Position numbers and translations under genes: made by a program | Shown: one piece after another, positions 1-64,000 of the stretch | Layout: the number at the start of each line of letters is the position of its first letter | Numbering within the stretch: position 1 is the stretch's first letter | Notes under the pieces: generated by a model | Databases searched by the model: none | What the model saw: only the letters and a program-made list of their open reading frames with translations | What the model was told of the DNA's origin: nothing | Source: Dehalococcoidia bacterium | Lineage (GTDB): Bacteria; Chloroflexota; Dehalococcoidia; DSTF01; WHTK01 | Length of the DNA: 64,000 bases | NCBI GenBank assembly: GCA_965225815.1 | Contig: CBDDBP010000006.1 | Coordinates: 314,066-378,065, forward strand | Reading direction: 5' to 3'

Positions 1-1172
1 ACCAGTTTGGCCCGCTCGACTTCCAGGGATACCAGCAATTGACGGCCAATTTCGACGCCAAGTTGCGGGGAATCCAGTTTCCGGTCTCGGTCGTGGCGAT
101 CATGATGACGCAAATGCGTTCCCTAAACGACGTTAGTCGAGACATGTTCCTGGATGACCTGACAATTCTGTCGGCTTCAGGCGAGGAAGTCTTGATCGAG
201 GACTTCAATGACACCTTCCCATGGGAGGTAGTGCGAACTGCAACACGCGAGCGTGACAAGGTCGAGCAATCGGCTCAGGGGGTCCATTCCGGCGCGGGTG
301 CGGCTCATTTCAGATTTCTAAGCGGTACAGGCGCTGAACTGCGCGGAATGACATTCGCGGATGCAGGCTTTCCGTTGTCAGCGGTCGCCAGTAACCAATT
401 TCTGGAGCAAACCGGGTTCGAGATCGGTTCTGAAGTCGAGTTGGTATTCGGCAAGTTGCTGGTTCCTTTGACAATCCAGGGTGTTGTTGATTACTTTCCC
501 ACGATGTACGCCAGAGGCGCGGGATTCGTCATCGTCAACCAGGATGACCTTTACTACTACGCCGGCGTTACAAACCAGCTCGTCGCGGCCAGGGCACCGA
601 CGGAGGCGTGGCTGCGACTGACAACCGATGAGGCGGTGCGGGAGAATGCGAAGTCCACTTTCCTCGATAGCTTTGGCATCCCATCGGGCCAGATCATCGA
701 CGGTCAAACCATCCTGAGCGAGGTCCGAAGCGACCCCATCATCAGGGCCGGGGGGAGCGGCATCCTTCTCGTCGCGCTGGTCGCTGCTTTCGCAATTCTG
801 GCGTTGGGTTTCGGACTGACTCTTTACCTGGGAGGCCAGGCGCGCACAGTCGAAATCTCGGTGATGCGAGCCGTAGGCATCTCGCCACGGCAGCTCTTAA
901 CGATGATCAGCCTCGAGTATCTGCTGATCGCGGTCATCGGCCTTGCGATCGGTGCCATTGCCGGCTTGCGCATATCCGAAACCATGCTGTCCTACCTCAA
1001 CGTTACGGATTCGGGCGGGCGGGTTGTGCCAGAGTTTGACCTGATTACGCGTTGGGATACCGTCGCGATTGCATTTGGGGCAGTTGGGGTGGCTTTTGTC
1101 GTGGGTGTACTGGCGCTTGCGGGCTACTTCCTGCGTTTGCCCGTCAGCCGGATCATCCGAATCACTCGCTAG
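1..1172 (+). CDS. FtsX-like ABC transporter permease, C-terminal part (begins before window)
   Basis: C-terminal TM helices with RTVEISVMRAVGISPRQL...EYLLI motif typical of FtsX/MacB permeases. Confidence 0.8.
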   Translation, partial: QFGPLDFQGYQQLTANFDAKLRGIQFPVSVVAIMMTQMRSLNDVSRDMFLDDLTILSASGEEVLIEDFNDTFPWEVVRTATRERDKVEQSAQGVHSGAGAAHFRFLSGTGAELRGMTFADAGFPLSAVASNQFLEQTGFEIGSEVELVFGKLLVPLTIQGVVDYFPTMYARGAGFVIVNQDDLYYYAGVTNQLVAARAPTEAWLRLTTDEAVRENAKSTFLDSFGIPSGQIIDGQTILSEVRSDPIIRAGGSGILLVALVAAFAILALGFGLTLYLGGQARTVEISVMRAVGISPRQLLTMISLEYLLIAVIGLAIGAIAGLRISETMLSYLNVTDSGGRVVPEFDLITRWDTVAIAFGAVGVAFVVGVLALAGYFLRLPVSRIIRITR

Positions 1173-1606
1173 GGTAGTGACAGCACCAGGACTGCGGCGG
1201 CGACGCCTTCGGTCTCGCCGAGTCTAATCATTACGGTGGCCCCAGGAAGCAATAACTCTCGCCCGCCGGACTCAAGTCGCTCGATCCTCGACTCGTCCCC
1301 CAGCCGGAGTTGGGTTTGCGCGCCGCCAGGCGCCTCCAGAGTCACGCCCTCCGATGTGAGCTCCACGATTTGGCCACCAAGGACGGTTCGAGATCCATCA
1401 ATCAGGTCCTCAAAGCCGGTAAAGCCACCTGGACTCATAGCCGCCAGGTCACGTAATTCGCTACCGAAAGCAGGTGCGTTGACATCGAAGACATAGGCAG
1501 GTGGCTCCGCAGGTTTGAGCGTTGATCCAACGAAGAAGGCCACAGCGGCGGCGGCGACGGCTGTTACGGCCCACAGTCCGAACTTGAACTCACGGTTCAG
1601 GTTCAT
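1169..1606 (-). CDS. membrane-anchored hypothetical protein (small beta-barrel, DUF5666-like)
   Basis: N-terminal TM; GQIVELTSEGVTLE beta-rich repeat; overlaps next ORF by 4 nt. Confidence 0.55.
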   Translation of the reverse strand: MNLNREFKFGLWAVTAVAAAAVAFFVGSTLKPAEPPAYVFDVNAPAFGSELRDLAAMSPGGFTGFEDLIDGSRTVLGGQIVELTSEGVTLEAPGGAQTQLRLGDESRIERLESGGRELLLPGATVMIRLGETEGVAAAVLVLSLP

Positions 1607-1992
1607 GGCGCCTGAATCACCGGATCGGAAATCAGCACCAGACCAACAAGGGCGAGAATGGTGTCTGGGTGTGAAATCGCACCGCCGTTGATCCAGTCAC
1701 CGATCATGAGATCGTCGCGAGAGATTGTCATCAATCGCTCGATGGTCGATTCGCCCGGCACTTCGTAGGTCGCCGACGTGCCATCCGCCAGAGCGATCGT
1801 CAGTCTATCGTCGGAGAAACTCTGCACTGCGCCTATGATGCCCGTCTCGCGAGCCGCTTCAGGTGGCAGGGGCGCGGTCTGTTTCGGCTCAACACCGGCG
1901 GTGAGATAGCCCACACCTCCCGCAATCAGCGCGATGACGACGAGCGAAAGCCCGGCCACGGCAAAACGCGACAGCGAGTTATTCAAGGCCAA
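1603..1992 (-). CDS. membrane-anchored hypothetical protein, paralog-like of neighbour
   Basis: N-terminal TM; GAVQSFSDDRLTI resembles neighbour; translational coupling. Confidence 0.55.
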   Translation of the reverse strand: MALNNSLSRFAVAGLSLVVIALIAGGVGYLTAGVEPKQTAPLPPEAARETGIIGAVQSFSDDRLTIALADGTSATYEVPGESTIERLMTISRDDLMIGDWINGGAISHPDTILALVGLVLISDPVIQAP

Positions 1993-2010
1993 GTCCCTGT
2001 ATGGCGCGGA

Positions 2011-2556
2011 TTAGTCGCCCAGGGCCGTTGTGTAGCCGAGGTTAACGACCTCTTCGACGTACTGTGAGCGCCATTCAGGCTCCGGCACGGGCATGTGGTG
2101 TGTGCGGAACCAGCGATGATAGGTGAGGTACTCCTCTTCGAGCCGTGAGCGCCAGGATGTCTCTTCCTCGAAGACGTCGGGAGCGACATCCTCCAGTCGA
2201 GAATCGGCGTCCTCCGGCGGCAAGTCCAGGTCTTCCTGCCAGAACTCGGCGAGGTAGTCGAGGCACTCTTCGAGATCCTTACGGCAGTCCTGAACCAACA
2301 GCGTCATCATCTCTCGCTGGTCGACTGGCCGGGCGCGCAGGCGAAGCTCCCGGGCGCAGGCGGCGCAGAGAAAGATCAGCTTGCGAGATTCGCAGTCTTC
2401 CTTGTTCGTGCAGCTCTGGCAGCGAGGTGCGTACTCGGCGCCCCAGGGTGCGCGGGAATAGCCGGCGAGCAATTGAGGCGTGAATACTCCGCAGCGAGGG
2501 CAGGTGACTTCATTCTCGAAGATGTCTTCAATCGTCTGAGCCCAGTCAATCTGCAT
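2011..2556 (-). CDS. hypothetical Cys-rich (zinc-binding) protein
   Basis: CPRC, CQSC...C and CAAC motifs; GGAG RBS upstream of ATG. Confidence 0.7.
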   Translation of the reverse strand: MQIDWAQTIEDIFENEVTCPRCGVFTPQLLAGYSRAPWGAEYAPRCQSCTNKEDCESRKLIFLCAACARELRLRARPVDQREMMTLLVQDCRKDLEECLDYLAEFWQEDLDLPPEDADSRLEDVAPDVFEEETSWRSRLEEEYLTYHRWFRTHHMPVPEPEWRSQYVEEVVNLGYTTALGD

Positions 2557-2683
2557 CTAACTTCTCCCCAAGGAATTATCGTCATGATATCCCGCGCAGT
2601 TTTGGGGTTCAATCGAAGCGTCGAACTAACCAGTTACCACTTCGTATCCGGAGGTACGATCGTGGAGGACAGGCGGCTATCAT

Positions 2684-3140
2684 GTGTTCGGTTTGTTAAG
2701 GCGTACTGATCCCGCCATCGCCTACTACACGCTGAAGTGCGGTCACGCGTTGTTCTTCACGCTGGTCGTCAGCGTGAGTCTTATCTTCCAAACCACCGAA
2801 GTTGGCCTCTCGGCCATGCAACTACTGCTGGTGGCCGCGGCACTGCAGGGCGCGATCCTGGTCAGCGAGATGCCGACCGGCGTTATCGCCGATACGTATG
2901 GTAGAAAGTAGTCCGTCCTTGTTGGCCTGCTCTTGCTCGGCTTCGGCATAAGCCTGAGCGGCGCGTTCGCTAATTTCTGGACTATATTCGCGGGTCACCT
3001 AATCTGGGGCTTCGGCCACACTTTCATCAGTGGGGCTGGTGAGGCCTGGATCGCCGATGAAGTGGGGGTTGAACGGGCTAGCCGTATTTACTTGCGAACA
3101 GCTCAGGTCACCAAATTCTTCTGGATTGTTGGAATTCCGA
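2684..3140 (+). pseudogene. MFS transporter remnant (internal TAG at 2909-2911, truncated near 3140)
   Basis: EMPTGVIADTYGRK* and WGFGHTFISGAGEAWIADE MFS motifs; frame continues past the stop. Confidence 0.75.
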
Positions 3141-3919
3141 ATTTCGAGCTTGCCGACATTCTCTTTTGTTTTGTCGACGTATTGCTTCATCGATAGGCGC
3201 ATCATGATCGCCGGCGCCACGAAGGCCAGAATGCCCACGACTCCGAGCGCGAGATATGCCGCGCTGAGCGAGAGACCAATCATGCCGAGAGCCAGGAAGT
3301 TGGGGCCGATCCAGGCGTGATCACTCCAGAAGTCGGGCAGCGGTTGCTCTGTCCTGAGTCTGTTTTCCGTACCAATGAGCAGGACGCTCAGCAGGAAGGA
3401 GATGACTGCCGCAAGAAACACGGCGGGTATCATCGCCAGATCGAAGGAATCAGGAGATGTAGCGGCGAGACCTCCATAAGCCCACGCCGCGATGGCGTAG
3501 ACGATGGTGAGTAGCGCGGCGCCGTGCGCCATTCGCGTCGGCTTGAAGTGATGGCGGCTGATACCAAGGGTGGCCTCTATTGGCGCTGCTATGACAGCAC
3601 CGGCCGGGCCAAACACGATGATGATCCCGACTACCAGGGCGAACCCGGGCGTTCTCTGGGAGCGACCGTAGATATTAATCGGTGTCAGTTCAGCCAGCGC
3701 GTTAAGGGCAACGAGGAGGAGGAAGACCCCTACTGGGCCTTCGAACTGTGGCGCAAACCAGACGAACAACGCACTGGCGATGACGATTTCGATCGCATAG
3801 AAGGTTGCGAGACTGCTCGGTACGAACCCGCGCTTACGTGCAGGCGACGCAGAGTCGGAGGCCTCATGCGCGCGATTTAGCCTGAAAGGGAAGCCAATGG
3901 CCAATTCATGCCCTCGCAA
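3141..3919 (-). pseudogene. membrane sensor domain of a GGDEF/HD-GYP-type signalling protein, C-terminally truncated
   Basis: 7-8 TM segments ending MRLSMKQYVDKTKENVGKLE (coiled-coil linker), then runs into antisense of the MFS remnant. Confidence 0.55.
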
Positions 3920-3957
3920 ATGTAGTGTCTTCCTAGTTATCGACAGGTTTTCGCCGA

Positions 3958-4680
3958 CTACGCAGCCGCCTCCATGTCGTTCTTGAGTCGTTTGTTGAGA
4001 CTGTTCAGGATTCGCTTTTGAAGCTGGCAGACTCTGGACTCGGAGAGGTTCATGGTCTTGCCGATCTCATGGAACGGCATCGCCTTGAAATAGCGCATCT
4101 GGACGATTTCCTTGTCACGGGTCGAAAGCGAACTCAGCGCTGAGCCGAGCAACTGCAACACCGCTTTGCGATCGACTACCTGGGCGGGATCAGGGAACTC
4201 ATCCGGGTCGGCCATTTCCCACGGTCGAGTGGCTTCAGTGGAGTCGCCAAGCATCTTCTCCAGTGAGAAAACGCGAGTCCCGGTGTGGCCCATGGTCGAT
4301 CGGACCTGGTCGAGAGGGATGCCGAGTTTTAGGGATAACTCCTTGGGCGTTGGCCATCGTCCGAGCATCGTGGCAAGCTCGGTATTGGCTTTCTCGAGCT
4401 CACGGGTGCTCTTGCGCAGCGATCGCGGCAGCATGTCCATGCGCCTGATTGCATCGAGGACCGAGCCCCGGATGCGCTGAATCGCGAAACTAGCGAACGT
4501 CGTTCCACGGGTCACGTCGTAGTTGTCGACCGCCTGTATGAGCCCCTCGGTGCCGTAGGCTATGGCGTCTTCGCGTTCGATAGGGGAGGAGCCTGCTTCG
4601 CCGGCCATCTTGTTCACCACAAAGGTGACGAGCGGCATGTTCTGGACGATCATTTCCTCGCGATTGCTGCTAACTACCAT
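3958..4680 (-). CDS. FliA/WhiG family RNA polymerase sigma factor
   Basis: GLIQAVDNYD...FASFAIQRIRGSVLDAIR region 2; EIGKTMNLSESRVCQL region 4. Confidence 0.9.
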   Translation of the reverse strand: MVVSSNREEMIVQNMPLVTFVVNKMAGEAGSSPIEREDAIAYGTEGLIQAVDNYDVTRGTTFASFAIQRIRGSVLDAIRRMDMLPRSLRKSTRELEKANTELATMLGRWPTPKELSLKLGIPLDQVRSTMGHTGTRVFSLEKMLGDSTEATRPWEMADPDEFPDPAQVVDRKAVLQLLGSALSSLSTRDKEIVQMRYFKAMPFHEIGKTMNLSESRVCQLQKRILNSLNKRLKNDMEAAA

Positions 4681-4982
4681 ATTCCCCCGCCTTTACGGTG
4701 CGAAACATGGCGCGAGCGCGAGAGTCACGGACGCGACGACTGACCTTCGTCAGTGGGAGGGCCGCAACAGCCCAACCATGCTTCGCATCCGTGCTAAAAG
4801 CAGCCCCGATCCCAGTGGGGCCTTACTGCATCAAACGCGAACATGGCTTGAGCGTTACGGGTTTCTGGAGAAAAATTGTAATGCTCTAGTAACGTCGTTG
4901 TGATTCCAGGCGTACCTTGACCTGCTGACGCTTTCGGGTTTAGTCTTTTTACGTTAGCGTGAGGGTTGCCTGATCCCTTTAG

Positions 4983-5795
4983 TTGAATTCAATTACTGTG
5001 AATAACGAAGCATTCGTCTCGATTGCCCGACCATCGATCGCGGAGCGTCTGCGTCTCGTTGTTAGTTCGAGATATGCTCGCGAACCAGTGATCCTCCTGG
5101 CGGCATACCTCTTTTATTACATGGCCCGCAATTTAGCGGCCGACGCTCAGCCAGCCTTCGAGAACGCGCGGTACTTGATGCGATTGGAGGCGCACCTGGG
5201 GATCTTCCAGGAGATCTCACTGCAAAGCGCCACTATTTCCTACGATCTAGTGGTTCATACCTTCAACCTGATTTACTTCTACGCCCACTGGCCGGCAATC
5301 ATCGCCTGCGGGCTATTCCTGTTTATCACCAGACCGCACATCTACACCGTTACGCGCAATGCGTTCCTGATCTCGGGGGCTATCGCGCTCGTATTCTTCA
5401 TCCTGTTTCCTGTTGCTCCGCCACGACTGGCAACGGTCGGCATCGTCGATACGTTGGGAATGACCGTTCCATTCGATTACGACAACTCCCCGCTGGTTAA
5501 CCCATACGCCGCTTTGCCCAGCATGCACGTAGGTTGGGCGCTGGTATTGAGCCTTGGCCTCTATCTCTCGTCGCAGCGGCGGAGCATACGGGTGCTGGCA
5601 ATTTCGATCACGCCGGCGATGTGGATCGCCACTGTGATTACGGGCAACCACTTCATCATCGACGGTCTGTTCGGCACCATACTGGCCGGCATCGGCTTTG
5701 CCTGTGCCCTCTGGCTTAACCACAACTGGCTGGAAATCCGGGCTGAATTGAACCAAAAACTGCACCGATTCAAACGCCAACCGGAAGCCGGCTGA
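4983..5795 (+). CDS. PAP2-superfamily membrane protein (Aur1/IPC synthase-like)
   Basis: FPVAPPR, NPYAALPSMHVGW and TGNHFIID motifs. Confidence 0.85.
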   Translation: MNSITVNNEAFVSIARPSIAERLRLVVSSRYAREPVILLAAYLFYYMARNLAADAQPAFENARYLMRLEAHLGIFQEISLQSATISYDLVVHTFNLIYFYAHWPAIIACGLFLFITRPHIYTVTRNAFLISGAIALVFFILFPVAPPRLATVGIVDTLGMTVPFDYDNSPLVNPYAALPSMHVGWALVLSLGLYLSSQRRSIRVLAISITPAMWIATVITGNHFIIDGLFGTILAGIGFACALWLNHNWLEIRAELNQKLHRFKRQPEAG

Positions 5796-5836
5796 ACCTC
5801 AAAGCGCTAGTTGCCTGTCGTTGCCCCCGCTGCGGT

Positions 5837-6139
5837 ATGGGCCGTATCTTCGACTCTTCACTCAAGGGTCACATTGGCTTCATGGTGGAGTTGTGTCCAG
5901 TCTGCGGGCTGCAATTTCTCCGCGAGGCTGGTTATTTCCTCGGTGCGATGTACATTAGCTACGGTCTCGAAGTGATCACGATCCTGCCCATAGCGGCAGT
6001 GCTTGCCGTGGTGGCGGATTGGCCCTTGCCGCTCGTCTTACTGATTGCGCTGCTGCAGACGCTGATGAGCGTTCCCCTGTTCTTTCGCTACTCGCGCGTG
6101 ATCTGGCTGCACGCTGATCAGCTATGTGATCCGCGTTGA
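5837..6139 (+). CDS. DUF983-like zinc-ribbon membrane protein (start uncertain)
   Basis: in-frame upstream CRCPRC, then CPVCG..REAGYFLGAMYISY. Confidence 0.7.
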   Translation: MGRIFDSSLKGHIGFMVELCPVCGLQFLREAGYFLGAMYISYGLEVITILPIAAVLAVVADWPLPLVLLIALLQTLMSVPLFFRYSRVIWLHADQLCDPR

Positions 6140-6362
6140 GGCGAGAACCGGGAATCCCATGGTGCTAGCAACGTCCCAGCAGAACGCTTCGGCCTACGCC
6201 TTTTCTGACTACCTGGGAGCCTTACCGAATCCGCGCATCGGCCGTTGTGGACCAGGACTCAACGATGATTCGCGGATAGGCGAGCCGATGTTGTCACTTA
6301 GCACGGTCCGCCCTATATAATTTGAGGCCCAACGGTAAGAAATACAGCAGGAGGCGATCCAC

Positions 6363-6827
6363 ATGACGCAGCAGCAAGCGCCTGAGCCGCTGACGGAACT
6401 GAAGCTCACCGACGACCTCAAGGAGTTGGTTAACACTTCTTTCACCACCGGCAAGCCGATCATTCTCGCGTACACGGACGGGGATGGGGCACCAAGCCTC
6501 TCCTACCGCGGTAGCGCGATTGCGTACAGCGACACACAGCTCGCGATCTGGGCCCGAAACCCGGAAGGCGGGCTCCAGAAGGCCCTGGCGGCCCACCCTC
6601 GAGTCACGATGCTCTATCGAAATCCCGGCCCGGATGGGCGCGCCATGCTGCAGTTCCGCGGCGTGGCTCACATGGAGACGGACGACGCGACGCGAGAGCA
6701 GGTTTACAGCAACATCCCGGAGGCAGAGCAGAACTCCGACCGCGAGAAGAAGGGTGGTCCGGTTATACTCGACCTCGAGCGCGTTGATGGCTTCATGCCC
6801 GGTGCACGCGTCGCGATGCGCAAATAA
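6363..6827 (+). CDS. pyridoxamine 5'-phosphate oxidase-like (split-barrel) protein
   Basis: AYTDGDGAPSLSYRGS...NP.VTMLYR; AGGAGG RBS; paralog at 14177-14650. Confidence 0.8.
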   Translation: MTQQQAPEPLTELKLTDDLKELVNTSFTTGKPIILAYTDGDGAPSLSYRGSAIAYSDTQLAIWARNPEGGLQKALAAHPRVTMLYRNPGPDGRAMLQFRGVAHMETDDATREQVYSNIPEAEQNSDREKKGGPVILDLERVDGFMPGARVAMRK

Positions 6828-6849
6828 CAGACCAGTAACAGAGGAAAGA

Positions 6850-6873
6850 GACCGGCTCAACCGAGCCGGTCTC
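6850..6873. terminator. hairpin between convergent genes
   Basis: AGACCGGCTC-AACC-GAGCCGGTCT perfect 10-bp stem. Confidence 0.6.
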
Positions 6874-6897
6874 TTGATTTCTCGGATGCTGGTTTCT

Positions 6898-7889
6898 CTA
6901 GTTCACCCGAACCGCATGTACGAGACGTCTTTGGTCGTAGCGGCCCGCGCTCTGGTCGAAGCGGCCGTTACATGTGATCAGGATCAACTCATCAGGCCCT
7001 CGGTTGACGAGGTATGAGTTGAGGATCTGATCGAACGACACGTCCTTGACCCAATCGACTCGGTATTGGACAACCTGTCCGTCAGCACGATGGTACTCGA
7101 ACGTATTCCCCGGTTGAGCCGAGCGCAGCGGCGCGAATACGGCAGCGCCCACGGAGTAGAAGTCCACGTGGCCACCGATAACGCTTACGCCACCGTCGCC
7201 TGGATAGCCTCGGAGCTGCGGCAGGCCAACAAAGTTGTAGCGAACGACGTCGTAGGCGCCGGACGGGTTGCCAAGGAACCCATTGAAGCCGACGTCACGA
7301 ACGTTGACCGGGGCGTTGATGCCAAGGCTGGTCGAGACGAGACGGTCAGAAGAGGGATAGAGGAAGGGGTTCACCGGCTCGACCGTGCAATCAGGCACGA
7401 AAGATGCGGTCTTGGTCGCGACGCGGGTTCCGTCAAAGCCTTCCCAAACGATGCGGAAGAAGGTGCGCTGGTCGATCTTGAAACCACCGCGTCGGTAGTT
7501 CTGGGTGGAAGGCGCCAGCGGTCCGACACTGGCGGTGTCAGTACCGAAGTCAACCGTGCTGCTGAGTTCCAGGTACTGATAACCAAGCACGTCGGCACGT
7601 GGCGCCCAGTTGAAGTCCACGGCGGCCAGCGTTGCAGACTGGCAGAAAGTCGGGCCCCAGAGCAGCAGAGGGCCTCAAGCCACTGCTCTACGACTTCAGC
7701 CACGGGATGCCAGTTGAAGGTCAGTTGCGCCGAGTCGGTGCTGCAGTCGCTGGCGGGGAACCTGAGCAGCGCCCCTTTCGCTTCCGCGGCCTGCCGCCCG
7801 TTGGAGTGCAGGGCGCCGGCCACAGCTAATGCTGAAATCAGCGCGACCAGGGCAATCCGAAGCGTCGGGATCCCGCGTCCCTTAATCAT
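6898..7889 (-). pseudogene. class F sortase-domain secreted protein, frameshifted near 7650
   Basis: GGHVD...FAPL and LILITC...R sortase catalytic motifs; signal peptide lies in another frame. Confidence 0.75.
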
Positions 7890-8025
7890 GCGCACGTCAT
7901 TCAGGGGAATTCGTTCTGAGCCGAAGCCGCCCAGGATCGGCCGGGACTGGTTGTGCCTTTCGATCATGATATGCAGGCAACGGTCCCTCGTACAAGGCTT
8001 CGGCTTTCGATGCGGCTGTATCCAT

Positions 8026-9206
8026 TTAAAACGGCTTGTCGGGTGGGCAGTAGTTCCGCGAGGTCCCGATCACCTTTTCACAGAAATGCTCTTCGATCCG
8101 CCGCTGTTCCTCCTTCGTACCGGAGGCCACGAAAACGCGGAGGAGTTCCTGGTCACTCAGTGACTTGGTGCGGATTTCGCGCACGGTGCCAATGAGGCCG
8201 TCGATGCCGTTCTTTTCGTAGACTGAATTCATGAACAGGAAGCCCTGCATGCGCTCGGCCAGGTAGCCTTCCAGACTGGTATCTCGGTAGAAGCCAACAT
8301 AAAGGGCGTCGTCGAAGCCGAGGTAGGCAAGGTCTTCCTGGTTGCTCGCTACGCCTTCTGGCAGCGTCTCCGTCATGTAGAACTCGACAAAGTGGGCGAA
8401 CCCTTCTTCGAACCAGGTTGGGAAGGACCCGTACATGGTGGAGTGGGTCAGTTCATGGACGATAGTTTCGTCGTCCACGTAGTCCGGGCCGATCGCGATG
8501 AACTCGTCGTAGGAGAGGCCGGCAAAAAACTCATCAAGGTCAGTCACCATCAGATGTAGGAACGAATAGGGGTAAGCGCCGACCAGTTCCTCGATCTGCG
8601 GGAGCCAGGCGACGGACTTCTCAATCACGGTTCGGCCAACCTCCGGGTCCTCGGCAGAGACGACAACGACGAGCTCGCCTGCCTCCAACTCGACGGCTCG
8701 AAGAGGCCGAACTCGAGCGTCGAGGCGAGGATCGGTCCGATGGTGGGGCCGTATTTGTTGGTTAGCGACTTCTCGTAGGCCTGGAAGGCTCCGCGCAGGC
8801 CTCGTGCTTCCGCCGGGTCCAGGCCGTCGGAATACCAGCCCTGCTCCGAGGCGAAGGTCAACATGTCGAAGACACTGTCGGCCTCACCCTTCGCGCTGGC
8901 CGCGCGTTCCGTGCGGAAAACGGCCCCTATCAGGTCGACGTAGTCTTGCGTCAGGTCCTCGAACCAGGTTTGTGACCTCACGAGCTCGTTGAGCTCGTCC
9001 GACATGTTTACTAGGTACTTGCCTTCAGCCGTGTCGATGAGCTGACGGGCGGTTTCGGTGGCGCTGGCGGTTGGCGCCAGCGGCGCATTGGGGGCAACCG
9101 TGGGCGCTACTGGCTCGCTGCCGCCGCCGCAGCCTGCCAGTAGAAACATGGCCAGGGTTGGTCCAGCGGCAAGCACGGACAGCCGGGACAGGAAGGGCTT
9201 ATGCAT
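8026..9206 (-). pseudogene. lipoprotein with gluzincin metallopeptidase domain, frameshifted near 8695
   Basis: lipobox LAGC; HELTH...WFEEGFA in the second frame. Confidence 0.7.
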
Positions 9207-9296
9207 TCCGTAACCTCTACTTCATTCTCGACAGAAAGTTGTCTGTCCATGACTATCCGTGGGCAACGTTTCAGTAAGATGGAGTCGAGGTCAGGT

Positions 9297-9694
9297 ATGA
9301 CGAGATTCGAAACGATGACGCTCCCAATTCAGCCAGACGTCCGAGCGCCCGACGACTCACAGGTGCGAATCCTGCTGCGTCTGGATCCGGGTAGCATGGC
9401 TCACTTCCGGCTCGAATCCGGCCAGATATCAAAGGCTGTGACGCACCGCAGAGTGGATGAGCTCTGGTACGTCGTCTCGGGACTCGGTGAGATGTGGCGT
9501 AGCCAGGGCGGCGATTCGGAGGTCGTCCAGCTCTCTGAAGGGCTGCTGCGTGAGTATTCGGCTGGAACCTCGTTTCAGTCCGCTGCACAGGGGAAGAGCC
9601 CCTGTGCGCTGTCGCGGTGACGATGCCGCCGTGGCCCGGGGAGGGTGAAGCATTGTTCGTTGATGACGCCTGGCAGCCAAGAGCAAGCTTGTGA
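9297..9694 (+). pseudogene. cupin protein, frameshifted
   Basis: H..VDELWYVVSG.G motif; C-terminal VTMPPWPGEGEA in a shifted frame. Confidence 0.7.
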
Positions 9695-10212
9695 GTGACG
9701 ACCTGCGAGCCTTTATCCGAGAGGTACCCGACTTCCCTCAACCGGGGGTTCTGTTTCGCGATGTGACGCCGCTCCTGAAGGACGCCGGTGCCTTCAACGC
9801 CGCACTTGACGCTATGCAGGCGTACGTCACCTCTCGCGGCGCGGACGCGATCATCGGCATCGAGTCGCGCGGCTTCCTTTTCGGCGCTCCATTGGCGGTT
9901 CGCCTGAGCCTTCCCTTTGTGCCGATCCGCAAGCCCGGAAAGCTGCCCGCAGCCCATATGTCGATTGAGTACGCGCTCGAATATGGGGAGGGCCAACTCG
10001 ACATCCATAGTGACGCGCTGTCAGTCGGGGATTCCGTGGTCATCGTCGATGACCTGCTGGCCACCGGGGGCACAGCAGTCGGCGCTGCCAAGCTGGTAGA
10101 GCTGCTCGGTGGGCGCGTTGCCGGCCTGGCGTTCCTAATCGAATTGAAGGGACTTGAGGGTCGAGAGCGCTTGCCGGGCTACGATGTGTTCGCGTTGCTC
10201 GACTACACCTGA
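9691..10212 (+). CDS. apt: adenine phosphoribosyltransferase
   Basis: PDFPQPGVLFRD, IESRGF, RKPGKLP, IVDDLLATGGT. Confidence 0.97.
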   Translation: MSDDLRAFIREVPDFPQPGVLFRDVTPLLKDAGAFNAALDAMQAYVTSRGADAIIGIESRGFLFGAPLAVRLSLPFVPIRKPGKLPAAHMSIEYALEYGEGQLDIHSDALSVGDSVVIVDDLLATGGTAVGAAKLVELLGGRVAGLAFLIELKGLEGRERLPGYDVFALLDYT

Positions 10213-10305
10213 AGCGCTGCTGCCGAGCCGCCATGAAGGCGTCTTGCCGTAGAATTGGTGACGAAATAGTCCTTCGCCTCCTGTTAGTTAGAGAGAGTCT
10301 CACTT

Positions 10306-11223
10306 ATGGCAGTCGTAGCGCTGGACAACCGCCTCAATGACCTCGTTGAGCCCAACGTCGAAGTCGAGCAGATAGCGACCGGCTTCGTCTTCACCGAAGG
10401 GCCGCTCTGGAATAAACGCGACAAGACGCTGCACTTCAGCGATGTGCGGACCGGTATCCTGCGTATCTGGTCGGAGAAGGACGGTAGTGTTTCCGTCGTC
10501 CGAGAGGGCGAAGCCAACGGCATCAGCAATGGCAACACATGGGACAAGGATGGCAATCTCCTGACCTGCGAACACCAGGGCAGGCGCATCAGCCAAACGC
10601 TGCCGGATGGCAGGGTTGAGACCCTCGTCGGTCGCTGGGGTGAAGCACTACTCAACAGCCCGAATGACGTGATCACCGCCCTAAATGGCGACGTGCTATT
10701 CACCGACCCGGCATACGGCTTACGGCAACCGGACGGGTCTTTCGGCGAAGGGGAGTATGGCTTTCGCGGCGTCTTTCGTTACTCAGTCGCCAACCAGACC
10801 CTGGAGCCGCTCTTGCGTGAGTTCGAAGCGCCTAACGGCCTGGCGCTGAGTGACGACGACTCGTTGCTCTACGTCTGTGACACACAGCAGGGCGTGATCC
10901 AGGCTTTCGACGTTGGCGCCGGCGGCACGCCGGGGAACGGGCGTATCTTTTGCGAAGTCCAACACGCCGAAACGCGAGGGCGCCCAGATGGCATGAAGCT
11001 CGACTCTCAGGGCAACGTTTACGTTGCCGCGAACACGTCGGAAGGCGTTTGGGTCTTCAGTCCGGCAGGCAGCCTGCTCGGCTTCATCGACATCGGTGAG
11101 AGCCCGGCGAACCTGGCGTGGGGCGACGACGACTGGCGCACGATGTACATTACGGCGCAAACATCCGTCTACCGGTTGCGCATGAAAGTACCCGGCCAGC
11201 CCGTGCGCTTCACGCCGCAGTAG
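10306..11223 (+). CDS. SMP-30/gluconolactonase family protein
   Basis: FTEGP.W, NSPND, FTDP.YG, PNGL, PDGM motifs. Confidence 0.92.
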   Translation: MAVVALDNRLNDLVEPNVEVEQIATGFVFTEGPLWNKRDKTLHFSDVRTGILRIWSEKDGSVSVVREGEANGISNGNTWDKDGNLLTCEHQGRRISQTLPDGRVETLVGRWGEALLNSPNDVITALNGDVLFTDPAYGLRQPDGSFGEGEYGFRGVFRYSVANQTLEPLLREFEAPNGLALSDDDSLLYVCDTQQGVIQAFDVGAGGTPGNGRIFCEVQHAETRGRPDGMKLDSQGNVYVAANTSEGVWVFSPAGSLLGFIDIGESPANLAWGDDDWRTMYITAQTSVYRLRMKVPGQPVRFTPQ

Positions 11224-11490
11224 ATACGGCGCGAGGGCAGCGCTGATTCTCGGTGGCGGCAAGTGATTGCCCAGAGACACCGGGCACCACTACGCTCGTA
11301 CGAGCCACAACGTTCCTTCTTAAGTCGCAATGTGGCCGCCTGAATGCGGTTAAAAGTACCGCGAGCCGAGCGTGATCCCTCCCGTGAAACATGGTTTAGG
11401 CACTCGGTTTCATGAGTGAATAGCCCATTGACGCACCAAATTATACTTATAGACGAAACAAACGGCGGGCGAAGTCAGGAGGGTCTCCTC

Positions 11491-11694
11491 ATGCAGTACG
11501 CCGGTAGTGCCAACTGTCCCAGATGTGAGACGCCGCTTGTCCACGAATTTGAGCCTTCGGGGGACTGTCTGCCTCAGGATGCATTGACCCAGGCAGAGCA
11601 GCGCATCGTGTGCCAGAAGTGTGGTTACAACCGCCATGTTGCGTACGTAGTGCCGAGACGGAGCCCTGGGAAGCGAGGCCGGATCACACTCTAA
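11491..11694 (+). CDS. small zinc-ribbon protein
   Basis: AGGAGG RBS; CPRC...CQKC. Confidence 0.55.
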   Translation: MQYAGSANCPRCETPLVHEFEPSGDCLPQDALTQAEQRIVCQKCGYNRHVAYVVPRRSPGKRGRITL

Positions 11695-12974
11695 CTGGCG
11701 GCGTCTGGGTTCCAGAGCCGGGAAAATTCCTCCTGAAACGCATTGGACGTCATGCCCGCAATCTCGGCCAGCCGGCGCGCCCTCTCTCCGTCTTTGAGGT
11801 CTTCGGGCGTGAGCCTGATCATGTACTCGTGAGCTACTTGATAGAGCTGAGAATCGATGTCCACTAGTCGGACTTTGGTTCGTCCCGTATCTGGATCCTT
11901 CAGATCCTCGAATGGCATGGTGCGCAAGTTGGCGCCATCCAACGTGACGAACCCGCCTTGCTCCAATCTTGCGTCGGACGGCGGGTCGAGCAAGTAGCGT
12001 ACAGCACCCCAACCCAGGGTCCTCGTGTAGTCGATGTCGAAGGGCAGCGGCGCGGCGCAGCGTAGCTCGTAGCCAAGTGTGATATCGGTCAAGGCTAACT
12101 TCTCACCGCGTTCGGCGAACCGGCTGACCAAACGGTGCTTGATCATGGCTGCCAGCGGGATTTCCGCCAGCGAGATGTGGCCATGCGGGTCGTAGGCAAT
12201 GTCGATCCCTGCGCCGCGACGCAGTTCTTCCGGATCGATACGCTCGCCGACGCCTTCACCAACGACCACAACGCCGTAGTTCTGCCCGGTCAGTCGTCGC
12301 TTGTAGATAGAGCCTTCGATCACACGAGCAACGTCGTCCATCGTGATTTGCTTGGGGAACTCCTCCGGAATCACGGTCAGCGTCGCGCCCGCGGCCTTTC
12401 CAACGCCGAGCGACAGATGTCCGGCTTTGCGGCCCATCATGACGACAATGAACCAGCGATTGATCGTCCGGGATTCCTCCATGATCGTCAGGACAAGCTG
12501 CGTGCCGACGTGGCGCGCCGTCTCGTATCCGAAAGTCGGCATGCCGTTGGGCAGGGGCAGGTCGTTGTCTATCGTTTTCGGTACGTGGGCCACGCGCAGC
12601 GCGCCGTTGGCGTGCTCGGCTACGGACGCGGCGGAGAAAGCAGTGTCGTCGCCTCCTATGGAGAGGAGGTGAGTGATTCCGAGCTGCTGCAGTGTCTGCA
12701 CCACGCTCGTAAGCATTTCCGGGCTCTTCGTCGGGTTTGCCCGTGACGTACCCAGTATGGAGCCGCCTTGAAAATGAATCCGTGATACGTCCTCAATCGT
12801 GAGTTCGCGCGTCTGCGAAGAGTCACCAGCGACGAGGTGCTCGAAACCGTCCTGAATACCAATGACAGACATGCCCGAGTTGCGCGCTTCGATCGTCGCT
12901 GAGCTGATGACGCTGTTAATCCCGGGCGCGGGTCCGCCACCTGCCAGGATGCCAAGGGTGCCGTTGCTGGTCAT
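11691..12974 (-). CDS. pfp: pyrophosphate-dependent phosphofructokinase
   Basis: GGGPAPG, GGDDT, PKTIDND (PPi-type GGDD/PKTID), MGR, LGYELRC. Confidence 0.9.
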   Translation of the reverse strand: MTSNGTLGILAGGGPAPGINSVISSATIEARNSGMSVIGIQDGFEHLVAGDSSQTRELTIEDVSRIHFQGGSILGTSRANPTKSPEMLTSVVQTLQQLGITHLLSIGGDDTAFSAASVAEHANGALRVAHVPKTIDNDLPLPNGMPTFGYETARHVGTQLVLTIMEESRTINRWFIVVMMGRKAGHLSLGVGKAAGATLTVIPEEFPKQITMDDVARVIEGSIYKRRLTGQNYGVVVVGEGVGERIDPEELRRGAGIDIAYDPHGHISLAEIPLAAMIKHRLVSRFAERGEKLALTDITLGYELRCAAPLPFDIDYTRTLGWGAVRYLLDPPSDARLEQGGFVTLDGANLRTMPFEDLKDPDTGRTKVRLVDIDSQLYQVAHEYMIRLTPEDLKDGERARRLAEIAGMTSNAFQEEFSRLWNPDAAS

Positions 12975-13145
12975 GACCAAACTCCTCCACGGCGAGCCGC
13001 TCGCGGTTTGTTTGAGGACGTTCCTGGTCGAATTAGGGAAATTGAGGCACAAGAACGGTCGCGCGCGAGCCTGCTAGCGAGTTCTAGTGTAGCGAATGGT
13101 AGCCGGTCTAACGTCCGGGTAAACCAAGGCCGCCTTCCAGTGGCC

Positions 13146-13909
13146 TCATTTGTACCAGATCGGCTGGCGCTTGGAGTTTCCTGAAGCAGTGCAAACGTCG
13201 CCACGAGGCTCATTCTTGGCCAGGTCAAGCATGTCTGCAGTGCGATCGCTCAGGGCGGCCTCCGCCAATGTGACGAATAACTCCAAAGGCCCTCCCTGAG
13301 CCCTGACAGCCTGAGATGGGGGAAAGTCGCAGACCAACGTGAACGCCTCGACACTGGCCTTGCAAACGCCGCTTCCAGGGCCGCAGACGAGGCTCAGGCC
13401 TTGCTCTGAGAGGTCGATGTGATTCGGGCCGCAGCCGGGGCAGCCGTCGACGCGTTGAGCGGCGATGCAGCTACCGGGCCCGCAGATCCGTAACACGGTG
13501 CCGCAGGGCCACTCCGAATAACGTGACGGGCCGACGGCAACGATGCTGGCGTCTTCGGATGAGTACAGACCCGTATCGCAGCCCAACGGTTGGCCGTTGA
13601 AGGATTCGCCGTAGTGAGTGACCCACGCTCCATCCACAGAACTGATCCTGATCAGCCCCTGGGTCGAATGCTGGACGCCGTCGGCGAGTAGTGAGACAGA
13701 ATCGATCAGCTGATTGGCCACGACCTGCAGCCCGGGTTCCGATGCGTCTACTTCAACGCTGGTGCTGGTGTTGACGGGTGTTTGCGAGCTGACTAGTTGT
13801 CGACTGCTGGTAAGACCCCCTGCAATGAGCGCTACGACGAGGAACCCGATACTGACGAAACTGCGGGGTCCAGGTCTTTGGTAACTCAGTGATATACCTT
13901 CGCCGACAT
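13146..13909 (-). CDS. secreted RlpA/DPBB-like Cys-rich protein; ATG at 13909 is one base out of frame
   Basis: THYGESFNG..LGC, PCGTVLRIC, RVDGCPGC...IDLS; frame open upstream through a TM segment. Confidence 0.6.
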
Positions 13910-14176
13910 CAAGCCTCCTCAGCGGTCAGCTTCAATCGCTTGCAAAGAGAATAAGGTGTGATTTCAGGCTAAGGCGACGGCGCCTTATGGTAAAGCTATA
14001 ACAAAACCATAAAGGCCTTTAGCTACGGGACCAAGGCCGTCCGTGAGCTGCCTGGGTCAGGTCCGACATCGCTGAATTATCCTTCGGCCGCAAGCCGGAA
14101 TGTCTCGATGGCACACCGTCACCCTGCCCCCGGTGAGCGCTAGAACAAATCCTGGGCTGGCGGATTGGCGGCGTGG

Positions 14177-14650
14177 CTACCGGCTCATCTGTAAACGGAA
14201 CCCGGGCATGATTCCGGTGATGCTCTCGAGGTCAACGACGATCGCAGTGCCTGTCTTATCTTGATCGGAGTCGCGCTCGCGTTGCGCCATCGTGCCGTAG
14301 ACCTGGTCACGCAGGGGACCGTCCTCGACTCGACCCTTGCCTCGGAAAGTTACGATCGCGGCCGAACGGCCGTGGTCAGGCGAGGGCTCACGATAAACGA
14401 GCGTCAGGTCCGGGTTCTTCGCCAGAGCGTTCACGGTGCTGCCTTCGGCGTTTCGGGCCCAGAAGCCGAGCTGAGTCTCACTGACTACCACGACGCTGCC
14501 GCGAAAGGACATTCCAGGCCTCCCCTGGTCGTCAACGTAGGCAACCATGATCGGCCAGTCGTTCGGCACGTAAGCTTCCATGACCTTCTGCTTCAGCGCT
14601 TCGTTAATCCGCAGCTCGGTTAGAGTTTCTGGTGTTGGCGGTGTGGTCAC
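14177..14650 (-). CDS. pyridoxamine 5'-phosphate oxidase-like protein
   Basis: AYVDDQGRPGMSFRGS; paralog of 6363-6827. Confidence 0.8.
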   Translation of the reverse strand: MTTPPTPETLTELRINEALKQKVMEAYVPNDWPIMVAYVDDQGRPGMSFRGSVVVVSETQLGFWARNAEGSTVNALAKNPDLTLVYREPSPDHGRSAAIVTFRGKGRVEDGPLRDQVYGTMAQRERDSDQDKTGTAIVVDLESITGIMPGFRLQMSR

Positions 14651-14832
14651 CGTATCGATCTCCTTGGTGCGTACTTGTCATCCGTCGGGCATTGTAGCGG
14701 CGTGACGAGGGGTGCTCCAGTTCCCGACTCTTTCTGACTTATCGGACCTGACTCCAAACCTGACACATCTCGAACCTTGCTCCGTTATTAGGAGTGCAGG
14801 AAGCAGGCCCAAAAGCGGCAAGGAGAGCTGAA

Positions 14833-14994
14833 ATGCAAGATGAAAAAGGCCAAACCACCACTGAATACGGACTAATCATGATGATCGTGTCGATCGCCGT
14901 CATAGGCATCCTGGTTATCGCAGCCGGAAGCCTGAACGACCTGTACACGACTGCGGGTGATGCGGTCCATGCCGCTGCCGAAAACATCGCCTAG
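14833..14994 (+). CDS. Flp/Fap type IVb pilin
   Basis: DEKGQTTTEYGLI prepilin G|xxxxEY motif followed by hydrophobic helix; AGGAG RBS. Confidence 0.85.
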   Translation: MQDEKGQTTTEYGLIMMIVSIAVIGILVIAAGSLNDLYTTAGDAVHAAAENIA

Positions 14995-15052
14995 TCGAGA
15001 GGCTGAGCCACAAATGATTTGGCTAATAGGAGCCAAGAGTCGCTGCCCAGCG

Positions 15053-16657
15053 CTACTCTTGGCCGGTAGCGCGCCTTAGAACGGCAGATGCATCGGTAGG
15101 TGCCGTATTTCCAGCCCAGGCGACGTACTGCTCTGGACGTACCAGCACAAGATTTGCTGCAAAATCGGCGCGCTCTGCTTCGAAGGAATCACGGATCGTC
15201 TTCAAAGGGATGCCCAATGACTTCGCGGCGTCCTCGAATTTCGCGACATCGGCTTCTTCCGCACCGAACGCCAGGAGCGTGAAGCCGACGCCTAGCGCCT
15301 CGAAGGTGCTCTTGCCGTCCGAAAGCATCCTGGGGGCAAGGTGATGACCGGGGCGCGCGGTGAGGGAGTGCTCACCGTGAATGCCACTGGCGCCTCCCGG
15401 CGGACCAAACACGATGGACGAGCCTTCATAGTTCGGTTCGTAAACCTCGCGCCGCTGCACTGTGCTGTCGTAGAGCTCCTGCCAGGCCTTCTCGAATTCG
15501 GTCTTGTCGCGCGTCGGGTTATAGCGGTCGAGGAAGACCCGATCGGACTCGATGCCTCCGGCGATCATTAGCTGACCGGTCTCGACGAAGATCGGACGCC
15601 GCTCCTCGCCATAGGAGCCGAGGAGCGCATCTCCTCCCCAGCCCTCGAGGACCGCCGTGAGCTTCCAGGCGAGGTTTGCCACATCCTCCAGACCCGAGTT
15701 GAGTCCGAAGCCGCCATAGGGTGGGTGACTGTGAGCAGCGTCTCCGGCGATGAAGACACGGCCACTGCGGTACTGGCTAGCGACGGCAATGCGTAGGTCC
15801 CAGAAACCAACGTGGTCGAACTCAATTGGAAACTCGAAACCGGCGGCCGAGTAAATCAATGCCGCAAAGTCGTAGTTCTCTGGTGTCGTGTCGAGGGGCA
15901 CCGGCGCGTGGAAGAACCATCCCTCGCCAACGTCGACGCGGCCAAAGAATTGCCAGTAACCCTGCAGCTCTGGTCGCAGAACGCGGAAAGTCGTCCGGTC
16001 AGGGAAGCGTTTCAGTCCTTCGTGCAGCTCGCGCGATCGAAAAACAGCCAAGACCATGCGCTGGTCGAAGTCCTCGCCGCCGCGGTCGATGCCGAGCCCG
16101 TCACGCACCAGCGATCGGGCGCCATCGCAACCGACGAGGTACTCGGCTTCGAGGCTTCGCTTTTCGTTGCTGTCCGCATTCGAGATCGTAACGCTGGCGC
16201 CGTTGTCGTCCTGAGTGAAAGACTCCATCGACCAACCGAAAAGGCAGGTGACATTTTCAAGTTTGACGACATGGCGCCGCATGACTTCTTCCGTAAGGTA
16301 CTGGGGCAGACGTTCGTTGCGGCGGAAGAAGAAGGACCTTAGACCCTCGCCGCGACCCGGCCCATCATTTGCCGTGTACCAGTACTCGCTCATCAGGTTG
16401 TCGTATGCCGTGACGCCGCCGATGGGATAGCCTTCGGGCAAGAGACGTGCCGCGTGCACTTCCTCATCGATACCCCAGAAGTACATCAGCTCCATGGTTC
16501 GATTGGTCAGGTTCTGGCCCTTCGGGATGCGTTGGGGCGTGAGGTGCCGCTCCACGAGGGCCGTGCGTACGCCGCGACGGCCCAGATCAAGTGCCAGCGC
16601 TACGCCCACGGGGCCACCGCCAACGATGACTACCTGGTAGCGATCTGAGTCAGGCAT
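15053..16657 (-). CDS. FAD-dependent aromatic monooxygenase (PheA/TfdB family)
   Basis: GGGPVG, GCDGARS, GDAAH...GG.GLN.G.ED..NL.WKL. Confidence 0.92.
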   Translation of the reverse strand: MPDSDRYQVVIVGGGPVGVALALDLGRRGVRTALVERHLTPQRIPKGQNLTNRTMELMYFWGIDEEVHAARLLPEGYPIGGVTAYDNLMSEYWYTANDGPGRGEGLRSFFFRRNERLPQYLTEEVMRRHVVKLENVTCLFGWSMESFTQDDNGASVTISNADSNEKRSLEAEYLVGCDGARSLVRDGLGIDRGGEDFDQRMVLAVFRSRELHEGLKRFPDRTTFRVLRPELQGYWQFFGRVDVGEGWFFHAPVPLDTTPENYDFAALIYSAAGFEFPIEFDHVGFWDLRIAVASQYRSGRVFIAGDAAHSHPPYGGFGLNSGLEDVANLAWKLTAVLEGWGGDALLGSYGEERRPIFVETGQLMIAGGIESDRVFLDRYNPTRDKTEFEKAWQELYDSTVQRREVYEPNYEGSSIVFGPPGGASGIHGEHSLTARPGHHLAPRMLSDGKSTFEALGVGFTLLAFGAEEADVAKFEDAAKSLGIPLKTIRDSFEAERADFAANLVLVRPEQYVAWAGNTAPTDASAVLRRATGQE

Positions 16658-16760
16658 ATTTCTCCAGTACATTACCGTGACTCAGCCTTTGTGTCTTGCC
16701 GGTCGCGAGAGGGATCTACTTGCGCCAGAAAATGCTGCATGCAGGGTTTGTCTATGCAGA

Positions 16761-17618
16761 CTAGAAGGGCAACGTCTCGCCACCACTGACCGAGATCACT
16801 TCGCCTGTTACGTAGGATGCGTCCTCGGAGGCGAGGAAGGCTATCGCCGCAGCCTGTTCTTCAGCGGTGCTGTCGCGCCCCAGGGACTCCCTCAGAGGCT
16901 GTACCGAGCGGCGCTCAAACTCCCTGTAGTGGCGCTGGAGCGCCACTTCCTCCTCGGGCAACTCGTTACGCTGGGGCGCCACGTTGTGGTTTCGCGGCGT
17001 GACGCGGTCAGGGGCGCTGACGGCCGAGGGCGAAACGCTGTTGATCCGGACACCGTATCGACCCAGCTCCTTCGACAGCGAGGTCGTCAAGCCGACGACA
17101 CCGGCTTTCGCGGCCGAATAGGGAGCGCGGAACTTGCCGACGACGGATTGCGAAGCCATCGTGACGATGGCGCCGGATTGTTGTTCGACCATGTAGGGCA
17201 GTACGGCTCGGATGCACCAGAGCGGCGGCCAGAGCGACTTATCGATCTCCGCGACGATCTGTTCCGGCGAGTAAAGCTGGAACGATTGGAAGAAGATCGT
17301 GCCGCCTACGACGACGACCAGCACGTCGATCCTGCCATAGTGCTGCTGCGCGGTGCTCATCAAGCTCTCGCAGGCTTCCCAGGTCGAATAGTTACCGGTG
17401 TGAGTGATCGCAGCCGTACCGAATTCCTGCACCTCAGCGGCAATTCGCATGGCCGAGTCCTCGACCCAATCACCGAGGACGAGCGAGCCGCCTTCCTGGG
17501 CTAGGCGCCGGGCGGTTGCGCTGCCGATACCCTGACCGGCTCCGGCGATCACACAAATCTTGTCTTGAAATCGTTTGGCCCCGGCGGCGCGAGGATCAAG
17601 TTCTCTGGCGTCTGTCAT
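16761..17618 (-). CDS. SDR dehydrogenase, BenD/XylL (cis-diol dehydrogenase)-like
   Basis: GAGQGIG; VGGTI...EQIVAEIDKSLWPPLW; YSAAK. Confidence 0.85.
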   Translation of the reverse strand: MTDARELDPRAAGAKRFQDKICVIAGAGQGIGSATARRLAQEGGSLVLGDWVEDSAMRIAAEVQEFGTAAITHTGNYSTWEACESLMSTAQQHYGRIDVLVVVVGGTIFFQSFQLYSPEQIVAEIDKSLWPPLWCIRAVLPYMVEQQSGAIVTMASQSVVGKFRAPYSAAKAGVVGLTTSLSKELGRYGVRINSVSPSAVSAPDRVTPRNHNVAPQRNELPEEEVALQRHYREFERRSVQPLRESLGRDSTAEEQAAAIAFLASEDASYVTGEVISVSGGETLPF

Positions 17619-17655
17619 TGCATGTCCTCACTCGCTAAACGCGATGGCGTACGAC

Positions 17656-18627
17656 TCAGACCTTGCTGCAGTAGGCGAAGCCAGCTCCGATGGGCGACGC
17701 GTATAACGGCACGTAGTCCAGATTGACGAAGGCTTCACCATCCGCGGTAGCGGCGGCTGCGATCCAGTTGCAGATCTGCCGCGTGCCGCCTTGTGGCCCA
17801 TCGGAGATTGGCATGCCGGTTGAATTGCTGCCGGGAGCCTGGCTGACGTCCTGAGGCGGCGGAACATAGGCGTCGAAGTAGTTCGCCATGGCCTTGATAT
17901 CGCCCGTTTCCAGGTGTGCCAGGATTTCTCTATCGAAGTCCTCATCCAGATAGGCTTCTGGCGCGCCGGGCGTATGCCAGAGGCCGCCGGTCCCGACGAC
18001 GGCGACCCGCAAGTTGGAGTCGTCCTCATCGATGACCTGACGGAGCGCTTTTCCAACCTCGTAGCTGCGCAGGGCGGTGATCTGGGGCGCGTAGTGGCAG
18101 TTGAGGAGAATCGGGACGATTGGCGTTGTCACGCCGGTCATCGACTCGGCCTTCCAGATCAGGCCGTGGGCCAAACCGCGTTCCGGGTTCGGCATGTCCA
18201 TACAGAAAGCAGGATCGAGGCCATGGCGCATCAGTCCGCGAAGGACGCGGGTTCCGAACTCAGGGTGTCCCCTTAACCGAGTCCTGGTCGGCTGGCCGGC
18301 ATTCTCGCGGGTGTTTGTCGCCGATGAACGACCTTCGAACGCCTCACCGAGGTAAACGGCCAGCCGGGGGAAATTGCGGAAGTCGAAAGACTCCAGCTGA
18401 TCGCTGGCAAAGACGATGACGACATCCGGCTCCGCTTCCGCAATCATCAGGCGGAGCTTCTCCAGCGAGGCGTGCAACCGCCCCGACTTTCTGCGGTTCT
18501 CCTCCAGGTCGTCAAACGGCACGTCCTGTCGCAGGCTGCGAGCAGCCCTCGTCTCGTTCCAGGTTTCCGGTTCAGCGAAACAAAAAGGGGTGTGTGAAGC
18601 GTTGTAGACGCCAAGAAATGTTGCCAC
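17656..18627 (-). CDS. class III extradiol ring-cleavage dioxygenase (LigB/MhpB-like)
   Basis: ASHTP, GLAHG, PIVPILLN, GTGGLWH motifs. Confidence 0.8.
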   Translation of the reverse strand: MATFLGVYNASHTPFCFAEPETWNETRAARSLRQDVPFDDLEENRRKSGRLHASLEKLRLMIAEAEPDVVIVFASDQLESFDFRNFPRLAVYLGEAFEGRSSATNTRENAGQPTRTRLRGHPEFGTRVLRGLMRHGLDPAFCMDMPNPERGLAHGLIWKAESMTGVTTPIVPILLNCHYAPQITALRSYEVGKALRQVIDEDDSNLRVAVVGTGGLWHTPGAPEAYLDEDFDREILAHLETGDIKAMANYFDAYVPPPQDVSQAPGSNSTGMPISDGPQGGTRQICNWIAAAATADGEAFVNLDYVPLYASPIGAGFAYCSKV

Positions 18628-18779
18628 AGGGCTGCCTCCAGGAAGGCCTATCTTGCTCGCGTAGCCTCCAGGGCTTCGCGTGTAGTTGGCTTGACCGCGC
18701 CTGAGGCTACTCCGGATGAGCGATTTTTGCTAGCGAAGCTCGTGCTCTATCTTCCGGAAGCGATCTGGAGGCGGATGGC

Positions 18780-19621
18780 CTAGCGGATGCCGGTGTCGTA
18801 GCTGATATCCACAGTGAGCCACTCCTCGGCGCTGAGGACGACCGTGACGGGGCTGGCGACCGGGAGGATGTTGTTAGATGGAGTCAGCGGCACGAGCCTG
18901 TAAGTCCCGGGCTGCAAGGCCTGACTGTAGCGGCCATCCGGGCCGGACATGGCTCGGGCTACCTCCTTGCCGGTGGCGTCCTCAATGACGATTGTCGCCT
19001 CGTACGGTTTGTCAGGACAGGGCTGATCCTCACGGGCTACGGGACACAGTGGACCCAGCGTGACCATGCCGCGAACACCGGATTGAGTCTCGGCAGCCAG
19101 TCGCTCCACGGTAACCTCGACAACGTAGTCGGCGGCTGCAATCGACGTCGACGACCGAGGCTCCGGTGACACTGCGAGTAGCGTGAGGGAAAGGGCGCCG
19201 AACAACGTTGTCGGGATTGTACGCGGCCCAAGCGTCACTTCGAGCTGGGTCGCGACGCCATCACTGTCCGAGGTCGAGAACTGCGCTGTGACCTCCCCGG
19301 CCCAAATGCAGACCACGTCCACCGGGCAGCGTGAGTCATCCGAATGCCTTCGAACCGAAGCATCCAGCCGCTGTCCGCGAGCCTGACGGCTTCGTCGAGG
19401 GTCAGGACGAAAGGGGCACCGAGCGGTTTCGCTTCTATACCTGTCGGTTGCGGGCTGGGCGTCATGACCGGCTCTGCTGTCGACGTGGTTGGCGGAGTCC
19501 CGACTTGCGTCGGCGTCGAACCCGTGCCGCCCGGCAGAGCGAAGCATCCCATGAGTAGAGCGGCAGTCGTCAGCACCAGCAGGGCGCTCAGCAGCGTTTT
19601 TGTGGTTCGAAGAGCGGTCAT
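18780..19621 (-). pseudogene. lipoprotein with C-terminal carboxypeptidase-regulatory-like domain, frameshifted near 19340
   Basis: LLMGC lipobox; DSRCP.DV.CIWAG and GPLCPV...CPDKP in the second frame. Confidence 0.65.
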
Positions 19622-19776
19622 ATCTCAATAAACGTCAGCAGCGCCCGGTTAGTTCCCCTGTTGCTTCCATGCGATTGGCCCCACGCGGCCGGTCTTCGTT
19701 CCACTGGCCTGACTGAGCCAGGATGACCTCTACCATCGAGCTATAGTTGGCAAAAGCATGACGAAGGAGAGGATCA

Positions 19777-20877
19777 ATGCTCGAGATATTTCGCGTCGGT
19801 GAGGACGATTCGATACGCATCATGCCGAACGATATGCGACGCGTGGTGCAGTCGATTTTCGAATCTGTCGGGGTGGAGACCGATGACGCGAAGCTGGGCG
19901 CAGATGTCCTCGTCACCGCGGACGTTCGCGGCGTCGATAGCCACGGCGTGTCGACCATGCTTCGGACCTACGTCCAGCGAATCCGCGACGGCGTAATCAA
20001 TCCGAAGCCTCAATGGCGAGTCATCGAAGAGCAAGCCTCCACGGCAACAATCGATTGCGACACGGGCCTCGGCGTCATGGTGGCGCCCAAGGCCATGGCC
20101 ATGGCGGTGAATAAGGCGAAACAGACGGGCATCGGCGCAGTCGCCATGCGGAACGCCAACCACAGCGGTATGGCGTCTTATCACGCGATGCTGGCTCTGC
20201 CGCACGACATGATTGGGATGTGTTTGACCGCGGCCGGGCCGCAAGTCTTGCCCACACACGGCGCGGTGCCCCGCATCGGCACGAATCCGTTCTCGGTGGC
20301 TGTTCCAGCGAGGAATATGCACCCCTTTGTCTTCGACGTAGCGACCAGCGTAGTTGCGGCGAACAAGCTGCAGCTGGCCAAGCGGTTGGGGTCTTCAATC
20401 CCGGGCAATTTCCTGGCGGATATGGATGGACGGATCATCTCTGAGCCGGGTCCGCTACCGGACGATTATCAGCTGCTGACGTTCGGAGGCACTCGAGAAT
20501 TAGGGTCACACAAGGGCTACGGCCTGGCGATGTTTATCGACATCATGTGTAGCGTGCTGGCAGGGGCCGCCCCTGCGGGCTTCAGTGGAAGAGGGCCAGG
20601 AAACCACTTCGTGGCGGCCTACAACATCTCCGCGTTTACAGATGTCGAAGAATTCAAGGACCGGATGGACTGGTATCTCGCCGAAATGGAGGCCACGCCT
20701 CCGGCTCCGGGCTTCGATCGGGTGATGACGCCCGGACAGGAAGAAGCCGAGATGGAGGTGGAGCGGAACGCGAAGGGCATTCCGTTGCACACTGAGGTTG
20801 TCGGCTGGCTGGAATCGATCTGTCAGGAGCTGAATGTGCCGTTCAGCGCGCCGGAAGCGCCGACACCGATGCCGTGA
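19777..20877 (+). CDS. Ldh2 family (malate/L-lactate/ureidoglycolate) dehydrogenase
   Basis: ADVRGVDSHG, NHSG, GTNP, HKGYGL. Confidence 0.92.
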   Translation: MLEIFRVGEDDSIRIMPNDMRRVVQSIFESVGVETDDAKLGADVLVTADVRGVDSHGVSTMLRTYVQRIRDGVINPKPQWRVIEEQASTATIDCDTGLGVMVAPKAMAMAVNKAKQTGIGAVAMRNANHSGMASYHAMLALPHDMIGMCLTAAGPQVLPTHGAVPRIGTNPFSVAVPARNMHPFVFDVATSVVAANKLQLAKRLGSSIPGNFLADMDGRIISEPGPLPDDYQLLTFGGTRELGSHKGYGLAMFIDIMCSVLAGAAPAGFSGRGPGNHFVAAYNISAFTDVEEFKDRMDWYLAEMEATPPAPGFDRVMTPGQEEAEMEVERNAKGIPLHTEVVGWLESICQELNVPFSAPEAPTPMP

Positions 20878-20903
20878 GACGACGCCCGCGACCTCGCGAA
20901 CCC

Positions 20904-21842
20904 CTAAGGTTCGCCTGTGAGGCCAGCCTCGGCAAGGACGCGAGCGTGGCGCGCCTCTTGCTCGGTAATCGCCGCGTGGTGAGTCAGCAGGTTCTCAGCC
21001 CGCCTCACGACCGGTGTGTCGATCATCTTGCCGTCGAGCGCAAACGAGCCGCGGCCGGAGGCGATTGCTTCGTCGTTTGCCGCGATGACGCGCGATGCGT
21101 AATCGACCTCTTCCCGGCTGGGACTGTACTCCTCATTGACGATGGCCACCTGGCCCGGGTGGATGCAGGAGGCTCCCATGAAACCGAAGGCGCGCGAGCG
21201 GCGCACCATGGCGCGGAAAGCATCCCAGTCGCCGAAGCCGGCAACGCTGGCGATGAAACCGAAGGGGAGGATGCCCGCCGCGTTCGCGGCAAAGATCATC
21301 TGCTGCTTGGGGTAAAGCAGGGCCTCCTCGCTGGGCTCCATGTGGTTGTTGAGGGCGAAGTCCTCGCCGCCGATGTTGATGCCGACCAGCCGGTCCGTTG
21401 CCGATGCTATCTGCTCGATCTGGAAGAAAGCTTGTGGTGTCTCCACCATGGCGATGAATCGTGTGTGGCCCAACGGGAGGCCGCACCCGTGCTCCAGCTC
21501 CGCCGCAACTTCGTCCAGCAGCCTGAGGTGAGACGCGCTCTCCACCTTGGTGACCGCGATGCCAACGATCTCCGGCGAGATAACGGCCTCGATGTCTCTG
21601 ATAGCGGCGCGCAATGGCCGGTTGATTCGGACTATGACGTCGGCCCCGCCCCGGCTGACCTGCCGTGCCGCACTCACCACCAGCCCGCGGGCGCTGTTCT
21701 TTTCGGACTCAGGGACGCTGTCCTCGAGGTCTAGCTGGATGCAGTCAGCACCACGAAGATGGGCCTTCTCGACAAAGCGCTCTACGTTGACCGGCACATA
21801 GAGGAGAGACCGCCATACGGGTAAGGCCGCGCGCTCGGGCAT
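20904..21842 (-). CDS. CitE/HpcH family CoA-ester lyase
   Basis: RSLLYVP, LDLEDSV, VRIN, G.SCIHP.Q, GKMID.P. Confidence 0.92.
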   Translation of the reverse strand: MPERAALPVWRSLLYVPVNVERFVEKAHLRGADCIQLDLEDSVPESEKNSARGLVVSAARQVSRGGADVIVRINRPLRAAIRDIEAVISPEIVGIAVTKVESASHLRLLDEVAAELEHGCGLPLGHTRFIAMVETPQAFFQIEQIASATDRLVGINIGGEDFALNNHMEPSEEALLYPKQQMIFAANAAGILPFGFIASVAGFGDWDAFRAMVRRSRAFGFMGASCIHPGQVAIVNEEYSPSREEVDYASRVIAANDEAIASGRGSFALDGKMIDTPVVRRAENLLTHHAAITEQEARHARVLAEAGLTGEP

Positions 21843-21854
21843 TATCGGCTCCAA

Positions 21855-23120
21855 CTAGGCTTGTTCTGCTGGGACGTCCGCGGCCTTAGAGGTCAGGACA
21901 CATCGATTCTGAACCAGATCGTCGATTTCCGTCTCAGCGTAACCGATCTCTTGCAGGACCTCACGGGTATGTTCGCCAAGGCTGGGTGCGGGGCGTTCGA
22001 TCAGTCCAGGTGTACCGGAAAGCCGCACGGCTATGGCGTGCATCGGCACCGTTCCCATGTCTGCGTCAGGAAAATCTTCTAGCAAGCCACGAGCCTGAAC
22101 CTGAGGATCACCGACGATCTGTGAGATGTCGTAGATCGGGCCAATCGTTACCTCCGCCGCCCCGAAGAACGCGACGTTTTCCTCCTGGGTTCGGGACCGA
22201 ATGAACGCGGCGATGATTTCATCGAGTTCGGCGTTGTTTTTCAGCCTGTCGGCGTTGGTGCGAAACCGCGGATCGTCGATTAGCTCGGCCCGGTCAATCG
22301 ACCTGAGCAATCGCTCCGTCATGCCTTGGGTCGAAGCAGAGAAGCAGACCCAGCGTCCATCGCTGGTTTCGTAGGCGTTCCGTGGCGCCGAGTTCGTCGA
22401 TCGGTTCCCGGTGCGTGGCCTGGGCTCGCCCGTGAGCTGATAATTTGCCGCCTGCGGACCGAGGATGCTGAACAGCGGGTCGAACAGCGGCAGGTCGATA
22501 ACCTGGCCTTGCCCGCCGTTCATCTCGACTTCACGGAGGGCGATCATCACCGCGCCGACGCCCTGCAGCCCGGCGACGCTATCTGCCATGTAGATCGGCG
22601 GCAGCAGTGGTTCGCGATCTCCGAAGCCATTCATGGACGCGAAACCGGACATGCCCTCAACCAGGGTTCCGAACCCAGGGCGACGCCTGTAAGGCCCGTC
22701 CTGGCCCCAGCCTGAAATCCTCACGATGATCAAACCAGGGTTGGCCTCGAGTAGCACCTCGGGAGCGAGCCCCATCTCCTCCAATGTCCCCGGGCGGAAG
22801 CTCTCGACCAGCACTGCCGAAGATGCCACAAGATTCGCGAGAATGCTCCGGGCTCCTTCGTGTCGAAAGTCGAGGCAAAGACTTCGCTTGCCGCGGCCGT
22901 AGATTTTCCAGTTGGTCTCGACTCCCTCGACTTTCCAAGCCCTAAGCGTGTCGCCGGCGACAGGTTCGACTTTGATGACGTCAGCACCAAAGTCGGCGAG
23001 CATCTGTGTCAGCGTGTTTCCTGCCACGAGCCGGGACATGTCGATGACGCGGATACCCTTCAATGGTAGACGTGCAGCCCCGTTGCTTCGACCGGTGTTG
23101 GGAGCCTCTGGTGACGTCAT
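21855..23120 (-). CDS. CaiB/BaiF family III CoA transferase
   Basis: LADFGADVIKVE, R.KRS..LD, ESFRPG, SGWGQDGP. Confidence 0.93.
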   Translation of the reverse strand: MTSPEAPNTGRSNGAARLPLKGIRVIDMSRLVAGNTLTQMLADFGADVIKVEPVAGDTLRAWKVEGVETNWKIYGRGKRSLCLDFRHEGARSILANLVASSAVLVESFRPGTLEEMGLAPEVLLEANPGLIIVRISGWGQDGPYRRRPGFGTLVEGMSGFASMNGFGDREPLLPPIYMADSVAGLQGVGAVMIALREVEMNGGQGQVIDLPLFDPLFSILGPQAANYQLTGEPRPRTGNRSTNSAPRNAYETSDGRWVCFSASTQGMTERLLRSIDRAELIDDPRFRTNADRLKNNAELDEIIAAFIRSRTQEENVAFFGAAEVTIGPIYDISQIVGDPQVQARGLLEDFPDADMGTVPMHAIAVRLSGTPGLIERPAPSLGEHTREVLQEIGYAETEIDDLVQNRCVLTSKAADVPAEQA

Positions 23121-23198
23121 AATGGTCGGTCCAGGCTCCTCGCTGCGTACTCCACGTATTTCATCATGATCTCCACGGCCGTCGCCCAACCAGCGGCG

Positions 23199-23575
23199 CT
23201 ACGGACTGGTTGTCTCGGCAAGCTGTCCAACGGCCGCCAGAATGGCTTCGATCGCAGCTTCCACTGGGCTCCTATCGGAATTCACTGTGAGGTCGTACAT
23301 CACGGGTGAAAACGGATCGACGCTATAGGCCCGCTCATAGAGGTCGTGCTGATCGACATCTGATCTTCGGACGATTCGCAATGCGGCATCGACAGAATCA
23401 CCCGTCTCACGGGCCAAGCGTTCGGCGCGGCGGGATTCTTCCCCGAAAACCAGGACGCGGATAACTTCCGGGTCATCGCGTAGCACGACCTGCGCGGCGT
23501 GACCGACGATCGATCACAGGATCGCCTTCGGTGCCGAGTTGTCCAGAGAAGGCAATCGTTTTGACCCTCATGCTG
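23199..23575 (-). pseudogene. cytidylate kinase-like protein remnant
   Basis: R.E......S...A...V..SD......Y......D....YDL.VN C-terminal pattern; N-terminus missing or shifted. Confidence 0.5.
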
Positions 23576-23731
23576 CACCTCTTTTACCCGATCTTACAGA
23601 ACCGGAAGCAAGCAACAACGGGCCTGACAGCCCTTGGCGCTAAGCGACATTTGGTGGAACCTCTGCGAAATGGTGAAACTCTCAGACCCTAGTGAGGACA
23701 AGTCAATGCCGGCGTCTGGCGGCCTAGACCG

Positions 23732-24267
23732 ATGAGGCGCCAGGAGAGCGATAGTTCCGGGCGAAACACGACGAGGCAAGCTCGTCTCCCTTTCTCCTAC
23801 GGCTGGGTCATCGTCTCGGTGGTCTTTCTACGCGCTTTCGTGACCGGCGGGCACCACGTGGGATTCGCTGGGAGTGCGCGCCATGCCCATGCACGACGAC
23901 CTCGGCTGGAGCCGAACCGTGATCTTTGCGGGCATGAGTGAAAGAACTCTGGGGGCCGAGATGGCCGGCCTCTTATTCGGCAAGTACCTCGATCTGCCGG
24001 GCGGTCCATGATTGCTCGGTGTCCTCAGCGGTGTCGCGGCTGGCGTTGCCCTCTTTGGCACAGCGCTGGTGCAGGAGCCGTGGCAGTTTCCTTTTGATCT
24101 TCGGCCTGATGGGAGGATTTCTCGGCACCGGCCCCGCGGCCCTAATGATCGGCGCCCTTATACCGAAGTGGTTCGTTCACAGAAGGGGCCGAGCGGTCGC
24201 GACCGCGACGATGGGGACGGGTCTGGCAGGTTTCCTGTTGGCTCCAGTTGTCACCATCATCAGCTAG
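23732..24267 (+). pseudogene. MFS transporter remnant with multiple frameshifts
   Basis: YGWVIV, PMHDDLGWSR and KWFVHRRGRA motifs spread over three frames; truncated. Confidence 0.7.
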
Positions 24268-24318
24268 GCCTTGGGTTGGCGTTTGTCTTGGGCGGTGCTT
24301 TCCGTTATCAAGGCTGGT

Positions 24319-25176
24319 TCAAGTCGTGAAGAACTGGTGTAGCTGCTGATACGTCTGATCCGGTGCTTCTTCTTGAAGCATGTGTCCACAATCCAGAGGC
24401 TCGCCGCGAACGTCGTTGGCCCACTCACGCCATACCGAGAGGACGTCGAACCACTGACCCAGGCGCCCTTTACCGCCCCAGAGCACGAGGAGGGGGCACT
24501 CGATTTTCTTATTGCCCTTATCCGCGATGTCCAGCTGGTAGTCGTAAGTCGAGGCGGCGCGATAGTCCTCGCACATCGCGTGTACGGTGTCGGGATTGAG
24601 CCCGCAGCGCAGGTAGTCGGCGGCGACCTCCGGGTCGGCACCCGGCAACGGCGCTCGACGGAAGAAAGAATCCGGGTACGCCTCGATCATTTTCTCCGGT
24701 AAGGGCGCCGGCTGCGCCAGGAAGAAGAAGTGCCAGTATCCGAGCGCGAATCCCATGTCGACACGATTGAACGTGTCGCCGGTCGGAACGATGTCCATCA
24801 CGGCCAGGCGCGACACCTTCTCCGGGTAGTCGAGGGCAAGTCTGTAGCCGACGCGGCCGCCGCGATCGTGACCAGCCAGGGAGAATTCATCGAAGCCGAA
24901 ACGGGCCATGAGCTCAACGAAGTCGCGCGCCATGGCCCGTTTTGAGTAGGGTTCGTGGTCAGGCGTGGTCGGCGGCTTCGAACTGTCACCGTAACCGCGA
25001 AGATCCGGCGCGATGACGGTGAAGTCGCGCGCCATTTGCGGAGCCACCTTGTGCCATGTGACGTGAGTCTGGGGCGCACCGTGGAGCAGGAGGAGCGGCG
25101 GCCCGGAGCCGCCGTAAGTTACCCTCAACGTCGCCTCGCTAAGGGCGATTAACTCGGTTTGGAATCCTTCAAACAT
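24319..25176 (-). CDS. haloacetate/fluoroacetate dehalogenase-type alpha/beta hydrolase
   Basis: LHG.PQTH..WH, GHDRGGRV, YWH.FFLAQ, CEDYRA, DCGH. Confidence 0.85.
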   Translation of the reverse strand: MFEGFQTELIALSEATLRVTYGGSGPPLLLLHGAPQTHVTWHKVAPQMARDFTVIAPDLRGYGDSSKPPTTPDHEPYSKRAMARDFVELMARFGFDEFSLAGHDRGGRVGYRLALDYPEKVSRLAVMDIVPTGDTFNRVDMGFALGYWHFFFLAQPAPLPEKMIEAYPDSFFRRAPLPGADPEVAADYLRCGLNPDTVHAMCEDYRAASTYDYQLDIADKGNKKIECPLLVLWGGKGRLGQWFDVLSVWREWANDVRGEPLDCGHMLQEEAPDQTYQQLHQFFTT

Positions 25177-25454
25177 TGCTCATTGGCCTGCATTGGCTTC
25201 GTCAGGTGGGCCCCAGGCAGATCGAAGGAGCCATGCACAGTCTACACAGCCTCATCGGTGGATCCACTGGCCAGCAAATCGACTCGGGCGACTTCCTAAC
25301 AGCCTCTAGTCGTCCGAGTTGCCCGTGATTCACGATTGCGAAGTGTAGTCAGCCTTGACTTGAGGGGCGCGGGCCAAACATGATGCCGCGGGTTCCAAGG
25401 TGAGGCAAGAAAGTCTGCAGCGTAAGTTCCCGCGGGAAAGCGAAGGATTCTGAG

Positions 25455-27125
25455 ATGGTCCAGGAACGAAATTGGGCAGAAGAGGCCGATGTTGTGGTCA
25501 TTGGGGCCGGAGCGACAGGTCTTCCGGCGGCGATAGCGGCACGCGAGGCCGGCTCGTCAGTCCTTCTGATCGAAGCTAACTTCGACGTCGGCGGACATGC
25601 CTCGATCAGTGGCGGAAACGTACCCCTCGGCGGCGGCACAAGCGCCCAGAAGAAGGCCGGAATCGTTGATTCGCCCGACCTGCTGTTCTCCGACCTGACC
25701 GACTGGTCGGTAGTCCAACCCAGCGGCTTCCCGGACTATCGCTACAACGACCGTGAGATCATCCGCGCCTTCAGCGACCTGAGCGCTCCGACCTACGACT
25801 GGCTGCTGGAGAAAGGCGTCATTTTCATCGACCAACCCATCGATAACCGGGGCGCTGGTGGCACCGGGAATTCGGCGCCCAGAGAGGCGCATCTCGCCGC
25901 CATGGACTGGGTGCAGTTTCAAACCGGGAAAGCCCAACCTCCGGAACGCGGGCCGATTACATCCTCTGGAATTGGCCTCACTCGCCCGTTGGAGGCGACA
26001 GCTCGCGAGATGGGTGTACGCATCCTGCTGAATCACAAGATGACGGACCTTATCCGCGAGCCAGGCGAATATGGCAGGGTCATCGGCGTCGTCTGCCGGA
26101 ACGAGGAAGGCAGCCTCGAGATCCGAGCCCGCCAGGCGGTGGTCCTCGGAACCGGAGGCTCCACCAGCAACGTCAACTTCCGGCGCATCTTCGACCCGAG
26201 GCTAACAGAGGAGTACTGCGGGACGGCTGGAGAGCCTTTCACGGCTCAAGATGCCAGCGGCGAGCTAGCTGCGATGGCCGTCGGGGCTTCGCTCTGGGGT
26301 TCTTATAACCAGAGCGCTGAATTCGGTATCGCGCTGAGCAAGGCCATACAGATTGGCTGCCAGTACGGCTACGGCCCCTTGCAATGGCAACCCGGCAGCC
26401 CGGTTTTCGAGAAGGCCAGGGCCACAGGACTGCGCGTCACTGACTGGCACGACGTCATCCTCGTCAATCAGGCCGGGCGGCGATTCTACGACGAGACCGT
26501 TGGCCAGTATGCAGCGAACAGCCACGAAGCCATCCCCGACTATGTGCCGGGCAGCTGGCGAAACGTCAAGAACGTCAACTACAACCCGCTTAACTTCCTT
26601 AACGCCGCGCTTGCGGGCACCGGTGAGCCGAGAAACGGCGGCGGGCCAATCTGGGCCATCTTCGATTCGCAAGCCATCGCCCGGGAGGGCTGGGACCCCA
26701 AGCCCCCATACGTCGATATCGATCAGGGTTTCTTCTTTAGCGGGAACACGATCGCGGAACTCGCTGCCAACATCAAGAACCAGTTCCAGCGTGAGCCAAT
26801 GCCGGCGAGCGTCCTGGCCGAAACCGTGGCCCGCTACAACAGCTTCGTCGACTCGGGCGAAGATCTGGACTTCGAAAAACCTTCACCCCAATACAAAATC
26901 GAGACGCCGCCGTTCTATGCAGCCTGGTCGACCCCCGTGATCCACGACACTCGAGCCGGCTTGCGGATCAATGGTCAGTGCCAAGTCGTCGATCTCAGCG
27001 GCGAGGTGATTCCCGGTCTGTACTGTGGCGGCGAGTCGGCGGGCGGATTCAGCATGCACGGCCTGGCCAGGTGCATTGTCCAGGGACGTATCGCGGGCAT
27101 GAGTGCGGCCGCAGAGAGCGTCTAA
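25455..27125 (+). CDS. FAD-binding oxidoreductase (flavocytochrome c / 3-ketosteroid dehydrogenase-like)
   Basis: GAGATG, ARQAVVLGTGG, ILVN..G.RF..E, GLRIN...QV.D..G..IPGLY. Confidence 0.88.
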   Translation: MVQERNWAEEADVVVIGAGATGLPAAIAAREAGSSVLLIEANFDVGGHASISGGNVPLGGGTSAQKKAGIVDSPDLLFSDLTDWSVVQPSGFPDYRYNDREIIRAFSDLSAPTYDWLLEKGVIFIDQPIDNRGAGGTGNSAPREAHLAAMDWVQFQTGKAQPPERGPITSSGIGLTRPLEATAREMGVRILLNHKMTDLIREPGEYGRVIGVVCRNEEGSLEIRARQAVVLGTGGSTSNVNFRRIFDPRLTEEYCGTAGEPFTAQDASGELAAMAVGASLWGSYNQSAEFGIALSKAIQIGCQYGYGPLQWQPGSPVFEKARATGLRVTDWHDVILVNQAGRRFYDETVGQYAANSHEAIPDYVPGSWRNVKNVNYNPLNFLNAALAGTGEPRNGGGPIWAIFDSQAIAREGWDPKPPYVDIDQGFFFSGNTIAELAANIKNQFQREPMPASVLAETVARYNSFVDSGEDLDFEKPSPQYKIETPPFYAAWSTPVIHDTRAGLRINGQCQVVDLSGEVIPGLYCGGESAGGFSMHGLARCIVQGRIAGMSAAAESV

Positions 27126-27179
27126 TCAACCTAGACGAAAGCGATGCTCTCTAGGCATTCGGGTTGAATCGGCCAATGA

Positions 27180-27419
27180 CTACTTCGTTGGGACGATCTC
27201 GATGTGCATGCCGTAGGACTGGATCATTTCCGTGAAGGCCTTCCTGGTGCCCTTGAGGTTTCCTGCCACGACAGGTCGTTTGGCCGTCGCTGCGATCAGG
27301 CCGAACCGAAGGACCTGGCTCAAGAGGGCTGGTGACATAACCTGAGGATTGTGAATCGTTACGTGTTGCGAAGGCTCGTCATATGTGCCTTCGAAGGTTA
27401 GCTGAACTTTCTCTGCCAT
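27180..27419 (-). CDS. small hypothetical protein
   Basis: plausible ORF only; no motif recognised. Confidence 0.35.
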   Translation of the reverse strand: MAEKVQLTFEGTYDEPSQHVTIHNPQVMSPALLSQVLRFGLIAATAKRPVVAGNLKGTRKAFTEMIQSYGMHIEIVPTK

Positions 27420-27645
27420 CCGGTTTGTCACACTCTTCCTGTCCGAGTTCGATCGAACCGCGCCCGAGCCATCGAGACACGCTAGCAAGCGATGAAACCG
27501 GAGTTACTTTGTAATGGATGTCGGGTTTCAACGACCGTTCCACCTGAGGGGGCAACTCACCTTAGCACCAATTCCAATTCGAAACGGCGAATAACCGTCC
27601 GAACTGCGGGAACCAAAGCGCTCGCCGGTGGTGCGAGTGCTGAGT

Positions 27646-27858
27646 TCAGTGTTTCGGCGTGATGAGCGTTGCTCCTGGTATGAGCTCAAAGCGCCCTTGA
27701 GCAGTCCGACGATCGACCGCAAGTTCACCGTCATCTACATGCTTGCGATGGTCTGGACAGAGGCTTATAGCAACGGTCGTCCCGTCATCTACAAGCCGGT
27801 GCATCGAAGGCGCGCCAGCGTCGGAAGCACATCCCAAGACTTCACATCGCATGCTCAT
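27646..27858 (-). CDS. small Cys/His protein (C..GC...CPDH)
   Basis: GAGG RBS; possible zinc ligands. Confidence 0.35.
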   Translation of the reverse strand: MSMRCEVLGCASDAGAPSMHRLVDDGTTVAISLCPDHRKHVDDGELAVDRRTAQGRFELIPGATLITPKH

Positions 27859-27987
27859 CGCTAATCCTCAGTTGACAGTTTACAGGGTTTGGCAAGCGCA
27901 GGCGTCGGATGCAAAGGACACCGAACCGTTCGAGCGACTGCAAGATGCGTTTCAGTCGCCCCTCTGGAGGGCCTAAGCTCTTCCTGC

Positions 27988-29793
27988 ATGAGAGATTTTC
28001 GACGCGCTGCGCGAGACGGTGAGTCGCGCCGGCCTGAGCGACCCGCCTGGCCGACCTTTCGTCGCGCGGTCTTGCTTCTGTCGCCTCATAAAGTCTTGCT
28101 CAGCGGATTCCTGGCGGCCATCGCACTGGCATCTTTGGTCGGCCTCGTACCGCCTCTGCTGATTCGCCAGATCATCGACAGCGCCATACCCAACGATGAC
28201 GGCGGGGAACTGAACCTGCTGGCCGGCGTCATGGCGGCACTCATCGTCCTTGGCGCGTTCAACACGGTGCTCCAATCCTGGCTTAGTAACTCGATCAGCC
28301 AGACCGTCATGCTGGACCTGCGAACACGTTTGTTCAGGCACCTCTCGTCGCTGTCATTAGGCTGGTTCACGGCCAACCGCAGCGGCGACACGCTCTCCCG
28401 TGTCAACAACGACGTCGGCTCACTCCAATTCGTCGTAAGCACGACGCTGGGAGAGGTAATCGGCAATCTAATCACCTTGATCAGCACCTTCGCCTTGATG
28501 CTGGTGCTGGACTGGCAACTCGCGATGTTTTCAGTTGTGCTTATTCCTATTTTCGTCATCCCGGCGCGGCGAGTCGGTAACCTTCAGCGCTCTCTACAGG
28601 GTCAGACTCAAACCGCAATGGCAGCGATGACCTCTCAGATGCAGGAGACGCTATCGATTAGCGGTGTCCTGCTGATGAAGACCTTTGGACGCGGCGAAGA
28701 CGAGTCGCGTCGCTTCGAGGACGTTGCCGCGCAGGTCAGAAGCCTGAGCATTCGCCGCGTCATGGCCGGTCGCTGGTTCGCGATGGCGATGGGAATGTTC
28801 GGGGCGCTCGCCCCTGCCGTTGTCTTCTGGTACGGCGGTCATCGCGTCCTTAGCGGAGATGTCAGCCTCGGGACTGTGGTGGCGCTGGCCGCGTTGCTGC
28901 CACGCATCTTCGGGCCAGCCGCCGCGCTTCTGAACGTACACGTGTCGGTGCTTAGCTCACTGGCTCTGTTCGAACGCATCTTCGACTACCTTGATCTCGA
29001 ACCGGAAATCGCTGATAAACCCGGCGCAATCGAGTTGTCGGATGTGCGAGGCAGGATTGCATTTCGCGACGTTAGCTTTTCCTACGTCCAGGGTCAGGAA
29101 GTGCTTCACTACGTTAGCTTCGACATCCCAGCGGGCCACTTCGCCGCCTTCGTGGGCCCGACGGGAGCGGGTAAAACAACGATCGCATATCTCATACCTC
29201 GCCTTTACGACGTCAAGCAGGGCCAGGTGCTCATCGATGGGCATGACGTTCGGAACGTGACGCTGGAGTCGCTCACATCGAACATGGCCATGGTGAACCA
29301 GGAGCCCTTCCTGTTTCATGAGTCGATTCGTGAGAACCTGCGCGACGCCAGCCCTGATGCGACTGACGTCGAGATTGAGGCGGCCTGCCGGGCGGCCAAC
29401 ATCCACACGCACATCGCAGGCCTTCCTGATGGCTACGAAACCGTGGTCGGAGAGCGCGGCTATCGTCTATCAGGGGGCGAAAAGCAGCGCGTTGCTATCG
29501 CGCGAGCGGTGCTCAAGGATCCCGCGGTGCTCATCCTGGATGAGGCGACATCCGCCGTCGACAGCGTCACCGAGCGCGCCATCCAGGATGCGCTGGAGAC
29601 ACTCAGGCAGGGCAGGACGGTGATCGCCATCGCCCATCGCCTTTCGACCGTCATCGGAGCCGATGTTGTATTCGTCATCGAGGAGGGAAGCGTGGTGGAG
29701 CAAGGCACGCACGCGGAGTTGGTAGCCGGCAATCAGCACTACACACGCCTTTACGAGCATCAACTGCTGACACCAAAAACCTCCGACCGTTAG
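27988..29793 (+). CDS. ABC exporter, fused permease/ATPase
   Basis: 6 TM; GPTGAGKTT, LSGGEKQR, ILDEATS, AHRLST. Confidence 0.95.
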   Translation: MRDFRRAARDGESRRPERPAWPTFRRAVLLLSPHKVLLSGFLAAIALASLVGLVPPLLIRQIIDSAIPNDDGGELNLLAGVMAALIVLGAFNTVLQSWLSNSISQTVMLDLRTRLFRHLSSLSLGWFTANRSGDTLSRVNNDVGSLQFVVSTTLGEVIGNLITLISTFALMLVLDWQLAMFSVVLIPIFVIPARRVGNLQRSLQGQTQTAMAAMTSQMQETLSISGVLLMKTFGRGEDESRRFEDVAAQVRSLSIRRVMAGRWFAMAMGMFGALAPAVVFWYGGHRVLSGDVSLGTVVALAALLPRIFGPAAALLNVHVSVLSSLALFERIFDYLDLEPEIADKPGAIELSDVRGRIAFRDVSFSYVQGQEVLHYVSFDIPAGHFAAFVGPTGAGKTTIAYLIPRLYDVKQGQVLIDGHDVRNVTLESLTSNMAMVNQEPFLFHESIRENLRDASPDATDVEIEAACRAANIHTHIAGLPDGYETVVGERGYRLSGGEKQRVAIARAVLKDPAVLILDEATSAVDSVTERAIQDALETLRQGRTVIAIAHRLSTVIGADVVFVIEEGSVVEQGTHAELVAGNQHYTRLYEHQLLTPKTSDR

Positions 29794-30119
29794 TGTCTGG
29801 AGCTTGACGCCTCCACGGGCGTCTCGCGGAAGCGTCAAGCAGAGGCAGAACTAGCCCACAGCTGTTAAGGGTCGGACTCTCTGCCTGAGTGTTGAGCCTG
29901 GAGGGCGAGGACGGTCCGCTGGAGAGTCCCTTCTTACTTGCGGCGCAGACCGCCCAGTCCCGCCTGGCCTCTGCGGCTTCCGCGGCATGCTCCAGGCCAT
30001 GGAAGTAGCAGAAGGCACCATCGGTGGGAACCGGAGCTAAGCAGCGCTCGCAGCCTTTGATAACCCCAAACGTTTAGTTCTTGCTACCAATCCCCACCTC
30101 TGAAGCATGGCAATCGCTC

Positions 30120-31031
30120 TCAAGACGGACGTAGGAGGCGCTGGGCAAGGAACCGCGTTTGGGCAGTCGATGCTTGTTCAAACTCAGGACTCGGGAAGTA
30201 AAGCAAGCCAAAGTGACCGCCGTCGATGTCCAGCCATTCCTTCGGCCCTGGGACTCTCTCGTAGGCGTCGCGGGCGACGGACGGCACCGAGCCAGGCATT
30301 TCGTCCTGCGGCGAAACCAGGAACAGGGTTGGGCACGAGACATGGCTCGCAGTGAGTCCTGGATGCCAGGGCGCCGGCGTCTTCGGTCTAGCACGCGTCA
30401 CGTCGTTCACCCATTCCGAGCCAAGCCGTCCGCCATATTCAATGAACCAGCGGTACGCAGTTAGCGGTTGAAGAGCAGATGGTCGGCGAATCTGATCGTC
30501 GGACACGACCGGCATTGGACCAAGCACTTCATCTTCAGAAGGCTCGATTGACCCCGAGAGGATCGTCTCCTTGAACGCCTCGTACAGTGAACCATCGTCA
30601 TCGGCGGGTGGCGGCTGAGCTCCAATCGCAGGTACCTGCACCACGAGAGCTGCGACGCGGCTGTCGATCCCGGCCACAGCCAAGGCTACGCCACCGCTGA
30701 AACTATCGCCCCCAATTGCAATCCTTTCGGGATCTACTCCTTCGAGAGTGCTCCCATATGACACTGCGTCCCGGTAGCCCCGCGCCTGGACCCAGGCGTT
30801 GAGTTGATGGCGTGGCTCCCCTCCACTTGAGCCAAAGCCGCGATGCTCGTAGAGCAGAACGGCGAAGCCAGCCGAACAGATCACTTCGGCATACTTGTCC
30901 GCTGTCATGTGCCGTGTTGCAGAGAACCCGTGAGTCATAACGACGAGGGGCCATGGTGATTTCGATTCAGGCGTGTACAACCATCCGCTGAGATCGGCGG
31001 CTTCCGACCTGAACGTCACGTCTTTTGTCAA
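30120..31031 (-). CDS. alpha/beta hydrolase
   Basis: HGF, RGFG.SGGEPR, GDSFSGG nucleophile elbow, GGHF. Confidence 0.85.
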   Translation of the reverse strand: MTKDVTFRSEAADLSGWLYTPESKSPWPLVVMTHGFSATRHMTADKYAEVICSAGFAVLLYEHRGFGSSGGEPRHQLNAWVQARGYRDAVSYGSTLEGVDPERIAIGGDSFSGGVALAVAGIDSRVAALVVQVPAIGAQPPPADDDGSLYEAFKETILSGSIEPSEDEVLGPMPVVSDDQIRRPSALQPLTAYRWFIEYGGRLGSEWVNDVTRARPKTPAPWHPGLTASHVSCPTLFLVSPQDEMPGSVPSVARDAYERVPGPKEWLDIDGGHFGLLYFPSPEFEQASTAQTRFLAQRLLRPS

Positions 31032-31482
31032 GAATCCAGGACTCGTCCCACCGATGCCTTGAGTCGTGGCGTAGCAGCCGGTCTCGTCTCCAATTGCATC
31101 CCCTCCGTCATTTCACCGTGATGCGTTAACTCGAAGCAGTGCGCAGGGCCAGAAGACCTTGGTACTGAGTACACGGCCAGTGATGGCTACGGCGCCGCCT
31201 GGTCCTACTAAGTCTACTTTCGCAAAGATGAGTATTCGCTCATGGCCTCTTCAACGGGATCGTCCCTGCGCCAGTATGGCTTTCTCAGCGAGCCAACACG
31301 ATGGACGCATAGTGGGGGTCGATCGCGACCCCGTAGCAGCTCCGACCGGTGCGCTCCGCAGCGAACAGGGTGCTGCCAGGGCCGGGAACAGGTCGCCGGG
31401 GCGTGCTTACTCAGTAACTGCCAATAGGTGGTCACTTACGTGGTCAAAGGCACGAAAACGCCCCTCGAATCGCCCATCTCAG

Positions 31483-31528
31483 ATGCAAAGGCGGTGAGTT
31501 CTTGGTGGAGACGGGGGAGAATCGAACT
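31483..31528 (-). mobile_element. att-like scar 1: tmRNA/tRNA 3'-end fragment overlapping a serine recombinase C-terminus
   Basis: minus strand reads AGTTCGATTCTCCCCCGTCTCCACCA; plus strand encodes SWWRRGRIEL; 30-bp exact copy at 48611-48640. Confidence 0.7.
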
Positions 31529-31741
31529 ACACTTAGTTCCGTCGACGAGGGTCGCCGACAGTGGACTTCAGGTTCAGAACTCCTCCGTTTCGTCTCCGAT
31601 AGTCGGCATAAGTCGCTGTGATAAGCCGTCAGATACGTCGTCAAGGTTCTGGCGCTCTCCTTTTGGTATCCCACGGCGCGCCCCATCGCTCTGCCCCTAC
31701 TGCCGGCTTGGCCGCAAAGGGCCACGGATTCGGAAGCAGCG

Positions 31742-31769
31742 TTGACACCCCCCTCCTTGACGGCAGAAT
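31742..31769 (+). promoter_or_regulatory. repeated sigma70-like promoter motif, copy 1
   Basis: TTGACA-N16-CAGAAT, about 10 nt before ATG 31779; related copies at 32090, 33430, 34094, 35786, 61934. Confidence 0.55.
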
Positions 31770-31778
31770 CACGGCACC

Positions 31779-32093
31779 ATGGCGAGCGAGCACAGTCCTG
31801 ACAATCCCGACCTCGCGCCTCATCCAATCCGCGAGCAATCACCTCTGAGGCACCTTGAAGCGCCAGCCTTTCGAGACCGCGCGGGCGGTCGAAAGCCTGG
31901 GTTACTGCGCGCCTGGCTGCTAATGGCTGTGGCGCTCCTCGGACCGGGCCAAATTCTGGTTGGCTACATCGTCGTTTCATCGGGACTTACGCAACTTGGT
32001 TTATTTCTTCTCGTAAGCGGTTTGGGGATGATGGGGTTGGTCATTCTGGCATTGATTCTGGTCGGATTTCTGCTGGTCACTCCCGGCCTTTGA
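31779..32093 (+). CDS. small membrane protein (cassette-like)
   Basis: 2 TM; flanked on both sides by the promoter motif. Confidence 0.5.
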   Translation: MASEHSPDNPDLAPHPIREQSPLRHLEAPAFRDRAGGRKPGLLRAWLLMAVALLGPGQILVGYIVVSSGLTQLGLFLLVSGLGMMGLVILALILVGFLLVTPGL

Positions 32094-32237
32094 CACCCCC
32101 CTCACCAGCGACAGGATCCGTTGGTGGCCGTCCTCCTTTGCAATTTTCGATGAGATACGCGGCCAGGCGGGTTGCAGTCCTGGCTGCCTCACAGTAGCTG
32201 CTGGCCAGTCTGGGTGCCTAACAAGTAGGCTGCTGCT

Positions 32238-33167
32238 ATGCTTGGCGTCGCTCTAGCGCTGCTCTCCGCGTTGTCGTTCAGCCTCCAGAGCGTCATGGCT
32301 CGACGCGGCATGGCGCAGGCCTCCCCCACCGCCGGAGCATTCATCACGATCTGGCTCGGCGTGCCGATCTTCGCGATCGGAGCGCTCGCCAGCGGTCAGC
32401 TGTTCAATGTCGATGGGCTCTCGCTGAAGGCTTACGGATTCCTCGCCGCGGCGGGCGCCATCCACTTCGTCATCGGCCGCAGCTTCGGCTACCGAGCCAT
32501 CGCTGCCATTGGCGCCGCCCGCACCGGGCCGATTACGGCCCTCACGACGCCCTATAGCATTCTCATCGCGATCGTGTTCCTGGGCGAGAACATCTCCCCC
32601 CTTATGGCGATCGGCGTCCTCTGCATCCTTGCCGGTCCCGTGATTATGATTGAAAGACGGCAGCGCCAGCCGGTAAGCGTCGGGGCCGGCGCTCCAGCCG
32701 GCGAGGAAAAGGCCTTCGAGTTCAAGCAAGTGGAGGGCTACGCCTCCGCCGGCATATCGGCGATGGCATACGGCACCAGTCCCATCTTCATCCGCGCCGC
32801 TCTGGAGGGCGAGGCGGGGCTATCCCTCCTCGGCGGCCTAGTGTCCTACACGGCGGCGGCGCTCCTTATGCTGGTCGGCGTCGGCCTGACCAGCCGGCGT
32901 GATCTGGTTACGTCGCTGCGTCCGGAAACCGTCCGGGCATTCGTCGGGGCAGGCTTCCTCTCCGCGATCGCCCAGATGCTGCGGTTCGTCGCTCTCTCGG
33001 TCGCACCGGTCGCCATCGTGACCAGCCTCAACCGCGCCGGCAACGTCTTCACGCTCGGGTTGTCGTGGCTCTTCAATCGCCGCCTCGAGTTCATCACGCG
33101 TCGCGTCGTAGCCGGCGTGTTGCTTTCGGTTCTCGGCGCCATCGTCCTGGTGATCGGCAGTCAGTGA
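32238..33167 (+). CDS. EamA/DMT family transporter
   Basis: 10 TM, two EamA repeats, FLGE motif. Confidence 0.9.
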   Translation: MLGVALALLSALSFSLQSVMARRGMAQASPTAGAFITIWLGVPIFAIGALASGQLFNVDGLSLKAYGFLAAAGAIHFVIGRSFGYRAIAAIGAARTGPITALTTPYSILIAIVFLGENISPLMAIGVLCILAGPVIMIERRQRQPVSVGAGAPAGEEKAFEFKQVEGYASAGISAMAYGTSPIFIRAALEGEAGLSLLGGLVSYTAAALLMLVGVGLTSRRDLVTSLRPETVRAFVGAGFLSAIAQMLRFVALSVAPVAIVTSLNRAGNVFTLGLSWLFNRRLEFITRRVVAGVLLSVLGAIVLVIGSQ

Positions 33168-33309
33168 GCCGTGAGCCTGATCGCGCTAGGCGTCCAGCAA
33201 CTCTGACGCAGCCACCGGCGAGCAAGCGATGCGGTCTGCGCTGCCTCGGCGGGGTCGCCTCACTCTCAAGCAACAATCACCCTACTCTGGTCAACCGACT
33301 AGGACTAAC

Positions 33310-33402
33310 CACCTCGATTTCGCCATCGCTGAGTTCCAGGACATGAAAACGCAGCCGGCGCTGGAGCGGGCGCTTGGGCGTCGGGGGCTGCTGAAGGCGT
33401 AT
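33310..33402 (+). repeat. orphan gene-end repeat R1
   Basis: HLDFAIAEFQDMKTQPALERALGRRGLLKA. Confidence 0.92.
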
Positions 33403-33512
33403 CATTCTTAGTGCGTTGGTCACTGGCCTTTGAATTCTTGCCTCGCCAGCGACAGAATCACAGCGCTTAGCATCGTCTCATCCCGACTACTCGGAGGTAA
33501 GGAGCATCCTGT

Positions 33513-33893
33513 GTGGCGTCAGAGCCTGGGCAGCCAGTCACCTGCAGGCAGTGCAGCTCTGTCTTCTTCAGTAAAGAGGAACTCGATAGACACCTAGCCC
33601 AGACGGGCCACTCGTCTCAGTCTCACCTTCATCGCTATGGGCGCTATCTCCCTCACGCTACCGCGGGTCTTGGTTATCTTGTCGTCGGACTCCTTTCTGA
33701 TTTCGGAAGTGGAACTTTACTCATTGGCGGGCTAGGTGGTTACTTCACAGGCTGGCTCATTGCAAAGACGCTTGGCGTCCCAATGGGCAGGGGTGGTCGA
33801 GGCGGAGGGGGCTGGGGGGGAAGTGGAGGAGGCGATGGCGGCAATGGAGGCGGAGGTAATGGTGGTGGGGGCGGCGGCAACGGAGGCCCTTGA
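33513..33893 (+). CDS. C2H2 zinc-finger membrane protein with Gly-rich tail
   Basis: CRQC...F......RH...GH; 2 TM; GGG tail; AAGGAG RBS. Confidence 0.6.
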   Translation: MASEPGQPVTCRQCSSVFFSKEELDRHLAQTGHSSQSHLHRYGRYLPHATAGLGYLVVGLLSDFGSGTLLIGGLGGYFTGWLIAKTLGVPMGRGGRGGGGWGGSGGGDGGNGGGGNGGGGGGNGGP

Positions 33894-33948
33894 ACGCTTA
33901 ATCCTGGCTACGTTACGCAGGAACGTTGACGGTATGCAGCATCAAGCC

Positions 33949-34032
33949 TTCGCCATCGCCGAGTTCCAGGACATGAAGATGCGGCCCGCCCTGGAACGGG
34001 CGCTGGGGCGCAGAGGGCTGCTGAAGGCGTAG
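33949..34032 (+). repeat. orphan gene-end repeat R2
   Basis: FAIAEFQDMKMRPALERALGRRGLLKA*. Confidence 0.92.
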
Positions 34033-34165
34033 CCCGTGTTTCCTGGCTTACTCACTAACGGATACACAGACTGTGTCCCGCGTAAGCAGACCATTGACAG
34101 CCACCGACGGCAGAATCATTATCCCGCGAGAAGCACGATACCTGAGTAAGAAAGGGAGAAAATCA

Positions 34166-34579
34166 ATGGCAAGTCAGACCGATGTAGCAGGCAGAATAGC
34201 TCTTACGGTTCCTCAGTTCTCCTGGGATCATCCAATTCCTTTGGGTGTTCGGCTCGGCAATCTGGTTATCTCGTCCATAATTCCGCCGCGCGATCCGGAA
34301 ACCGGCGGCACACCATCGGAAGTTAAGCGACAGGTTGAGCTCGTCTTCCAACACATGAAGGGGCTGATCGAGGACGCCGGCGGCACAATCGATGACATCG
34401 CGCGCGTAACGTTCCTCGTCAGGAGCAAGGCAGAACATCGGCCACTCATCGACGAGGAGTGGAACGCAATGTTCTCGGCAGCTGGAGTTCAGCCGGCCCG
34501 GCTCGTCATTGAGGTTCCACCGCAGGGCGGACCATCCATCCAGTGCGAGTTCATCGGCATGCTTGGCTCGAAGCCCTAA
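34166..34579 (+). CDS. RidA/YjgF family protein
   Basis: HPIP...R.GNL, Q...VF..M..L...AG....DI, EW..MF....PAR. Confidence 0.85.
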   Translation: MASQTDVAGRIALTVPQFSWDHPIPLGVRLGNLVISSIIPPRDPETGGTPSEVKRQVELVFQHMKGLIEDAGGTIDDIARVTFLVRSKAEHRPLIDEEWNAMFSAAGVQPARLVIEVPPQGGPSIQCEFIGMLGSKP

Positions 34580-34661
34580 GACGTACCCCGCAGATCAGGG
34601 AGTATAAGAACGATAGCCGCCGTTGGGTCGTCAGGGGCGGCCATCGGCAGCCTTGGAGCGT

Positions 34662-34736
34662 CGCGACGCCGCTTCCGAGCACCTGGACTTCGCCGTCGCC
34701 GAGTTCCAGGACATGAAGATGGAGCGTGCGCTGGGA
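34662..34736 (+). repeat. orphan gene-end repeat R3 (internal deletion)
   Basis: RDAASEHLDFAVAEFQDMKM----ERALG. Confidence 0.85.
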
Positions 34737-34743
34737 TGGTGCT

Positions 34744-34974
34744 ATGAATACTGGACACTACCTCGAACCGATGATCGACGACTCGGAACAGGAGTGCGTG
34801 TTTTGCGGAGACCCGGCTGAGCATCGACTGCTCTGGACGGGGCCAGGATTCTTCGATACGTCTCAAGAAAGTGAGCATCAGGCAGGAACGCACTACCTCA
34901 GAGAGATAGACGAAAGCGTCTGCTCCGAGTGCGGGCAACTACCACTGGATGAGCTCCTGAATCGCCTCGCCTAG
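34744..34974 (+). CDS. small CxxC protein
   Basis: CVFC...CSEC; starts 8 nt after R3. Confidence 0.5.
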   Translation: MNTGHYLEPMIDDSEQECVFCGDPAEHRLLWTGPGFFDTSQESEHQAGTHYLREIDESVCSECGQLPLDELLNRLA

Positions 34975-35026
34975 AAGCTCAGATGAAGGCTCGCCAGAGA
35001 GGCAGCCTTCATGGGTATCGAGCAGC

Positions 35027-35116
35027 CTTGATTTCGCTATTACCGAGTTCCAGGACATGAAAATGCAGCCGGCGCTGGAGCGGGCGCTGGGCCGCAGGGG
35101 GCTGCTGAAGGCGTAG
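35027..35116 (+). repeat. orphan gene-end repeat R4
   Basis: LDFAITEFQDMKMQPALERALGRRGLLKA*. Confidence 0.92.
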
Positions 35117-35152
35117 GGGGTTGGCTCCATCGCCCGCACGGGCCTAGGGTTC

Positions 35153-35668
35153 TTGCGCGTGACTATTCGCTACTTAGCAATTGCCAGCTTTGGAACCGGG
35201 CTAACTGCGCTGGTCGGGTTTATGGTGGGACTGGCCGATCCTGCGTATTACGCTCCCGAAACCACCCTCGACTATGCGGCCGCCACACTCAACACCCTGG
35301 GGCCGGTCGCCGCCGCGGTAGCCCTGTTCATTTGGTGGAAGGTGGTGCAGGTCAGGAGGGGTGTTTTTCTTATCCTGATCGCGGCAGGAAGTGGCTTGGG
35401 GTATGGAGTTGGTAACTTCCTCGGAGATATTGCTGGCTGGGAGCCGGGAGATGACCTGTTCTTTTATGGAAGCGCTGCGTTCTTCTTTGCGTCGTTCGCC
35501 GCCGGCGTCGTGGTTCTTACGGTGCGAAGCAATTGGCGATGGTCTGGGCTATTTCTGCTGGCTGTTGCCGCGGGCGTCGGTGTCGACTCAGCCCTGGTCT
35601 CGGCCATTGGCTGGCTCGCTCTCGGGGTAGTCCTGTGGAAGGGCCTCCTCGGCCAAGCTGAGACGTAA
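35153..35668 (+). CDS. membrane protein (5-6 TM)
   Basis: hydrophobic ORF filling the R4-R5 interval. Confidence 0.65.
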   Translation: MRVTIRYLAIASFGTGLTALVGFMVGLADPAYYAPETTLDYAAATLNTLGPVAAAVALFIWWKVVQVRRGVFLILIAAGSGLGYGVGNFLGDIAGWEPGDDLFFYGSAAFFFASFAAGVVVLTVRSNWRWSGLFLLAVAAGVGVDSALVSAIGWLALGVVLWKGLLGQAET

Positions 35669-35714
35669 TTTCGGCGGCGGCTGAGTGCCTGGTTAAAGTT
35701 CAAGGTTGGCACCC

Positions 35715-35765
35715 CAGTCTGCATTAGAGCGAGCGCTGGGGCGTCGAGGACTGCTGAACGCGTAG
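35715..35765 (+). repeat. orphan gene-end repeat R5 (short)
   Basis: QSALERALGRRGLLNA*, followed by GGTCAC...TCTGGCCTTTGACA promoter motif. Confidence 0.85.
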
Positions 35766-35854
35766 GGTCACCTGCCGTCTGGCCTTTGACACCCTGACTC
35801 GCCAGCGACAGAATCACGACACCGTGACCAGTCACGGGATTGAGCGCCCCCGGC

Positions 35855-35943
35855 GAGCACCCAGCCTTCATCATTGTCGAGTCCCGAGATATGAAGAGGC
35901 AGCCTGGCCTGGAGCGGGCGCTTGGGCGGCGCGGGCGCGGTAG
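35855..35943 (+). repeat. orphan gene-end repeat R6 (degenerate)
   Basis: EHPAFIIVESRDMKRQPGLERALGRRG. Confidence 0.8.
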
Positions 35944-35965
35944 CGGGCCGTCGTTCTGTGCTCCC

Positions 35966-37633
35966 TCACCTCGCGGCGCTGAGCGATCTGTCGTCGTAGA
36001 CCACCACGCCTCCGACGAAGGTCATTGCTGCGGCGATGTCGTCGATTTCGTCCTCGGGTACGTTGAGGAAGTCCGCGTTGAGGATCACCAAATCGGCTAG
36101 CTTGCCGACTTCGACTGATCCGAGTAGGTCTTCTTCGAGCGCGCTCCAGGCGCTCCCCATGGTGTACAGACGCAGGGCCTCGAGGCGTGTAATCTGCTGA
36201 CCATCGTTGACCAACGAGCCCGAAATCGTCCGACCCGTGACCATGTAGTGGATGCCCTGCCACGGATCGAGCGGTCCGATCGCTCGTCCGTCAGAACCCG
36301 CGCCAGCCGTCACCCCGGCATCGATGATGTCCCGAAAGGGTGCGCCCCCGCCAAACGAACCGTAGTAGGCGAAGTTGTGCACGCCGACACCGGCGCCCAG
36401 CTCGGCCAGACGGGCCAGGTGCTCGGGCGAGATCTGATTGGCGTGGTCCAACGACCAGTGGAGGTCGGCCAGTGGCGTCGTGGCATCGACCTCTTCAAAC
36501 GCGCTGATATGGGCGGCGTTCTCTGCGGATCGCAGCGAGTGCTGCGCCAGCGGCCAGCCTAGTGCCGCGATTTCGGACCATCCCGCCGCGAAGTCGGCGG
36601 AGGTATCGCCGAAGCCTCCGACCGAGAACTCACCGACGCCGACCACGCGCAGCATGTCGTCGCCATCGCCTGCACGCCCGAGAGCATCTTCAACCGCCTG
36701 AATCGTCGTCTCGATCCCGCCGAGGCCGCCGAAGCGGAGACGCATGCGCACGGTGAGCTGCTCGCTCTCCCAGAGTCGGTAAGCCTGTTCCCCGTTGCCG
36801 GTGCTCGTCATGTCGATCACCGTCGTGATACCCATCGAATTGGCCCAGGTCATGTACTCCTTGGCGGCCCGCTCGGCGTCAGCGTCCGTCTGCTCGCCTT
36901 GCAAGATCTGGACGGCGCGCGGCGTCCTCTGCTGGTCGATCGGGATGCCGCCATCGGCGGCAATCGTGCCGACGCCGTTTGCCTCTAGATGCGCTTTGGC
37001 GAGCGAATTCACAGCTGCCGGTCCGCTGAAGGAGGCCTGCAGGTAGACCGGATGGTTCGGCGCAACGGCGTCGAGCTCGGCCAGGGTTGGCAACGGGAAC
37101 GCCCTGGTGGGATAGCCCCCGATGACGGTGATGTATTCGCCCGCCGGGACGGTTTGAACCCGCTCGCGAAGCCCGTCGAGAGCGTCTTGGGTCGAACGAG
37201 CCTCCTCGATCTGCGACAAGAAGTGTCCGGGCCGGACCCAGTCTCGCGTGAAATGCACATGGGAATCGATGAAGCCGGGAACGACAGTGCGGCCAGCGAG
37301 ATCGACCACGCAAGCGCCCTCTGGGATCGTGATTGAATCGCCGACGGCGCTGATGTGTGAGCCTTCGAGCAAGACCGACGAAGCTTGTGAGTCTGTCGCG
37401 TCGACCGTGAGAATGACTCCGTTGATCAGGGCGATCACGGTCGAATCGGCAAGGCAACCCGACGGCGGTTGGTTGCTAGCTTCGCTAGCCGTCCCGGTGC
37501 TGGGCGTTTCGCTTAGCCCCTCAGATTGGGCCCCGGTGGTGCCTTTTTGGTTGGGCGTGTCATCTGAGCAGCCCGCCAGGAGGATGACGCCAGCGACGAC
37601 GATGGCGAGAGCTTGCCACCGCGTTATCTTCAT
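35966..37633 (-). CDS. amidohydrolase-3 (YtcJ-like) lipoprotein
   Basis: lipobox LAGC; PGFIDSHVH; GSD; G...VGKLADLVIL. Confidence 0.9.
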   Translation of the reverse strand: MKITRWQALAIVVAGVILLAGCSDDTPNQKGTTGAQSEGLSETPSTGTASEASNQPPSGCLADSTVIALINGVILTVDATDSQASSVLLEGSHISAVGDSITIPEGACVVDLAGRTVVPGFIDSHVHFTRDWVRPGHFLSQIEEARSTQDALDGLRERVQTVPAGEYITVIGGYPTRAFPLPTLAELDAVAPNHPVYLQASFSGPAAVNSLAKAHLEANGVGTIAADGGIPIDQQRTPRAVQILQGEQTDADAERAAKEYMTWANSMGITTVIDMTSTGNGEQAYRLWESEQLTVRMRLRFGGLGGIETTIQAVEDALGRAGDGDDMLRVVGVGEFSVGGFGDTSADFAAGWSEIAALGWPLAQHSLRSAENAAHISAFEEVDATTPLADLHWSLDHANQISPEHLARLAELGAGVGVHNFAYYGSFGGGAPFRDIIDAGVTAGAGSDGRAIGPLDPWQGIHYMVTGRTISGSLVNDGQQITRLEALRLYTMGSAWSALEEDLLGSVEVGKLADLVILNADFLNVPEDEIDDIAAAMTFVGGVVVYDDRSLSAAR

Positions 37634-38091
37634 CGGTCCTCCTCAGCCAGCAGGAGGCTGGCCCTCATTCCATCGAGCCGACCCACTCCGTGACGTGCCC
37701 GAAACCTCATCCTCTCGTTTAACTGCTAGCCGCAGCGTCGCACCAACCATACGGGCACGCCGGTTAGTCCGACAGCACCAAGCCCTGTGCCGCGTAGGAG
37801 ATGCCGGCGGCTGAGCACTCGCTGCTTCCACCTGTGCTGCAAGCTGGCCCTTCCTGGCTACCGGCCGTGTTCGACTCGGACCAGATTATTGATCACGACA
37901 TTGCTATGCGGCGTTCCAGTGCGACTCGCGTTCCCTTTAGATAATCTCTCTTCGGCCAGCGGAGGTTACGGCCAGAAACCAGAATCCTGACTAAATTTCT
38001 CTACGGGCTAAACGAATGTCCAGTGCGGCAACAGGCAGCTCAGCCAGGATACCAAGGAGCATCACCGGAACATGGTTTCCTTTCAGGACAC

Positions 38092-38182
38092 GACGCCGCT
38101 ATCGAGCTACTCGAGTTTGCAATGGCGAGTCCAAGACATCAAGATGCGGCCGACGCTGGGGCGTCGGGGGCTGCTGAAGGCG
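38092..38182 (+). repeat. orphan gene-end repeat R7 (degenerate)
   Basis: DAAIELLEFAM..DIKMRP..LGRRGLLKA with indels. Confidence 0.8.
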
Positions 38183-38183
38183 C

Positions 38184-38211
38184 CGTCACACTATCGCCCG
38201 ATCGTGTAACC
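38184..38211 (+). other. 28-bp 11-6-11 palindromic site S1
   Basis: CGTCACACTAT-CGCCCG-ATCGTGTAACC. Confidence 0.75.
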
Positions 38212-38223
38212 ATCTGGCCTTCA

Positions 38224-38301
38224 GTCGCTGACTGCAAGGACATGAAGATGCAGCCTGCGCTGGAGCGAGCGCTGGGACGTAGGGAGCTGCTGAAGGCGTA
38301 G
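38224..38301 (+). repeat. orphan gene-end repeat R8
   Basis: VADCKDMKMQPALERALGRRELLKA*. Confidence 0.9.
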
Positions 38302-38455
38302 AGAACCGCAACTCGCCGTCGATGAAGGCGTAAAACAAAGCCCGACATGCTGACATGGTTACCTACCACCGTCAGAGGAAGAGGCTGGAGCCGGTTTTCA
38401 GACGTGGCATCCCTGACACTACGGATCTCGATCCTCGCGGTGTCGCCGACGGCGA

Positions 38456-39837
38456 TCAGCCAGAGTCGTCCGCCACAGGCTGTAGACGCCGCGGCGGTCT
38501 GGCGAAGATGACCACCACCGCCGCGATGCCTGCGGTCGCGGCGAAGGCGAGGAAGGCTGAATCGTAGCTGCCAGCGGCATCATAGACACGGGCCGCGAAC
38601 TGCGGACCGATGGCCGTCGCCACCGCGATCAGCGGCAGGGCGACGCCTCGCACCTTGCCGATGTTGACCCGCCCGTAGTACGTCGCCCAGATCAGTTCCT
38701 GCAGGGGAACGCGACCGCCGAAGCCGAGACCCCAGCCCACAAGAAAAAGATAGAGCACCAGTGAGCTGTCAGTGTTGAGGGAAAGGACGATGCCAGCCGT
38801 ACAGACCGACATCAGACCGAAGCTGAAAGAGGCGCAGAAACGCGGTGCGAAGCGCTGCATCATCGCTCCCCAAATCGGGCGTGATAGCGCTGTCGCAAGC
38901 AAAGCGGTGCTGAATCTCGCAGCTCCGGCCTGAGAAGAGAAGCCGGCGTCTTGAACGTTGCGATGAAGTGGAGGAAGAAGGCGCCCGTGCTGAAGCTCGC
39001 CAGAGCAAACGAGACGATAAGCAGCCAGAACGTCTTTGTGTGAATCGCCTCTGCTCTGGTCCACTGCTCCTCAGTAGCGGCCGTAACGACGAGTCTCCTG
39101 CCCGGTGTGGCTTGGATGTCCGCTTCGTCGGTGTCGCCGTCTGGCATGAGGCCGTAGTCCTCGGGACGTCGTCGCATGACTAGCGCTGCCGGGATCGCCA
39201 GGACCAGGAGGCCCAACCCGAGAATCATCCACGAGGTCTCCCAGCCAAAGGAGTCCACAAGCGCGGCTACAATGCGCGGTGTCACAGCTCCGGAGATCGA
39301 CAGGCCGGTCGTGGAGATCGTGATAGCCCAGGCTCGTCGGCGCACGAACCACTTGGAAACCGTCGTGTTGGCGACCAGGTTGCCCAGCATCATCGCACCC
39401 AGAGCGATACCGACGCCCCGTAGCAGCAAGAACTGCCAGATGCTGTCCACCTGGCTAAGGCTGACAACGCTGGCCGACATCACGACGGCCCCAACCAGCA
39501 TGAAAGGACGAGGGCCCTTGGTGTCGAGATGGCTGCCGACCAGGAAACCGCCGCCGCTCATCACCAGCGTCCCCAGGGTCTGGGCCCATGTGAAGTCAGT
39601 TCGGGACCAGCCAAGGTCAGTCGTCATCGGCTCCAGGAAGACGGCCTGAGCGTGGCTCTGTATCGCTACGGCCGTCATCTGGGCGCAGAGAGCCGCCACG
39701 ACTATGTACCAGCCGTAGTAGACCTTACGCGGACGTGCGGCTTGGAGGCGACCAATCAGGCGATTGCGAGCGCGAGGTGGCTCCGCCACGGTCTGACGCA
39801 CGTCAGCGCTTTCCGGCCCTGAGCCAGGTAAGCTCAT
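38456..39837 (-). pseudogene. MFS transporter (OFA-like), frameshifted near 38950
   Basis: YYGWYIV, PMTTDLGWSRT, KWFVRRR; C-terminus YYGR...GKVRG in another frame. Confidence 0.8.
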
Positions 39838-39997
39838 CTTGCGGCAATACTAAAGGCTGAGCGCTTGCTCCGTTGATGGTGCCATATTGACCGAGGACCT
39901 TTTAACAGTTTGCGCCGCCATGTGTAGCGGTTTGGAACGTCAATGACACTCCAGTGGCCGTCGGGCCTGACCCAGAGCTTGCAAGCATTACGATCTG

Positions 39998-40078
39998 ACC
40001 ATCGCCGAGTTCCAGGACATGAAGATGCAGCCTGCGCTGGAGGGGGCGCTGGGACGCAGAGGGCTGCTGAAGGCGTAG
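39998..40078 (+). repeat. orphan gene-end repeat R9
   Basis: TIAEFQDMKMQPALEGALGRRGLLKA*. Confidence 0.92.
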
Positions 40079-40105
40079 GTCACACTATCGCTTGATCGTG
40101 TGACC
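40078..40105 (+). other. 28-bp palindromic site S2, abutting the R9 stop codon
   Basis: GGTCACACTAT-CGCTTG-ATCGTGTGACC. Confidence 0.8.
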
Positions 40106-40119
40106 ACCTAATCCCCGCA

Positions 40120-40193
40120 CTCGCCGAGATCCGGGGTATGAACATGCAGCCTGCGCTGGAGCGGGCACGCGGACCGGGGCGCTGAAGGCGTAG
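40120..40193 (+). repeat. orphan gene-end repeat R10 (degenerate)
   Basis: LAEIRGMNMQPALERA...GCTGAAGGCGTAG. Confidence 0.8.
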
Positions 40194-40324
40194 CTGGTTT
40201 AGCCTAGGAATCTGTCGCTGGCAAACAAGTGTATTAGCGCAAGGCTGTATCGAGAGGGATGGCTTTCAGAAGGGAAGCGGCCCCACGTACTTCCCTTCTG
40301 AGCCGCCCCAATGAGGGCTCGGTA

Positions 40325-40681
40325 TTAGGTGATTGGCTCGTAACCAGGCCCAAGCAGCGGGCACATGAACCGAATGCCACTCCCCATGTCCCAGCGCCCA
40401 CCAACATAGCCGACGTCACCGGGTCCGAACTCTGTGATCAGGCTACCTGCACCACAGTGATTGGCTGCGTCGGGGTCAGGTGCCAAATCTTGGAACGGCC
40501 CCTTATTAGGAAGGTTCTGTGCCGTGACGACGGAGTCATAGCAGAGGTCCTGGCTCTCAACGTAAACCACTACTCGTGGCAGAGGCTTCGGCGGCGTCGT
40601 GGCATTAGCCACACCCGTGAATGTAAGAATCGCCATGGCGGCAGCAGCCACCACAACACCTAGGGTCATCAGTCGTTTCAT
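40325..40681 (-). CDS. small secreted protein
   Basis: signal peptide MKRLMTLGVV..ANA; GAGGAG RBS; TEFGPGD.GYVGGRW. Confidence 0.7.
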   Translation of the reverse strand: MKRLMTLGVVVAAAAMAILTFTGVANATTPPKPLPRVVVYVESQDLCYDSVVTAQNLPNKGPFQDLAPDPDAANHCGAGSLITEFGPGDVGYVGGRWDMGSGIRFMCPLLGPGYEPIT

Positions 40682-40789
40682 AGTGCTCCTCTCCAACTGT
40701 TGTTTGGGGCAAAGCACAGCGTGACGATCTTGGCTTACAGGCCGCTTACGAAGATTACGCTTTGGAGGCATTCCCAGAATCCACGAAGT

Positions 40790-40846
40790 GCGGGCGCTAG
40801 GACGCCGGGGGGCTGGAGGTGTAGGTCACTATTTGGTCATAGTGTC
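40790..40846 (+). repeat. short repeat R11 plus site S3
   Basis: GCGGGCGCTAGGACGCCGGGGGGCTGGAGGTGTAG then GTCACTAT-TTGGTC-ATAGTGTC. Confidence 0.7.
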
Positions 40847-40979
40847 TGTGCGCCAGCAGGCGAAGAGAGCGTCATAGATGAGGACGTAGTGGCTGCGACC
40901 ACCCACCGGAGCCGGCCCAAGTTCCCGATGCTCTACCTGGCGCTCAACTTGACCATGGACCTGTCCCTATACTGAAGTC

Positions 40980-41711
40980 ATGAGACCCGTCCTCGTTCTC
41001 TCGCTCATAGCCTTGGCGGCCTTCGCTTCGGGAGTGGGTTACTTCATGCGGACTGCAATCGAGTCAGGCGACTCCATGGCGCCTGTCGCCCAACCTGCAG
41101 AAACACCAGTACCCACTATTCAACCTGCCAACTCGGCACTCCAGATCAGAATGGTGACGCTTCGCGAAAGCAGTCCGGAGTACTCGATCGACGTGGTTTA
41201 TCCTCAGCTGGGACTATCCTTCGACTCGGAGATTAGGGATCTCTTTGACGAAAGTAGCGCTCAGATCAGGAATCTGGCACGGGACTATCCGCCGGATTCC
41301 GTGAGTCCAGGGCCATACACCCTGGCCAGCACGTTGCACTCCGTCTACGTCGATCCTGATGTCGTCAGCATCCGACTATCTATTTACAGTTATACCGGTG
41401 GAGCCCACGGAGGCTCGGCCACCTTCGGATTCAATCTGAATCGTGATAGCGGTACAGAACTCACCATTGATGAGGCCCTTTCGCTGATCGGGTTGTCTAT
41501 TTCAGAAGTCGCAGACCAAGCACTAAGGCAGTTGAAAGCGGAACTCGACTTCGCAGTATTCCAGGATGGGGTGTCTGCGCACCCAGGGAACTTCCAGACA
41601 TTTGTGGTCAACGCTGACGAAGTCATCTTCATCTTCCAAGAGTATCAGGTGGCTCCCTACGCAGCTGGACCACAGGAGGTCTCGTTTCCCAGAGTGCGAA
41701 GACTGCCTTAG
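40980..41711 (+). CDS. RsiV/DUF3298-family secreted protein
   Basis: YSYTGGAHG; F..YQVAPYAAGP motifs. Confidence 0.85.
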   Translation: MRPVLVLSLIALAAFASGVGYFMRTAIESGDSMAPVAQPAETPVPTIQPANSALQIRMVTLRESSPEYSIDVVYPQLGLSFDSEIRDLFDESSAQIRNLARDYPPDSVSPGPYTLASTLHSVYVDPDVVSIRLSIYSYTGGAHGGSATFGFNLNRDSGTELTIDEALSLIGLSISEVADQALRQLKAELDFAVFQDGVSAHPGNFQTFVVNADEVIFIFQEYQVAPYAAGPQEVSFPRVRRLP

Positions 41712-41723
41712 AAGCTGGCTCCA

Positions 41724-41751
41724 CGTTGCACTATGAGGACATCGTGTCACC
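41724..41751 (+). other. 28-bp palindromic site S4
   Basis: CGTTGCACTAT-GAGGAC-ATCGTGTCACC, 13 nt after a stop codon, followed by TTGACA. Confidence 0.7.
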
Positions 41752-41804
41752 CGTTTGACAGCACTCTCTGCTTGCTGTGTCTGCATTCAGGGCGTATCGT
41801 GAGC

Positions 41805-41895
41805 TTGTCGTTCGGGGTGGTCCCGGCAATTTCGGGGCCTGAGAGCACACCCGCGGACCTGATCCGGGTAATGCCGGCGTAGGGAAGGCGATGAC
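41805..41895 (+). ncRNA. TPP riboswitch
   Basis: GGGGTG...CTGAGA...ACCC...ACCTGATCCGGGTAATGCCGGCGTAGGGA upstream of thi genes. Confidence 0.95.
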
Positions 41896-41981
41896 ATTCG
41901 CAGCCCAGCTGTTTCCAGCAACGTCACCGTCTGATTAGGTTTCCGTGACTTGGCCTACCGACCCGGCGGCGGAGGGAACTT

Positions 41982-42641
41982 CTGGTACACGCCAAACTCG
42001 GGCGGCTCCACGTAATTACCGACGAGGTCTTGCAGACCCGCTACTCCCACGCGGAGATCGCGACATTTGCCGTTCGCGGAGGCGCCGACACCGTGCAGTT
42101 CCGAGAGAAGCGAACGCGTCTGACGCGCGAGCTGATCGACGACGCCGGAGCCGTCGCACGAACGTGTCATGCGACCGGCGCCTCCTGCATCATCGATGAC
42201 CGCGTCGACGTGGCTGCGGCCGTGGGTGCCAGCGGTGTGCACTTGGGTCGGGACGATTTGCCGGTGAAGGTTGCACGCCAATTCTTGGGCGCCGGCATCC
42301 TGATCGGCGGCACGGCAAACAGTATCGAAGAGGCACGCCGCGTCTGGCAGCAGCCCATTGACTACCTGGGCGTGGGACCCGTTTACGGCACGCAGTCCAA
42401 GGCGAACCCGGCGCCCGTGCTTGGGATCGAGCAGCTTGAGGGGATAGCCAGGGAATGCCCCGTGCCCGTGATCGCGATTGGCAGCATCACGGCCGACCGT
42501 GTCGGTGAGGTGCTGGACACAGGCGCATTCGGGATGGCTGTCCTGTCCGCGATCACCTGCGCCGGCGACCCCGAGGCCGCGACCCGCGGCTTCGCCGATG
42601 TGATCAGGGGCTGGCTCGCGGCCCGAGAGGTCGGCAGATAG
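41982..42641 (+). CDS. thiE: thiamine-phosphate synthase (possible CTG start)
   Basis: GRLHVITD, QFREK, IIDDRVD, GVHLG.DD, DYLGVGPVY.T.SK. Confidence 0.9.
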   Translation: MVHAKLGRLHVITDEVLQTRYSHAEIATFAVRGGADTVQFREKRTRLTRELIDDAGAVARTCHATGASCIIDDRVDVAAAVGASGVHLGRDDLPVKVARQFLGAGILIGGTANSIEEARRVWQQPIDYLGVGPVYGTQSKANPAPVLGIEQLEGIARECPVPVIAIGSITADRVGEVLDTGAFGMAVLSAITCAGDPEAATRGFADVIRGWLAAREVGR

Positions 42642-43771
42642 TGAAGCGGAAGCTGGCAGCAGACGTCGCTGTGATCGGTGGAGGCATCATCGGGCTCGCC
42701 TGCGCCAACGAGCTCGTCACACGAGGCAAGCGTGTCGTCGTCCTGGAGCGCGACCATGCTGGCGCTGGCGCCGGTCATGTGGCTGCGGGGATGCTCGCGC
42801 CGGCGAGCGAATCGGAGGCGGAGAACGAGGCGTTCGTCGAGCTGGCGCTCGCGAGCTGCGCCATGTACGAGGAATGGGTTGCCGATGTAGAAACCGCGTC
42901 CGGCTTGAGCTGCGGCTATCGCAAAGAGGGGACTCTGCTCCTGGCGTTGCATCATGACCATGAAGAAGAGCTGCAGCGACTGATGAGCATCCAACGCAGG
43001 CTGAATCTGGCGTCAGAGACCGTGACCCGGGCAGAGGTGCTCGAAAAGGAGCCCTTCGTTTCGCCGAGGGTGGTGAGCGGCCTCTCGGTGACGAATGACA
43101 GGCAGGTCGACCCGAGGCGGCTAACGCGGGCGCTGAGCGCGGCCTTGTCTGCCAGAGGCGGAACGATGGTTCAAGGGCAGGCAGCGGAGCCGGTAATCGA
43201 CGGCGGTCACGCGGCTGGCCTCAGGACAGAAAGCCTGGAGATCAACGCCGAGGTCGTGCTGATCGCGGGTGGTGTTTGGAGCGCCGCGGCTTGGCCGGAG
43301 GCCGCAGGGCCACTGCCACTCAGGCCGGTCAAGGGACAGATCATACGCTTGCGGGGCGCTCCTCTGATCCGGCATGTCGTTCGGACACCTGACGTCTACC
43401 TGATCCCGCGCGAGGACGGCGAGCTGGTGGTCGGTGCGACAAGCGAGGAGCAAGGCTTCGACACAACCGTGACAACCTGGGCCGTCATGGACCTGCTGCG
43501 TGAAGCTTGGCGCGTCCTGCCGGGCATCGCGGAGCTGGAAGTGGCGGAGCTGTCCGCCGGCCTACGGCCTGCGCTGCGCGACCACATGCCGGCGATCGGC
43601 GCAACCTCGCTCGAAGGGCTGTTCCTTGCGACGGGCCACTACCGTCACGGCATCATGCTTGCGCCGATAACGGCGAAACTCATCGCAGATGCGATCGACG
43701 GTGTGAGCTCGGAGATGTTGCGCGCCTTCGACCCGAAGCGGCTCGCCGAAGCCAGCGTGGGCCACGGCTGA
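42641..43771 (+). CDS. thiO: glycine oxidase
   Basis: GGGIIG, AAGMLAP, PVKGQ, GHYRHGIMLAP. Confidence 0.93.
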   Translation: MKRKLAADVAVIGGGIIGLACANELVTRGKRVVVLERDHAGAGAGHVAAGMLAPASESEAENEAFVELALASCAMYEEWVADVETASGLSCGYRKEGTLLLALHHDHEEELQRLMSIQRRLNLASETVTRAEVLEKEPFVSPRVVSGLSVTNDRQVDPRRLTRALSAALSARGGTMVQGQAAEPVIDGGHAAGLRTESLEINAEVVLIAGGVWSAAAWPEAAGPLPLRPVKGQIIRLRGAPLIRHVVRTPDVYLIPREDGELVVGATSEEQGFDTTVTTWAVMDLLREAWRVLPGIAELEVAELSAGLRPALRDHMPAIGATSLEGLFLATGHYRHGIMLAPITAKLIADAIDGVSSEMLRAFDPKRLAEASVGHG

Positions 43772-43974
43772 TGCACGCGACGGTGAACGGAGAGGAAATC
43801 GTGCTGCAGGGCCCGAGGACCATCGAGGCGCTGGTCGCGGAGATTACGGGTTCCTCGGAGAAGCGCGGTGTCGCGGTGGCGCTAAACGGTGAAATCTTAC
43901 GTCGCGACGACTGGTCTCAGGTCGTGGCTGAGGGGGACGAGATCGAGATCGTGAAAGCGGTCCAGGGAGGCTGA
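43771..43974 (+). CDS. thiS: sulfur carrier protein
   Basis: VNGE...VAVALNGE...EIVKAVQGG with C-terminal GG. Confidence 0.93.
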   Translation: MHATVNGEEIVLQGPRTIEALVAEITGSSEKRGVAVALNGEILRRDDWSQVVAEGDEIEIVKAVQGG

Positions 43975-45400
<1,426 letters not shown>

Positions 45401-45401
<1 letters not shown>

Positions 45402-46222
45402 TGGCCACCTACACGCGTGCCCTGACGATCGCGGGTTCAGACTCGGGAGGCGGCGCGGGCATCCAGGCCGACCTCAAGACGTTCTCAGCACTGGGCTGCT
45501 ATGGCATGTCGGTGATCACAGCGATTACGGCACAGAACACGCGTGAGGTCACGGCGGTGCACGCGGTTCCCGTGGACGTTGTTACCGCTCAACTCGACGC
45601 TGTACTCTCTGACATCGGCGCGGACGCCATCAAGATCGGTATGCTGTACAACGCCGAGACGACGGCCGCCGTGGCGGAGGTCCTGGGTCAGCGGCGGGTC
45701 GCCCCCATCGTCCTGGACCCGGTGATGGTGGCGAAGAGTGGCGATAGTCTGCTCACCGAACCGGCGATCCAAAGCCTGCGGACGCGGATGTTCCCTCTCG
45801 CCGACCTGATTACGCCGAACCTGCCCGAAGCGGAGGCGCTGCTCGAGCGGAGGGTTAGTGACCGTGATGACATGGAGGAGGCGGCGGCTGACCTGCTGGC
45901 AATGGGGCCGACGGCCGTACTGCTGAAGGGAGGACATCTCGAGAGCGAGGTGGTCAGCGACATCCTGGTGCAACGCCGTCACGACGGCAGTGTCGAGAGC
46001 CGCTGGCTTGAGAGTCGGCGGGTTGAAACGCAGAACACCCACGGCACGGGCTGTACGCTCTCATCAGCGATCGCGGCTCACCTGGCGCGTGGCGCCTCGA
46101 TGGAGAATGCGGTAGCGGCGGCCCGACAGTACGTCCAGGACGCAATCGAAGCGGGGGCTGAATACGAACTGGGGCATGGGCACGGGCCGGTGCATCATTT
46201 CCATGCCGCCTGGCGAGAGTAG
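45401..46222 (+). CDS. thiD: HMP/HMP-P kinase
   Basis: TIAGSDSGGGAGIQADLK, DPVM, TPN..EA, HGTGCT. Confidence 0.97.
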
Positions 46223-46225
46223 ACG

Positions 46226-46900
46226 ATGAGATTCACAGACGAACTGTGGCAGAGCACCCTTCCCGTCTACGAGGAGATCTTGCGCCTGCCGTTCATCGAT
46301 GAGCTGACTGATGGCTCGTTATCGCGGGAGCGGTTCGTCTTCTATATGAAGCAGGACGCCTTGTACCTGCAGGACTTCGCGCGCTCGCTCGCCATTACCG
46401 GCTCGCGCCTGCCCGAGCCGGAAGCCGCGCAATCGTTCATGGGCTTCGCGCACGGGGTCTTTGCCGTCGAGCGCCAACTTCACGAGACCTACTTCCGTGA
46501 CTTCGGCGTAGAGCTGGACACAGATAGGGCGCCAGCCTGCTTTGCGTACACGCAGTTTCTCCTGGCGACGGCGACCACCGCGACCCACCAAGAAGCCGCT
46601 GCGGCACTGCTGCCGTGTTTCTGGGTATACCGGGAGGTGGGCAACGAGATCGTCCACCGCGCGCAGGAAAACGTAGCGTCCAACCCGTACTCGCGCTGGA
46701 TCGAGACGTACTCCGGCGAGGGGTATGACGAGAGCGTGACGCGCGCCATCGAGATCGTCGAAGCGCAGGGGCAGTCGACCTCTAAGTCGGGACGCAAAGC
46801 TATGCAGCGAGCATTCCAGAAGTCAACGCGGCTGGAGTGGATGTTCTGGGACAGCGCCTACCGCCTGGAACAGTGGCCACCCGGACCAGGTCAGAGTTAG
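46226..46900 (+). CDS. tenA: thiaminase II / aminopyrimidine aminohydrolase
   Basis: QDALYL, LLPCFWVY, Y..WI.TY, LEWMFW. Confidence 0.92.
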   Translation: MRFTDELWQSTLPVYEEILRLPFIDELTDGSLSRERFVFYMKQDALYLQDFARSLAITGSRLPEPEAAQSFMGFAHGVFAVERQLHETYFRDFGVELDTDRAPACFAYTQFLLATATTATHQEAAAALLPCFWVYREVGNEIVHRAQENVASNPYSRWIETYSGEGYDESVTRAIEIVEAQGQSTSKSGRKAMQRAFQKSTRLEWMFWDSAYRLEQWPPGPGQS

Positions 46901-46904
46901 GCCA

Positions 46905-46932
46905 GGCCCCACGATCAGGCAATAGTGCTATG
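46905..46932 (-). other. 28-bp palindromic site S5 (inverted)
   Basis: GGCCCCACGAT-CAGGCA-ATAGTGCTATG, 5 nt after the tenA stop. Confidence 0.65.
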
Positions 46933-47077
46933 GCCTGCTTTGGAGCCAAATAGATTCAGATTGCGTTGCCGCGAGCTCCAGGAAGCCCACAGCTTCGATT
47001 TCCACGAGGCAGTCGGGGCGCCCACCAACCGCATCAACTTGCACCAACGTCGAAACGGACGGCCGGGTCTACGACTT

Positions 47078-47105
47078 GATCACACTATGCCGGCATCGTG
47101 CCAGG
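47078..47105 (+). other. 28-bp palindromic site S6
   Basis: GATCACACTAT-GCCGGC-ATCGTGCCAGG. Confidence 0.7.
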
Positions 47106-47186
47106 TTGCGGACGCCCTGGGCCGTTCCCTCGAAGAACGTGAACACCTCCCTCCAGTAAGCTGAGCAGGTTACTCTCGGAGGGGAA

Positions 47187-47816
47187 ATGGCGATTACCGG
47201 ACTCGACCACATCATCTACGCGGCGCCGGACCTGCAGCGCGCGATGGAATATATCAGGGCTCTTACAGGCATCGAGCCCATACGTGGTGGAGCACATCCC
47301 GGTCGTGGCACCCAAAACGCCCTGGTGTATCTGGGTTCGGATACCTATATCGAAATTCTGGCCCCAGATCCGACTCAATCTGCGGAAGCTCTGGCGCTTG
47401 CCGCCGACCGGATTCCAGCGACAGGTCGAATCATTAACTGGGCGGCCAAGTGCGACGATCTCGAGGAGGCCTTAGATACGGCTGCCCAAAGCGATCTGGA
47501 CCTGGGACGCATCGAGCCCATGTCGAGGACGCTCCCCTCAGGAGGTCAACTTGCTTGGCGGCTGACGCGCGGAGATCCACCCGGCGACGGCCTGGTCCCG
47601 TTTCTCATCGATTGGAGCGAGTCGCCACACCCAGCACCCAGCGCTCCTTCAGGCTGCGCCCTTCATTTCTTCCGAGCTGAGCACCCCGATCCTGGCCCCA
47701 TCAGAGATTACCTGGGCCTGCTCGGCCTTCGGGATGAGCTGGAAGTTTCGCAAGGTCCGGTGCCCCGCATACTCGCAGGCCTTGTGACGCCAAACGGTCC
47801 TGTTGTACTCAGCTAG
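47187..47816 (+). CDS. VOC/glyoxalase-like (Glyoxalase_3) protein
   Basis: LDH, GG.HPG.GT.NAL, YIEI, PFLIDW. Confidence 0.88.
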   Translation: MAITGLDHIIYAAPDLQRAMEYIRALTGIEPIRGGAHPGRGTQNALVYLGSDTYIEILAPDPTQSAEALALAADRIPATGRIINWAAKCDDLEEALDTAAQSDLDLGRIEPMSRTLPSGGQLAWRLTRGDPPGDGLVPFLIDWSESPHPAPSAPSGCALHFFRAEHPDPGPIRDYLGLLGLRDELEVSQGPVPRILAGLVTPNGPVVLS

Positions 47817-48239
47817 GCAGCTGGTCGGAAAGCACCACATCGTCAGCCGAATCTACGAGCAATGGCCCGAAACCGCTCTCGCAACCAATGCCATCGTTGT
47901 CGCTGCCGTCGAAGCGTTGTAGGTCCGGCAAAACCGTAAAGCGTCGAAAAGCGATATCCCCACAGTCAATGTCGGGAGGCGGCGACTGAATGCAGACCGT
48001 CGGATAGGCCCGGTCGCAATCGCCCAGCGACGACAGCTAGCAATTTGGCCACTACTTTGCCGTCAACCCAGTTCTTTGAGCGAAGCGTCTTCAGACTGGC
48101 GTTCACGTCAGCAAGTCGCAGCGACAGCGAGCAGTTGAAGGGCTCCCTATTGGTCCGATTCCATTTGGGTACCTCTCGATAGACCCTCGACGGGCACCGG
48201 AGCTGATAGCGACTGAGGCAGAGGCGCTGCAAGAAGTCC

Positions 48240-48640
48240 GGAACTTCGCAACAGACTGAGGAAGTTGGGCGTGGCCTACGTTGAAACCGGCATGTCAGAT
48301 GCCCGGTACAGACATCGAAAGGCAGAGTTAGAAGATCAGATCAAGGCAGCCAGTGCGGTCGTGCCGCCTTCTTATGAAGAGGCAGCGGCTCTACTCTTGG
48401 ATTTGGAAGCACTCTGGAAAGAGGCTACGCCGGAAGAACGTCGAAAGCTCATCAGCCCGCTGATCGAACGCGTCTACGTGGACATGGAGCTAAAGCTTGT
48501 GGGGGCGATCACGCCAACGCCGGCATTCAGGGCTCTACTGCGGTGTGCGGTACAAAGAGCGGCTCCAACATCATCCTGGTCTCTCAAGAGGACATGCAAA
48601 GGCCGGTGGTTTCTTGGTGGAGACGGGGGAGAATCGAACT
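48240..48640 (+). pseudogene. large serine recombinase C-terminal fragment ending in att-like scar 2 (48611-48640)
   Basis: LW..ATPEERR.L...LIERVYVD; ends in WWRRGRIEL after a frameshift; tmRNA-like 3' end on the minus strand. Confidence 0.75.
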
Positions 48641-49368
48641 CGGCGGTAGAACTTCCACAGACGTCCGCAGATGACCTTCATCGAGTGCCGTAGATTCAAT
48701 ATGTTCACTCATCAGTCCGCTAACGGTTGCAGAAGGTCACCAAAATCCGCCGGTGCTGTTGTCGGAACTGTTGTCAATTCAGGGATCGATAGTCTCTGAG
48801 AAGCGAAGAACTTAGGTGCAATTGGAGCGATTCTAACCATGCCACGGAGGCAGCGTGCGGGCCGGCCCTGCATCTGGCGCTGGCAAGTGAAGTCAGAAGT
48901 GTAGGAGAAGGGTGGGAAGGAGACTGCGGTGAGACTCTTGGGCCAGCCAAGTGAGCATGACTCTCGACCTCTACAGCCATGTCACGCCGATTATGCAGAG
49001 GGCCGCGGCCGACGCGATGGAGGAAGTCCTGACCTCAGGCTGACCCGAAACTCCGAATCCTCATCTTGGGACCGACGGATTAAAAGTAGGACGGTGGTGA
49101 GAGGCCCCAGAAGGCCCCGTCTTGAATCTGAGTTACTCCCGTTTCGAGCATCTTTCTCGGCGAGTTCGTTGGTCTGCCAGCCGATTAACTCTCTGGTAAT
49201 TCCTTGGAATTCGCAAGAATTCGGATTAACTGGAATTAATTCAAAGACACGCAATTTTCTCACTGGATCCGGTGGGGCGGGTCTTCGACAGAGCCAAAGC
49301 GAGTCGAACGACAAGCGATTCAAACGGCGAGCCTTTACGGGTGATTCGTCACGACGCTGTGACAGAGA

Positions 49369-49437
49369 CACTGGAACAGAGCGCAGCCCACTGGAACAGA
49401 GCGCAGCCCCGTTGTCAGTTGCGACAACGGGGCTGCG
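49369..49437. terminator. 15-bp-stem hairpin preceded by a 20-bp tandem duplication
   Basis: CACTGGAACAGAGCGCAGCC twice; CGCAGCCCCGTTGTC-AGTTGC-GACAACGGGGCTGCG just past the amidohydrolase stop. Confidence 0.65.
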
Positions 49438-49443
49438 TCCTTC

Positions 49444-50466
49444 TCAGACCTGTGCGAGCTGAGGAATGACTTTTGCAGGGTTGTGATGGAAGATCTTGAT
49501 CTTCTCTTCTTCACTGAGCCAATCAAACGCGGCGATAACAGGAACAAGATCATCTCCTGGAACACCGTTTTCTGGGCGTGGGTGTCGACTAGATCCTGGA
49601 GCCTCGACACCAAAGCACATCTGGTCGACTCCTTTTTGTCGAATCGCTGCAGTGAGGTAGTTCACCTCAGGTGCATTGGTATCGAAGAAGAGGTTCTTCG
49701 TCGTATCCCGAGACGGTAGGTGTGGATCACCCTGGACAAAGCGGTCGAGTGCTCCACCGCAGTGACAGATGATGAACTTGATATTTGGAAAGCGATCGAA
49801 GACGTCTCCGTGACCGAGCAGCTGCGTAGCGAAAAACTGCTCGACGTAAAATGCCATCTGGTAGTTCTGAGGAATAATTCTCAGCCGACGGTCCAAGACG
49901 TTCGATGCATGGACGATGATCGGGATGTTGCGTCCTTCGCACTCTTCATAGAGCGGATACCAGTAGTCTTCGTGCATTCCTGGCGTTTCACGCTTGCCAC
50001 CTGGGTCGGGGTTGACATAGGTCGCGACGAAGCCGTACTCGTCAATGCATCGACGAAGTTCAGGCAGCACGTTTGAGGTGTCTTTGTACTCTGAGACGAA
50101 TGGTAGCTGCGATGCGCCAAGGAATCGATCAGGGTAGTAGGTGCACTGCTGGTAGATCATCTCGTTGACCTCTCGGCACCAACTCTCCAGCAGATGATCT
50201 TGCATCCAAGCCATGTGGTTAAGTGGGCGAGGGCCAATGACTTGGACATCAATGTTGCGGTCGTCGATGTACTTCACATGGTTTGCAGCGGCCCAGCGAA
50301 AGTCCTCATCAGTGATTCGGAAATTTGCGGGCAGTCCCTTCCCTGCCTTTAATACCGTGCCAGTTCTGGCAGTGTTTGATCCAAGTAATTGCACAAGCGT
50401 TGCGTTCGCCCCAGTTGGCACGCTGACGTGTGCGTGCACGTCAAGAACTTTGATCCCGTTGTACAT
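49444..50466 (-). CDS. amidohydrolase-2 family protein (LigJ/ACMSD-like)
   Basis: DVHAH; YWYPLYE...P.IVH; CHCGG. Confidence 0.88.
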   Translation of the reverse strand: MYNGIKVLDVHAHVSVPTGANATLVQLLGSNTARTGTVLKAGKGLPANFRITDEDFRWAAANHVKYIDDRNIDVQVIGPRPLNHMAWMQDHLLESWCREVNEMIYQQCTYYPDRFLGASQLPFVSEYKDTSNVLPELRRCIDEYGFVATYVNPDPGGKRETPGMHEDYWYPLYEECEGRNIPIIVHASNVLDRRLRIIPQNYQMAFYVEQFFATQLLGHGDVFDRFPNIKFIICHCGGALDRFVQGDPHLPSRDTTKNLFFDTNAPEVNYLTAAIRQKGVDQMCFGVEAPGSSRHPRPENGVPGDDLVPVIAAFDWLSEEEKIKIFHHNPAKVIPQLAQV

Positions 50467-50519
50467 ACAGCCCCCTTAGTGGTGATTCCTATCCCCGACA
50501 TTCCCCATATCAACTGGCT

Positions 50520-50688
50520 TGGCGGCATCGGGTATGCCTCCCGCCACCTGAAAAGTACGTCCTCCCTGGCAAACGGTCAAGACGCCGAAGAACTGATCGC
50601 GCTGGCGGATTCGATCTTCGACTACCTGTACGTCATCCCCGCCGAAGTTGCCCGCAGAAGGGCGCGGCAGGCCGGTAGCACCCCGTAG
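50520..50688 (+). pseudogene. DUF4145-like C-terminal fragment
   Basis: DAEELIALADSIFDYLYVIPA pattern. Confidence 0.4.
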
Positions 50689-50780
50689 CTTCTTGTCGTT
50701 GCTTCTCGACGCACCTGGTCGATTGCTGCCGCTCCTAGACTTGGTTGACAGGTTACGGAAACATCGGCTCTACTCTATCG

Positions 50781-51497
50781 ATGGCCGTAAAAAGCGACAT
50801 TGAATGGACGGATGCGAGCTGGAACCCAGCAACCGGGTGCACACAGCTATCACCAGGCTGCGACAACTGCTACGCCAAGACCTTTGCTGAACGCTTCCGG
50901 GGCGTACCCGGACACCCGTACCAGCAGGGCTTTGACCTCAAGCTTTGGCCTAGCCGCTTAGACCTTCCGCTGCGTTGGAAGAAGCCGTCTAAAGTCTTCG
51001 TCAATTCCATGTCCGACCTGTTCCACGAAGACATTCCAGATGACTTCATCAGTCAGGTCTTCGACGTGATGGCCCAAGCTGACTGGCACATCTTCCAAGT
51101 GCTCACGAAGCGCCCCCGCCGCATGGCACAGATGGCCGGGCGTCTACCGTGGCCCGATCACATTTGGGCTGGAACGTCGGTGGAGCTAGACCGGTACGGC
51201 TGGCGAGCTAACAGTTGCCTTCGTGACGTTCCCGCTGCCGTCCGCTTTGTCAGCGCAGAACCGCTCCTAGGTCCGCTACCGTCCCTGCAACTCGACCAAT
51301 TGCAATGGCTGATCACTGGGGGCGAGAGCGGTCCCCATGCCCGGCCCTGTGACCCCGCGTGGATTCGCGACCTTCGCGACCGCTGTCAGGAATCGGGCGT
51401 CGCCTTCTTTCACAAGCAGTGGGGCGGGCGCACACCCAGAGCAGGCGGACGACTGCTAGACGGGCGCACATGGGATCAGTATCCGGTAACTGCGTGA
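50781..51497 (+). CDS. DUF5131 / phage Gp37-Gp68 family protein
   Basis: IEWTD.SWNP.TGC...SPGC.NCYA, FVNSMSDLFH, LTKRP, S.EPLL, GGESG, FF.KQWGG. Confidence 0.93.
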   Translation: MAVKSDIEWTDASWNPATGCTQLSPGCDNCYAKTFAERFRGVPGHPYQQGFDLKLWPSRLDLPLRWKKPSKVFVNSMSDLFHEDIPDDFISQVFDVMAQADWHIFQVLTKRPRRMAQMAGRLPWPDHIWAGTSVELDRYGWRANSCLRDVPAAVRFVSAEPLLGPLPSLQLDQLQWLITGGESGPHARPCDPAWIRDLRDRCQESGVAFFHKQWGGRTPRAGGRLLDGRTWDQYPVTA

Positions 51498-51498
51498 A

Positions 51499-52653
51499 AT
51501 GGCTAGCCTGCCGCCAAGAGAAGAACGAAACGATTTCTTTGCCTCTATCCGCGAGTGGTCACGGCGCAAGCATGAAGTCCTGTTCAAATACCTCAAGCCA
51601 TTCGCGAGAATCCTTCACAAGGTCTACGTCATTGATGGCTTTGCTGGCCGGGGCTATTACGGGGACGGTGAGGAACGAGAGGATGGCTCACCGCTAGCAG
51701 TTGCTAAGCTGGCCCAGGAGCTTGCTCCACTTGAAATCAGTTGTATCAACGTTGAGCGCGGGGCGACGGAGTTTTTCGACCTACAGGAAGCGACTCTGCC
51801 CTACGCCGACATTGTTGAGAACATTCACGGCGACTTCGGTGAAGAGGTCGACTCCATTTTGGAGAAGATCGGCAATGCGCCCGCGTTCTTCTTCGTCGAC
51901 CCGTTTGGCTTTCAGGGCCTAACCTGGAAAACCATCGCAAAGATTGGTCGGCGGAATGCCAAGACGGAGCTATTGATTACCTTCTTCGCGCCCGCTTTCA
52001 ACCGAGAAGCAGCTCTGGCAAGGAGCGACGAGGAGATCGGACGTTCGTACGAAAGACACCTCCGACTGGTAATGGGAGACGACCGGTGGAAGACTATTTG
52101 GGAAGACCCGTCCTTGAAGTACGAACAACGCGGCGCTAGGGTGACTAACCTCTACTGCCAGGCGCTCCAAGAGGATTTGGGCTTCATGGCGAACAAGTTC
52201 CCCATTCGGGAGCAGGTGGATGGGAGGCTCAAGTATTACCTAATCTTTGCCACCCGCAACCGCACAGGGCGCAAGATCATGAGCGAAGTCTTCTACGGGG
52301 TGTACACAAGGCACCTACGACTTCGCGCAAAGCGCCAGGAGCAGGAACGCCTAATCGAGACCCGGCAGTCAGTTCTGCTTGGGATGGAAGGCGTCCTAAA
52401 CCCCGAACCTGTTGAGGAAGTCGAGGCCTGGTACATCAATCTCTTGCGTGATGACGTTGAGACTCTGCTCCGAGAACGAGGCGAGCTGACTTTCCTTGAA
52501 GTCCATGACGAATTGATACCGGACTGGTTCGGCCAGCTCATCGGAAGGCACTACAAGCAGGTTTGCCAAGAACTCCGAGCGCGAGCGAAGATCGACTACG
52601 ACAGAGCCAAACGTCTGCCCAGCGATGACACCGTGATTCGCTACATCGGGTGA
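51499..52653 (+). CDS. three-Cys-motif partner protein (TcmP, methyltransferase-like fold)
   Basis: WS..KH..L..YL, IDGFAG.G, GSP, FFVDPFG, YYLIFAT. Confidence 0.85.
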   Translation: MASLPPREERNDFFASIREWSRRKHEVLFKYLKPFARILHKVYVIDGFAGRGYYGDGEEREDGSPLAVAKLAQELAPLEISCINVERGATEFFDLQEATLPYADIVENIHGDFGEEVDSILEKIGNAPAFFFVDPFGFQGLTWKTIAKIGRRNAKTELLITFFAPAFNREAALARSDEEIGRSYERHLRLVMGDDRWKTIWEDPSLKYEQRGARVTNLYCQALQEDLGFMANKFPIREQVDGRLKYYLIFATRNRTGRKIMSEVFYGVYTRHLRLRAKRQEQERLIETRQSVLLGMEGVLNPEPVEEVEAWYINLLRDDVETLLRERGELTFLEVHDELIPDWFGQLIGRHYKQVCQELRARAKIDYDRAKRLPSDDTVIRYIG

Positions 52654-52879
52654 GGATGGTTCCTAGAGGTAAACTCCGCGAAATGATTGAGTGGTGGCAA
52701 GCCTTGGCACTGTCAGCAGTCACGGCCTCGATTACGGGCCTGGTCGCCTACGTTATCGCCCGCGCCCAGCATCAATGGTCAACTGGAACTGGACGGGAAG
52801 CCGAAGAAAGGGAAGCCCGAAGAGAACACAGGCGCGCACAAGTTCAGCCTGTCTTGCCGTCGCCCTGAACCAAAGGGCC

Positions 52880-53110
52880 AGTACAAAGTCCTACGCCGTG
52901 CCCCCATCTACCTCCACCTTGCCGTCAACGGGCCTTCAACAACGTCAGACCTGGCAGCAGCAGCAGGCGTTTCCGTTCCCACTGCACGTGCCTACCTACA
53001 AACAATGGAACGTGGCGGGGACGTGGCAAGCGAGAGGGCAGGACGCCCGGGCAAGCGTGGCGGCAGCGTCATCGTTTGGCGGTTGTCGAATGACAAACTG
53101 ACATTCCAGT
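52880..53110 (+). pseudogene. winged-HTH protein fragment
   Basis: GPSTTSDLAAAAGVSVPTARAYL...G.V..W. Confidence 0.45.
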
Positions 53111-53612
53111 TACTTAGTAGTTTTTTCATTCAGGGATCCCGGCAGCACCTGTGTCCCCAACTCAAGGCAGGTAACAGGTAACGTCAAAGACTGTATTGAG
53201 GGGCGCCCACTTGTATCCAGCCCGGTCAGTCGGAGTTTCCTTCGCTCATGATTAAATCCTTGCCCCTTTGGGGATTTAATCACTCGCTTCGTCAACACCT
53301 CTGACGCGGCCTTGTTGGCTCAGTCGTCGCCAGCAACTTGTTGCCGGCTCGGGTGAACTCGCCGAAGAAAGGGAGTGCTTCTCCGGATCGAGCTTCCTGA
53401 GCAGGCGCATGGTATACCATCAATTAACCAGACTTCGTAGAACACGCCTTCGAAGGTGACTCTCCGGGTACGGCGCCGGCAGTCAATGCCTGAAGTAGAA
53501 TTGCCCTCATCACTGGCACACCCGGAAAGTGTGGTAATCGTCTGAATCCTGAAACCCACAAGGGAGCGGAGCAGAACCCGTGCCACACACCGGAGTTCGC
53601 TTCACCAGAGAT

Positions 53613-53753
53613 TCAGGCGTCGTTCCCTACCTCCATCACCATCGTCATCTCACCGCCGTCGTTGGTAATGATCTTCACGGCGACCTTCCCGTTGGCAGGC
53701 CGGGCGAACGGCGCCGATCTGCTCGACAACGCTGCCTCCCACTCGGCCGGATC
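53613..53753 (-). pseudogene. C-terminus of a site-specific DNA methyltransferase (Mod-like)
   Basis: DPAEWEAALSSRSAPFARPANGKVAVKIITNDGGEM. Confidence 0.55.
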
Positions 53754-54321
53754 GCTGCAGAGACCCACTGGTCCACCCGCTGCTCCAGTTCAGCTGCCGT
53801 GCCGTGCTCGCGCAGCATGTCCTGATAATCGATAGGCCACTCATGCCCAGCCTCGGCAACCATTAGGATCTTGCGGCCCATGCCGTGCGCGAGTCCGGCG
53901 ACCAGCGAGCCGCGTGCGTTGTGGATTTGCCAGCCTGTTTTGTCTTCCGGGCAGAGTCTCGCATGGTTCGCCTATGGAGCGCGGCCTGAAAGCCAACCAC
54001 GCAAAAGGACCAAGTACCCTGGGCATACGGCGTTAGCTTCCCAGGAGGGCGATTCCACTGTCTGTCTGGCTAAGAACCCAGCCCGCGGATTCGCGCGGCA
54101 TAATGAGCTAGACACAATGCCGAGACGAAAGCGGACCAGATTTGGCAGCGGTCGAGAGCTACGCGAAGCGGCGCAGAATGACTTTGGTCGTTCGCTCAGT
54201 GCCGAGGAGTGGTCCCGGGTTGATCCCGCGAACACCTACGGGCATGACGCCGAGTACGAAGTAGCGGACTTGGATGACCTGCTGGAATTGATGCGGTCAC
54301 TTCCCGGATGCGCTTCAGCGG

Positions 54322-54639
54322 GTGTTGAGCGACCCAGAGCGGATCATCGCAGAGGCACGCCGGATCAATTCTGTGGCGCCGCATCACCAGCAGTTAGGTC
54401 ATGTCTTAGCTTCACTGAAAGAGGTTGAAGCACGGCAGCGCCGTCTCATTCGCCTTTTCACGGAGGGTGAACTTCCCACTGCAATCTTGGAGGAACAGCG
54501 AACCGAACTCAGCACAAAGCGAACGGCATTGGAAGTGGAACGGCAGCCGTTGCAGTCGCTTGGCACTCAGGAGATCGACATTCACCGCATCCAGCAGAAC
54601 TTGCCCAGGGTCATTCAAAGGAAACGTACCGGCCAATGA
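54322..54639 (+). pseudogene. serine recombinase coiled-coil fragment
   Basis: LSDPERII...E.RQRRLIRLF..GEL. Confidence 0.6.
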
Positions 54640-54929
54640 GGCCTTCATCGCTGACGATTTAGCTACCATTGAACGAACATCGGCATCTATGTTCAATGGC
54701 GGCCAAATCGCATGCGTGCCACTCGAGATACCCCTGGCCTTGAGCGCTTGACGGGCACAACGATTTCATCGGTGCCGGCGGCAAGGAAAACTGCATCCGC
54801 CACCTGCGAGCTCTGGTCAAAGATGGATACGCCAAGATTCCGCAGACGTCGAGAATATATTCTCGCCTGGGAGCTTATCAGGAGCCATGAGGGAGCGAAA
54901 CGTATACGCGCGAGTGGTATGAAGGAATC

Positions 54930-56222
54930 CTAGAGCGCCGTCGTCCTCGCCCCTTCTGGAAATGTTTGGATTGCCCTATCCCCAGGACCCTGACGCTCAT
55001 GGTATGAGAGCTTACCGGCTTCATCCATGACCGGAACAGCATGGGGCGATTTCGCGATTCCGAGTATCAAGCAGGCACGACGCTCTCCAGCCTCGTCATC
55101 AAGCAGAACCTCTTTCACCTTCATGCCGGGGGCGGCGATGTCCAAATGGGAATGGATGGAGCTGTAGATGTGCTTGATTCGATTCTCAGCATCCTCAACG
55201 CCGAAGACTTTACGAGGTGCATCGCCTACGCCGATAACAATAACCCCACCCTCCGTGTTCGCGAATGCCGCGACACGCTTACAGAAGTCCTGCTCTTTGC
55301 GGCGCTTCTCTGGTCCCTTCGTGGACCACATCCCTAAGCTTTGCTTGAGGTCCCACCAAGTCTCCTCGGTGCGATTTGTCTTCACAACCTCTCGAACAAA
55401 AGCTGGCCAGAAGTCCTCGCTATCGAACAACGCACCAAGCTCCTCGGCTTTTCCTATCTCGACCACAAGGTCTCGGCACGAGTTCCTGAGGAGCTCAAAA
55501 TAGGTCACGAGGTTGTTTGTCACCGCCACAGCGACTCTAGGACGAATATCCTCGTATGGAACTTCGATAGGGCCTGAGTAAGTTTCCGGGTCTATCGAGT
55601 TGGCCTTGTCCTCGGTTACATCCATCTTAACTTTGTTAAGCGTGTTGCTGAATCTCGTGCGAAACCCTAAGGCATATTCAGTGCAAATGCGCACTTGCTG
55701 GTCGTCGCTAAGGTCCAGGGCGTCGCCGGGGTCCCGCTCCGCGAGCCTGGTCGAACCCCAGATCTTATAGGTGAAGAGGATCGATGGGCCTCGCTCGTCG
55801 CACTCTTGGAGCCATTTCACAAAGTCTAAGAAGGTGCCAACCTGTGGAGTTCTAGAGTTGCACAGATTGGCCACGGATTCCACGAGGCCGAGATATGTCG
55901 CCGGAGCGTCCTTGGATTGAAGAGCCTTGGCATCGTTCAGGAGCTTCTGAAGGGCCTCACGAGCCTCAACCGTCCTTGCTTTCAGGACGTCGAGGCTATC
56001 GATTCTCTCCCGCACCCACCAGGCGATCTCGTCTTCGGCGACCAGTCTGCCAAAGTCAGTCCGGCGGGACGACTTGAAGCCATGCTCGTTCACTGTTTCC
56101 TCGTGAAGTGCTACGTCCATCTTCCGCGCGGATCGAATGATGCGCGCATGAGCCTCGCCGAGCTGGCGAAGGGGAGCTTGGCTTAACATTTCGTCGTAGG
56201 CTGCTTCTTCCAAGACCTTCAT
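54930..56222 (-). CDS. protein with a C-terminal AlbA_2 (Schlafen-like) domain
   Basis: WDLKQ...VAAFANTEGGVIVIGVGD; N-terminal ~280 aa not recognised. Confidence 0.75.
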   Translation of the reverse strand: MKVLEEAAYDEMLSQAPLRQLGEAHARIIRSARKMDVALHEETVNEHGFKSSRRTDFGRLVAEDEIAWWVRERIDSLDVLKARTVEAREALQKLLNDAKALQSKDAPATYLGLVESVANLCNSRTPQVGTFLDFVKWLQECDERGPSILFTYKIWGSTRLAERDPGDALDLSDDQQVRICTEYALGFRTRFSNTLNKVKMDVTEDKANSIDPETYSGPIEVPYEDIRPRVAVAVTNNLVTYFELLRNSCRDLVVEIGKAEELGALFDSEDFWPAFVREVVKTNRTEETWWDLKQSLGMWSTKGPEKRRKEQDFCKRVAAFANTEGGVIVIGVGDAPRKVFGVEDAENRIKHIYSSIHSHLDIAAPGMKVKEVLLDDEAGERRACLILGIAKSPHAVPVMDEAGKLSYHERQGPGDRAIQTFPEGARTTAL

Positions 56223-56757
56223 CCTCCAGCTCCAGCAAACCTTTTGTCTTCTTCTTCGTCTTCCTCAAGATCTTTAGCATACTGACCGGCGACCGGAACG
56301 CGGTGATCTTCGAGAATACGGAACGGTTTTGAGCCGGTGTTCGACCGAAGCCATCACATCCACTCGACCGCAAACATGCCGACGTGGTACACAGGTAAGC
56401 CATGCCACTTCACGAACCGCAGGTCGTCGATGGCCCCGGAGTTGATGTCGGTAAATCGATCGGCCCGGTGCCGCTCTAGGAACTAAGCAAAGATCGACAG
56501 TTCCAGAGGGGGCCCAGACTCCGAAGATCGACAGTCAGCCTGTGCAGGGCGGTCTGCCCGGCTTATTTGAGGACAAGTTGATGCGCCCCAAAGGCGCCGG
56601 GCGTCAGTAAAGTCATTGTCGGCCGTGGAGCCACTTGTCGCCTTCTACGACAAGCGAACCGCAACTCGGTGGACAGCACCTACTCGACAGCAGTATCGCT
56701 GGCTGCTCCGCAATATGTTGGAACCTAGCAAGCAACTTGGCAGGCCGCAGCGTGGGC

Positions 56758-57234
56758 CTACTCGAACTCCTGCAAACCGAACCGCTTCTCGGCCAAACCC
56801 TCGCAACCGCTACAACCGCTGTTGCAGTAATTCTCACTCCGTATTCCAGCCTGCAGATATACATCGAAGTCAAAGGCGTCGATTATAGAATCGGGGTTCC
56901 ACCCAACCGATACCTCGGCTCGTCCACGATCATTGTTCCAGACGTATATCCACAGCACTGCGCGTTCGACATCTGCAAGATCGACAGGGACCGGCGTTGC
57001 AGATGGTTCCGGTGTTGGCACAGGAGTGCGAGTAGGGACGGGACGCGGCGTAGAGGTTACGGACGGCCCCTGGGTAGGGGTTGGAGCCAAGGTGCCAATC
57101 ACGACCGGCGCATCTTCATCTGGCGGCTCACCCCCGCCACAAGCCGCCAGAGCGATCATCGCGGTCAGGAGTACCGCCGACCTTAGCCATGTCACGAATG
57201 ATGCCCCCTTGTAAGCTGAATCAGGCACTGACAA
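56758..57234 (-). CDS. Pro/Thr-rich lipoprotein, possibly truncated
   Basis: LAAC lipobox; PT linker. Confidence 0.5.
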   Translation of the reverse strand: MSVPDSAYKGASFVTWLRSAVLLTAMIALAACGGGEPPDEDAPVVIGTLAPTPTQGPSVTSTPRPVPTRTPVPTPEPSATPVPVDLADVERAVLWIYVWNNDRGRAEVSVGWNPDSIIDAFDFDVYLQAGIRSENYCNSGCSGCEGLAEKRFGLQEFE

Positions 57235-57472
57235 GTTGGAACACCAGTCCGTTACCTAGGGCGCAAACAAGGGGGCACGCGTGCCGTGCCCTTTGGCTTC
57301 TAAACGCCCTAGAGTTAACGGTAGATTGGTGTTCCGCGGAGACTATGGACGACGTGAAGGTTTGAAGTCAACCAAACCTCGGGGGGCCTTCCGTGATTAT
57401 GGGGCGGTTAAGGAATGCTAGAAGCGCGGCGGCTGACGGGCTTTCGTTCGCTTTGCTATATCGCTGTCCTTC

Positions 57473-57702
57473 TACATCGAGAGCTTCAACGGGCGGCTGC
57501 GCGACGAATGCCTCAACGAGCATTGGTTCATGAGCCTTCCCTTGGCCCGAACCATCGTGGAGAGCTGGCGGGACGACTACAATGCCCTTCGGCCCCACAG
57601 TGCTCTGGGCAACCAAACGCCCCAGGAGTTTGCACAACAGATGGCTAGGAAATCCCCAGTCGGATTCTAGGAATCCTTGGACCTAATCCGGGGAGCAGGT
57701 CA
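57473..57702 (+). mobile_element. IS3-family transposase 3' remnant with right end
   Basis: YIESFNGRLRDECLN.HWF...W..DYN..RPHSALG..TP; ends ...GGGGAGCAGGTCA. Confidence 0.85.
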
Positions 57703-57731
57703 ATACCCTTGTCAGGGGTTACACCGGGGTT

Positions 57732-57917
57732 TCAGCAGAATGGCAGACCGCCCAAGTCGGTATAGGCCCTTTCCAACTGGCCTTGCAGGCTGCTTGGCAC
57801 ACACCCGCTCAACTGGTTATCGCTTAGGTCCAGCACTGTCAGGCTGGCGAGGTAGTCCAGTTCCGGGGGTATCTCCCCGCTCAACAGGTTCACGCGGAGG
57901 TCCAGTGATTCCAAGTC
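57732..57917 (-). pseudogene. plant-type leucine-rich repeat protein, C-terminal fragment
   Basis: LDL..N.LSGEIPPEL..L..L..LDLS.NQLSGCVP. Confidence 0.8.
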
Positions 57918-59818
57918 GGCCAGGTGCCGAAAGCTCCGGCCACCTTGGCACCCTGCTCCAGGCAGGCAAGCGGATCGTCATCACCACCGTCCAGAAGTTC
58001 CCGTTCATCCTCGACGCCATCGGCAACGAGCACCGCGGGCACAAGTTCGCCATCATCATCGACGAGGCCCACTCGAGCCAGGGCGGACGTACTTCGGCGT
58101 CTGTGTCTATGGCGCTGGGAGAAGCCGGTGCGGAAGATGAAGAAGACACCACAGAGGACAAGATCAACCGGCTGATGGAGTCAAAGAAGCTTTTGGCCAA
58201 CGCCAGCTACTTCGCCTTCACGGCCACCCCCAAGAGCAAGACCCTGGAGATCTTCGGCGACCCGTCGCCCGAGGCCGGCAACACCAGGCATCTCCCCTTC
58301 CACTCCTACACGATGAAACAGGCGATCCAGGAAGGGTTCATCATCGACGTGCTGGAGAACTACACGCCGGTGGACAGCTACTACCGGCTGGTCAAGACGG
58401 TGGAAGCAGACCCAGAGTTCGACACCAAGCGGGCCGGGAAGAAGCTGCGGCGCTACGTGGAGGACCATGACCAGGCCATCCGCCTCAAGGCCGAGATCAT
58501 GGTCGACCACTTCCACGAGCAGGTGGCCGGGCTCCAGAAGATCGGCGGGCAGGCGCGGGCCATGGTGGTGACGAGCAGCGTCCAGCGGGCCGTCAGCTAC
58601 TTCTACGCCATCCGGGGCTACTTGGCGGAGCGCAAGAGTCCCTACCGGGCGATCGTCGCCTTCTCCGGCGAGCACGACTACGACGGTGAGAAGGTCACCG
58701 AGGCGTCCCTCAACGGCTTCTCGTCGAACCTCATAGCAGACAGGATTCAGGAAGACCCCTATCGCTTCCTGGTCTGCGCCGACAAGTTCCAGACCGGCTA
58801 CGACGAGCCGCTGCTGCACACAATGTACGTGGATAAGATTTTGTCCGGCGTCAAGGCGGTTCAGACGCTATCGCGCCTCAACCGGGCCCACCCCAAGAAG
58901 CACGACGCCTTCGTGCTAGGACTTCAACAACGATGCCGACACGATCCAGGACGCCTTCGCCGACTACTACCGGACCACGGTCCTGGCGGAGGAGACCGAC
59001 CCCGATAGGCTCCACGACCTCAAGGCGGCGCTCGACGGCCATCAGATTTACAGCCCGGCGCAGGTGGACGAGCTGGTGGAGCGCTATCTCTTAGGAGCCG
59101 ACCGCGACCGGCTCGACCCGATCCCTAGACGCCTGCGTCTCGCTCTACCGGGAACAGTTGGACGAGGACGGCCAGGTGAACTTCAAGGGCAAGGCAAAAG
59201 GCGTTCCTCCGAACCTACGGGTTTTTGGCAGCCATTCTGCCCTATGGCAACGCCGAGTGGGAGAAGCTCTCCATCTTCCTGACCTTCCTCGTTCCCAAGC
59301 TGCCCGCTCCCATCGAGGACGACCTGTCGAAGGGAATTCTTGAGGCCATCGACATGGACAGCTATCGGGTGGAGAAGCAGGCAGCGCGCGACATCCAACT
59401 TCCCGACGAGGACGCCGAGATCGAGCCGGCCTCCCCAAGCGGCGGCGGGCAGAAGCCGGAAGCGGAGATGGAGCGGCTCTCCAGCATCATCAGGGAGTTC
59501 AACGACCGATTCGGCAACATCGAGTGGAAGGATCAGGACAAGATCGAGAGGGTGATTGCCGAGGAGCTGCCCGCGAAGGTTGCCGCCGACAGGGCGTACC
59601 AGAACGCGATGGCCAACTCTGATAAAGAGAACGCCCGAATCGAGCACGACAAAGCCCTGGAGCGCGCCATGACCGAGCTTTTGGCAGACCACACAGAGCT
59701 ATTCAAGCAGTTCAGCGACAACGAGTCGTTCAGCCGGTGGCTGCGCGAGATGACGTTCGCCGCGACCTACCTCGGGGCTGCCGGTTCTGCCACTGGGCCT
59801 GGAAGCAAAGTGGGCTGA
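57918..59818 (+). pseudogene. hsdR: type I restriction subunit R, N-terminally truncated, frameshifts near 58920, 59130 and 59200
   Basis: TTVQKF, IIDEAHSSQ, AFTATPK, KFQTGYDEP, QTLSRLNR. Confidence 0.88.
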
Positions 59819-59843
59819 CGGCTGAAAGCCGCGTTGACTCTGA

Positions 59844-59871
59844 CCTAACACGATGGCTGTATAGCGTGACC
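59844..59871 (-). other. 28-bp palindromic site S7 (inverted)
   Basis: reverse complement GGTCACGCTAT-ACAGCC-ATCGTGTTAGG, 26 nt after the hsdR stop. Confidence 0.65.
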
Positions 59872-60013
59872 TCTCTTATGAAGGAGCACGCCATGCCCAA
59901 TGCCGTCGCCTACCTCGACGAGTCCACTGCCTCGGTCTGGGAGCGCACCCACGGGGAACATCCGAGCGCTTGTGTTCATATCTTAGGTAAAGTCCGTAAC
60001 GGCGAGAGCGCAG

Positions 60014-60547
60014 ATGAGCAAGCGAATTAGCGTGGCGGCTATGGCAGTGGCGGTTCTTGTCTTCATCGCAGCGTGCGGATCCGACGCAACCCCCATGCCC
60101 ACACCCGCATCCCCGGCGGCCACCCATACGCCCTCAACGGCGACTCCTACGGTGAGCGACCCTGACTCGGTTCAGGCAACTCTCCTGCGGTATCAGGACC
60201 GTTGGGAGCGTTCCGGCATCACGGATTACGACTACACGGGCGCGTGGTCCTGCTTCTGCCCCCAGGAGTATCTTGCCGACGTGGCAGTTACCGTACGTGG
60301 CGGGGTTGTCACGAGCGTTGAGTTTGCAGGTGAGGAGTTCACGGTTGTGCCCCCGTTGCCGGAGCGATTCGTTCCCGTCGAAGAGCTGTTCGCGCTCCTG
60401 CAGGACGCTGTTACGCGAAACGCCGCGCGCATCGAAGTGTCCTACGACGAACGCTACGGCTACCCCGCAGAACTGTTCATCGACTACGACGAGCGCATAG
60501 CGGACGAGGAGACGAGATTCGTCATGCGCGGGTTTACGCTCCGGTAG
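60014..60547 (+). CDS. DUF6174-like lipoprotein
   Basis: IAAC lipobox; W...GI.DY.Y....SCFCP; V.YD..YGYP. Confidence 0.8.
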   Translation: MSKRISVAAMAVAVLVFIAACGSDATPMPTPASPAATHTPSTATPTVSDPDSVQATLLRYQDRWERSGITDYDYTGAWSCFCPQEYLADVAVTVRGGVVTSVEFAGEEFTVVPPLPERFVPVEELFALLQDAVTRNAARIEVSYDERYGYPAELFIDYDERIADEETRFVMRGFTLR

Positions 60548-60889
60548 CCACCACACGCGTGTAACCTATGCCCATGCCAGCCCATGGCATGCGGAGCGAC
60601 CAGTCCCTGTTCGAACACATGCGGCGTCAGCGCAAGGCTGAGAACGCGCCCCATCTATCGCTCACGCTCTAGGGCAAGGCCGGCTTGAAGCAAACGGTGG
60701 ATACTGATCTTCCATTCCATTGGTTCGATCCGCGCCAATGCCCGCGAGCTCGATATCCAGTACTTGCTTGGTCATGCAAGCCCGATAAGAGGCGCATGGG
60801 GCGACGAGCGACCATCGCCTGCAGGCAGTAGTGGGCCGGCCCACGTCTATCTCTTCATGGGATGGGTGCGGGACCGCGGCGTGAAGCAC

Positions 60890-61025
60890 CGGTACTCAGC
60901 ACCGCCGCCAGCGTGAGGTCAAGGCGTTCTTCTCCTGGTGTCGGCGCATGGACTACGTCGAGGAGAACCCGTTCATGCGGGTGCCGATGGTTCGGCGCGA
61001 GCAGAAGGTCGTTTTGCCGTTTACT
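60890..61025 (+). pseudogene. tyrosine integrase N-terminal fragment
   Basis: VKAFFSWCRRMDYVEENPF..V. Confidence 0.6.
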
Positions 61026-61029
61026 AAAG

Positions 61030-61350
61030 ACGCCGACGTTCTGCTGGCCGGTTACACGTCGCTGGGGTACGAGCTAGTTGTCATCTCAGCCGACATAGAG
61101 GAGGGCGAGGGCGCTTGGCGATCAAATCAGCGGCAGGCCTTTCACTACGATGACTTCCTGGGCCGCGTGACCTACGGGGAGCTTCATCTAGGGAAGAACG
61201 AAGAGTCGCGACTAGCACACTTCATAGAGCGAGTCCGGAATAGCACCGACAAGAGGTTCATTCTAACAACGAGGGAGTACATTCTTTCCGAAGCTCTGAG
61301 TGGTTACGAGCGACTCTCTGACGTTGAAGTCGGGGGTTACAAGAGCATAG
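61030..61350 (+). pseudogene. nSTAND3-like NTPase fragment fused in frame to the integrase fragment
   Basis: F.YDDFLG...KNE...L..FI.......KRFILTTREYIL. Confidence 0.65.
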
Positions 61351-62037
61351 TGTCTACCAAGGGCTCGGAGCCGGATTCGTTGACGATAAGGAGCGCGACT
61401 CGGAGGCGTCATTGGCGCAGAGGCGAGAGGGTGGGCTCAGCGCCCCTCGACGAGTTCCACTTGCGAGGTCGGCCGCCAGGCGAAAGCGCTACGGCCTCCC
61501 CAACGATCATTTCTGGACGCGGTGCTCGTAGGCCTCGCAATCACCCGGAACAGCCGACGGGCCTAATCATGTAGATTGGCGTGCGACCTCACGACCTAAG
61601 CGCTCAAGGCAAGGATTCGCTCGAATGGCACGTATGCGATTTGGCCGCTATTGAACAGTGATGCCGATGTTCGTCCAGTGGTGAGTAAAGGCTATCCCTT
61701 TTTGCTGACTGTTGCTTTGCCGCGCTAGCTCGCGGAACGGTATGCTCGGCTCTGGTCACCGCGGTGGCTTTCGATGGGTAACGCCATGTCTTCACCTAGA
61801 CCAAAGCAGACCATCTTGTACGGGCTGACTGCCGATCTTGGGAGTCTGGGCTACCGACGTGACAGTCGATCTTTGCTTAGTCCTTAGTTCCGTCCTCGTC
61901 ATCTCGCCAGCATGATGAGCGAATGCGGATCAATTGACAGCACCCGTCGCCGGCGACAAGCTTTGTAAAGCTTGGCCAAAGATCAGCCTACCCACCGTAA
62001 CACCTCGTATTCCTCAACTTGGTTCTACTTCGTGGCC

Positions 62038-62644
62038 GTGAGGCGCGAGCTGAACCGCGTCCTGTTGGTCTTGCTTGCCATCGGTACCTTGGGCGCGCTA
62101 GCTTGCTCCGGCGGCGATGACGACGCGGCCGCTGGCACTCAGGCGACGCCGGCCACCCCAGCGCCAACCAGCACTCTGGAGATAGCACCGACTCAGGCAC
62201 CCTCCGTCGGACCAACCGATACCTCGCGTGACCTGACCGGCTTCCCGTTCTCGACCGCCGACTTGCGTCAGGCAATCGAAACGGCGGGATACTCACTTCG
62301 CTCCACGGACGAACATCGCCCCCATCTGTCCCCAGACGTCGGTGCCTGAGCAGGCCTTCTGGTCTGTCAACCTCACCGACGGCGACTCTGGGCCGATCCT
62401 GGTGCTCTGGGTCTATCCCAACTCTGAGACGCTCAAAGCCGATTGGCAGGCAGAACCGGGACAGGCGCCGCAGTCGCTTCTGTCCAAATGCGGCCTGCCG
62501 AGCGGGTTTGCTTATTGGAACGAGAACTCAATAATGGTATTCGCGGCTTGGTTCAGCCTTGGCATCGAATCGGCGACCAGCCCCGATGAGCAGAGCCCCG
62601 GCCAACATCCAGCAGTGCAGGCCTTCCTCGAACTCAGCCCTTGA
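62038..62644 (+). pseudogene. lipoprotein, frameshifted near 62330
   Basis: ALAC lipobox; two consecutive ORFs. Confidence 0.55.
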
Positions 62645-62751
62645 GCATTGCTAGCTAGATAAGATGGAGCCTGGAGGAACGTGACCAATGAATCTGTTCA
62701 CACGCTATCGACGCTGGTTAATTGGTCCCAGTGCATGGTATGCCAAGGGCC

Positions 62752-63049
62752 TGGCACCGAAGCTCGCAACAATCCGCGACCGGGGCACATCGCCGGTGCC
62801 GTCCATCTCGAATGGACGGAGTTGCTAGACCCGGAGTCGCGGACCTTCAAGCCGGCCGATGAGCTGCGGGCACTGCTAAACGGGCGCGGCATTACGCCCG
62901 AAAGCGAGATTAACTGCTACTGACAGGGCGGCGGACGCTCGGCGGTCGCCGTGCTGGTACTGAAGCTCCTCGGCTACGAAAACGCACGCAACTACGCTGG
63001 GTCCTTCGGGCAATGGTCTGGCGAGCGGAACACTCCAATCGACGCCTGA
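62752..63049 (+). pseudogene. sulfurtransferase (rhodanese) C-terminal domain with in-frame UGA at the catalytic site
   Basis: RPGHIAGA..LEW...CY-TGA(62921)-QGGGRSA...LGY....NYAGSFGQW. Confidence 0.8.
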
Positions 63050-63080
63050 CCAAGCCTCGGTGCTGCCAAGCAGCCGTAAT

Positions 63081-63103
63081 GAGTTCCAGGAGATGAAGAT
63101 GCA
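63081..63103 (+). repeat. outlying partial gene-end repeat R12
   Basis: GAGTTCCAGGAGATGAAGATGCA followed by TTGACA. Confidence 0.65.
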
Positions 63104-63195
63104 AGATTGACACTCCCAAGGGCCTGCGGCTGTTGGTGAACCGTTGGTACGGTAATAGAACAGGCGTGCTATGCTGCTCTCGCTCCTAGGGTTAT

Positions 63196-63695
63196 GATGC
63201 TGCATTCATGTGAGTGGCAAGGCAACCGGCCTGTAGCATGGGACGCCAAACTTCTGAAGTCAGGCGAGCATTTGCCAGAAGATGTCAAGCGAGCTCTCTT
63301 GGGGTCAAGGCGGAGAATCCTATTCGTGGAGGGCACGGCCAACAGCCTTGACCCTGCCATTGTATGGAGCCTTGCAGGGCGGTCAGGGGCTTACGCAGCT
63401 CCGACGAATTTCACCACGTTGAGGCAATCTGATTGATCGATAGAGACGACCGTACTGAAGACGAGGTCGGAGAGCTCGTCCAGGACAGCATATTTTGCTT
63501 TTGACGTGTACTCCGTGGAATCGCTGTACTACTGTACGGACGCCATCAAAGCCGTGGCTCGCAGGCAGGCGGATTCCTTGGGCAGCAATTCTGATGAAAT
63601 GATTTCGACGGCAACGCAGAGTGCACTGCGGGTTATTGCTGATACTAGCGACCTCTCCGAAAGAATGGCCGCAAGGCGGAGCGAAAGGCTCGTAT
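63196..63695 (+). pseudogene. OLD/TOPRIM-type ATPase-nuclease fragments
   Basis: ILFVEG...SLD and GLIDRD, Y.VES.YY motifs in broken frames. Confidence 0.55.
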
Positions 63696-63751
63696 ACTAA
63701 GCAAAGATTGCCATTACTGGAGGGGGCCCAGACTCCGAAGATCGACAGTCA
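63696..63751 (+). repeat. third copy of the 56482/61881 terminal repeat
   Basis: ACTAAGCAAAGAT...GAGGGGGCCCAGACTCCGAAGATCGACAGTCA, coinciding with truncation of the upstream ORF. Confidence 0.75.
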
Positions 63752-64000
63752 CCTCTTCCAGCCGGGGCTTGCCTGGGCCAAGGCGAAAACTCACTGAGGA
63801 CAGTGCGCGCGAGTCGCGCTACTAGGTTGTGGGCGACGAAAGTGCCGATGGCCAGGGGGCATAGTGTCGGATAAGAAGCACCTGCGCAGGCGCCCTCGCA
63901 CCTGCGTTCGGGTCAGCTGAGGCTCGATTTGCGTGTAAAGGTAGGCGGTCGAAAGATACGGTAAGAGTCTTCCGTCCGGTGTTAACCGCAACGGACGGAT

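Follow-up and report, generated by a model that had tools for sequence, protein, structure and literature searches.

In SCCmec-type composite islands, which lie at the rlmH 3' end, the tandem elements have repeated 3' ends of a protein-coding gene as their borders. Acinetobacter plasmids carry pdif modules, small gene modules flanked by recombinase (XerC/D) sites of 28 bp with an 11-6-11 architecture. In integrons, which comprise IntI, attI and attC (see IntegronFinder, PMC4889954), short units each closed by a repeated site form arrays of one orientation, a promoter (Pc) beside the integrase gene reads into the units, and the units are reshuffled between related genomes. The Correia repeat-enclosed elements of Neisseria are miniature elements bounded by inverted repeats; promoters are created at their ends, and their presence or absence changes the regulation of neighbouring genes (PMC2649163). 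In Dehalococcoides, ssrA (tmRNA) is the target of islands that accumulate one behind another, with direct repeats of its 3' end marking the borders of each (PMC3146451).

The window analysed here, a stretch of 64,000 nt from an uncultured Dehalococcoidia bacterium (GCA_965225815.1 CBDDBP010000006.1:314066-378065), itself sits within an island of the ssrA-targeted type and carries copies of a promoter module (P), of a repeat (R) and of a palindrome (S). With SCC elements it shares copies of a protein-gene 3' end as borders, but no Ccr-type recombinase lies beside the window arrays. With pdif modules it shares the architecture of S, a candidate site of Xer binding, but S occurs at a minority of unit borders. 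The likeness to integrons extends to same-orientation arrays of short units closed by a repeated site, to a promoter reading into units and to their reshuffling between related genomes. Unlike in integrons, IntI is absent, and what recurs at the unit ends is coding sequence, the 3' end of a kinase gene, which shows no attC-like fold. Nor does a lone Pc stand beside an integrase gene: the promoter is the kinase gene's own, present in some units only and also found far from arrays. Like the Correia elements, P is a short dispersed repeat that would give promoters to adjacent genes. It differs from these elements in being the 5' end of a gene, with both promoter boxes (-35 and -10) complete and with a start codon, and no terminal inverted repeats were found in alignments of P copies, in which the sequence 5' of the -35 box varies; P as an inverted-repeat element of the Correia or MITE type was rejected on this ground. 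The ssrA-targeted islands are from the same bacterial class, and R likewise has a fixed 3' end. Compared with those islands, however, the target would be protein-coding, the units (0.3-4.7 kb) have no integrase of their own, and the R repeats reach about 180 nt with graded 5' ends. The following features of the window are relevant.

31739-31793, + strand: promoter module P1 (profile hit 31741-31790, E=2e-10), an exact match with -35 TTGACA at 31742-31747, a 16-nt spacer and -10 CAGAAT at 31764-31769; ATG at 31779, codons MASEH (family consensus V/M-T-S-E-R)
31779-32093, + strand: membrane-like ORF of 104 aa starting at the P1 start codon; no Pfam family
32084-32120, + strand: P2, degenerate (TTGACA 32090-32095, N16, CAGGAT 32112-32117), under the profile and scan thresholds
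32238-33167, + strand: EamA-family transporter gene (cargo)
33304-33411, + strand: R1, kinase 3'-end copy; the stop is now TAT, with read-through to TAG at 33409-33411
33423-33467, + strand: P3 (TTGAAT 33430-33435, 17-nt spacer, CAGAAT 33453-33458)
33513-33893, + strand: ORF of 126 aa, cargo behind P3, with a weak C2H2 zinc-finger match, a Gly-rich tail and its own Shine-Dalgarno sequence
33934-34038, + strand: R2, full-length kinase 3'-end copy, TAG at 34030-34032
34094-34122, + strand: P4 (TTGACA 34094-34099; vestigial CAGAAT 34111-34116 after an 11-nt spacer; CATTAT 34117-34122 at 17 nt)
34167-34579, + strand: RidA/L-PSP-like gene (cargo)
34674-34736, + strand: R3, which comprises just the 5' half of R and continues into a small 82-aa ORF (34726-34974)
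35012-35119, + strand: R4, full-length R copy
35153-35668, + strand: membrane-like ORF of 171 aa (cargo); no Pfam family
35715-35767, + strand: R5, 3' half of R, TAG at 35763-35765
35779-35950, + strand: P5 joined to R6, an internally deleted kinase gene (profile hit 35782-35834, E=1e-11); -35 at 35786-35791, -10 at 35809-35814, GTG at 35824, then about 8 family codons (VTSHGIER); R6, degenerate, at 35856-35950
38104-38306, + strand: R7a, palindrome S1 (38186-38211) and R7b, an R-S-R joint
39975-40200, + strand: R8, palindrome S2 (40079-40105) and R9, an R-S-R joint
40783-40847, + strand: degenerate R end followed by palindrome S3 (40826-40847)
41726-41761, + strand: palindrome S4 (41726-41748) followed by CCGTTTGACA, a -35 box only
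61934-61962, + strand: TTGACA-N17-CAAGCT within two small palindromes, outside the P family

A preliminary description of this DNA had listed six copies of a portable promoter motif, and a promoter-like module is indeed repeated before different genes. Two of the listed sites are exact (31742-31769 and 35786-35814; 2 matches to TTGACA-N16/17-CAGAAT against 0.01 expected from shuffles of the window) and three are variants (32090, 33430 and 34094); the sixth, at 61934, falls away, as it gives no hit with the module profile at E<=1. At 32090 the -35 box is TTGACA, but the -10 box reads CAGGAT instead of CAGAAT; P2 also has no family start codon, and the stop TGA of the 104-aa ORF falls within its -35 box. 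The shortened spacer described for 34094 is present, CAGAAT following 11 nt after TTGACA, but CATTAT stands at the canonical 17 nt. The shared spacer sequence CGCCAGCGACAGAATCAC recurs exactly at 33444 and 35800. P3 gives a profile hit at 33441-33467 (E=0.09) and is 87% identical to P5 over 39 nt; P sites of the window other than P1, P5 and P3 give no profile hit. A scan for consensus promoters calls the sites at 31742, 34094 and 35786, with P2 (CAGGAT) and P3 (TTGAAT) under its threshold, and the latter two may be dead as promoters. The supposed TGGCCT prefix occurs at 33424 and 35780, with CGGCCT at 32084, but TGGCCTTTGACA alone is at chance level (5 matches, 4.2 expected). Close succession of repeat and promoter was found as reported: R1 ends at 33411 with P at 33423, R2 at 34032 with P at 34094, and R5 at 35765 with P at 35779. 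S4 is followed by CCGTTTGACA and lies upstream of a TPP riboswitch at 41803-41903. ATCTGGCCTT does follow S1, but in alignment it matches the 5' portion of the R copy behind it and not a promoter.

In the genome (3.26 Mb), TTGACA-N16-18-CAGAAT occurs 18 times where 0.26 copies are expected, and CAGAAT is the commonest hexamer 16-18 nt 3' of TTGACA. The extended pattern TTGACA-N16-18-CAGAATC has 16 matches, its reversed control none; the same pattern has 16 matches in one sister genome (G015) and 0-3 in 29 other relatives. A profile search of the genome retrieved 23 related copies of a module of about 50 nt at E<1e-4, with E-values reaching 3e-15 and with spacer and downstream sequence in common. 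The motif is non-random and far from chance. The -35 box TTGACA is exact in 21 and the -10 box CAGAAT in 19 of these 23 copies, and 16 have a start codon (ATG or GTG) at a distance of exactly 9 nt 3' of the -10 box. Information content is highest in the two boxes; conservation runs through the spacer into the first codons, and around the -10 hexamer it reaches 3-6 nt 5' and into GCACC directly 3' of it. Repetition alone is no proof of function, since conservation of spacer and first codons among the copies reflects recent common descent. With a perfect -35 box, a 17-nt spacer and a -10 box that has A2 and T6, P has both hexamers of a sigma-70-type promoter at a distance of 16-18 nt; against this reading, CAGAAT agrees with TATAAT at only 4 of 6 positions. 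Hexamers of the TAnnnT/CAnnAT type also follow TTGACA elsewhere in the genome. In L109 and L125, two genomes from the same order, nrdR has TTGACA-N17-CAGAAT 6-7 nt 5' of its start codon.

The origin of the module is indicated by a locus at C7:86801 (minus strand), where P is followed by an ORF of 1281 aa, which begins at P's own GTG and ends in a copy of R. The encoded protein matches the Pfam families Pkinase (1e-48), AAA_16 (6e-32) and TPR_12; a second copy of the gene, at C2:5530, is broken. R, a repeat of about 100 nt, corresponds to the last ~30 codons and the stop of this STAND Ser/Thr-kinase gene. P also precedes the kinase-family N-terminus in genomes of the same genus (L130, L131, L132, L134, L024 and L012), and the 30-mer promoter of P5 has an identical copy before such an N-terminus in G015 (L132). 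Among nine full-length homologues in other genomes, 3-4 have TTGACA-N17-hexamer 8-9 nt 5' of the conserved first codon. Judged by this homology, P is not a free-standing element but belongs to a many-copy STAND Ser/Thr-kinase/AAA/TPR gene, of which it forms the native 5' end with promoter, start and first codons. Since R is the 3' end of the same gene, the 'ancestral unit' of the preliminary description is the place where one kinase gene or gene stub meets the next, rather than a part made for cassettes. The window copies are accordingly read as kinase 5' stubs in a cassette-rich island, with a promoter stub fused to a tail stub at 35779-35950. Kinase homologues align from residue 1 with MTSER.. 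conserved, and start codon position and N-terminal conservation together point to a leaderless or near-leaderless start of the kinase gene, a property not necessarily extending to cargo genes.

P precedes at least ten unrelated genes. In the window these are the 104-aa ORF, the EamA gene, the zinc-finger ORF and the RidA gene; elsewhere they encode two Rieske oxygenases (Rieske/LigXa) and MFS, GFO/IDH/MocA, DinB, MBL-fold, GAF-histidine-kinase-LuxR and Prim-Pol proteins. An orthologous promoter-Rieske pair links this genome and G015. Its genes are 83% identical, and TTGACA and CGACAGnATCAC are retained despite divergence of the spacer and upstream sequence, which supports the reading as a portable promoter. 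Some cargo genes have their own Shine-Dalgarno sequence. The Rieske gene has one, with an ATG about 40 nt downstream, and at the G015 locus the vestigial start opens a frame of 11 codons only, so the leaderless property belongs to the kinase gene and not necessarily to its cargo. The P4 arrangement is kept in G015 together with its cassette, with CATGAT as the hexamer at 17 nt, and the P4-RidA-R unit is 85% identical to a G015 unit within a different R array. The EamA homologue of G015 (88% identity) shares only the gene and about 16-40 nt upstream, with neither P nor R alongside.

R is present in 95 copies, P in 23, and kinase bodies in about 6 fragments. Plain decay of paralogues does not account for this excess of R over P and kinase bodies. 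The 3' end of R is fixed, and its 5' ends form a continuum. In the genome, 56 inter-R units of 275-4664 bp lie in arrays of the same orientation, and such arrays of short cassettes reassort between genomes: six neighbouring units of the array at C7:154-162k are found at six scattered places in G015, four of them flanked by R there too. An R array lies behind a truncated kinase gene at C7:150904-153486; no kinase body was found before the window's own array. At least two R copies are present at 14 of 78 loci from other Dehalococcoidia genomes. The 28-bp palindrome S, with its 11-6-11 architecture, occurs in about 25 copies with conserved arms and a variable centre; it joins P at three places and R, on either side, at 11. 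The predicted hairpin of S2 (-17.3 kcal/mol, z = -4.8) could equally well be a terminator or a REP-like repeat.

From such arrays an integron-like mobile unit can be constructed, in which R is the recombination site, S the crossover core, and each cassette has its own promoter and is moved by a site-specific recombinase; we regard this as possible but rather doubtful. It would account for the reassortment of units, the P4-RidA-R unit in different arrays of two genomes, the 11-6-11 architecture of S, the shape of R with its fixed 3' and graded 5' ends, and the multiple R copies elsewhere in the class. P directly after R, or after R and a palindrome, is also beyond chance (R within 1 kb upstream of 6 of 23 P copies, against 0.31 in random placements). 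The complete chain of R-TAG, 28-bp palindrome and promoter, proposed as one module, does exist at C7:594028-594103, beside separate S-P, R-S and S-R joints. This chain is not obligate, however: only 3 of 23 P copies touch S, and 12 have no R within 1 kb 5' or 2 kb 3' and no full-length gene behind them, several of the R-free copies preceding ordinary metabolic genes, an outcome that the preliminary description had itself listed as speaking against a single module. Of 23 recombinase genes, 8 have an R copy no more than 5 kb away, against 2.9 in random placements, but this proximity may merely mean shared residence in islands; the window's own array has no recombinase gene in or adjoining it, and no dedicated integrase was found. 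Breakpoints of unit homology between the two sister genomes do not fall at a single fixed nucleotide. No integron integrase was detected in the genome (92.8% complete), in which the best match to TIGR02249 scores 81 bits against a cut-off of 265 and the best matches resemble XerC/D-type recombinases. The fold of R with its flank is no better than that of shuffled sequences (z = -0.48), and no GTTRRRY core was seen by eye at R ends among the 80 R rows listed. Integron membership was rejected on the absent IntI and the non-attC-like R, and the likeness to Pc drawn in the preliminary description holds as an analogy of function only.

That P and R are inert remains of decayed kinase paralogues, with the neighbouring genes using other promoters, would fit the weakened boxes of P2 and P3, the loss of most kinase bodies, a G015 family gene split by an insertion with inverted-repeat ends, and the many R copies that are frameshifted or truncated, none of them closing a long ORF. 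This is unlikely, as the boxes are better conserved than the spacer in the 23 copies and in the orthologous pair, intact genes sit at a sensible distance behind many P copies, and a roughly 10-fold excess of 3' ends over bodies with a sharp 3' boundary is not expected from random decay. A regulon signal, with the invariant GACGACAGAATC and its neighbouring bases recognised by an alternative sigma factor or a dedicated regulator that co-regulates the kinase family and captured genes, could explain the conservation reaching 3-6 nt 5' of the -10 box and into GCACC, as well as its retention in the orthologous pair. We consider it quite improbable: housekeeping promoters are marked by just such a perfect TTGACA at 17 nt, varied TAnnnT/CAnnAT hexamers stand behind TTGACA elsewhere, and no candidate regulator was identified. 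Almost certainly wrong is the view that unrelated promoters share nothing but the consensus of the organism; the chance-level count of TGGCCTTTGACA agrees with it and 61934 is apparently of this kind, but for the core P set it is refuted by the genome count, the spacer and downstream sequence held in common, the profile, and the control pattern together with the scarcity of matches in 29 relatives.

We therefore favour, as the probable explanation of the whole, that P is the promoter with first codons of a kinase gene, whose leftover stubs act as ready-made promoters in a cassette-rich island. Alignment shows P to be homologous to the kinase 5' end, to front many unrelated genes and to conserve its boxes over its spacer; leftovers of the gene's front and tail flank unrelated genes and probably switch them on. 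The housekeeping RNA polymerase holoenzyme would read P as a sigma-70-type promoter, with predicted starts about 7 nt after CAGAAT (near 31776, 33465 and 35821) and, for the CATTAT variant of P4, near 34129. Polymerase would transcribe whatever lies downstream, so that gene-front stubs could serve captured or neighbouring genes, and the stubs may have spread with R-bounded units by recombination at or near R ends. Because R-bounded cassettes reshuffle between sister genomes, an integron-like capture system is still conceivable. Tentatively, this might be a class-wide gene capture in Dehalococcoidia that manages without an integron integrase and uses the last ~20-100 nt of the STAND kinase gene (R) as attachment or recombination site. 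The archetypal cassette would then be the kinase gene itself; in derived cassettes, with the leaderless kinase promoter in front and R behind, an unrelated gene would have been swapped in, and arrays, growing behind kinase genes, would be reshuffled from one species to another.

The Dehalococcoidia are a large, mostly uncultured class, with to our knowledge hardly any mapped promoter. Here P and R, both conspicuous repeats, are explained as the two ends of one gene, and in concrete terms an expanded gene family may in this way lend its front end to unrelated accessory genes as a reusable promoter. Genetic tools for Chloroflexota could also make use of P, which is a candidate for a strong native promoter and has a leaderless start. 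Furthermore, the analysis brings to light gene units bounded by R, which reshuffle between sister species and in many Dehalococcoidia genomes are found behind kinase genes; should a recombinase act on these units, they would represent a new kind of gene-capture platform.

A copy of the promoter-like module (P; TTGACA-N16-18-CAGAAT, start codon and first codons) at C7:86801 on the minus strand, where C1-C8 denote the contigs of the Dehalococcoidia genome G000, heads an ORF of 1281 aa that begins at the GTG of the module. According to Pfam, this ORF encodes Pkinase, AAA_16 and TPR_12 domains, and it ends with '...AIEHLDFAIAEFQDMKMQPALER', a copy of the ~100-nt repeat R, the translation of which is the C-terminus of the 1281-aa protein. 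Therefore, P and R very probably represent opposite ends of a single gene family, encoding STAND Ser/Thr kinases. A second copy of the kinase gene, located on C2, is broken, and kinase bodies are rare in G000, with about six fragments. R itself has 95 nhmmer matches in the genome (E<1e-3), many of which are frameshifted, and the ORFs closed by R all comprise 220 codons or fewer. A mini-gene at 35779-35950 of the window consists of the promoter motif, GTG and about eight family codons followed by a degenerate R; in the sister genome G015, the identical 30-nt promoter variant precedes an ORF starting VTSERIQGRINRLLDEAEEA. In another Dehalococcoidia MAG (L024:6440-8740), a full-length kinase gene of the family is broken by an insertion of ~2.3 kb with 20-nt inverted repeats at its bounds, which carries a transposase-like gene (minus strand) and a RelA/SpoT-like ORF, both identified by eye.

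The genome of G000 comprises 3.26 Mb in 8 contigs with 61% G+C and is 92.8% complete; the window covers C7:314066-378065. Of the hexamers 16-18 nt past its 639 TTGACA sites, CAGAAT is the most frequent in the genome (18 occurrences vs 0.26 expected), and nhmmer, run with a profile taken from genome coordinates, detected 23 module copies at E<1e-4. In all copies listed, the conserved stretch comprises the spacer and ~20 nt past the -10 box, up to GTG or ATG and the codons T-S-E-R. Strict pattern matches number 16 in G000, 16 in G015 and 0-3 in 29 other relatives, with none in the reversed control. Thus, the expansion of the module is lineage-specific. Relatives found with G000 genes are Dehalococcoidia/Chloroflexota MAGs. 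The nrdR gene of G000 is not accompanied by the motif.

The preliminary description had listed six promoter-motif sites in the window, two of which carry the exact TTGACA-N16/17-CAGAAT motif (2 vs 0.01 expected) and four of which do not:
31742, exact motif
32090, CAGGAT at the -10 position
33430, TTGAAT at the -35 position
34094, CAGAAT 11 nt on and CATTAT at the canonical 17 nt (CATGAT in the same arrangement in G015)
35786, exact motif
61934, reads CAAGCT within local palindromes; missed by the family profile and rejected as a module member
The spacer said to be common to several sites does recur exactly, at 33444 and 35800, and three sites indeed follow copies of R, 12-62 nt past the repeat.

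Among the 23 module copies, TTGACA is exact in 21 and CAGAAT in 19, and 16 copies have ATG or GTG exactly 9 nt past the -10 box. The information content is highest at the two boxes, with lower values in the spacer. In genomes of the same genus, the module stands ahead of the same N-terminus (loci L130, L131, L132, L134, L024 and L012), and more distant homologues again have a TTGACA-N17-hexamer ahead of the conserved first codon, at a distance of 8-9 nt (L012, L082 and probably L013). As this spacing is kept in distant homologues, the leaderless layout is ancestral to the kinase family. A module copy precedes a Rieske oxygenase gene in both G000 and G015. The two genes are 83% identical, and TTGACA and CGACAGnATCAC have been kept despite divergence of the spacer and of the sequence upstream. 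This pattern would be expected under selection on the boxes, and the orthologous pair is the strongest single item for reading the module as a promoter. The Rieske gene has its own Shine-Dalgarno sequence and an ATG ~40 nt further on, and the vestigial module start at the G015 locus opens only 11 codons. From the sequence, promoter activity is inferred, with a predicted transcription start ~7 nt past the -10 box.

The genes downstream of module copies are diverse. They encode two Rieske/LigXa oxygenases, an MFS transporter, a GFO/IDH/MocA oxidoreductase, a DinB-family protein, an MBL-fold hydrolase, a GAF-histidine-kinase/receiver/LuxR protein and a Prim-Pol protein; three further downstream ORFs have no Pfam family. 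Beyond the copies tallied with Pfam, six others (C1:863082, C1:925417, C8:328659, C8:218127, C6:419929 and C6:446382) have downstream ORFs as well; the first two of these copies are duplicates of each other. The module at C8:75839 is followed by a 77-aa ORF only, and the one at C1:443810 by no ORF. In the window, a 104-aa ORF, an EamA transporter gene, a zinc-finger/Gly-rich ORF and a RidA-like gene lie behind modules or degenerate copies. In four cases, an ORF of at least 100 aa begins at the start codon of the module itself.

Copies of R form arrays in the same orientation, with 56 inter-R segments of 275-4664 bp in the genome, as in the following examples:
C7:153858-177079, R array
C7:581854-601014, R array
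C6:419349-447565, R array
C1:861770-930194, R array
The array at C7:153.8k begins directly behind a truncated kinase gene (aa 59-921). At 14 of 78 loci from other genomes, R is present at least twice, in many cases immediately after a full-length kinase gene. Units of these arrays have been reshuffled between the sister genomes: six neighbouring units at C7:154-162k of G000 are found at six scattered positions in G015, and four of them are R-flanked there too. For one unit, the homologous stretch runs in both genomes precisely to GCGTAGG, with which R ends; for another, it starts within the preceding R, ~20 nt from its end. Other breakpoints are less sharp. The unit P4-RidA-R, in which P4 is a window copy of the module, occurs in different arrays of G000 and G015 with 85% identity. 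The EamA gene is also common to both genomes, without P or R. Contigs from four DNA runs are interrupted at each R copy, with joints between paralogous copies of R. The orientation of R has no consistent relation to local GC skew.

Duplicated material is also found within G000. The segments C1:861.8-865.5k and C1:905.5-925.7k are a 99-100% identical segmental duplication of several R-bounded units, ~42-62 kb apart, which takes in the module pair C1:863082/C1:925417. An MFS transporter gene located in an R-bounded unit at 38456-39837 of the window (minus strand) recurs with 76% identity in another such unit, at C7:592645-593878, in opposite orientation relative to the flanking R. A frameshift is suggested by the window copy, which appears split into the ORFs 38456-39064 and 38860-39837.

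On the 3' side, R copies end uniformly at the stop codon, while on the 5' side their limits are graded over ~150 nt; together with the few kinase bodies, this asymmetry is not explained by random decay of paralogues. The 5'-truncated R copies are unlikely to stem from retro-copied mRNA 3' ends, because no reverse transcriptase domain was found in the 92.8%-complete genome. A dedicated recombination system acting on the units, as in integron-like capture, appears rather doubtful. In its favour, 8 of 23 recombinase loci, to which 22 tyrosine recombinase and 3 large serine recombinase matches were collapsed, lie within 5 kb of R (random mean 2.9; 8 reached in 0.6% of 5000 trials). Recombinases at the array borders are of the serine type at C7:580.5k and of the tyrosine type at C7:607.9k, C8:161.5k and C6:451.2k. 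Y1 transposase has three matches in G000, IntI was not found there, and the fold of R is not unusual (z = -0.48), so that attC-like folding is not supported.

The preliminary description had proposed that repeat, 28-bp palindrome (S) and promoter may form one module. Of the 23 module copies, 11 are R-linked (a count that takes in two gene-length cases) and 12 are not. For 6 of the 23 modules, a same-strand R is found no more than 1 kb upstream (random mean 0.31, maximum 3, 2000 trials), and for 7 an R is found within 2 kb downstream (random mean 0.53). The proposed chain of R-TAG, S and promoter was found intact at C7:594028-594103 and is read as the junction of consecutive kinase genes or stubs, with a coding end, a hairpin and the next promoter. 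S has two conserved 11-bp arms and a variable 6-bp centre; a relaxed scan yielded 29 sites, of which ~25 were judged real, 11 adjoining an R end and 3 a module. At seven R-S-R or S-R joints the start position of R is always identical. The best S copy folds with -17.3 kcal/mol (z = -4.8). Candidate identities of S are a terminator, a REP-like repeat and a Xer/dif-like module site. In the window, the palindromes are located as follows:
31294-31317, S
38186-38211, S
40079-40105, S
40826-40847, S
41726-41748, S
46907-46930, S
47080-47103, S

The ssrA gene and the features of the window related to it or to other structured RNAs are:
C7:399523-399879, minus strand, true ssrA gene (tag peptide GDKQLAYAA)
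31487-31528 and 48599-48640, minus strand, direct repeats (28-42 nt) of the ssrA 3' end
48615-48668, weak tmRNA-end match
48265-48693, ORF beside the second ssrA repeat, without Pfam match
41803-41903, TPP riboswitch RF00059 (61.8 bits) ahead of a thiamine-related operon
46226-46900, TenA-family gene, the last of this operon
Both ssrA repeats, in which the last 28 nt of ssrA recur (at 31487-31528 and 48611-48640), lie downstream of ssrA in the same orientation and mark two tandem ssrA-targeted islands of ~17 and ~37 kb, the distal one containing the whole P/R array. The ORF 48265-48693 is presumably a C-terminal remnant of a large serine recombinase. The TPP riboswitch is the only Rfam match above gathering score in the window, with no match at 31300-31800, and ARAGORN detected no tRNA within the window. 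Across the island, members of the S family are placed where genes and cassettes adjoin, and S at 41729 and 46910 brackets the thiamine operon with its riboswitch. A second ARAGORN 'tmRNA' at C5:168223-168678, adjoining an R copy and a broken tyrosine recombinase gene, has an implausible 24-residue tag and is probably a false call. A tandem tmRNA-gene arrangement like that of the window has been described for Dehalococcoides ssrA islands (PMC3146451).

Correia elements are dispersed repeats bearing promoters (PMC2649163), and the module resembles them in this function. In contrast to Correia elements, it has no terminal inverted repeats and does not belong to that class. It likewise resembles integron cassette promoters in function, but module and R fall outside the integrons, as the genome lacks IntI and R lacks an attC fold. 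The literature on Dehalococcoidia/Chloroflexi integrons, gene cassettes, attC and STAND kinase repeats (articles without supplements) yielded no description of the P/R system, and among the papers listed none dealt with Dehalococcoides transcription start sites. The explanation as a whole, in which the front stub of a gene serves again as a promoter within cassette arrays bounded by that gene's 3' end, is considered probable, promoter activity of the module included.

What the first reader, a model, noticed from the sequence alone, without database searches (positions are those of the whole stretch)
33310..40846. Cargo-gene array punctuated by ~11 copies of an orphan gene 3' end (EFQDMKMQPALERALGRRGLLKA*)
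Seen: same-strand copies at 33310, 33949, 34662, 35027, 35715, 35855, 38092, 38224, 39998, 40120 and 40790, plus a partial copy at 63081. Between copies lies zero or one unrelated gene (C2H2 membrane protein, RidA, CxxC protein, membrane protein, amidohydrolase, MFS, secreted protein), in either orientation. Most copies end at the same stop (AAGGCGTAG) but have ragged 5' ends. The parent gene is not in the window. Inference: this is a gene-cassette capture locus in which the 3' end of a conserved gene serves as the integration or homology anchor, each acquisition leaving a copy. It is neither CRISPR (spacers are gene-sized) nor a classical integron (no intI, no GTTRRRY attC). From memory, unverified, the peptide resembles the C-terminus of large kinase/ATPase/TPR proteins of SAR202-like Dehalococcoidia.
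Basis: partly seen in the sequence, partly recalled or inferred. Interest (0 to 1): 0.93.

Follow-up and report, generated by a model that had tools for sequence, protein, structure and literature searches.

The report
Orphaned kinase-gene tails punctuating accessory-gene arrays
The repeat is the cut-off 3' end of a large kinase/ATPase/TPR gene, left about 87 times across this Dehalococcoidia-like genome in same-strand arrays with one accessory gene between copies. It looks like a slow gene-accumulation process anchored on a conserved gene end, without an integron integrase.

Summary
The window holds 10 significant copies, one weak copy and one 24-nt partial copy of a ~95-nt repeat, all on the + strand, with gene-sized spacers. 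It is not local: the genome holds 87 copies in about 10 same-strand arrays, and a sister species (G015) has the same architecture. Copies end within 4 nt of one stop codon (76 of 83). Their 5' ends are ragged, 48-167 nt long.

The parent was found. It is a ~1280-aa Ser/Thr-kinase + AAA_16 + TPR protein family whose members end in exactly this peptide. Variation among copies is mostly synonymous, yet only 35 of 87 still read in frame. They are therefore displaced, decaying ends of once-functional genes.

In other Dehalococcoidia and Thermodesulfobacteriota genomes, 7 of 49 intact parents are followed by 1-3 orphan tails on the same strand. No integron integrase, attC-like fold or reverse transcriptase was found, and no recombinase is consistently associated.

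Best reading (0.5): repeated insertion or replacement at the conserved parent 3' end, driven by homology rather than a fixed site, displaces old tails downstream, as in Rhs/T6SS orphan arrays. The arrays look old and stable.

The parts
33308..33402 (+). Tail copy 1, full length; the stop is changed to TAT
   Evidence: nhmmer E 1.2e-26; sequence
33938..34032 (+). Tail copy 2, full length, ends in TAG
   Evidence: nhmmer E 8.9e-26; D1 reference copy
34678..34737 (+). Tail copy 3, 3'-truncated. It is linked to the upstream RidA cassette, as in G015.
   Evidence: nhmmer E 6.8e-11; alignment with L019
35022..35116 (+). Tail copy 4, full length
   Evidence: nhmmer E 1.4e-26
35714..35765 (+). Tail copy 5, 5'-truncated (last ~51 nt)
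   Evidence: nhmmer E 5.6e-7; D3 reference copy
35784..35935 (+). 'Mini-parent': the parent-type promoter module (TTGACA at 35784, CAGAAT at 35807), start GTG-ACC-AGT at 35822, then tail copy 6 (35856-35935, 3' end degenerate). This is a parent gene that has lost almost its whole interior.
   Evidence: Promoter-module nhmmer hit at C7:349848-349914, E 1.1e-15; the same module lies upstream of the full-length parent at C7:86798-86730; sequence
38109..38185 (+). Tail copy 7, degenerate, stop lost
   Evidence: nhmmer E 2.6e-8
38185..38210 (.). Palindrome GTCACACTATCGCCCGATCGTGTAAC directly after tail 7 and directly before tail 8
   Evidence: (D9)
38210..38301 (+). Tail copy 8
   Evidence: nhmmer E 7.8e-24
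39984..40078 (+). Tail copy 9, full length
   Evidence: nhmmer E 2.3e-26
40079..40105 (.). Palindrome GTCACACTATCGCTTGATCGTGTGACC between tails 9 and 10
   Evidence: (D9)
40105..40193 (+). Tail copy 10, degenerate with deletions
   Evidence: nhmmer E 1.8e-10
40789..40846 (+). Tail copy 11 (last ~35 nt, weak) followed by the palindrome GTCACTATTTGGTCATAGTGTC
   Evidence: nhmmer E 3.5; sequence
63081..63104 (+). 24-nt partial tail (GAGTTCCAGGAGATGAAGATGCAA)
   Evidence: Sequence; nhmmer E 0.18
33403..33937 (+). Cassette A: promoter-module-like stretch at 33423-33461 plus a 126-aa ORF (33513-33893; weak C2H2 match, Gly-rich)
   Evidence: (D5)
34079..34677 (+). Cassette B: own promoter plus a RidA/L-PSP gene (ORF 34073-34579)
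   Evidence: Pfam PF01042, 3e-7; 85% identical block in G015 at another locus, also followed by a tail
34726..34974 (+). Cassette C: 82-aa CxxC ORF
   Evidence: no family
35153..35668 (+). Cassette D: 171-aa membrane-protein ORF
   Evidence: no family
35966..37633 (-). Cassette F: 555-aa amidohydrolase, antisense to the array
   Evidence: Pfam PF07969, 1.1e-59
38456..39837 (-). Cassette G: MFS transporter, antisense. In this assembly it is split by a frameshift. An extra A at 38958 is present in 3 of 4 laid runs.
   Evidence: Pfam PF07690 on both ORFs; table 4; 78% identical gene between two tails in G015
40325..40771 (-).
31741..33167 (+). Two further promoter modules (31741-31790 and about 32087-32120). 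They precede a 104-aa membrane ORF (31779-32093) and an EamA transporter (32238-33167), just upstream of tail 1.
   Evidence: hit at C7:345807-345856; sequence; Pfam PF00892
31483..31528 (-). Repeat of the 3' end of the tmRNA gene (ssrA). It is the distal boundary of an ssrA-linked island that contains the array.
   Evidence: (D7)
48599..48640 (-). Second repeat of the ssrA 3' end. The tmRNA gene itself lies at C7:399523-399879, outside the window.
   Evidence: (D7)

Best explanation
The repeats are orphaned 3' ends ('tails') of a multicopy gene family that is often arranged in tandem. The family encodes ~1280-aa Ser/Thr-kinase + AAA_16 ATPase + TPR proteins. Its last ~90 codons, and above all the final 31, are unusually conserved.

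New DNA repeatedly enters at, or replaces the interior of, a parent gene. Recombination is anchored in the conserved tail, and sometimes also in the parent's promoter/5' stub. The other junction is illegitimate or lies in another tail. The mechanism could be homology-facilitated illegitimate recombination, Campbell-type insertion of tail-bearing fragments, or tail-to-tail exchange.

Each event leaves the previous tail, cut at an arbitrary 5' point, downstream of the new cargo. Over time this builds same-strand arrays of the form [cargo gene - 5'-ragged tail]n. The sharp 3' edge is simply where coding constraint, and so homology between different parent genes, ends. The displaced tails then decay.

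Shown: the anatomy, the parent, the coding-type variation, the decay, the generality across genomes and the absence of integron parts.
Inferred: the recombination mechanism and the order of events.
For: - **Parent.** 55 proteins match at E<=1e-3. The full-length ones read (P0004, P0005, P0010, P0032; also P0001, 881 aa) end in ...AIEHLDFAIAEF(R)DMKMQPALERALGRRGLLKA. Pfam gives Pkinase + AAA_16 + TPR_12.
- **Tails are over-represented.** tblastn with P0004 gives 38 tail-only HSPs out of 49. nhmmer finds 87 tails.
- **Coding history.** In 37 in-frame copies out of 78, diversity at codon positions 1/2/3 is 0.16/0.10/0.31. Synonymous sets include CCT/CCC/CCG/CCA, CGT/CGC/CGA/AGG and TAG/TAA. The bias persists without that filter.
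- **Decay.** Only 35 of 87 tails still read in frame.
- **Arrays start at parents.** Parent residues 54-886 lie directly upstream of the 15-copy array on C7. Parent 5' pieces lie at or inside the arrays on C1, C2, C6 and C8. Two 'mini-parents' (promoter + start + tail) lie at window 35784-35935 and C7:600850-601010.
- **Generality.** 7 of 49 intact parents in other genomes with >=1 kb of downstream flank carry 1-3 orphan tails within 5 kb, all on the same strand. These include two loci whose record titles name Thermodesulfobacteriota and Deltaproteobacteria. L072 was read base by base.
- **Breakpoints are not at one fixed site.** The RidA block starts 47 nt after a stop in the window but after an amidase remnant in G015. 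A 94%-identical Rieske block shared with L079 has its left edge inside a tail. A 99.3%-identical 2.7-kb duplicate on C1 breaks after ...AAGATGCAGCC inside a tail.
- **No dedicated machinery found.** The best IntI model score is 81 bits against a cut-off of 265. Single-strand fold z-scores are -1.3 to +1.15. No RVT_1 match was found. Only 4 of 78 related loci hold a tyrosine-recombinase match in their flanks.
- **Precedent.** Sequential displacement with orphan arrays has been ascribed to homology-facilitated illegitimate recombination (PMC5361080, passages read).
Against: - No event was caught in the act. Logan contigs of four runs show the same cassettes and no trustworthy excision or circle joints.
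- Only 1 of 111 boundaries of recent duplications lies in a tail, against 0.35 expected.
- Homologous recombination on ~90 nt at 80-90% identity is inefficient (established knowledge). Homology-facilitated illegitimate recombination is rare where it has been measured (PMC5361080).
- Cassettes are very compact. For the 29 same-strand cargo ORFs, the median gap is 62 nt from the stop of the previous tail to the ORF and 45 nt from the ORF to the next tail. That looks more like defined units than random illegitimate joins.
- At least six 'palindrome + tail' units share one junction, which hints at propagation of a defined unit.
- Tyrosine or serine recombinase genes lie within a few kb of several arrays.
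- The window array has no parent 5' part at its head.
Confidence: 0.5

Rival explanations
1. A dedicated site-specific cassette system, a functional analogue of an integron. An unidentified recombinase would recombine a site within the last ~48 nt of the tail, or the 8-6-8 palindrome next to it. It would move [ORF + tail] cassettes between arrays.
For: - Arrays are same-strand: 15/15, 10/10, 9/9 and 9/9 copies.
- Spacers are gene-sized, median 1208 nt, range 26-4668.
- The ORF-tail units are compact.
- Every detected copy keeps at least the last ~48 nt.
- A palindrome (G/C)ACAC(T/G)AT-N6-AT(A/C)GTGT(C/G), with a variable 6-nt centre, lies 2-3 nt after the stop at 13 of the 23 sites inspected. 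At 6 of the 23 it is joined to a tail at one fixed point.
- A large serine recombinase sits divergently 0.5 kb before the C7:581k array, and a tyrosine recombinase sits 1.3 kb before the C8:163k array.
- The RidA and MFS cassettes are found beside tails at other loci in G015.
Against: - No integron integrase was found.
- No single-strand fold is better than shuffles.
- Synonymous sites inside the putative 48-nt site vary freely; third-position diversity reaches 0.45-0.68 at the G-R-R codons.
- The recombinases near arrays belong to different families and have no constant geometry. Most arrays, including the window's, have none nearby.
- Tails flanking an integrase-bearing segment share no long identical core, and adjacent tails are no more alike than random pairs.
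- Only 13-14 of the 87 tails are directly followed by the palindrome. It sits just upstream of the -35 box of the parent promoter, which fits an operator.
- The left edge of the RidA block is not at the stop.
- 14 of 43 cargo ORFs are antisense.
Confidence: 0.2
2. The arrays are decayed tandem accretions of ordinary integrase-bearing islands that use the parent's 3' end as attB and carry a replacement tail. This is how phage and island integration into gene 3' ends works, and how the ssrA islands of Dehalococcoides work. Deletions would then have removed integrases and most island DNA.
For: - About 9-10 of the 24 Phage_integrase matches lie within 5 kb of a tail, where about 3 would be expected. 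This is my own tally, not a formal test. Several are broken.
- In 2 of the 49 other-genome loci with downstream flank, a tyrosine-recombinase match (tblastn with this genome's recombinases) starts ~0.4 kb after the parent's stop (L070, L080).
- An integrase lies between two full-length tails at C6:437434-442285.
- The same genome shows classical accretion at ssrA, with the tmRNA 3' end repeated twice. That mechanism is documented in Dehalococcoides (PMC3146451, search listing and start of the abstract only).
Against: - 61 spacers have a median of 1.2 kb and mostly hold one metabolic gene with no integrase remnant.
- Direct repeats left by site-specific integration share a fixed 5' start (the crossover or identity block). 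Here the 5' ends are spread over 48-167 nt.
- No second tail that could serve as attR was found on the parent's own contig in the genomes of L080 and L070, though those contigs are short.
- Orphans in other genomes are separated by only 0.1-1.2 kb.
- Integrases and tails may simply both collect in plastic regions.
Confidence: 0.15
3. The tail is itself a functional unit that selection keeps beside accessory genes: a small peptide (MKMQPALERALGRRGLLKA), an RNA element or an insulator.
For: - Variation is of the coding type.
- An AGGA lies 7 nt before the second ATG (sequence).
- 22 of the 35 intact tails keep the internal Met codons.
- The last ~20 nt are the best conserved.
Against: - 52 of 87 tails have frameshifts, stops or heavy divergence.
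- By my reading of the list, eight tails are shorter than the 60 nt needed to include the first ATG.
- There is no stable fold and no Rfam family in the window except a TPP riboswitch elsewhere.
- When copies are chosen by their 5' part only, the 3' end shows ordinary synonymous variation.
- The peptide is the C-terminus of the parent protein; Pfam TPR_12 covers residues 1192-1256 of 1281.
Confidence: 0.07
4. An assembly artefact or a chance repeat.
For: Short-read Logan contigs break inside every full-length tail, so the order of cassettes across those tails is not independently confirmed.
Against: - nhmmer E-values reach 1e-26.
- In runs X5, X6 and X10, each cassette is covered at >=99% by contigs that run into tails on both sides. 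Contigs bridge tails 5-6, 7 and 10-11 (table 8).
- G015, an independent single-contig genome, shows 30 tails in the 71 kb fetched, with the same architecture.
- Loci of other genomes show orphan tails too.
Confidence: 0.01

Closest known systems
Orphan-module arrays made by sequential displacement (Rhs/CdiA orphan toxin-immunity modules; T6SS effector-immunity arrays of Vibrio cholerae; PMC5361080, passages read)
   Same: A conserved stretch of a large polymorphic gene acts as the recombination anchor. Each incoming module pushes older material downstream. Strings of orphans keep 5'-ragged fragments of the conserved part. [quoted passage not shown]
   Different: Here the conserved fragment is the very end of the gene, up to its stop. 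What follows is an unrelated, self-promoted accessory gene (oxygenases, amidohydrolases, transporters), not a toxin tip with its immunity gene. The copy number is far higher (87) and most arrays are detached from an intact parent.
Integrons and integrase-less attC clusters (CALINs)
   Same: Same-strand arrays of a ~60-140-nt repeat, with usually one gene of 0.5-2 kb between repeats, and cargo that differs between relatives.
   Different: There is no IntI and no attC hairpin or R'/R'' cores. The repeat is a coding-gene end with synonymous variation. Cassettes carry promoters, and in 14 of 43 the ORF is antisense. The attC features are from my own knowledge; integron papers were seen only as a listing.
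Tandem islands at the 3' end of ssrA in Dehalococcoides (PMC3146451; listing and start of the abstract only), and tRNA/tmRNA island accretion generally
   Same: Repeated copies of a target gene's 3' end lie downstream of that gene, on the same strand, and separate blocks of acquired genes, in the same bacterial class. The window itself lies in such an ssrA-linked region.
   Different: Those islands are kb to tens of kb long, carry integrases and have a short fixed repeat. Here the units are single genes, the 5' ends are ragged, and most units have no integrase.
Prophage integration into the 3' end of a protein gene with a replacement end
   Same: The element supplies an alternative 3' end that differs mostly at synonymous sites, and the displaced original end stays as a pseudogene fragment.
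   Different: That is a single event per genome with a defined integrase and crossover, not arrays.

Membership tests
Classical integron | IntI-type tyrosine recombinase next to the array | tested here: not met
   TIGR02249 in the whole genome (92.8% complete): best match 81 bits against a cut-off of 265; none over the cut-off
Classical integron | attC sites: imperfect inverted repeats that fold as single-stranded hairpins, with R''/R' cores (GTTRRRY) | tested here: not met
   Six single-strand DNA folds of three copies, both strands: z from -1.33 to +1.15, and 20-179 of 200 shuffles fold as well. No GTTRRRY at the boundaries.
Classical integron | Mostly promoterless, co-oriented cassettes read from a common Pc promoter | tested here: not met
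   Promoter modules lie inside the arrays. 29 of 43 largest ORFs are on the same strand and 14 are antisense.
CRISPR array | Short repeats with 20-70-nt spacers | tested here: not met
   61 spacers, median 1208 nt, range 26-4668
REP/MITE-type dispersed repeat | Non-coding palindromic or TIR-bounded unit scattered through intergenic DNA | tested here: not met
   The repeat is a coding-gene end with no fold. 62 of the 87 copies lie in the seven largest same-strand arrays, of 4-15 copies each.
Site-specific island accretion at a gene 3' end (ssrA/tRNA type) | Intact target gene at the head, with repeats of its 3' end downstream on the same strand | tested here: inconclusive
   Met for 7 of 49 loci in other genomes and, with a truncated parent, for the C7:153k array. 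Not met for the window array.
Site-specific island accretion at a gene 3' end (ssrA/tRNA type) | An integrase per island and a fixed identical core in the repeats | tested here: not met
   Most spacers hold one metabolic gene. 5' ends spread over 48-167 nt. Adjacent tails are no more alike than others: 16.9 against 18.4-18.7 differences per 51 nt.
Sequential-displacement orphan arrays (Rhs/CDI/T6SS type) | Conserved anchor region of a large gene, orphans keeping 5'-ragged pieces of it, and the main gene upstream | tested here: met
Sequential-displacement orphan arrays (Rhs/CDI/T6SS type) | Variable module is a toxin domain plus a cognate immunity gene | tested here: not met
   Cargo is Rieske oxygenases, FAD hydroxylase, aldo/keto reductase, amidohydrolase, MFS, RidA, methyltransferase and protease
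Retro-copied (5'-truncated) pseudogenes | A reverse transcriptase in the genome, and copies derived from one master with random decay | tested here: not met
   No PF00078 match. Variation is synonymous-biased.

The most novel reading that the evidence does not exclude
The parent gene is a genomic landing pad for an integrase-less gene-cassette system, or one that uses a new recombinase, in Dehalococcoidia. Units built as [parent-type promoter or own promoter - one accessory gene - parent tail] would be exchanged between arrays and between genomes by recombination at the tail, with the adjacent 8-6-8 palindrome as a possible core site. This would give these slow-growing organisms an integron-like store of catabolic and transport genes. 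The tail would then be the functional counterpart of attC, recruited from a coding sequence.
Probability: 0.2. Interest if true: 0.9.

Novelty: new variant of a known kind. Interest (0 to 1): 0.7.

Why it matters
Dehalococcoidia and their relatives are abundant and hard to culture, and their large sets of paralogous catabolic genes are poorly explained. Here a single conserved gene end marks about 87 junctions at which accessory genes have accumulated: Rieske and FAD oxygenases, amidohydrolases, reductases and transporters. The same signature, in miniature, follows intact parent genes in other Dehalococcoidia and in Thermodesulfobacteriota.

If the process is homology-anchored, it extends the 'sequential displacement' logic known from polymorphic toxin loci to ordinary metabolic genes, on a scale that rivals chromosomal integrons. 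If a dedicated recombinase is behind it, it would be a new cassette system.

There are practical uses too. The tail is a ready marker for finding variable accessory-gene regions in metagenomes. It is also a cause of assembly breaks: short-read contigs end in every full-length tail.

Tried and rejected
**attC-like hairpin.** Folding three copies on both strands as single-stranded DNA gave nothing better than shuffles.

**Integron integrase.** None found.

**Reverse transcriptase.** None found.

**A multicopy 304-aa tyrosine recombinase as the trans-acting enzyme.** It has 10 matches in G000 and 17 in G015. It also has 8 in G013, which has no tail match, and in G015 it mostly lies away from the tail arrays. 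Rejected as the driver.

**A DNA-level core in the last 18 nt.** The low synonymous diversity seen came from my own selection of copies, which required alignment to the very end. When copies were chosen by their 5' 62 nt, the effect largely vanished. Not claimed.

**Adjacent tails as fresh duplicates.** Not supported.

**Tails as breakpoints of recent duplications.** 1 of 111 boundaries; that single case was read.

**Reads.** Only Logan contigs were available, no raw reads. The listed joints have short sides (20-66 nt) and join one tail to another, as expected from the other tails of the same genome. I take them as no evidence for excision or circles. Run X1 holds only short low-depth pieces.

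**Integrase-bearing elements downstream of parents in L080 and L070.** No second tail was found on the parent's own contig, but those contigs are short.

**PADLOC.** Only the generic kinase domain matched, so this says nothing about defence.

**GC content.** Cassettes are at 0.557-0.63 against 0.60 for the window, so no foreign signal.

**Literature.** The searches found no description of this repeat or of orphan tails of this kinase family. This holds for the held library only.

Full report
**Observation.**
- The stretch 33308-40846 holds eleven + strand copies of a repeat that reads ...HLDFAIAEFQDMKMQPALERALGRRGLLKA-stop.
- A profile of five copies finds ten of them at E 1e-26 to 6e-7. The eleventh (40789-40823) scores only E 3.5.
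- The copy at 63081 is a 24-nt fragment.
- Between copies lie 26-nt to 2.2-kb spacers. Pfam confirms RidA, Amidohydro_3, MFS_1 and a weak C2H2 match; the others match no family.

**The repeat is genome-wide and arrayed.**
- The window is C7:314066-378065 of a 3.26-Mb, 8-contig genome.
- nhmmer finds 132 hits at E<=10 and 87 at E<1e-3, in 28 clusters. The clusters include arrays of 15, 10 (the window), 9, 9, 7, 4 and 4 copies.
- Each array lies on one strand, except one that switches once.
- The 61 spacers between neighbouring tails have a median of 1208 nt.
- In 43 spacers with an ORF of >=140 aa, that ORF lies on the array's strand in 29 and antisense in 14. For the 29, the median gap is 62 nt after the preceding stop and 45 nt before the next tail.

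**Edges.**
- With a 360-nt profile of parent-gene ends, 76 of 83 hits stop within 4 nt of the stop codon.
- The 5' extents of 81 of the 83 hits spread from 48 to 167 nt. The other two are a 300-nt remnant and the full-length gene.
- Conservation drops to background immediately after the stop.

**The parent.**
- A 126-aa remnant (C6, locus L001) recovered 55 longer proteins at E<=1e-3. Many are ~1260-1300 aa with Pkinase, AAA_16/AAA_22 and TPR_12 domains.
- Of the eight I read, P0004, P0005, P0010, P0032 and P0001 end in the repeat's peptide and P0024 ends in a close variant. P0040 carries the peptide internally, before a cyclase domain. P0055 is an amidohydrolase from another phylum fused in frame to such a tail.
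- The genome has one full-length parent, 1281 aa, at C7:82915-86760. It has a frameshift in its last ~10 codons.
- Several 5' pieces also exist: residues 54-886 directly upstream of the 15-copy array, and pieces on C1, C2, C6 and C8 at or inside arrays.
- Tails far outnumber every other part of the gene: 38 of 49 tblastn HSPs are tail-only.

**What the variation says.**
- Among 37 in-frame copies, diversity at codon positions 1/2/3 is 0.16/0.10/0.31, with rich synonymous sets, including TAG and TAA stops.
- The third-position excess remains in all 78 aligned copies, and in 64 copies picked only by their 5' part.
- So the copies diverged while they were ends of working genes.
- Today only 35 of 87 read through in the parent frame, so they are decaying remnants.
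- Their residue signature (ALGRRGLLKA) is that of parents in the same genus. More distant parents end in forms such as ALRHKEILKA.
- Neighbouring tails are no more alike than random pairs.

**Relatives.**
- With a 51-aa query, 10 of 41 related genomes (G000 included) have a match. G000 has 26 and G015 has 22, mostly in short frames. The other eight with a match have 1-4 each, among them full-length genes; 31 have none.
- In 71 kb fetched from G015, nhmmer finds 30 tails, again in same-strand runs.
- Only EamA is shared between the window and the matching G015 locus, and G015 has its own tails nearby.
- Of the seven cargo genes of the window array, two have nucleotide homologues in G015. These are RidA (85%) and MFS (78%). 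Both lie at other loci and both lie beside tails.
- The RidA block carries its promoter, the gene and the start of the following tail in both genomes, but has different left neighbours.
- A Rieske-oxygenase block is 94% identical between C7:600971-602529 and locus L079. Its left edge lies inside a tail and its right edge does not.
- In L079 a parent gene is also interrupted ~90 codons from its end by an IS1595 transposase gene and a RelA/SpoT-domain gene.

**Generality.**
- The search for related loci returned 78 loci of parents. Their record titles call them Dehalococcoidia/Chloroflexota, with a few Thermodesulfobacteriota, 'Deltaproteobacteria' and one Acidobacteriota.
- 56 loci have a full-type tail and 49 of these have >=1 kb of downstream flank.
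- In 7 of the 49, one to three orphan tails follow within 5 kb on the same strand.
- In L072 the parent is followed by a small gene and a 75-nt orphan. Two further orphans then lie in a 194-nt tandem duplication, and another small gene follows.
- The signature is therefore a property of this gene family. It is hugely amplified in G000 and G015.

**Other parent-derived modules.**
- A palindrome, (G/C)ACAC(T/G)AT-N6-AT(A/C)GTGT(C/G), gives 54 strand-wise matches, about 27 loci, nearly all in array regions.
- I inspected 23 sites. At 13 the palindrome directly follows a tail's stop (one more is doubtful). At 6 it is joined at one fixed point to a tail that starts at HLDF. At 3 or more it is followed by a promoter module.
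- That module (TTGACACCC...CAGAATC...GTGACCAGT) has 22 hits at E<1e-2. One lies just upstream of the full-length parent and one upstream of the parent fragment on C2. Hits or look-alikes in the window lie at 31741, 32087, 33423 and 35784.
- I infer that the palindrome is an operator of the next parent in a tandem series. Tandem parents exist in G006.
- I also infer that 'promoter + start + tail' units are parents that lost their interior (window 35784-35935; C7:600850-601010).

**Machinery.**
- No IntI was found, no attC-like fold and no reverse transcriptase.
- There are 24 Phage_integrase matches and 2 serine recombinases. Some lie next to arrays, but they belong to several families and have no constant geometry.
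- The tails around one integrase-bearing segment share no long identical core.
- In the flanks of the 78 other-genome loci, only 4 hold a tyrosine-recombinase match. Two of these lie right after the parent's stop.

**Activity.**
- Logan contigs of runs X5, X6 and X10 hold each cassette with 0-3 differences per piece of 0.3-2.8 kb (6 over 3.4 kb in the longest) and run into tails on both sides.
- They end inside full-length tails, so cassette order across those tails rests on the source assembly.
- No credible excision or circle joint was seen.
- Of 111 boundaries of >=95%-identical duplicated blocks, one lies in a tail. In that case a 2.7-kb block breaks after ...AAGATGCAGCC, and on the other copy it continues into what may be a very diverged tail.
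- The arrays therefore look old and slow.

**Context.** The array lies inside a region bounded by two repeats of the tmRNA gene's 3' end, at window 31483-31528 and 48599-48640. The gene itself is at C7:399523-399879. This is the known island-accretion pattern at ssrA (PMC3146451, listing and start of the abstract only).

**Interpretation.**
- The best fit is sequential insertion or replacement at the conserved parent end, which displaces older tails downstream. It is anchored by homology rather than by a fixed site. This is the logic proposed for Rhs and T6SS orphan arrays (PMC5361080, passages read).
- The compact ORF-tail units, the recurrent palindrome-tail junction and the nearby recombinases keep a dedicated cassette system alive as a rival.
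- I rate the homology-anchored reading at 0.5, a site-specific system at 0.2, decayed integrase-borne islands at 0.15, a functional tail at 0.07 and an artefact at 0.01.
- The searches found no prior description.

Noticed in passing
window 31483-31528 and 48599-48640 (- strand); tmRNA gene at G000:C7:399523-399879: The 3' end of the tmRNA gene (ssrA) is repeated twice downstream of the gene. The repeats delimit about 37 kb and 17 kb of DNA, like the tandem ssrA islands described in Dehalococcoides. The tail array lies in the distal block.
   Followed up: partly
window 48239-50580: A 2.3-kb stretch is 99% identical to G015:C1:872670-874991, while other shared genes are 71-88% identical. It holds an Amidohydro_2 gene and one ssrA-end repeat. 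This may be a recent exchange between the two species.
   Followed up: partly
window 38958: The MFS gene is split by a frameshift in this assembly. Contigs of 3 of the 4 laid runs (X1, X6, X10) carry an extra A here that would close it. This is either strain variation or a homopolymer error.
   Followed up: partly
G000:C1:850461-857101 and 869374-870275; C6:30483-30926; C4:133554-133838; C7:381656-382343; fragment at window 60833-61032: A ~1.1-kb unit encoding a 304-aa tyrosine recombinase is multicopy and partly degraded. It has 10 matches in G000, 17 in G015, 9 in G004, 8 in G013 and 2 in G002. It behaves like an insertion element and is not tied to the tails.
   Followed up: partly
window 60948-61574: This ORF has a nSTAND3 NTPase domain and starts inside the 200-nt recombinase-gene fragment.
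   Followed up: no
window 41803-41903: A TPP riboswitch (61.8 bits) lies ahead of a gene block that is 71% identical to G015:C1:2557397-2562478.
   Followed up: no
G000:C7:82915-86760: The only full-length parent gene of this genome has a one-base frame change about 10 codons before the usual stop. It ends ...LERHWDVEGC instead of ...LERALGRRGLLKA.
   Followed up: partly
P0055 (244 aa): An amidohydrolase that its source names as from a Syntrophorhabdales MAG is fused in frame to a parent-type tail (...LAELLLDHYPDEKAVALEHLDFAIKDLREMKMQPALERAFKQKEALEA). So cargo-tail junctions occur outside Chloroflexota.
   Followed up: no
G000:C1:931693-933061 and C1:1-2084, against L079 15299-18730: The two ends of contig C1 are adjacent in the related locus L079 (93% and 90% identity). 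C1's ends probably join, or the contig was cut inside a syntenic region.
   Followed up: no
G000 genome-wide and arrays C6:439206-442116, C7:582124-584905, C8:410934-412310: Rieske/LigXa-like oxygenase genes form a very large paralogue family. Dozens of blastn matches came from one query, and it is the commonest cargo in the tail arrays, with 5 members.
   Followed up: partly
G000:C1:860646-868987 against C1:905548-910766 and C1:922981-925682: Two near-identical blocks (99.98% over 5.2 kb; 99.3% over 2.7 kb) are adjacent in one place and 12 kb apart in the other. This shows recent rearrangement in a repeat-rich zone of C1.
   Followed up: partly

Follow-up and report, generated by a model that had tools for sequence, protein, structure and literature searches.

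The repeated unit in the DNA analysed here is the 3' end of a Ser/Thr-kinase/AAA_16/TPR gene, comprising its last 30–47 codons and the stop (~95–140 nt). With a probability of about 0.6 the copies are detached 3' ends of this kinase family, carrying silent differences inherited from working genes, which form the borders of cassettes and have built up by accretion at the tail. The genome is that of an uncultured Dehalococcoidia bacterium (GCA_965225815.1), and the window is the whole stretch of 64,000 nucleotides, positions 314,066 to 378,065 of the forward strand of CBDDBP010000006.1.

The repeat unit and its parent gene

A search with an nhmmer profile built from five window copies revealed ten clear copies of the ~95-nt unit in the window (E 1e-26 to 6e-7) and one further degenerate copy (E 3.5); de novo repeat finding in the window gave 7–8 copies. 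In the genome as a whole there are 87 copies at E<1e-3, in co-oriented arrays, so that the repeat family, treated as local in a preliminary description, is instead genome-wide. The repeats of that description are real, but its labels R1–R8 are too few for an array that holds more copies, and the start of the array, placed at 33310, moves upstream when the kinase promoter modules at 31741 and 32083 are included. These 5' modules, searched for with an nhmmer profile of 13 promoter/start copies, consist of the parent kinase gene's promoter (TTGACA-N17-CAGAAT) and GTG start region and match the sequence immediately upstream of the full-length gene. No kinase gene stands at the head of the window array, whose features are as follows:

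31741–31826, +: kinase 5' module, copy 1 (nhmmer E 6e-12; C7:345806-345891)
32083–32167, +: kinase 5' module, copy 2, preceding the EamA cargo (E 6e-6; C7:346148-346232; repeat family D6)
32238–33167, +: cargo, EamA-family transporter (Pfam PF00892, E 2e-20)
33309–33402, +: tail R1 (HLDFAIAEFQDMKTQPALERALGRRGLLKA; TAT replaces the stop; nhmmer E 1e-26)
33422–33490, +: kinase 5' module, copy 3, 21 nt 3' of R1 (nhmmer E 1e-7)
33513–33893, +: cargo ORF, small Gly-rich protein of no family (zinc-finger match sub-threshold)
33939–34032, +: tail R2, full, TAG at its end (nhmmer, repeat finding)
34073–34579, +: cargo, RidA/L-PSP (gene 34166–34579) with its own promoter (Pfam PF01042)
34679–34741, +: tail R3, in-frame internal deletion (nhmmer, repeat finding)
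34726–34974, +: cargo ORF, small Cys-rich protein of no family
35025–35116, +: tail R4, full (nhmmer E 1e-26)
35153–35668, +: cargo ORF, 171-aa membrane-like protein of no family
35714–35765, +: tail R5, 5'-truncated (profile columns 44–95; nhmmer)
35778–35848, +: kinase 5' module, copy 4, 13 nt 3' of R5 (nhmmer E 5e-15)
35857–35935, +: tail R6, 3'-truncated (profile columns 2–80; nhmmer)
35966–37633, -: cargo, amidohydrolase, on the opposite strand to the tails (Pfam PF07969, E 1e-59)
38109–38182, +: tail R7, internal in-frame deletion, without stop (nhmmer)
38187–38208, unstranded: palindrome CACACTATCG..CGATCGTGTA between R7 and R8
38210–38301, +: tail R8 (nhmmer E 8e-24)
38456–39837, -: cargo, MFS transporter as two ORFs (Pfam PF07690 on each piece)
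39985–40078, +: tail R9, full (nhmmer)
40081–40102, unstranded: palindrome between R9 and R10
40105–40193, +: tail R10, frame broken (nhmmer)
40789–40823, +: possible degenerate last tail remnant, weak (nhmmer E 3.5; repeat family D5)

R3 ends at about column 70, where the next cassette interrupts, and the fourth 5' module together with the adjoining R6 is a kinase unit minus its entire interior. The split of the MFS gene is probably an assembly error, because an extra A after 38958 is present on contigs of all four of four runs. A palindrome-like stretch is also seen 3' of the possible remnant at 40789–40823. The codon strings quoted earlier for RALGRRG are all present: cgg gcg ctt ggg cgt cgg ggg in R1 (~33369–33389), the endings cgc aga ggg in R2 and ggc cgc agg ggg in R4, cga gcg ctg ggg cgt cga gga in R5 and cga gcg ctg gga cgt agg gag in R8, though in this last copy the final codon gives Glu and not Gly. 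The Pro codon likewise varies between ccg, ccc and cct, as had been described.

One copy of the unit terminates a 1287-codon open frame (C7:86778-82915) with the domains Pkinase (residues 89–340), AAA_16 (376–552) and TPR_12 (1192–1256). The parent family is multi-copy and its product is a Ser/Thr kinase, AAA_16 (STAND-type) ATPase and TPR protein; in many copies the unit extends upstream into further homology to the gene, reading AELLLDHYPDEHDAAIEHLDF. Alignment of outgroup gene ends from MAGs titled Dehalococcoidia, Dehalococcoidales, Chloroflexia, Anaerolineales and Phycisphaerales gave ..EFxDMKMQPxLERALRxKxILKA* in nine cases out of nine, full-length homologues in other Chloroflexota and in a Phycisphaerales MAG keeping the same C-terminus, and the C-terminal tail (..EFQDMKMQPALERALGRRGLLKA*) of working genes is under strong purifying selection. 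The sole full-length allele of this genome has a 1-nt frameshift near its end, which may be an assembly error, and 5–10 other copies resemble its frameshifted tail. When the whole protein was run with tblastn against this genome, the gene itself was recovered together with pieces of the family, three 5' ones and one 3' one of 120 codons, but no internal-only pieces, as against 87 tails of at most 50 codons. With so many tails and so few other pieces of the gene, the process is probably specific to the tail.

Codon structure and source of the copies

Codon positions 1, 2 and 3 diverged from the consensus by 0.10, 0.07 and 0.19 on average, and differing codons were synonymous in 344 cases versus 283 non-synonymous, a bias much larger than chance would give. 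For the 87 copies the gene frame gave a pooled Nei-Gojobori dN/dS of 0.245 and the two remaining frames 1.06 and 1.49, the window's ten copies gave 0.25 against 1.29 and 1.82, and values of 0.25 and 0.06 were obtained for 35 congener copies and for true gene ends, respectively; pooled pairwise values are not phylogenetically independent, and these are descriptive ratios with no P value for which the two other frames serve as control. The codon alignment, with a ratio of 0.25 and not near 1, agrees with the earlier observation that the copies differ mostly at synonymous positions. Synonymous divergence among the copies (pS) was 0.40. Columns 24–49, a block of 26 nt, are nearly invariant while the Pro third position at column 50 varies. 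A diversity-generating retroelement was considered as the source of the variation and rejected, because the differences are not restricted to template adenines: the variable columns are third codon positions with T, G or C as consensus and all four bases represented.

This codon signal is inherited and not maintained in place, because the 26 frame-broken copies fare no worse than the 57 frame-intact ones (dN/dS 0.20 and 0.25) and singleton variant codons are mostly non-synonymous (6 synonymous to 66 non-synonymous, 8% synonymous). Variant codons found in at least three copies were 42 synonymous to 24 non-synonymous (64% synonymous), the neutral expectation being 25%. The same figures weigh against the suggestion that a 19-aa peptide is itself under selection, each copy then being a small gene for MKMQPALERALGRRGLLKA (or a slightly longer product) kept by selection in place. 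An ATG with an open frame to the stop does occur in 37 of the 87 copies, and the 19 codons have a dN/dS of 0.21 across the genome and of 0.19 within the window, but the 11 codons upstream of the ATG are biased too (0.40 and 0.21), the ATG is absent from 26 of 83 scorable copies, and 26 copies are frame-broken or have an in-frame stop. Furthermore, only 1 nt separates the ATG from the sole purine-rich stretch (AGGA) in front of it, and both frame and sequence belong to the 1287-codon gene. A peptide gene is therefore very unlikely, and the sORF class was rejected with the majority of copies not intact and selection not acting in place.

To place the copies relative to each other a tree was built to which this genome contributed 47 copies and a congener 17, with 9 outgroup gene ends added. 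Over this tree the label for the genome of origin changed 15 times, as compared with 15.2 ± 1.3 for shuffled labels (584 of 1000 shuffles at or below the observed value), showing labels that are fully mixed, and a star around the genome's own allele was absent. The nearest neighbour was in the other genome for 32.3 of 51 copies, and the mean distance to the resident allele was 0.161, not half of the mean pairwise distance of 0.20. As the copies cluster neither by genome nor around the resident allele, the tails come from many functional alleles or paralogues and have then decayed. The preliminary description was accordingly right in that the copies have not merely drifted after local duplication, as seen from the dN/dS of 0.25 and the missing star, and in deriving them from distinct functional alleles or paralogues, the unit being the true 3' end of a diverged Pkinase/AAA_16/TPR family. 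The silent differences show copying from many working genes and not drift in place; they would have arisen while the tails belonged to different working alleles or paralogues of a genus-wide pool, and the detached tails would decay neutrally instead of acting as small peptide genes.

Such paralogues, intact or long, number seven in four congeners (open frames of 985–1376 codons), and five of the seven coincide with a tail match. Within the genus the paralogues have 33–41% amino-acid identity over the last 461 residues (TPR region) as against 79–86% nucleotide identity in their tails, a pattern that would also be expected if the tails owed their gene-like state not to their origin but to concerted evolution, with ongoing gene conversion from the cell's own working kinase genes, and the near-invariant 26-nt block could seed such events. 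This is improbable, however, with the resident allele not being the closest (the mean distance of the copies to the congener's allele is 0.143), with a synonymous divergence among the copies that frequent conversion would erase, and with a frameshifted tail, resembled by few copies, on the only full-length gene of the genome.

Cassettes between the tails

The tails are the borders of mostly single-gene accessory modules which in a related species are found in other arrays and orders. Within the genome they are spread over at least ten arrays, and the 54 intervals of at most 6 kb between adjacent co-oriented tails have a median of 1.2 kb; in single-gene intervals the cargo is co-oriented with the tails in 25 of 36 cases and reversed in 11 of 36. 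Several cassettes have their own promoter, and promoter modules precede several cargo genes. Three cassettes that are neighbours in the congener are located in three separate arrays here (85–98% identity), and the RidA, MFS and EamA cargo recur in other contexts. For EamA just 32200–33171 is common to the congener (88%), in another context there, and the RidA block (34079–34732) has 85% identity to a congener locus of different context, while RidA orthologues on metagenome contigs retain the promoter and lack the tail; the MFS cargo has a 76% paralogue in another array of this genome. Cassettes common to the congener in shuffled contexts indirectly favour the earlier proposal that the copies were imported with their cargo, but one cargo may bear tails of different length or form, and in one case the tails of one cargo differ by a 48-nt indel.

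No fixed repeat boundary marking the crossover was found: the 5' ends of the tails form a continuum from 0 to at least 140 nt upstream of the unit, and homology between cargo begins 10–97 nt past the preceding stop. The kinase promoter/start module is dispersed in about 28 copies, four of them in the window, and units of the order 5' module, cargo and tail occur in this genome as well as in a distant lineage. Neither the dispersed modules nor these units are accounted for by insertion at the tail alone. A palindrome of 22–26 nt was matched by a regular expression at 19 sites genome-wide, roughly 12–14 of which appear real by eye, and adjoins a tail at 7 of the 19.

The dispersed promoter/start modules could point to an absence of any tail-specific process, the arrays being tandem clusters of kinase paralogues with random deletions and ordinary island genes between them. 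Three arrays are headed by truncated kinase genes (cut after 922, about 509 and about 200 codons) on the same strand as the tails, two paralogues lie 2.7 kb apart in a distant lineage, and the loci L022 and L029 differ by a whole kinase lost or gained between two 5' module copies. Random deletion should nevertheless leave internal pieces, none of which were recovered by tblastn, and it does not fit the excess of tails over 5' modules (87 versus 28, about 3 to 1), the strictly uniform orientation within each array, the 120-nt unit of palindrome and tail from column 1 found at at least six places in two genomes, or the scrambled cassette order between congeners. We therefore consider this reading unlikely.

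Known systems and a possible route of accretion

Among the closest parallels are the ssrA-specific genomic islands of Dehalococcoides (McMurdie et al. 2011, PMC3146451), a host of the same bacterial class. As described there, tandem islands downstream of a conserved gene are each bounded by a direct 3'-end repeat and carry strain-specific accessory cargo as in the tail arrays, and some units without integration genes, similar to those here, are read as cis-mobilizable elements built by accretion. The arrangement expected under accretion, in which direct repeats of a target gene's 3' end follow that gene on its own strand, was also found here, in the three kinase-headed arrays, and in the congener a kinase gene is followed by three tails. 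The islands differ, according to the same account (PMC3146451), in having a single-copy tmRNA gene as target and a fixed 20 bp repeat, all repeats lying within 100 kb of ssrA, and in 16 cases a serine-recombinase module (DsiB/DsiA), whereas here the repeat is protein-coding, 95–140 nt long and variable in its 5' limit, its 87 copies occupy at least ten arrays, and the modules are mostly of one gene with no dedicated recombinase found.

Serial integration at one site with older elements inward, and partial target copies with degenerate elements across a flexible island, are described for tycheposons and tRNA-seeded islands of Prochlorococcus (Hackl et al., bioRxiv 10.1101/2020.12.28.424599); these target tRNA or tmRNA, have their own integrases and number 1–2 per genome in that description, unlike the dozens of integrase-less one-gene units at a protein-gene tail seen here. 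A protein-coding gene as hotspot for site-specific cargo insertion is known from the rulB integron-like elements (PMC4542609), which are large, have their own recombinases and target a plasmid or chromosomal gene.

Integron arrays and CALINs (Cury et al. 2016, PMC4889954) resemble the tail arrays in their outcome, in co-oriented arrays of single-gene cassettes with a recombination-site-like repeat after each, in independent reshuffling of cassettes and in arrays distant from any integrase. That the tails are attC sites of such chromosomal arrays, moved by an integron integrase, would suit the spacing, the mostly single genes and the shuffling between genomes, but is extremely improbable. In this genome (92.8% complete) none of 21 matches to TIGR02249 passed the cut-off, the best scoring 81 against 265 bits. 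No attC-like hairpin was found either in the consensus fold of 23 full copies (alifold; -4.0 kcal/mol for the top and -4.5 for the bottom strand) or on folding 20 single copies (mean z -0.24), and reading of the consensus revealed no R''/R' boxes (RYYYAAC/GTTRRRY). The variation is codon-structured, unlike that of integrons, and the arrays also differ in the promoters of many cassettes and in the 11 reversed cargo genes, beside 25 that are co-oriented. The lack of a stable hairpin in the 95-nt unit also led to rejection of a REP/BIME or MITE-type hairpin repeat.

No dedicated recombinase tied to the arrays was found, the recombinases near arrays being unrelated to tail content across genomes or tied to tRNA-SeC. 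A multi-copy family of 298-aa tyrosine recombinases was rejected since a congener with only one tail match has eight copies and another with seven matches has none; a large serine recombinase adjoining one array was rejected too, as the array-rich congener lacks an intact orthologue of it; another integrase family, next to tRNA-SeC, probably serves that site.

For movement of the cassettes we favour Campbell-type insertion at the tail, although neither a circular form nor an excision junction was observed. A circular module with one tail would recombine with a tail already in place, either at the end of a resident kinase gene or in a module inserted before, every event adding one cargo and one tail in direct orientation. 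The crossover may be made by a putative site-specific recombinase acting in trans, to which we give slightly less than even odds, or more doubtfully by homologous recombination with the tail as portable homology. Kinase genes heading the arrays would lose their interiors by later deletion. The incoming tail would become the real end of the gene and would therefore come under selection, by which the genus-wide pool of tails would stay codon-structured.

Tails as kinase gene ends

The repeat listing of the window gives seven to eight copies of a 51-95-nt unit at 33308-40198, all on the + strand, and a profile search built on five of the window copies, from which all alignments used here derive, found ten (R1-R10, E 1e-26 to 6e-7) together with one degenerate remnant at 40789. 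In the 3.26-Mb genome (assembly 92.8% complete, eight contigs, C1-C8) the same profile found 87 copies of this unit, the tail, at E<1e-3, with 17 on C1, 2 on C2, 3 on C5, 16 on C6, 36 on C7 and 13 on C8. Most tails are situated in arrays with one strand throughout each array, and adjacent co-oriented tails enclose 54 intervals of at most 6 kb with a median of 1.2 kb. Of 151 genomes sampled from the class, 12 carry the tail, and in each of at least three relatives from the same genus (congeners) the copy number is 7-30 or more. Contigs from four runs of four studies cover the window array at ≥99% and terminate at repeats; the run-contig joints are short-sided and probably come from other tail copies. 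In several tails a stretch of precisely 12 or 15 nt is missing from between the two GCGCTGG repeats (MKMQPALGRRGLLKA forms, profile columns 51-68), a recurrent in-frame deletion pointing to slippage or recombination inside the tail.

One tail copy terminates a 1287-codon open frame (C7:86778-82915) in the frame read in the preliminary description, and its product consists of a protein-kinase domain (residues 89-340), an AAA_16 ATPase (376-552) and TPR repeats to residue 1256. The full-length kinase gene is located ~140 nt downstream of tRNA-Ala. Many detached tails extend upstream into homology with the kinase gene, reading ..AELLLDHYPDEHDAAIEHLDFAIAEF..; what they represent is hence the end of the gene, cut off at different points on the 5' side and always bounded by the stop codon on the 3' side. 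Full-length or long homologues, in records titled Dehalococcoidia, Dehalococcoidales, Chloroflexia, Anaerolineales and Phycisphaerales, terminate with ..EF(Q/R)DMKMQP(S/W)LERALR(H/Q)K(E/D)ILKA and the stop; the consensus tail (..EFQDMKMQPALERALGRRGLLKA and stop) is the true C-terminus of the kinase family. The resident kinase gene has one base missing near its 3' end and a C-terminus reading ..ERHWDVEGC before the stop, a frameshift that may not be real because a probable assembly error was found elsewhere, in an MFS gene of the window.

Working source genes are diverse within the genus. In four congeners, seven long open frames of 985-1376 codons match the last 461 residues at only 33-41% identity, and five of the seven have a terminal tail with 79-86% DNA identity to window copy R9, so that the tail is by far the best-conserved part of a fast-diverging paralogue family. 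In G149, a genome of many contigs from another family of the class, a 48-residue tail query gave 23 matches, 11 of them in open frames <250 codons and several at contig ends; others terminate frames of 460-650 codons, and the tail may thus also terminate shorter proteins in that lineage. PADLOC matches to kinase-type defence families arise via the kinase domain only and give no evidence for a defence role.

Codon structure and the source of tail diversity

The preliminary description quoted codon strings for RALGRRG and Pro, which are all present in the window sequence, and proposed that the copies differ mostly at synonymous positions. Divergence from the consensus at codon positions 1, 2 and 3 is 0.10, 0.07 and 0.19; at four-fold sites of Pro, Ala, Arg and Gly all four bases occur, and the first-position changes in Leu and Arg codons are the synonymous ones. 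The proposal holds, with a dN/dS of 0.25 in the gene frame rather than a value near 1.

Pooled Nei-Gojobori pairwise dN/dS of tails, with the other two frames as control (pairwise events are not independent)
Copies compared; gene frame; other frames
All 87 copies; 0.245; 1.06, 1.49
10 window copies; 0.25; 1.29, 1.82
77 copies outside the window; 0.25; 1.56, 0.98
35 copies from a congener; 0.25; 1.58, 0.76
9 true gene ends of other taxa; 0.06; 3.12, 1.68

Such a bias could reflect selection in place on a 19-mer, the peptide readable from ATG to stop in the tail, as had been suggested. The 19 codons from the ATG give a dN/dS of 0.21 genome-wide and 0.19 in the window; the 11 codons before the ATG are also biased (0.40 and 0.21). 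The ATG and an unbroken frame are kept in only 37 of the 87 tails, the remainder being open without ATG (20), frameshifted or with a stop (26) or too short to score (4), and the 26 broken copies, incapable of making the peptide, have a dN/dS of 0.20 compared with 0.25 for the 57 frame-intact ones. Among single-base variant codons found in at least three copies, 42 are synonymous and 24 non-synonymous (64% synonymous versus a neutral expectation of 25%), while among those found in one copy only the numbers are 6 and 66; the other frames are without a synonymous trend between shared and single-copy variants. Since most possible synonymous variants are already common, the synonymous share among singletons is depressed, and 6:66 therefore indicates that protection is absent, without implying that damage is in excess. 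Codon structure is a property of the old, shared variation and is missing from the recent, private part. Taken together, the bias before the ATG, the few intact copies, the broken copies and the singletons speak against selection on the 19-mer in place.

It had also been proposed that the copies would not simply surround the genome's own allele. A maximum-likelihood tree was built from 47 copies of the present genome, 17 of a congener and 9 outgroup gene ends (≥75 aligned bases each). On this tree the genome label changes 15 times, compared with 15.2 ± 1.3 for shuffled labels, and the outgroup gene ends split off in one step, as far as a 95-nt tail, which gives little resolution, and a partial congener set (35 copies from ~100 kb of loci) allow. 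The nearest neighbour lies in the other genome for 32.3 of 51 copies, with 14.6 expected by random mixing (≥70 aligned bases). Tails lie on average farther from the resident allele (0.161) than from that of the congener (0.143), and the value of 0.161 differs from half the mean pairwise distance of 0.20. The labels are thus mixed and the copies form no star around the resident allele. The silent-site signature offers a general test between scars copied from working genes, drifting repeats and hidden small genes, three readings that it separated cleanly in this case.

Array contents and cassette mobility

Cargo and kinase 5' modules (the separately repeated promoter and GTG start region of the kinase gene) in the window
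Intervals between tails: EamA transporter; Gly-rich ORF; RidA; small Cys-rich ORF; membrane ORF
Reverse strand: amidohydrolase; MFS transporter
31741, 32083, 33422 and 35778: four kinase 5' modules

In 25 of 36 single-gene-like intervals, cargo and tails have the same orientation. The cargo of another array comprises two Rieske oxygenases, an HtrA-type protease, a peroxiredoxin-like and a DsbD-like protein, a pair of MFS transporters, a hybrid sensor kinase/LuxR regulator and DUF3179. The MFS gene of the window (38456-39837, - strand) is split into two ORFs, probably by an assembly error and not as a pseudogene, since contigs of all four runs have one extra A after 38958.

The kinase 5' module, TTGACA-N17-CAGAAT...GTGAC(C/G)AG, occurs in ~28 copies in the genome, six of which have a same-strand tail end <400 nt upstream, with a gap of 13-22 nt in four. 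At 35778-35935 the promoter module is directly followed by a tail, forming a kinase unit without interior. The heads of three arrays are kinase genes cut after 922, ~509 and ~200 codons, and besides the three truncated genes and one 120-codon 3' piece a tblastn search of the genome found no internal remnants of the kinase family. One MAG of a distant lineage carries a full kinase followed by a 5' module, a 114-aa ORF and a tail, and a near relative of it has, in the same place, the 5' module, ORF and tail only. The RidA promoter was rejected as a kinase 5' module, the same promoter being found at RidA orthologues outside arrays.

A palindrome of 22-26 nt (CACACTATCG..CGATCGTGTG) at 38187-38208 and 40081-40102 is situated exactly between a tail stop codon and the next promoter module, or another tail from column 1, and the 120-nt unit of palindrome and tail is recurrent in two genomes, as if self-spreading. 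As a universal cassette border the palindrome GTCACACTATCG..CGATCGTGTGAC was discarded, with only 19 regex sites and 7 of these abutting tails.

Three adjacent cassettes located 3' of a congener's kinase match three different arrays of the present genome (C7:158.8k at 87%, C8:316.4k at 98% and C6:448.4k at 85%). At 85% identity, the RidA block (34079-34732) matches a congener locus whose left neighbour is another one; on metagenome contigs, RidA orthologues have retained the promoter but carry no tail. A congener matches the EamA gene alone (32200-33171), at 88% identity and in a context that the present genome has elsewhere; for the MFS cargo, a paralogue of 76% identity lies in another array of the same genome. 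One common cassette is flanked by tails on both sides in both genomes, the downstream tail differing between them by a 48-nt indel at the cargo junction.

The 60-kb neighbourhood of the array shows no synteny with relatives. Its only conserved part near the array, a 5-kb gene block at 41800-46878 (71-72% in three congeners), matches on the opposite strand or elsewhere in these, which places the array in a region without synteny. Further on, 2.3 kb at 48240-50581 are 99% identical to congener G015 and ~98% identical over 1.6 kb to congener G004, with the surrounding genes ~70% identical or unmatched; by this pattern the segment looks like a recently exchanged mobile one.

Recombination at the tail and its significance

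An integron reading was rejected: no integron integrase was found in the genome (92.8% complete), nor does the tail unit fold (-4.0 and -4.5 kcal/mol, mean z -0.24). As cassette integrase, a 298-aa XerC/D-like tyrosine recombinase was dismissed because its copy number does not follow tail content in 18 genomes. Several congeners contain multiple copies of it (16 matches in G015, 8 in G013, broken copies included), and the present genome gives 10 matches, several broken, with members at C7:381659-382554, 3.6 kb past the window end, and at C1:850-870k; in its behaviour the family resembles an insertion-sequence-type element. Next to the C7:581-601k array is a 502-aa large serine recombinase (C7:579806-581314, locus L035) with a lower-GC stretch upstream, whose end lies ~550 nt ahead of the array's first tail; it was set aside, having no intact orthologue in an array-rich congener, and G015 has a partial copy only (90%). 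The integrases beside tails on C5 and in the congener locus L021 were likewise rejected, as they flank tRNA-SeC and the between-genome identity ends at the tRNA 3' end. This tRNA-SeC and tyrosine-integrase block (C5:168000-169940 and L021:2385-4339) is 96.7% identical overall between the two species and nearly base-for-base identical up to the tRNA 3' end, beyond which a kinase tail follows in the present genome versus a kinase promoter module ~190 nt on in the congener.

We tentatively propose, with a probability of about 0.3, a cassette-exchange platform with a recombination site in coding sequence, where one-gene mobile modules would use the strongly selected C-terminal tail of a diverse STAND-kinase family as attachment or homology site. 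Selection at the protein level would keep this site conserved across paralogues otherwise 33-41% identical, and each insertion would give the kinase gene a fresh tail, the platform running without integron integrase or folded attC and possibly without any dedicated recombinase. Campbell-type insertion of tail-bearing circles into resident tails fits the multiplication of the tail only, the uniform array orientation, the kinase-headed arrays and the tail being the family's best-conserved DNA. The ssrA islands of the same class, which according to PMC3146451 accrete by insertion at a gene end, resemble such insertion at tails, and tycheposon islands are described as collecting partial tRNAs by the same kind of accretion (bioRxiv 10.1101/2020.12.28.424599).

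That a candidate site-specific enzyme acting in trans makes the crossover comes close to an even chance. Homologous or illegitimate recombination accounts better for tails of varying extent, for cargo borders that are imprecise and for the repetition of the 5' modules. Homology-driven exchange is somewhat less likely than such an enzyme, and some mechanism other than these two less likely still. The cassette-exchange platform may have arisen repeatedly in Dehalococcoidia.

Searches of open-access papers and preprints turned up no printed description for this gene family. The unusual constraint on the last 30 residues of the kinase family (dN/dS 0.06) points to an unrecognised function of the tail. 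To our knowledge, single-gene cassette arrays are textbook matter for integrons only. Here, 87 array borders consist of the tail of a protein gene, without attC structure and with no integrase found. If the tails are recombination sites, they would represent a second way of building cassette arrays, one which may be widespread in uncultured Chloroflexota.

Follow-up and report, generated by a model that had tools for sequence, protein, structure and literature searches.

Palindromic sites at module boundaries in the variable islands of a Dehalococcoidia genome: candidate cores of a simple tyrosine recombinase

A short palindromic site, here called P, recurs in the variable islands of a Dehalococcoidia bacterium (GenBank assembly GCA_965225815.1) and most likely marks points at which a recombinase cuts and rejoins DNA, shuffling gene modules. 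Judged from the DNA, we assign a probability of about 0.55 to the reading that P sites are the core sites of a simple tyrosine recombinase and bound exchangeable modules. The inverted arms of P (aCACKAT-N6-ATMGTGt), 7 to 9 bp each, would be occupied by a dimer of the recombinase; synapsis of two such sites would then permit strand exchange at the edges of the 6-bp spacer, with circular intermediates. Genes or operons between sites would be the exchangeable modules, producing mosaic islands. The recombination reading draws on the position of P at module boundaries, on homology that breaks at the core edges, on identical 18-mers beside unrelated flanks, on the sites flanking a thi operon, and on a P site in an integrase promoter.

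The stretch analysed (the window) is 64,000 nt of contig CBDDBP010000006.1. Pattern search for CACKAT-N6-ATMGTG returned seven exact matches in it, with cores at 31297, 38189, 40083, 40827, 41729, 46910 and 47083, against a shuffle mean of 0.01; 0 of 100 shuffles reached seven. Allowing one mismatch adds 59849, for eight matches against 0.24 expected. A sequence-only reading had listed seven 28-bp sites, far above chance and of 11-6-11 geometry. Every one of them is real and in place (core = start + 5), and the excess over chance is borne out, but the site at 31297 had been overlooked. Genome-wide there are 31 exact copies, every one with a 6-bp spacer; each of N2 to N5 and N7 to N10 gives 0 to 2 sites, and the half-sites occur in 0 direct and 0 everted arrangements. 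The 6-bp centre of the proposed geometry is strict, but the informative arm is about 7 to 9 bp (G-T-n-A-CAC-K-AT) rather than the full 11. The spacer, described as variable, does differ between sites, but not freely, falling into few recurrent classes. The T/G difference between the arms is weak, with 21 of the 31 sites asymmetric against about 15.5 expected. Since the K/M position is mismatched in those 21 sites while the arm sequence is invariant, pairing is not under selection, which points to recognition of P as duplex DNA by a protein rather than as a hairpin.

Two further repeats accompany P. Repeat A is the 3′ end of a Ser/Thr-kinase/AAA/TPR gene, present in about 100 copies whose left boundary differs from copy to copy, and repeat B is the promoter and first codons of that gene. 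A full-length or truncated parent kinase gene (C7:150742-153510) is followed by a repeat-A array at C7:153-177 kb. In the window, six co-oriented copies form an array on the plus strand (33307..35936; copies at 33307-33407, 33937-34039, 34677-34734, 35025-35121, 35715-35769 and 35856-35936), with small unrelated genes between them, each behind a B-like promoter, and no P in that stretch. Repeat B, a promoter-like element (TTGACA ... CAGAAT) with a start codon, lies on the plus strand at 31742..31791, fused to an unrelated 104-aa ORF (31779-32093), and again at 35785..35840, after a decayed A.

The leftmost P site (31297..31314, CACGAT GGACGC ATAGTG) is about 170 nt from a tRNA 3′-end fragment (31483..31528, minus strand), a candidate island boundary; ARAGORN found no whole tRNA in the window. 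The site at 38184..38211 (spacer CGCCCG) stands between a decayed and a second copy of A (38103-38183 and 38211-38306; 38103..38306, plus strand) in an A-P-A′ arrangement. The best copy, GGTCACACTATCGCTTGATCGTGTGACC (40078..40105, spacer CGCTTG), is likewise flanked by A and A′ (39983-40084 and 40103-40200; 39983..40200, plus strand). A site with symmetric arms (40824..40851, spacer TTGGTC, class GACCAA) follows a decayed A in the gap between the divergent genes 40325-40771 (minus) and 40980-41711 (plus). The next two bound a thi module of a TPP riboswitch (41803-41903) and an operon encoding ThiE-like, ThiO-like, a ThiS-size ORF, ThiG, ThiE-like, ThiD and TenA (together 41803..46900, plus strand). 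Its left boundary, at 41724..41751 (spacer GAGGAC), is 8 nt before a TTGACA and 57 nt before the riboswitch, and its right boundary is at 46905..46932 (spacer CAGGCA). A further site (47078..47105, spacer GCCGGC) lies 87 nt upstream of a glyoxalase-like gene (47187-47816). The one-mismatch site, CACGATGGCTGTATAGCG (59844..59871), overlaps the promoter -10 region of a truncated Xer-like integrase gene, a 45-aa remnant (59893..60030, plus strand) in which only the first ~18 residues match the N-terminus of the family. Several sites had been placed 0 to 26 nt after stop codons; the measured distances partly agree, at 4 nt for 40083 (from the TAG of a repeat-A pseudo-ORF), 10 nt for 46910 (TenA, 46226-46900), 18 nt for 41729 (DUF3298/PdaC, 40980-41711) and 31 nt for 59849 (59225-59818).

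P was found in 26 of 31 genomes searched (one genome per species), including 15 of the 17 other genomes of the genus, and a reversed control pattern gave 0 to 1. The 47 sites of the genome under study (G000; other G numbers denote relatives) and G015 fall into 17 spacer classes, four of which hold 29 sites. Exchange normally needs matching spacers, so these classes would be compatibility groups. Pairs of sites with the same spacer (n = 104) have no flank in common in 85 cases, one in 16 and both in 3. Among all P sites compared, 92 pairs have one flank in common, against 3 with both, and these pairs are not independent events because most of the common flanks are repeat-A copies. On the unshared side the exact match extends past the core by 0 to 1 nt in 78 of the 92 pairs and by ≤3 nt in 91; C7:605060 and G015 L100 give an example of such flank exchange. 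Known spacer classes were also present in 5 of 8 metagenome contigs with A-P junctions (GACGGC twice, GACCGA, CGCCCG and TTGGTC), and one new 18-mer among these contigs occurs in both orientations relative to A. Both in two species and among metagenome contigs, identical P 18-mers recur beside flanks that are unrelated.

The supposition that the recombinase is encoded elsewhere needs amending for 59849, which is in the promoter of an integrase gene, albeit truncated, inside the window. In G009, G007 and G004 the 18-mer of 59849 precedes integrase genes that are intact. P (≤1 mismatch) lies 42 to 72 nt upstream of the Xer-like integrase start at 8 of 30 loci examined. Eight loci of the genus extend upstream of the gene, and 7 of these have a promoter P, which overlies the -10 box or sits immediately 5′ of the -35 box. 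The integrase matches XerD and XerC models with scores below their cut-offs and is therefore taken to be a simple recombinase. Both a recombinase gene beside a site and a homology break at the site, as expected of the cores of such an enzyme, were found. Candidates for the enzyme that would bind P are a 312-aa integrase (C7:607534-608469), another island integrase and a host XerC/D-like pair; two Xer-like genes are at C1:692293-693294 and C8:143266-144261. Counting against a recombinase, integrase and P co-occur loosely: P is present at 8 to 9 sites in G001, G002 and G017, none of which gives an integrase match, and at 16 sites in G015, where only integrase fragments occur; G018 has an integrase and 0 P.

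The 31 exact sites form 8 clusters spanning 104,636 of 3,262,622 bp (3.2% of the genome). The clusters are variable islands that also hold repeat-A arrays and integrase genes, and the expected confinement of P to islands applies to all 31 sites; none is at a conserved core promoter. The companion expectation, clustering near the replication terminus, fails: with the point opposite dnaA as proxy, no P is near it in three of four closed genomes (nearest exact site >1.4 Mb away in G013, ~0.37 Mb in G023 and ~0.45 Mb in G030, against within 23 kb in G015). By our own rough gene caller, on which the intergenic and orientation counts rest, 30 of the 31 sites are intergenic, leaving one exception to the statement that all are. 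These 30 occupy 14 co-directional, 8 convergent and 8 divergent gaps, convergent gaps being only 17% of intergenic bases, and P is at module boundaries whatever the gene orientation. Repeat A is touched by 12 of the 31 sites, repeat B by 5 and neither by at least 14, including those flanking the thi operon.

This placement bears on a rival that we consider unlikely, in which a dimeric transcription factor controls island promoters (kinase-gene B, integrase and thi) through P as its operator and copies away from promoters are leftovers of an ancestral A-P-B intergenic region. The palindromic form of P, its strict spacing and its invariant arms are what an operator would show. TTGAC[AT] starts 0 to 8 nt beyond the P edge at 6 of the 31 sites, against 217 of 20,000 control positions (1.1%), an excess that fits an operator equally well; the other 25 sites have no such box at that distance. 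The five sites abutting repeat B and the positions in integrase promoters of genus relatives also suit it, and in G015 P is still perfect beside mere integrase fragments, as for a host-encoded binder. The alternative, which the sequence-only reading had kept beside recombination, is nevertheless weakened. Convergent genes enclose eight of the intergenic sites, and further sites follow genes without a promoter-like box. An operator does not predict the same 6-bp spacers beside unrelated flanks in two species and metagenome contigs, and homology that stops at the core edges and the absence of P from conserved core promoters speak against it as well.

We think it quite improbable that P belongs with REP-like miniature mobile palindromes, or serves as a preferred target of insertion, and has spread as fixed-loop subfamilies whose single-strand hairpin is recognised in trans by an HUH (RAYT/IS200-type) transposase. 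Its extragenic sites, often just past stop codons, and its subfamilies with identical "loops" and unrelated flanks would agree with that, and the fixed stem position mismatched in 21 of 31 sites recalls the irregular hairpins of IS200/IS605 ends. The bases at that position vary (T.C, G.A or paired), so no fixed hairpin irregularity is kept. Three Y1_Tnp genes are present in the genome, but no P-like site (≤2 mismatches) lies within 1.5 kb of any of them; the closest exact copies of P are at distances of 39 to 187 kb. The copies are also few, 31, and gathered in 3.2% of the genome instead of dispersed, and they mark junctions of exchanged whole flanks, not simple insertions between continuous homologous flanks.

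Equally improbable is a P that is inactive today, a conserved piece between tandem kinase-gene cassettes (A-P-B), such as a former terminator or insulator, that was copied together with A and B as the ~100 A copies underwent homologous recombination and gene conversion. The contacts with A and B noted above argue for it, as do the full A-P-B units in G000 (C7:594030) and G015 (L046) and the A-bounded modules without P, present here and in other Chloroflexota. But P is perfect beside badly decayed A copies (38103-38183 and ~40780-40826), and the sites touching neither repeat count against it. About 19 one-mismatch sites occur genome-wide, against about 12 by chance (the window shuffle mean of 0.24 per 64 kb, scaled), so decayed copies of P are few. 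A terminator, moreover, would need pairing, which is unselected, and P has no T-run. Abutted transposon ends (an IS circle or tandem junction) were rejected, as 17 of 26 GT[CG]ACAC[TG]AT matches lie within a full P and the 9 lone ones are at chance level.

Several observations tell against the preferred reading of P as recombinase cores. No recombination or excision product of P was seen. Modules are bounded more consistently by A than by P; an MFS module, for example, lies between A copies in three loci but beside P in only some of them. P sites do flank the thi operon in G000 and, in another genomic context, in G013, where they also bound the neighbouring modules; in four of five relatives examined (G015, G002, G003 and G012) the operon has no P flanks. 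The two flanking spacers differ (GAGGAC and CAGGCA in G000, GACCAA and GAGGAC in G013), so a homology-dependent enzyme could not simply excise the module.

A broader interpretation, offered tentatively and more doubtful than not, joins P with A and B in an integron-independent, two-layer chromosomal cassette system in Dehalococcoidia. In the first layer, 18- to 28-bp P sites in few spacer "compatibility classes" common to several species would let a simple Xer-like recombinase exchange entire modules as large as a riboswitch-controlled vitamin operon. In the second, single genes would be packaged between B and the last ~30 to 50 codons (A) of a Ser/Thr-kinase/STAND gene, which would serve as a docking platform rebuilt with each insertion. 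The A/B packaging is also found in other Chloroflexota, without P.

Sites of the loxP, FRT and dif class have two inverted arms around a 6- to 8-bp overlap whose sequence sets site compatibility. P has the same arm and spacer layout as simple tyrosine-recombinase cores and differs in its many sites per genome and several spacer classes. The proposal of cassette-like recombination sites survives as the best-supported reading, without the dif/pdif and attC labels attached to it. In ssrA-targeted islands of Dehalococcoides and in Rhs/CdiA orphan C-terminal arrays, direct repeats of one gene's 3′ end are present. These resemble repeat A and not P, in that 3′-end copies separate inserted DNA downstream of the parent; they differ in that the inserts here are single small genes with the parent promoter and first codons (B), and in that the left boundary of A varies.

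Inverted arms with a 6-bp centre, the geometry of dif and pdif, are present in P. Scans with three forms of a dif consensus (ATAA-N6-TTATG, CATAA-N6-TTAT and TTATGTnAAnT) returned nothing palindromic that resembles dif, and P has no such arms. The XerC/XerD dif modules of Acinetobacter plasmids are the subject of PMC6449649, PMC7399989, PMC12907356 and PMC13141974. Such modules resemble those described here: the sites are short, with inverted arms on either side of a 6-bp centre, numerous copies in accessory DNA bound gene modules that appear in different contexts, and the modules are not known to contain a dedicated transposase. P, in contrast, is unrelated to dif in sequence, is chromosomal and island-confined, lacks a regular alternation of site orientation and has its spacers in few recurrent classes.

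The comparison with integrons runs similarly. Here, P is an 18- to 28-bp duplex-type palindrome with no GTTRRRY core and with hairpin pairing unselected, whereas attC is an imperfect inverted repeat of 57 to 141 bp with R″/R′ cores (GTTRRRY) that is recognised in single-stranded, folded form. No IntI was found, the best TIGR02249 match scoring 81 bits against a cut-off of 265 (0 of 21 matches above it). Repeat A, the longer repeat, also differs from attC, being the 3′ terminus of a gene and having no conserved fold (consensus energy -0.91 kcal/mol, covariation term 0.01). The cassettes here bear their own promoter-like element (TTGACA...CAGAAT), and P-bounded genes lie on both strands, whereas attC cassettes are promoterless and co-oriented. 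Integron cassette arrays are treated in PMC4889954. Common to those arrays and the present system are co-oriented small unrelated genes with a repeat between them at 0.4- to 3-kb spacing, and a tyrosine recombinase gene with a site next to its promoter. Lacking a dif-like sequence, a terminus position, an IntI and an attC fold, P belongs to neither system; on our best reading it would nevertheless act like dif modules or integron cassettes.

The palindromic site CACKAT-N6-ATMGTG (here called P, with individual sites named by the start of the core) occurs seven times exactly in the window, at 31297, 38189, 40083, 40827, 41729, 46910, and 47083, versus a mean of 0.01 in the shuffled window, where seven was reached in 0 of 100 shuffles. 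With up to one mismatch, 59849 joins, giving 8 matches versus 0.24 expected from the same shuffles. The seven palindromic sites listed by the sequence-only reading are thus all real by pattern count in the window, and 31297 is an eighth. The host genome is 3.26 Mb long in 8 contigs (61% G+C; the window is C7:314066-378065) and contains 31 exact sites (7 on C1, 7 on C6, 13 on C7, 4 on C8, and 0 on C2 to C5), which form 8 clusters with a total length of 104,636 bp, or 3.2% of the genome. Genome-wide, only 19 one-mismatch copies were found, and chance predicts about 12, a value obtained by scaling the window shuffle mean of 0.24 per 64 kb to the genome. The N6 spacing accounts for the 31 sites, spacings of N2 to N5 and N7 to N10 for 0 to 2 each, and direct or everted half-site arrangements for 0 genome-wide; the two N2-spaced sites both lie within a duplicated region. 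A search across 31 genomes found P in 26, among them 15 of the 17 further members of the genus; the control, the pattern reversed, matched 0 to 1 times. Viral contigs contained 0 matches to an extended P pattern and 112 single matches to a 14-base variant, which we estimate to be the chance number for a collection of that size.

Information content reaches G-T-n-A-CAC-K-AT, so each arm of P is about 7 to 9 bp long. The K/M position is occupied by T..C at 15 sites, G..A at 6, T..A at 6, and G..C at 4, combinations that would leave it unpaired in a hairpin form of 21 of the 31 sites. The lack of variation in the arms and of selection for pairing fits recognition of double-stranded DNA by a protein dimer better than a hairpin element. 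The half-site resembles half of an NrdR box; no nrd association was seen in the translated, unannotated neighbors, and this line was dropped. Gene positions were taken from a rough custom gene caller, by which the intergenic placement noted earlier extends to 30 of 31 sites genome-wide, in a genome that is 84% genic.

The best reading of P, partly supported and to our estimate slightly better than even (roughly 55%), is a recombination site. It is favored because the sites ignore gene orientation: the gaps bearing them are co-directional in 14 cases, convergent in 8, and divergent in 8, convergent gaps making up 17% of intergenic bases. The main rival holds that P is an operator in promoters, against which those 8 convergent-gap sites count. 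In its favor, a TTGAC[AT] box lies 0 to 8 nt from 6 of 31 P sites versus 217 of 20,000 control positions, a proximity for which an operator accounts as well as does a promoter placed first in a cassette. Pairs of abutted transposon ends were rejected because lone arms are not enriched, and membership in the REP/RAYT family was rejected on linkage and dispersion.

Exchange of flanks between sites is consistent with P being a recombination site. The 47 exact sites of the studied genome (31) and of a closed genome from a related species (G015; 16) fall into 17 spacer classes, four of which cover 29 of the 47 (GACCAA, 10; CAAGCG, 7; GACGGC, 7; CGCCCG, 5). The 6-bp spacer had been described as variable; several sequences do occur, but it is not free. 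Same-spacer sites form 104 pairs; in 85 of them neither flank is common, in 16 a single flank is, and in 3 both are. Counting a flank as common at 22 or more identical positions of 30 and as not common at 14 or fewer, 92 site pairs have only one common flank, versus 3 with both. On the unshared side of these 92, the exact match past the core is 0 nt long in 28 pairs, a single nucleotide in 50, 2 nt in 10, and longer in the remaining four (3 nt in three pairs and 5 nt in one). One-flank pairs are not independent events, as many of the common flanks are one repeat (A, described below). In one comparison, between C7:605060 and G015 locus L100, identity is about 90% up to and through P and absent after it.

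Metagenome contigs gave further junctions. Eight contain an A-P junction, with known spacer classes in 5 of the 8 and right flanks that look unrelated by eye, and one new 18-mer occurs among them in both orientations relative to A. An exact scan of metagenome contigs with the left flank of site 41729 returned 0 matches. At sites with the spacer GAGGAC in two other genomes (G017 and G020) and GGACG[AC] in two more (G023 and G024), the TPP riboswitch is missing and the flanks do not resemble those in the window. One match, L003, looks coding (an H-Y-A-G-I-V stretch, DnaB-like by eye). Logan contigs of four sequencing runs (X1, X5, X7, and X9) were placed on window positions 30600-50500. Those of X5, X7, and X9 span P sites in the window order (for example, 40013-41875, 41865-46864, and 45451-47584), and the four-run contigs, which cannot show rare variants, contained neither a clean deletion from P to P nor a circle junction. 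One joint at P sites, from 40101 to 40827, was seen in three runs with only 20 letters on one side; it would bring two P cores next to each other and probably derives from a different copy of the repeat. Of the proposal that these are recombination sites of a cassette system, orientation-blind positions, flank exchange, spacer classes, and the metagenome junctions stand in support; that no recombination product was observed counts against it.

Many P sites touch repeats derived from a single gene. Repeat A is about 100 bp long, with 100 nhmmer matches in the genome and 10 in the window, and is the 3′ end of a coding sequence (peptide ...LLDHYPDEHDAAIEHLDFAIAEFQDMKMQPALERALGRRGLLKA*), comprising the last 30 to 50 or so codons with a left boundary that varies from copy to copy. 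In 42 full copies, variation is highest at third codon positions (0.221), followed by first (0.153) and second (0.120; permutation p 0.0008), an excess showing that coding constraint acted while the copies diverged; at least 10 synonymous codon pairs are used for the Arg-Arg pair. No conserved fold, and none of attC type, was found in A; an apparent Pro/Arg-codon covariation seen by eye is not kept in other genera. The parent gene encodes 1281 aa with Pkinase, AAA_16, and TPR domains (C7:82915-86760, minus strand) and exists as one full copy and one partial copy only, the latter (922 aa, C7:150742-153510) directly upstream of an A array at C7:153-177 kb. Repeat B (19 matches at E<1e-3) consists of the start codon and first codons of the parent (VTSER...) preceded by its promoter-like element (TTGACA, about 17 nt, CAGAAT). 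B-to-A interiors are unrelated genes, encoding, for example, RidA-like, membrane, and DinB-like proteins and Rieske oxygenases, in co-oriented arrays spaced at 0.4 to 3 kb; in the window, such single-gene arrays occupy 33307-40200. At 34060-34078, the left edge of the RidA-like cassette carries a different palindrome, GGATACACAGACTGTGTCC, and homology to the G015 copy of this cassette starts at 34079.

An A copy contacts P at 12 of 31 sites and a B copy at 5 of 31, P staying perfect beside decayed A copies, which favors the recombination reading. The genome has a complete A(stop)-P-B unit at C7:594030, and a second species has another (G015, L046). A bounds modules more regularly than P does, and other Chloroflexota have a single inserted gene flanked by two diverged copies of A where P is missing altogether. 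Both points count against the recombination reading, and A and P may therefore be separate mechanisms. Two loci from metagenome-assembled genomes of other Chloroflexota (L013, 6196-7105; L051, 6025-7071) contain a full-length kinase/TPR gene end, one small gene, and a second, diverged copy of that end, without P; their inserted genes look SnoaL/NTF2-like and alpha/beta-hydrolase-like as read from sequence. Gene insertion with a duplicated kinase/TPR 3′ end appears to be widespread in the phylum.

Going along the window, the stretches that P sites set apart are as follows: first, a decayed copy of A; second, A′, a minus-strand MFS gene, and A; third, A′, a small minus-strand ORF, and another decayed A; then a DUF3298/PdaC gene; a TPP riboswitch with the thi operon; a 155-bp gap; and finally a glyoxalase-like gene. 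The MFS transporter gene (38456-39837, minus strand) is frameshifted, probably by assembly error or as a variant of the source assembly, as contigs of all four runs have one extra A behind 38958. The TPP riboswitch is the only Rfam match in the window. The thi operon (about 41800-46880) shows 71% identity between species, and its homologous block has P 78 nt before and 29 nt after it here. In a relative (G013), where the genomic context differs, the corresponding distances are 160 nt and 55 nt, and the modules beside the operon are bounded by P sites as well; these arrangements favor a recombination site. In four other relatives (G015, G002, G003, and G012), the operon is not flanked by P and occupies at least two additional contexts. 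Counted over six species of the genus, this TPP-riboswitch-controlled operon (41803-46900) sits in at least four genomic contexts; it behaves as a mobile module. The two P sites around one module carry different spacers, which counts against recombination.

Also counting against recombination, P and an integrase are only loosely associated from genome to genome. The integrase (312 aa, C7:607534-608469) has Phage_integrase and SAM-like domains, and its best models are XerD/XerC, with scores below their cut-offs. Its start is preceded at 71 nt by a P site that directly adjoins a TTGACT box. P with up to one mismatch lies 42 to 72 nt upstream of the integrase at 8 of 30 loci examined and at 7 of 8 genus loci with upstream sequence, a placement that favors the recombination reading. 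Across the genus, 9 genomes have both integrase and P, 2 have the integrase alone, 5 have P alone (at least 3 sites), and 2 have neither, a tally that gives no support for a link; G015 has 16 P sites and integrase fragments only. The 18-mer at 59849 is identical to one over the integrase -10 region in three relatives (G009, G007, and G004), and the ORF behind it (59893-60030) encodes the first 18 or so integrase residues followed by unrelated sequence. The family is multicopy, with 65 to 82% identity across the order, and was found in 39 of 93 genomes, a tally that takes in the unpublished genome G051, whose locus L065 (no P) is among the 30 examined; G051 also supplies a row of the multicopy count and bears on nothing else reported here. 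In three relatives' loci (L056, L057, and L061), ORF translations place the integrase beside hsdR- and hsdM-like, apparent type I restriction-modification genes, and the window remnant follows an ORF (57677-59008) whose domains are those of a SWI2/SNF2 ATPase and a type I restriction R subunit. The integrase family may be part of an element that is directed at, or travels with, restriction-modification loci.

Several other features mark the surrounding island. Genes for DUF6174 and an nSTAND3 NTPase (60014-61574) lie beside the integrase remnant and a restriction-modification fragment; here the island has the look of a defense-gene neighborhood. A 2.3-kb segment (48239-50580) is 98.8% identical in G015, and its 48993-50580 part has a 98.2% identical counterpart in a third species (G004); as common core operons are only about 71% identical, the segment looks like a recent horizontal transfer. 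In both relatives, a tRNA-fragment-like repeat lies 250 to 330 bp past the right end of its homologue. The window contains no whole tRNA gene and one tRNA 3′-end fragment (T-arm, acceptor stem, and CCA; 31483-31528, minus strand), probably an att-type scar at an island boundary.

If P works as a recombination site, gene shuffling in an abundant uncultured Chloroflexota lineage proceeds by neither an integron nor a classical transposon, and it takes in accessory genes and even the thiamine operon together with its riboswitch. Searches for attC, IntI, or inverted-repeat transposons would overlook such a system. The discrete spacer classes predict recombination between like-spacer sites only. The A and B gene-end repeats suggest single-gene capture that leaves the large kinase/STAND gene intact, which, if so, would be of general interest for the evolution of defense or signaling islands. 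Were P an operator instead, it would still mark a regulon confined to mobile islands.

Our literature search, largely outside subscription journals, found nothing on such sites in Dehalococcoidia. The dif/pdif label given by the sequence-only reading is not supported: no dif-like sequence was found and, in three relatives (G013, G023, and G030), no site near the point opposite dnaA. In G015, P lies within 23 kb of that point; dif identity was rejected on the lack of a dif-like sequence and the mostly absent position opposite dnaA. The attC label is likewise unsupported, and integron membership fails, with no integron integrase in the genome and no attC-type structure. The window arrays do resemble integron cassette arrays. 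By analogy, P may also work like simple lox/FRT/dif-type core sites, and its function would be most like that of the dif modules of Acinetobacter plasmids.
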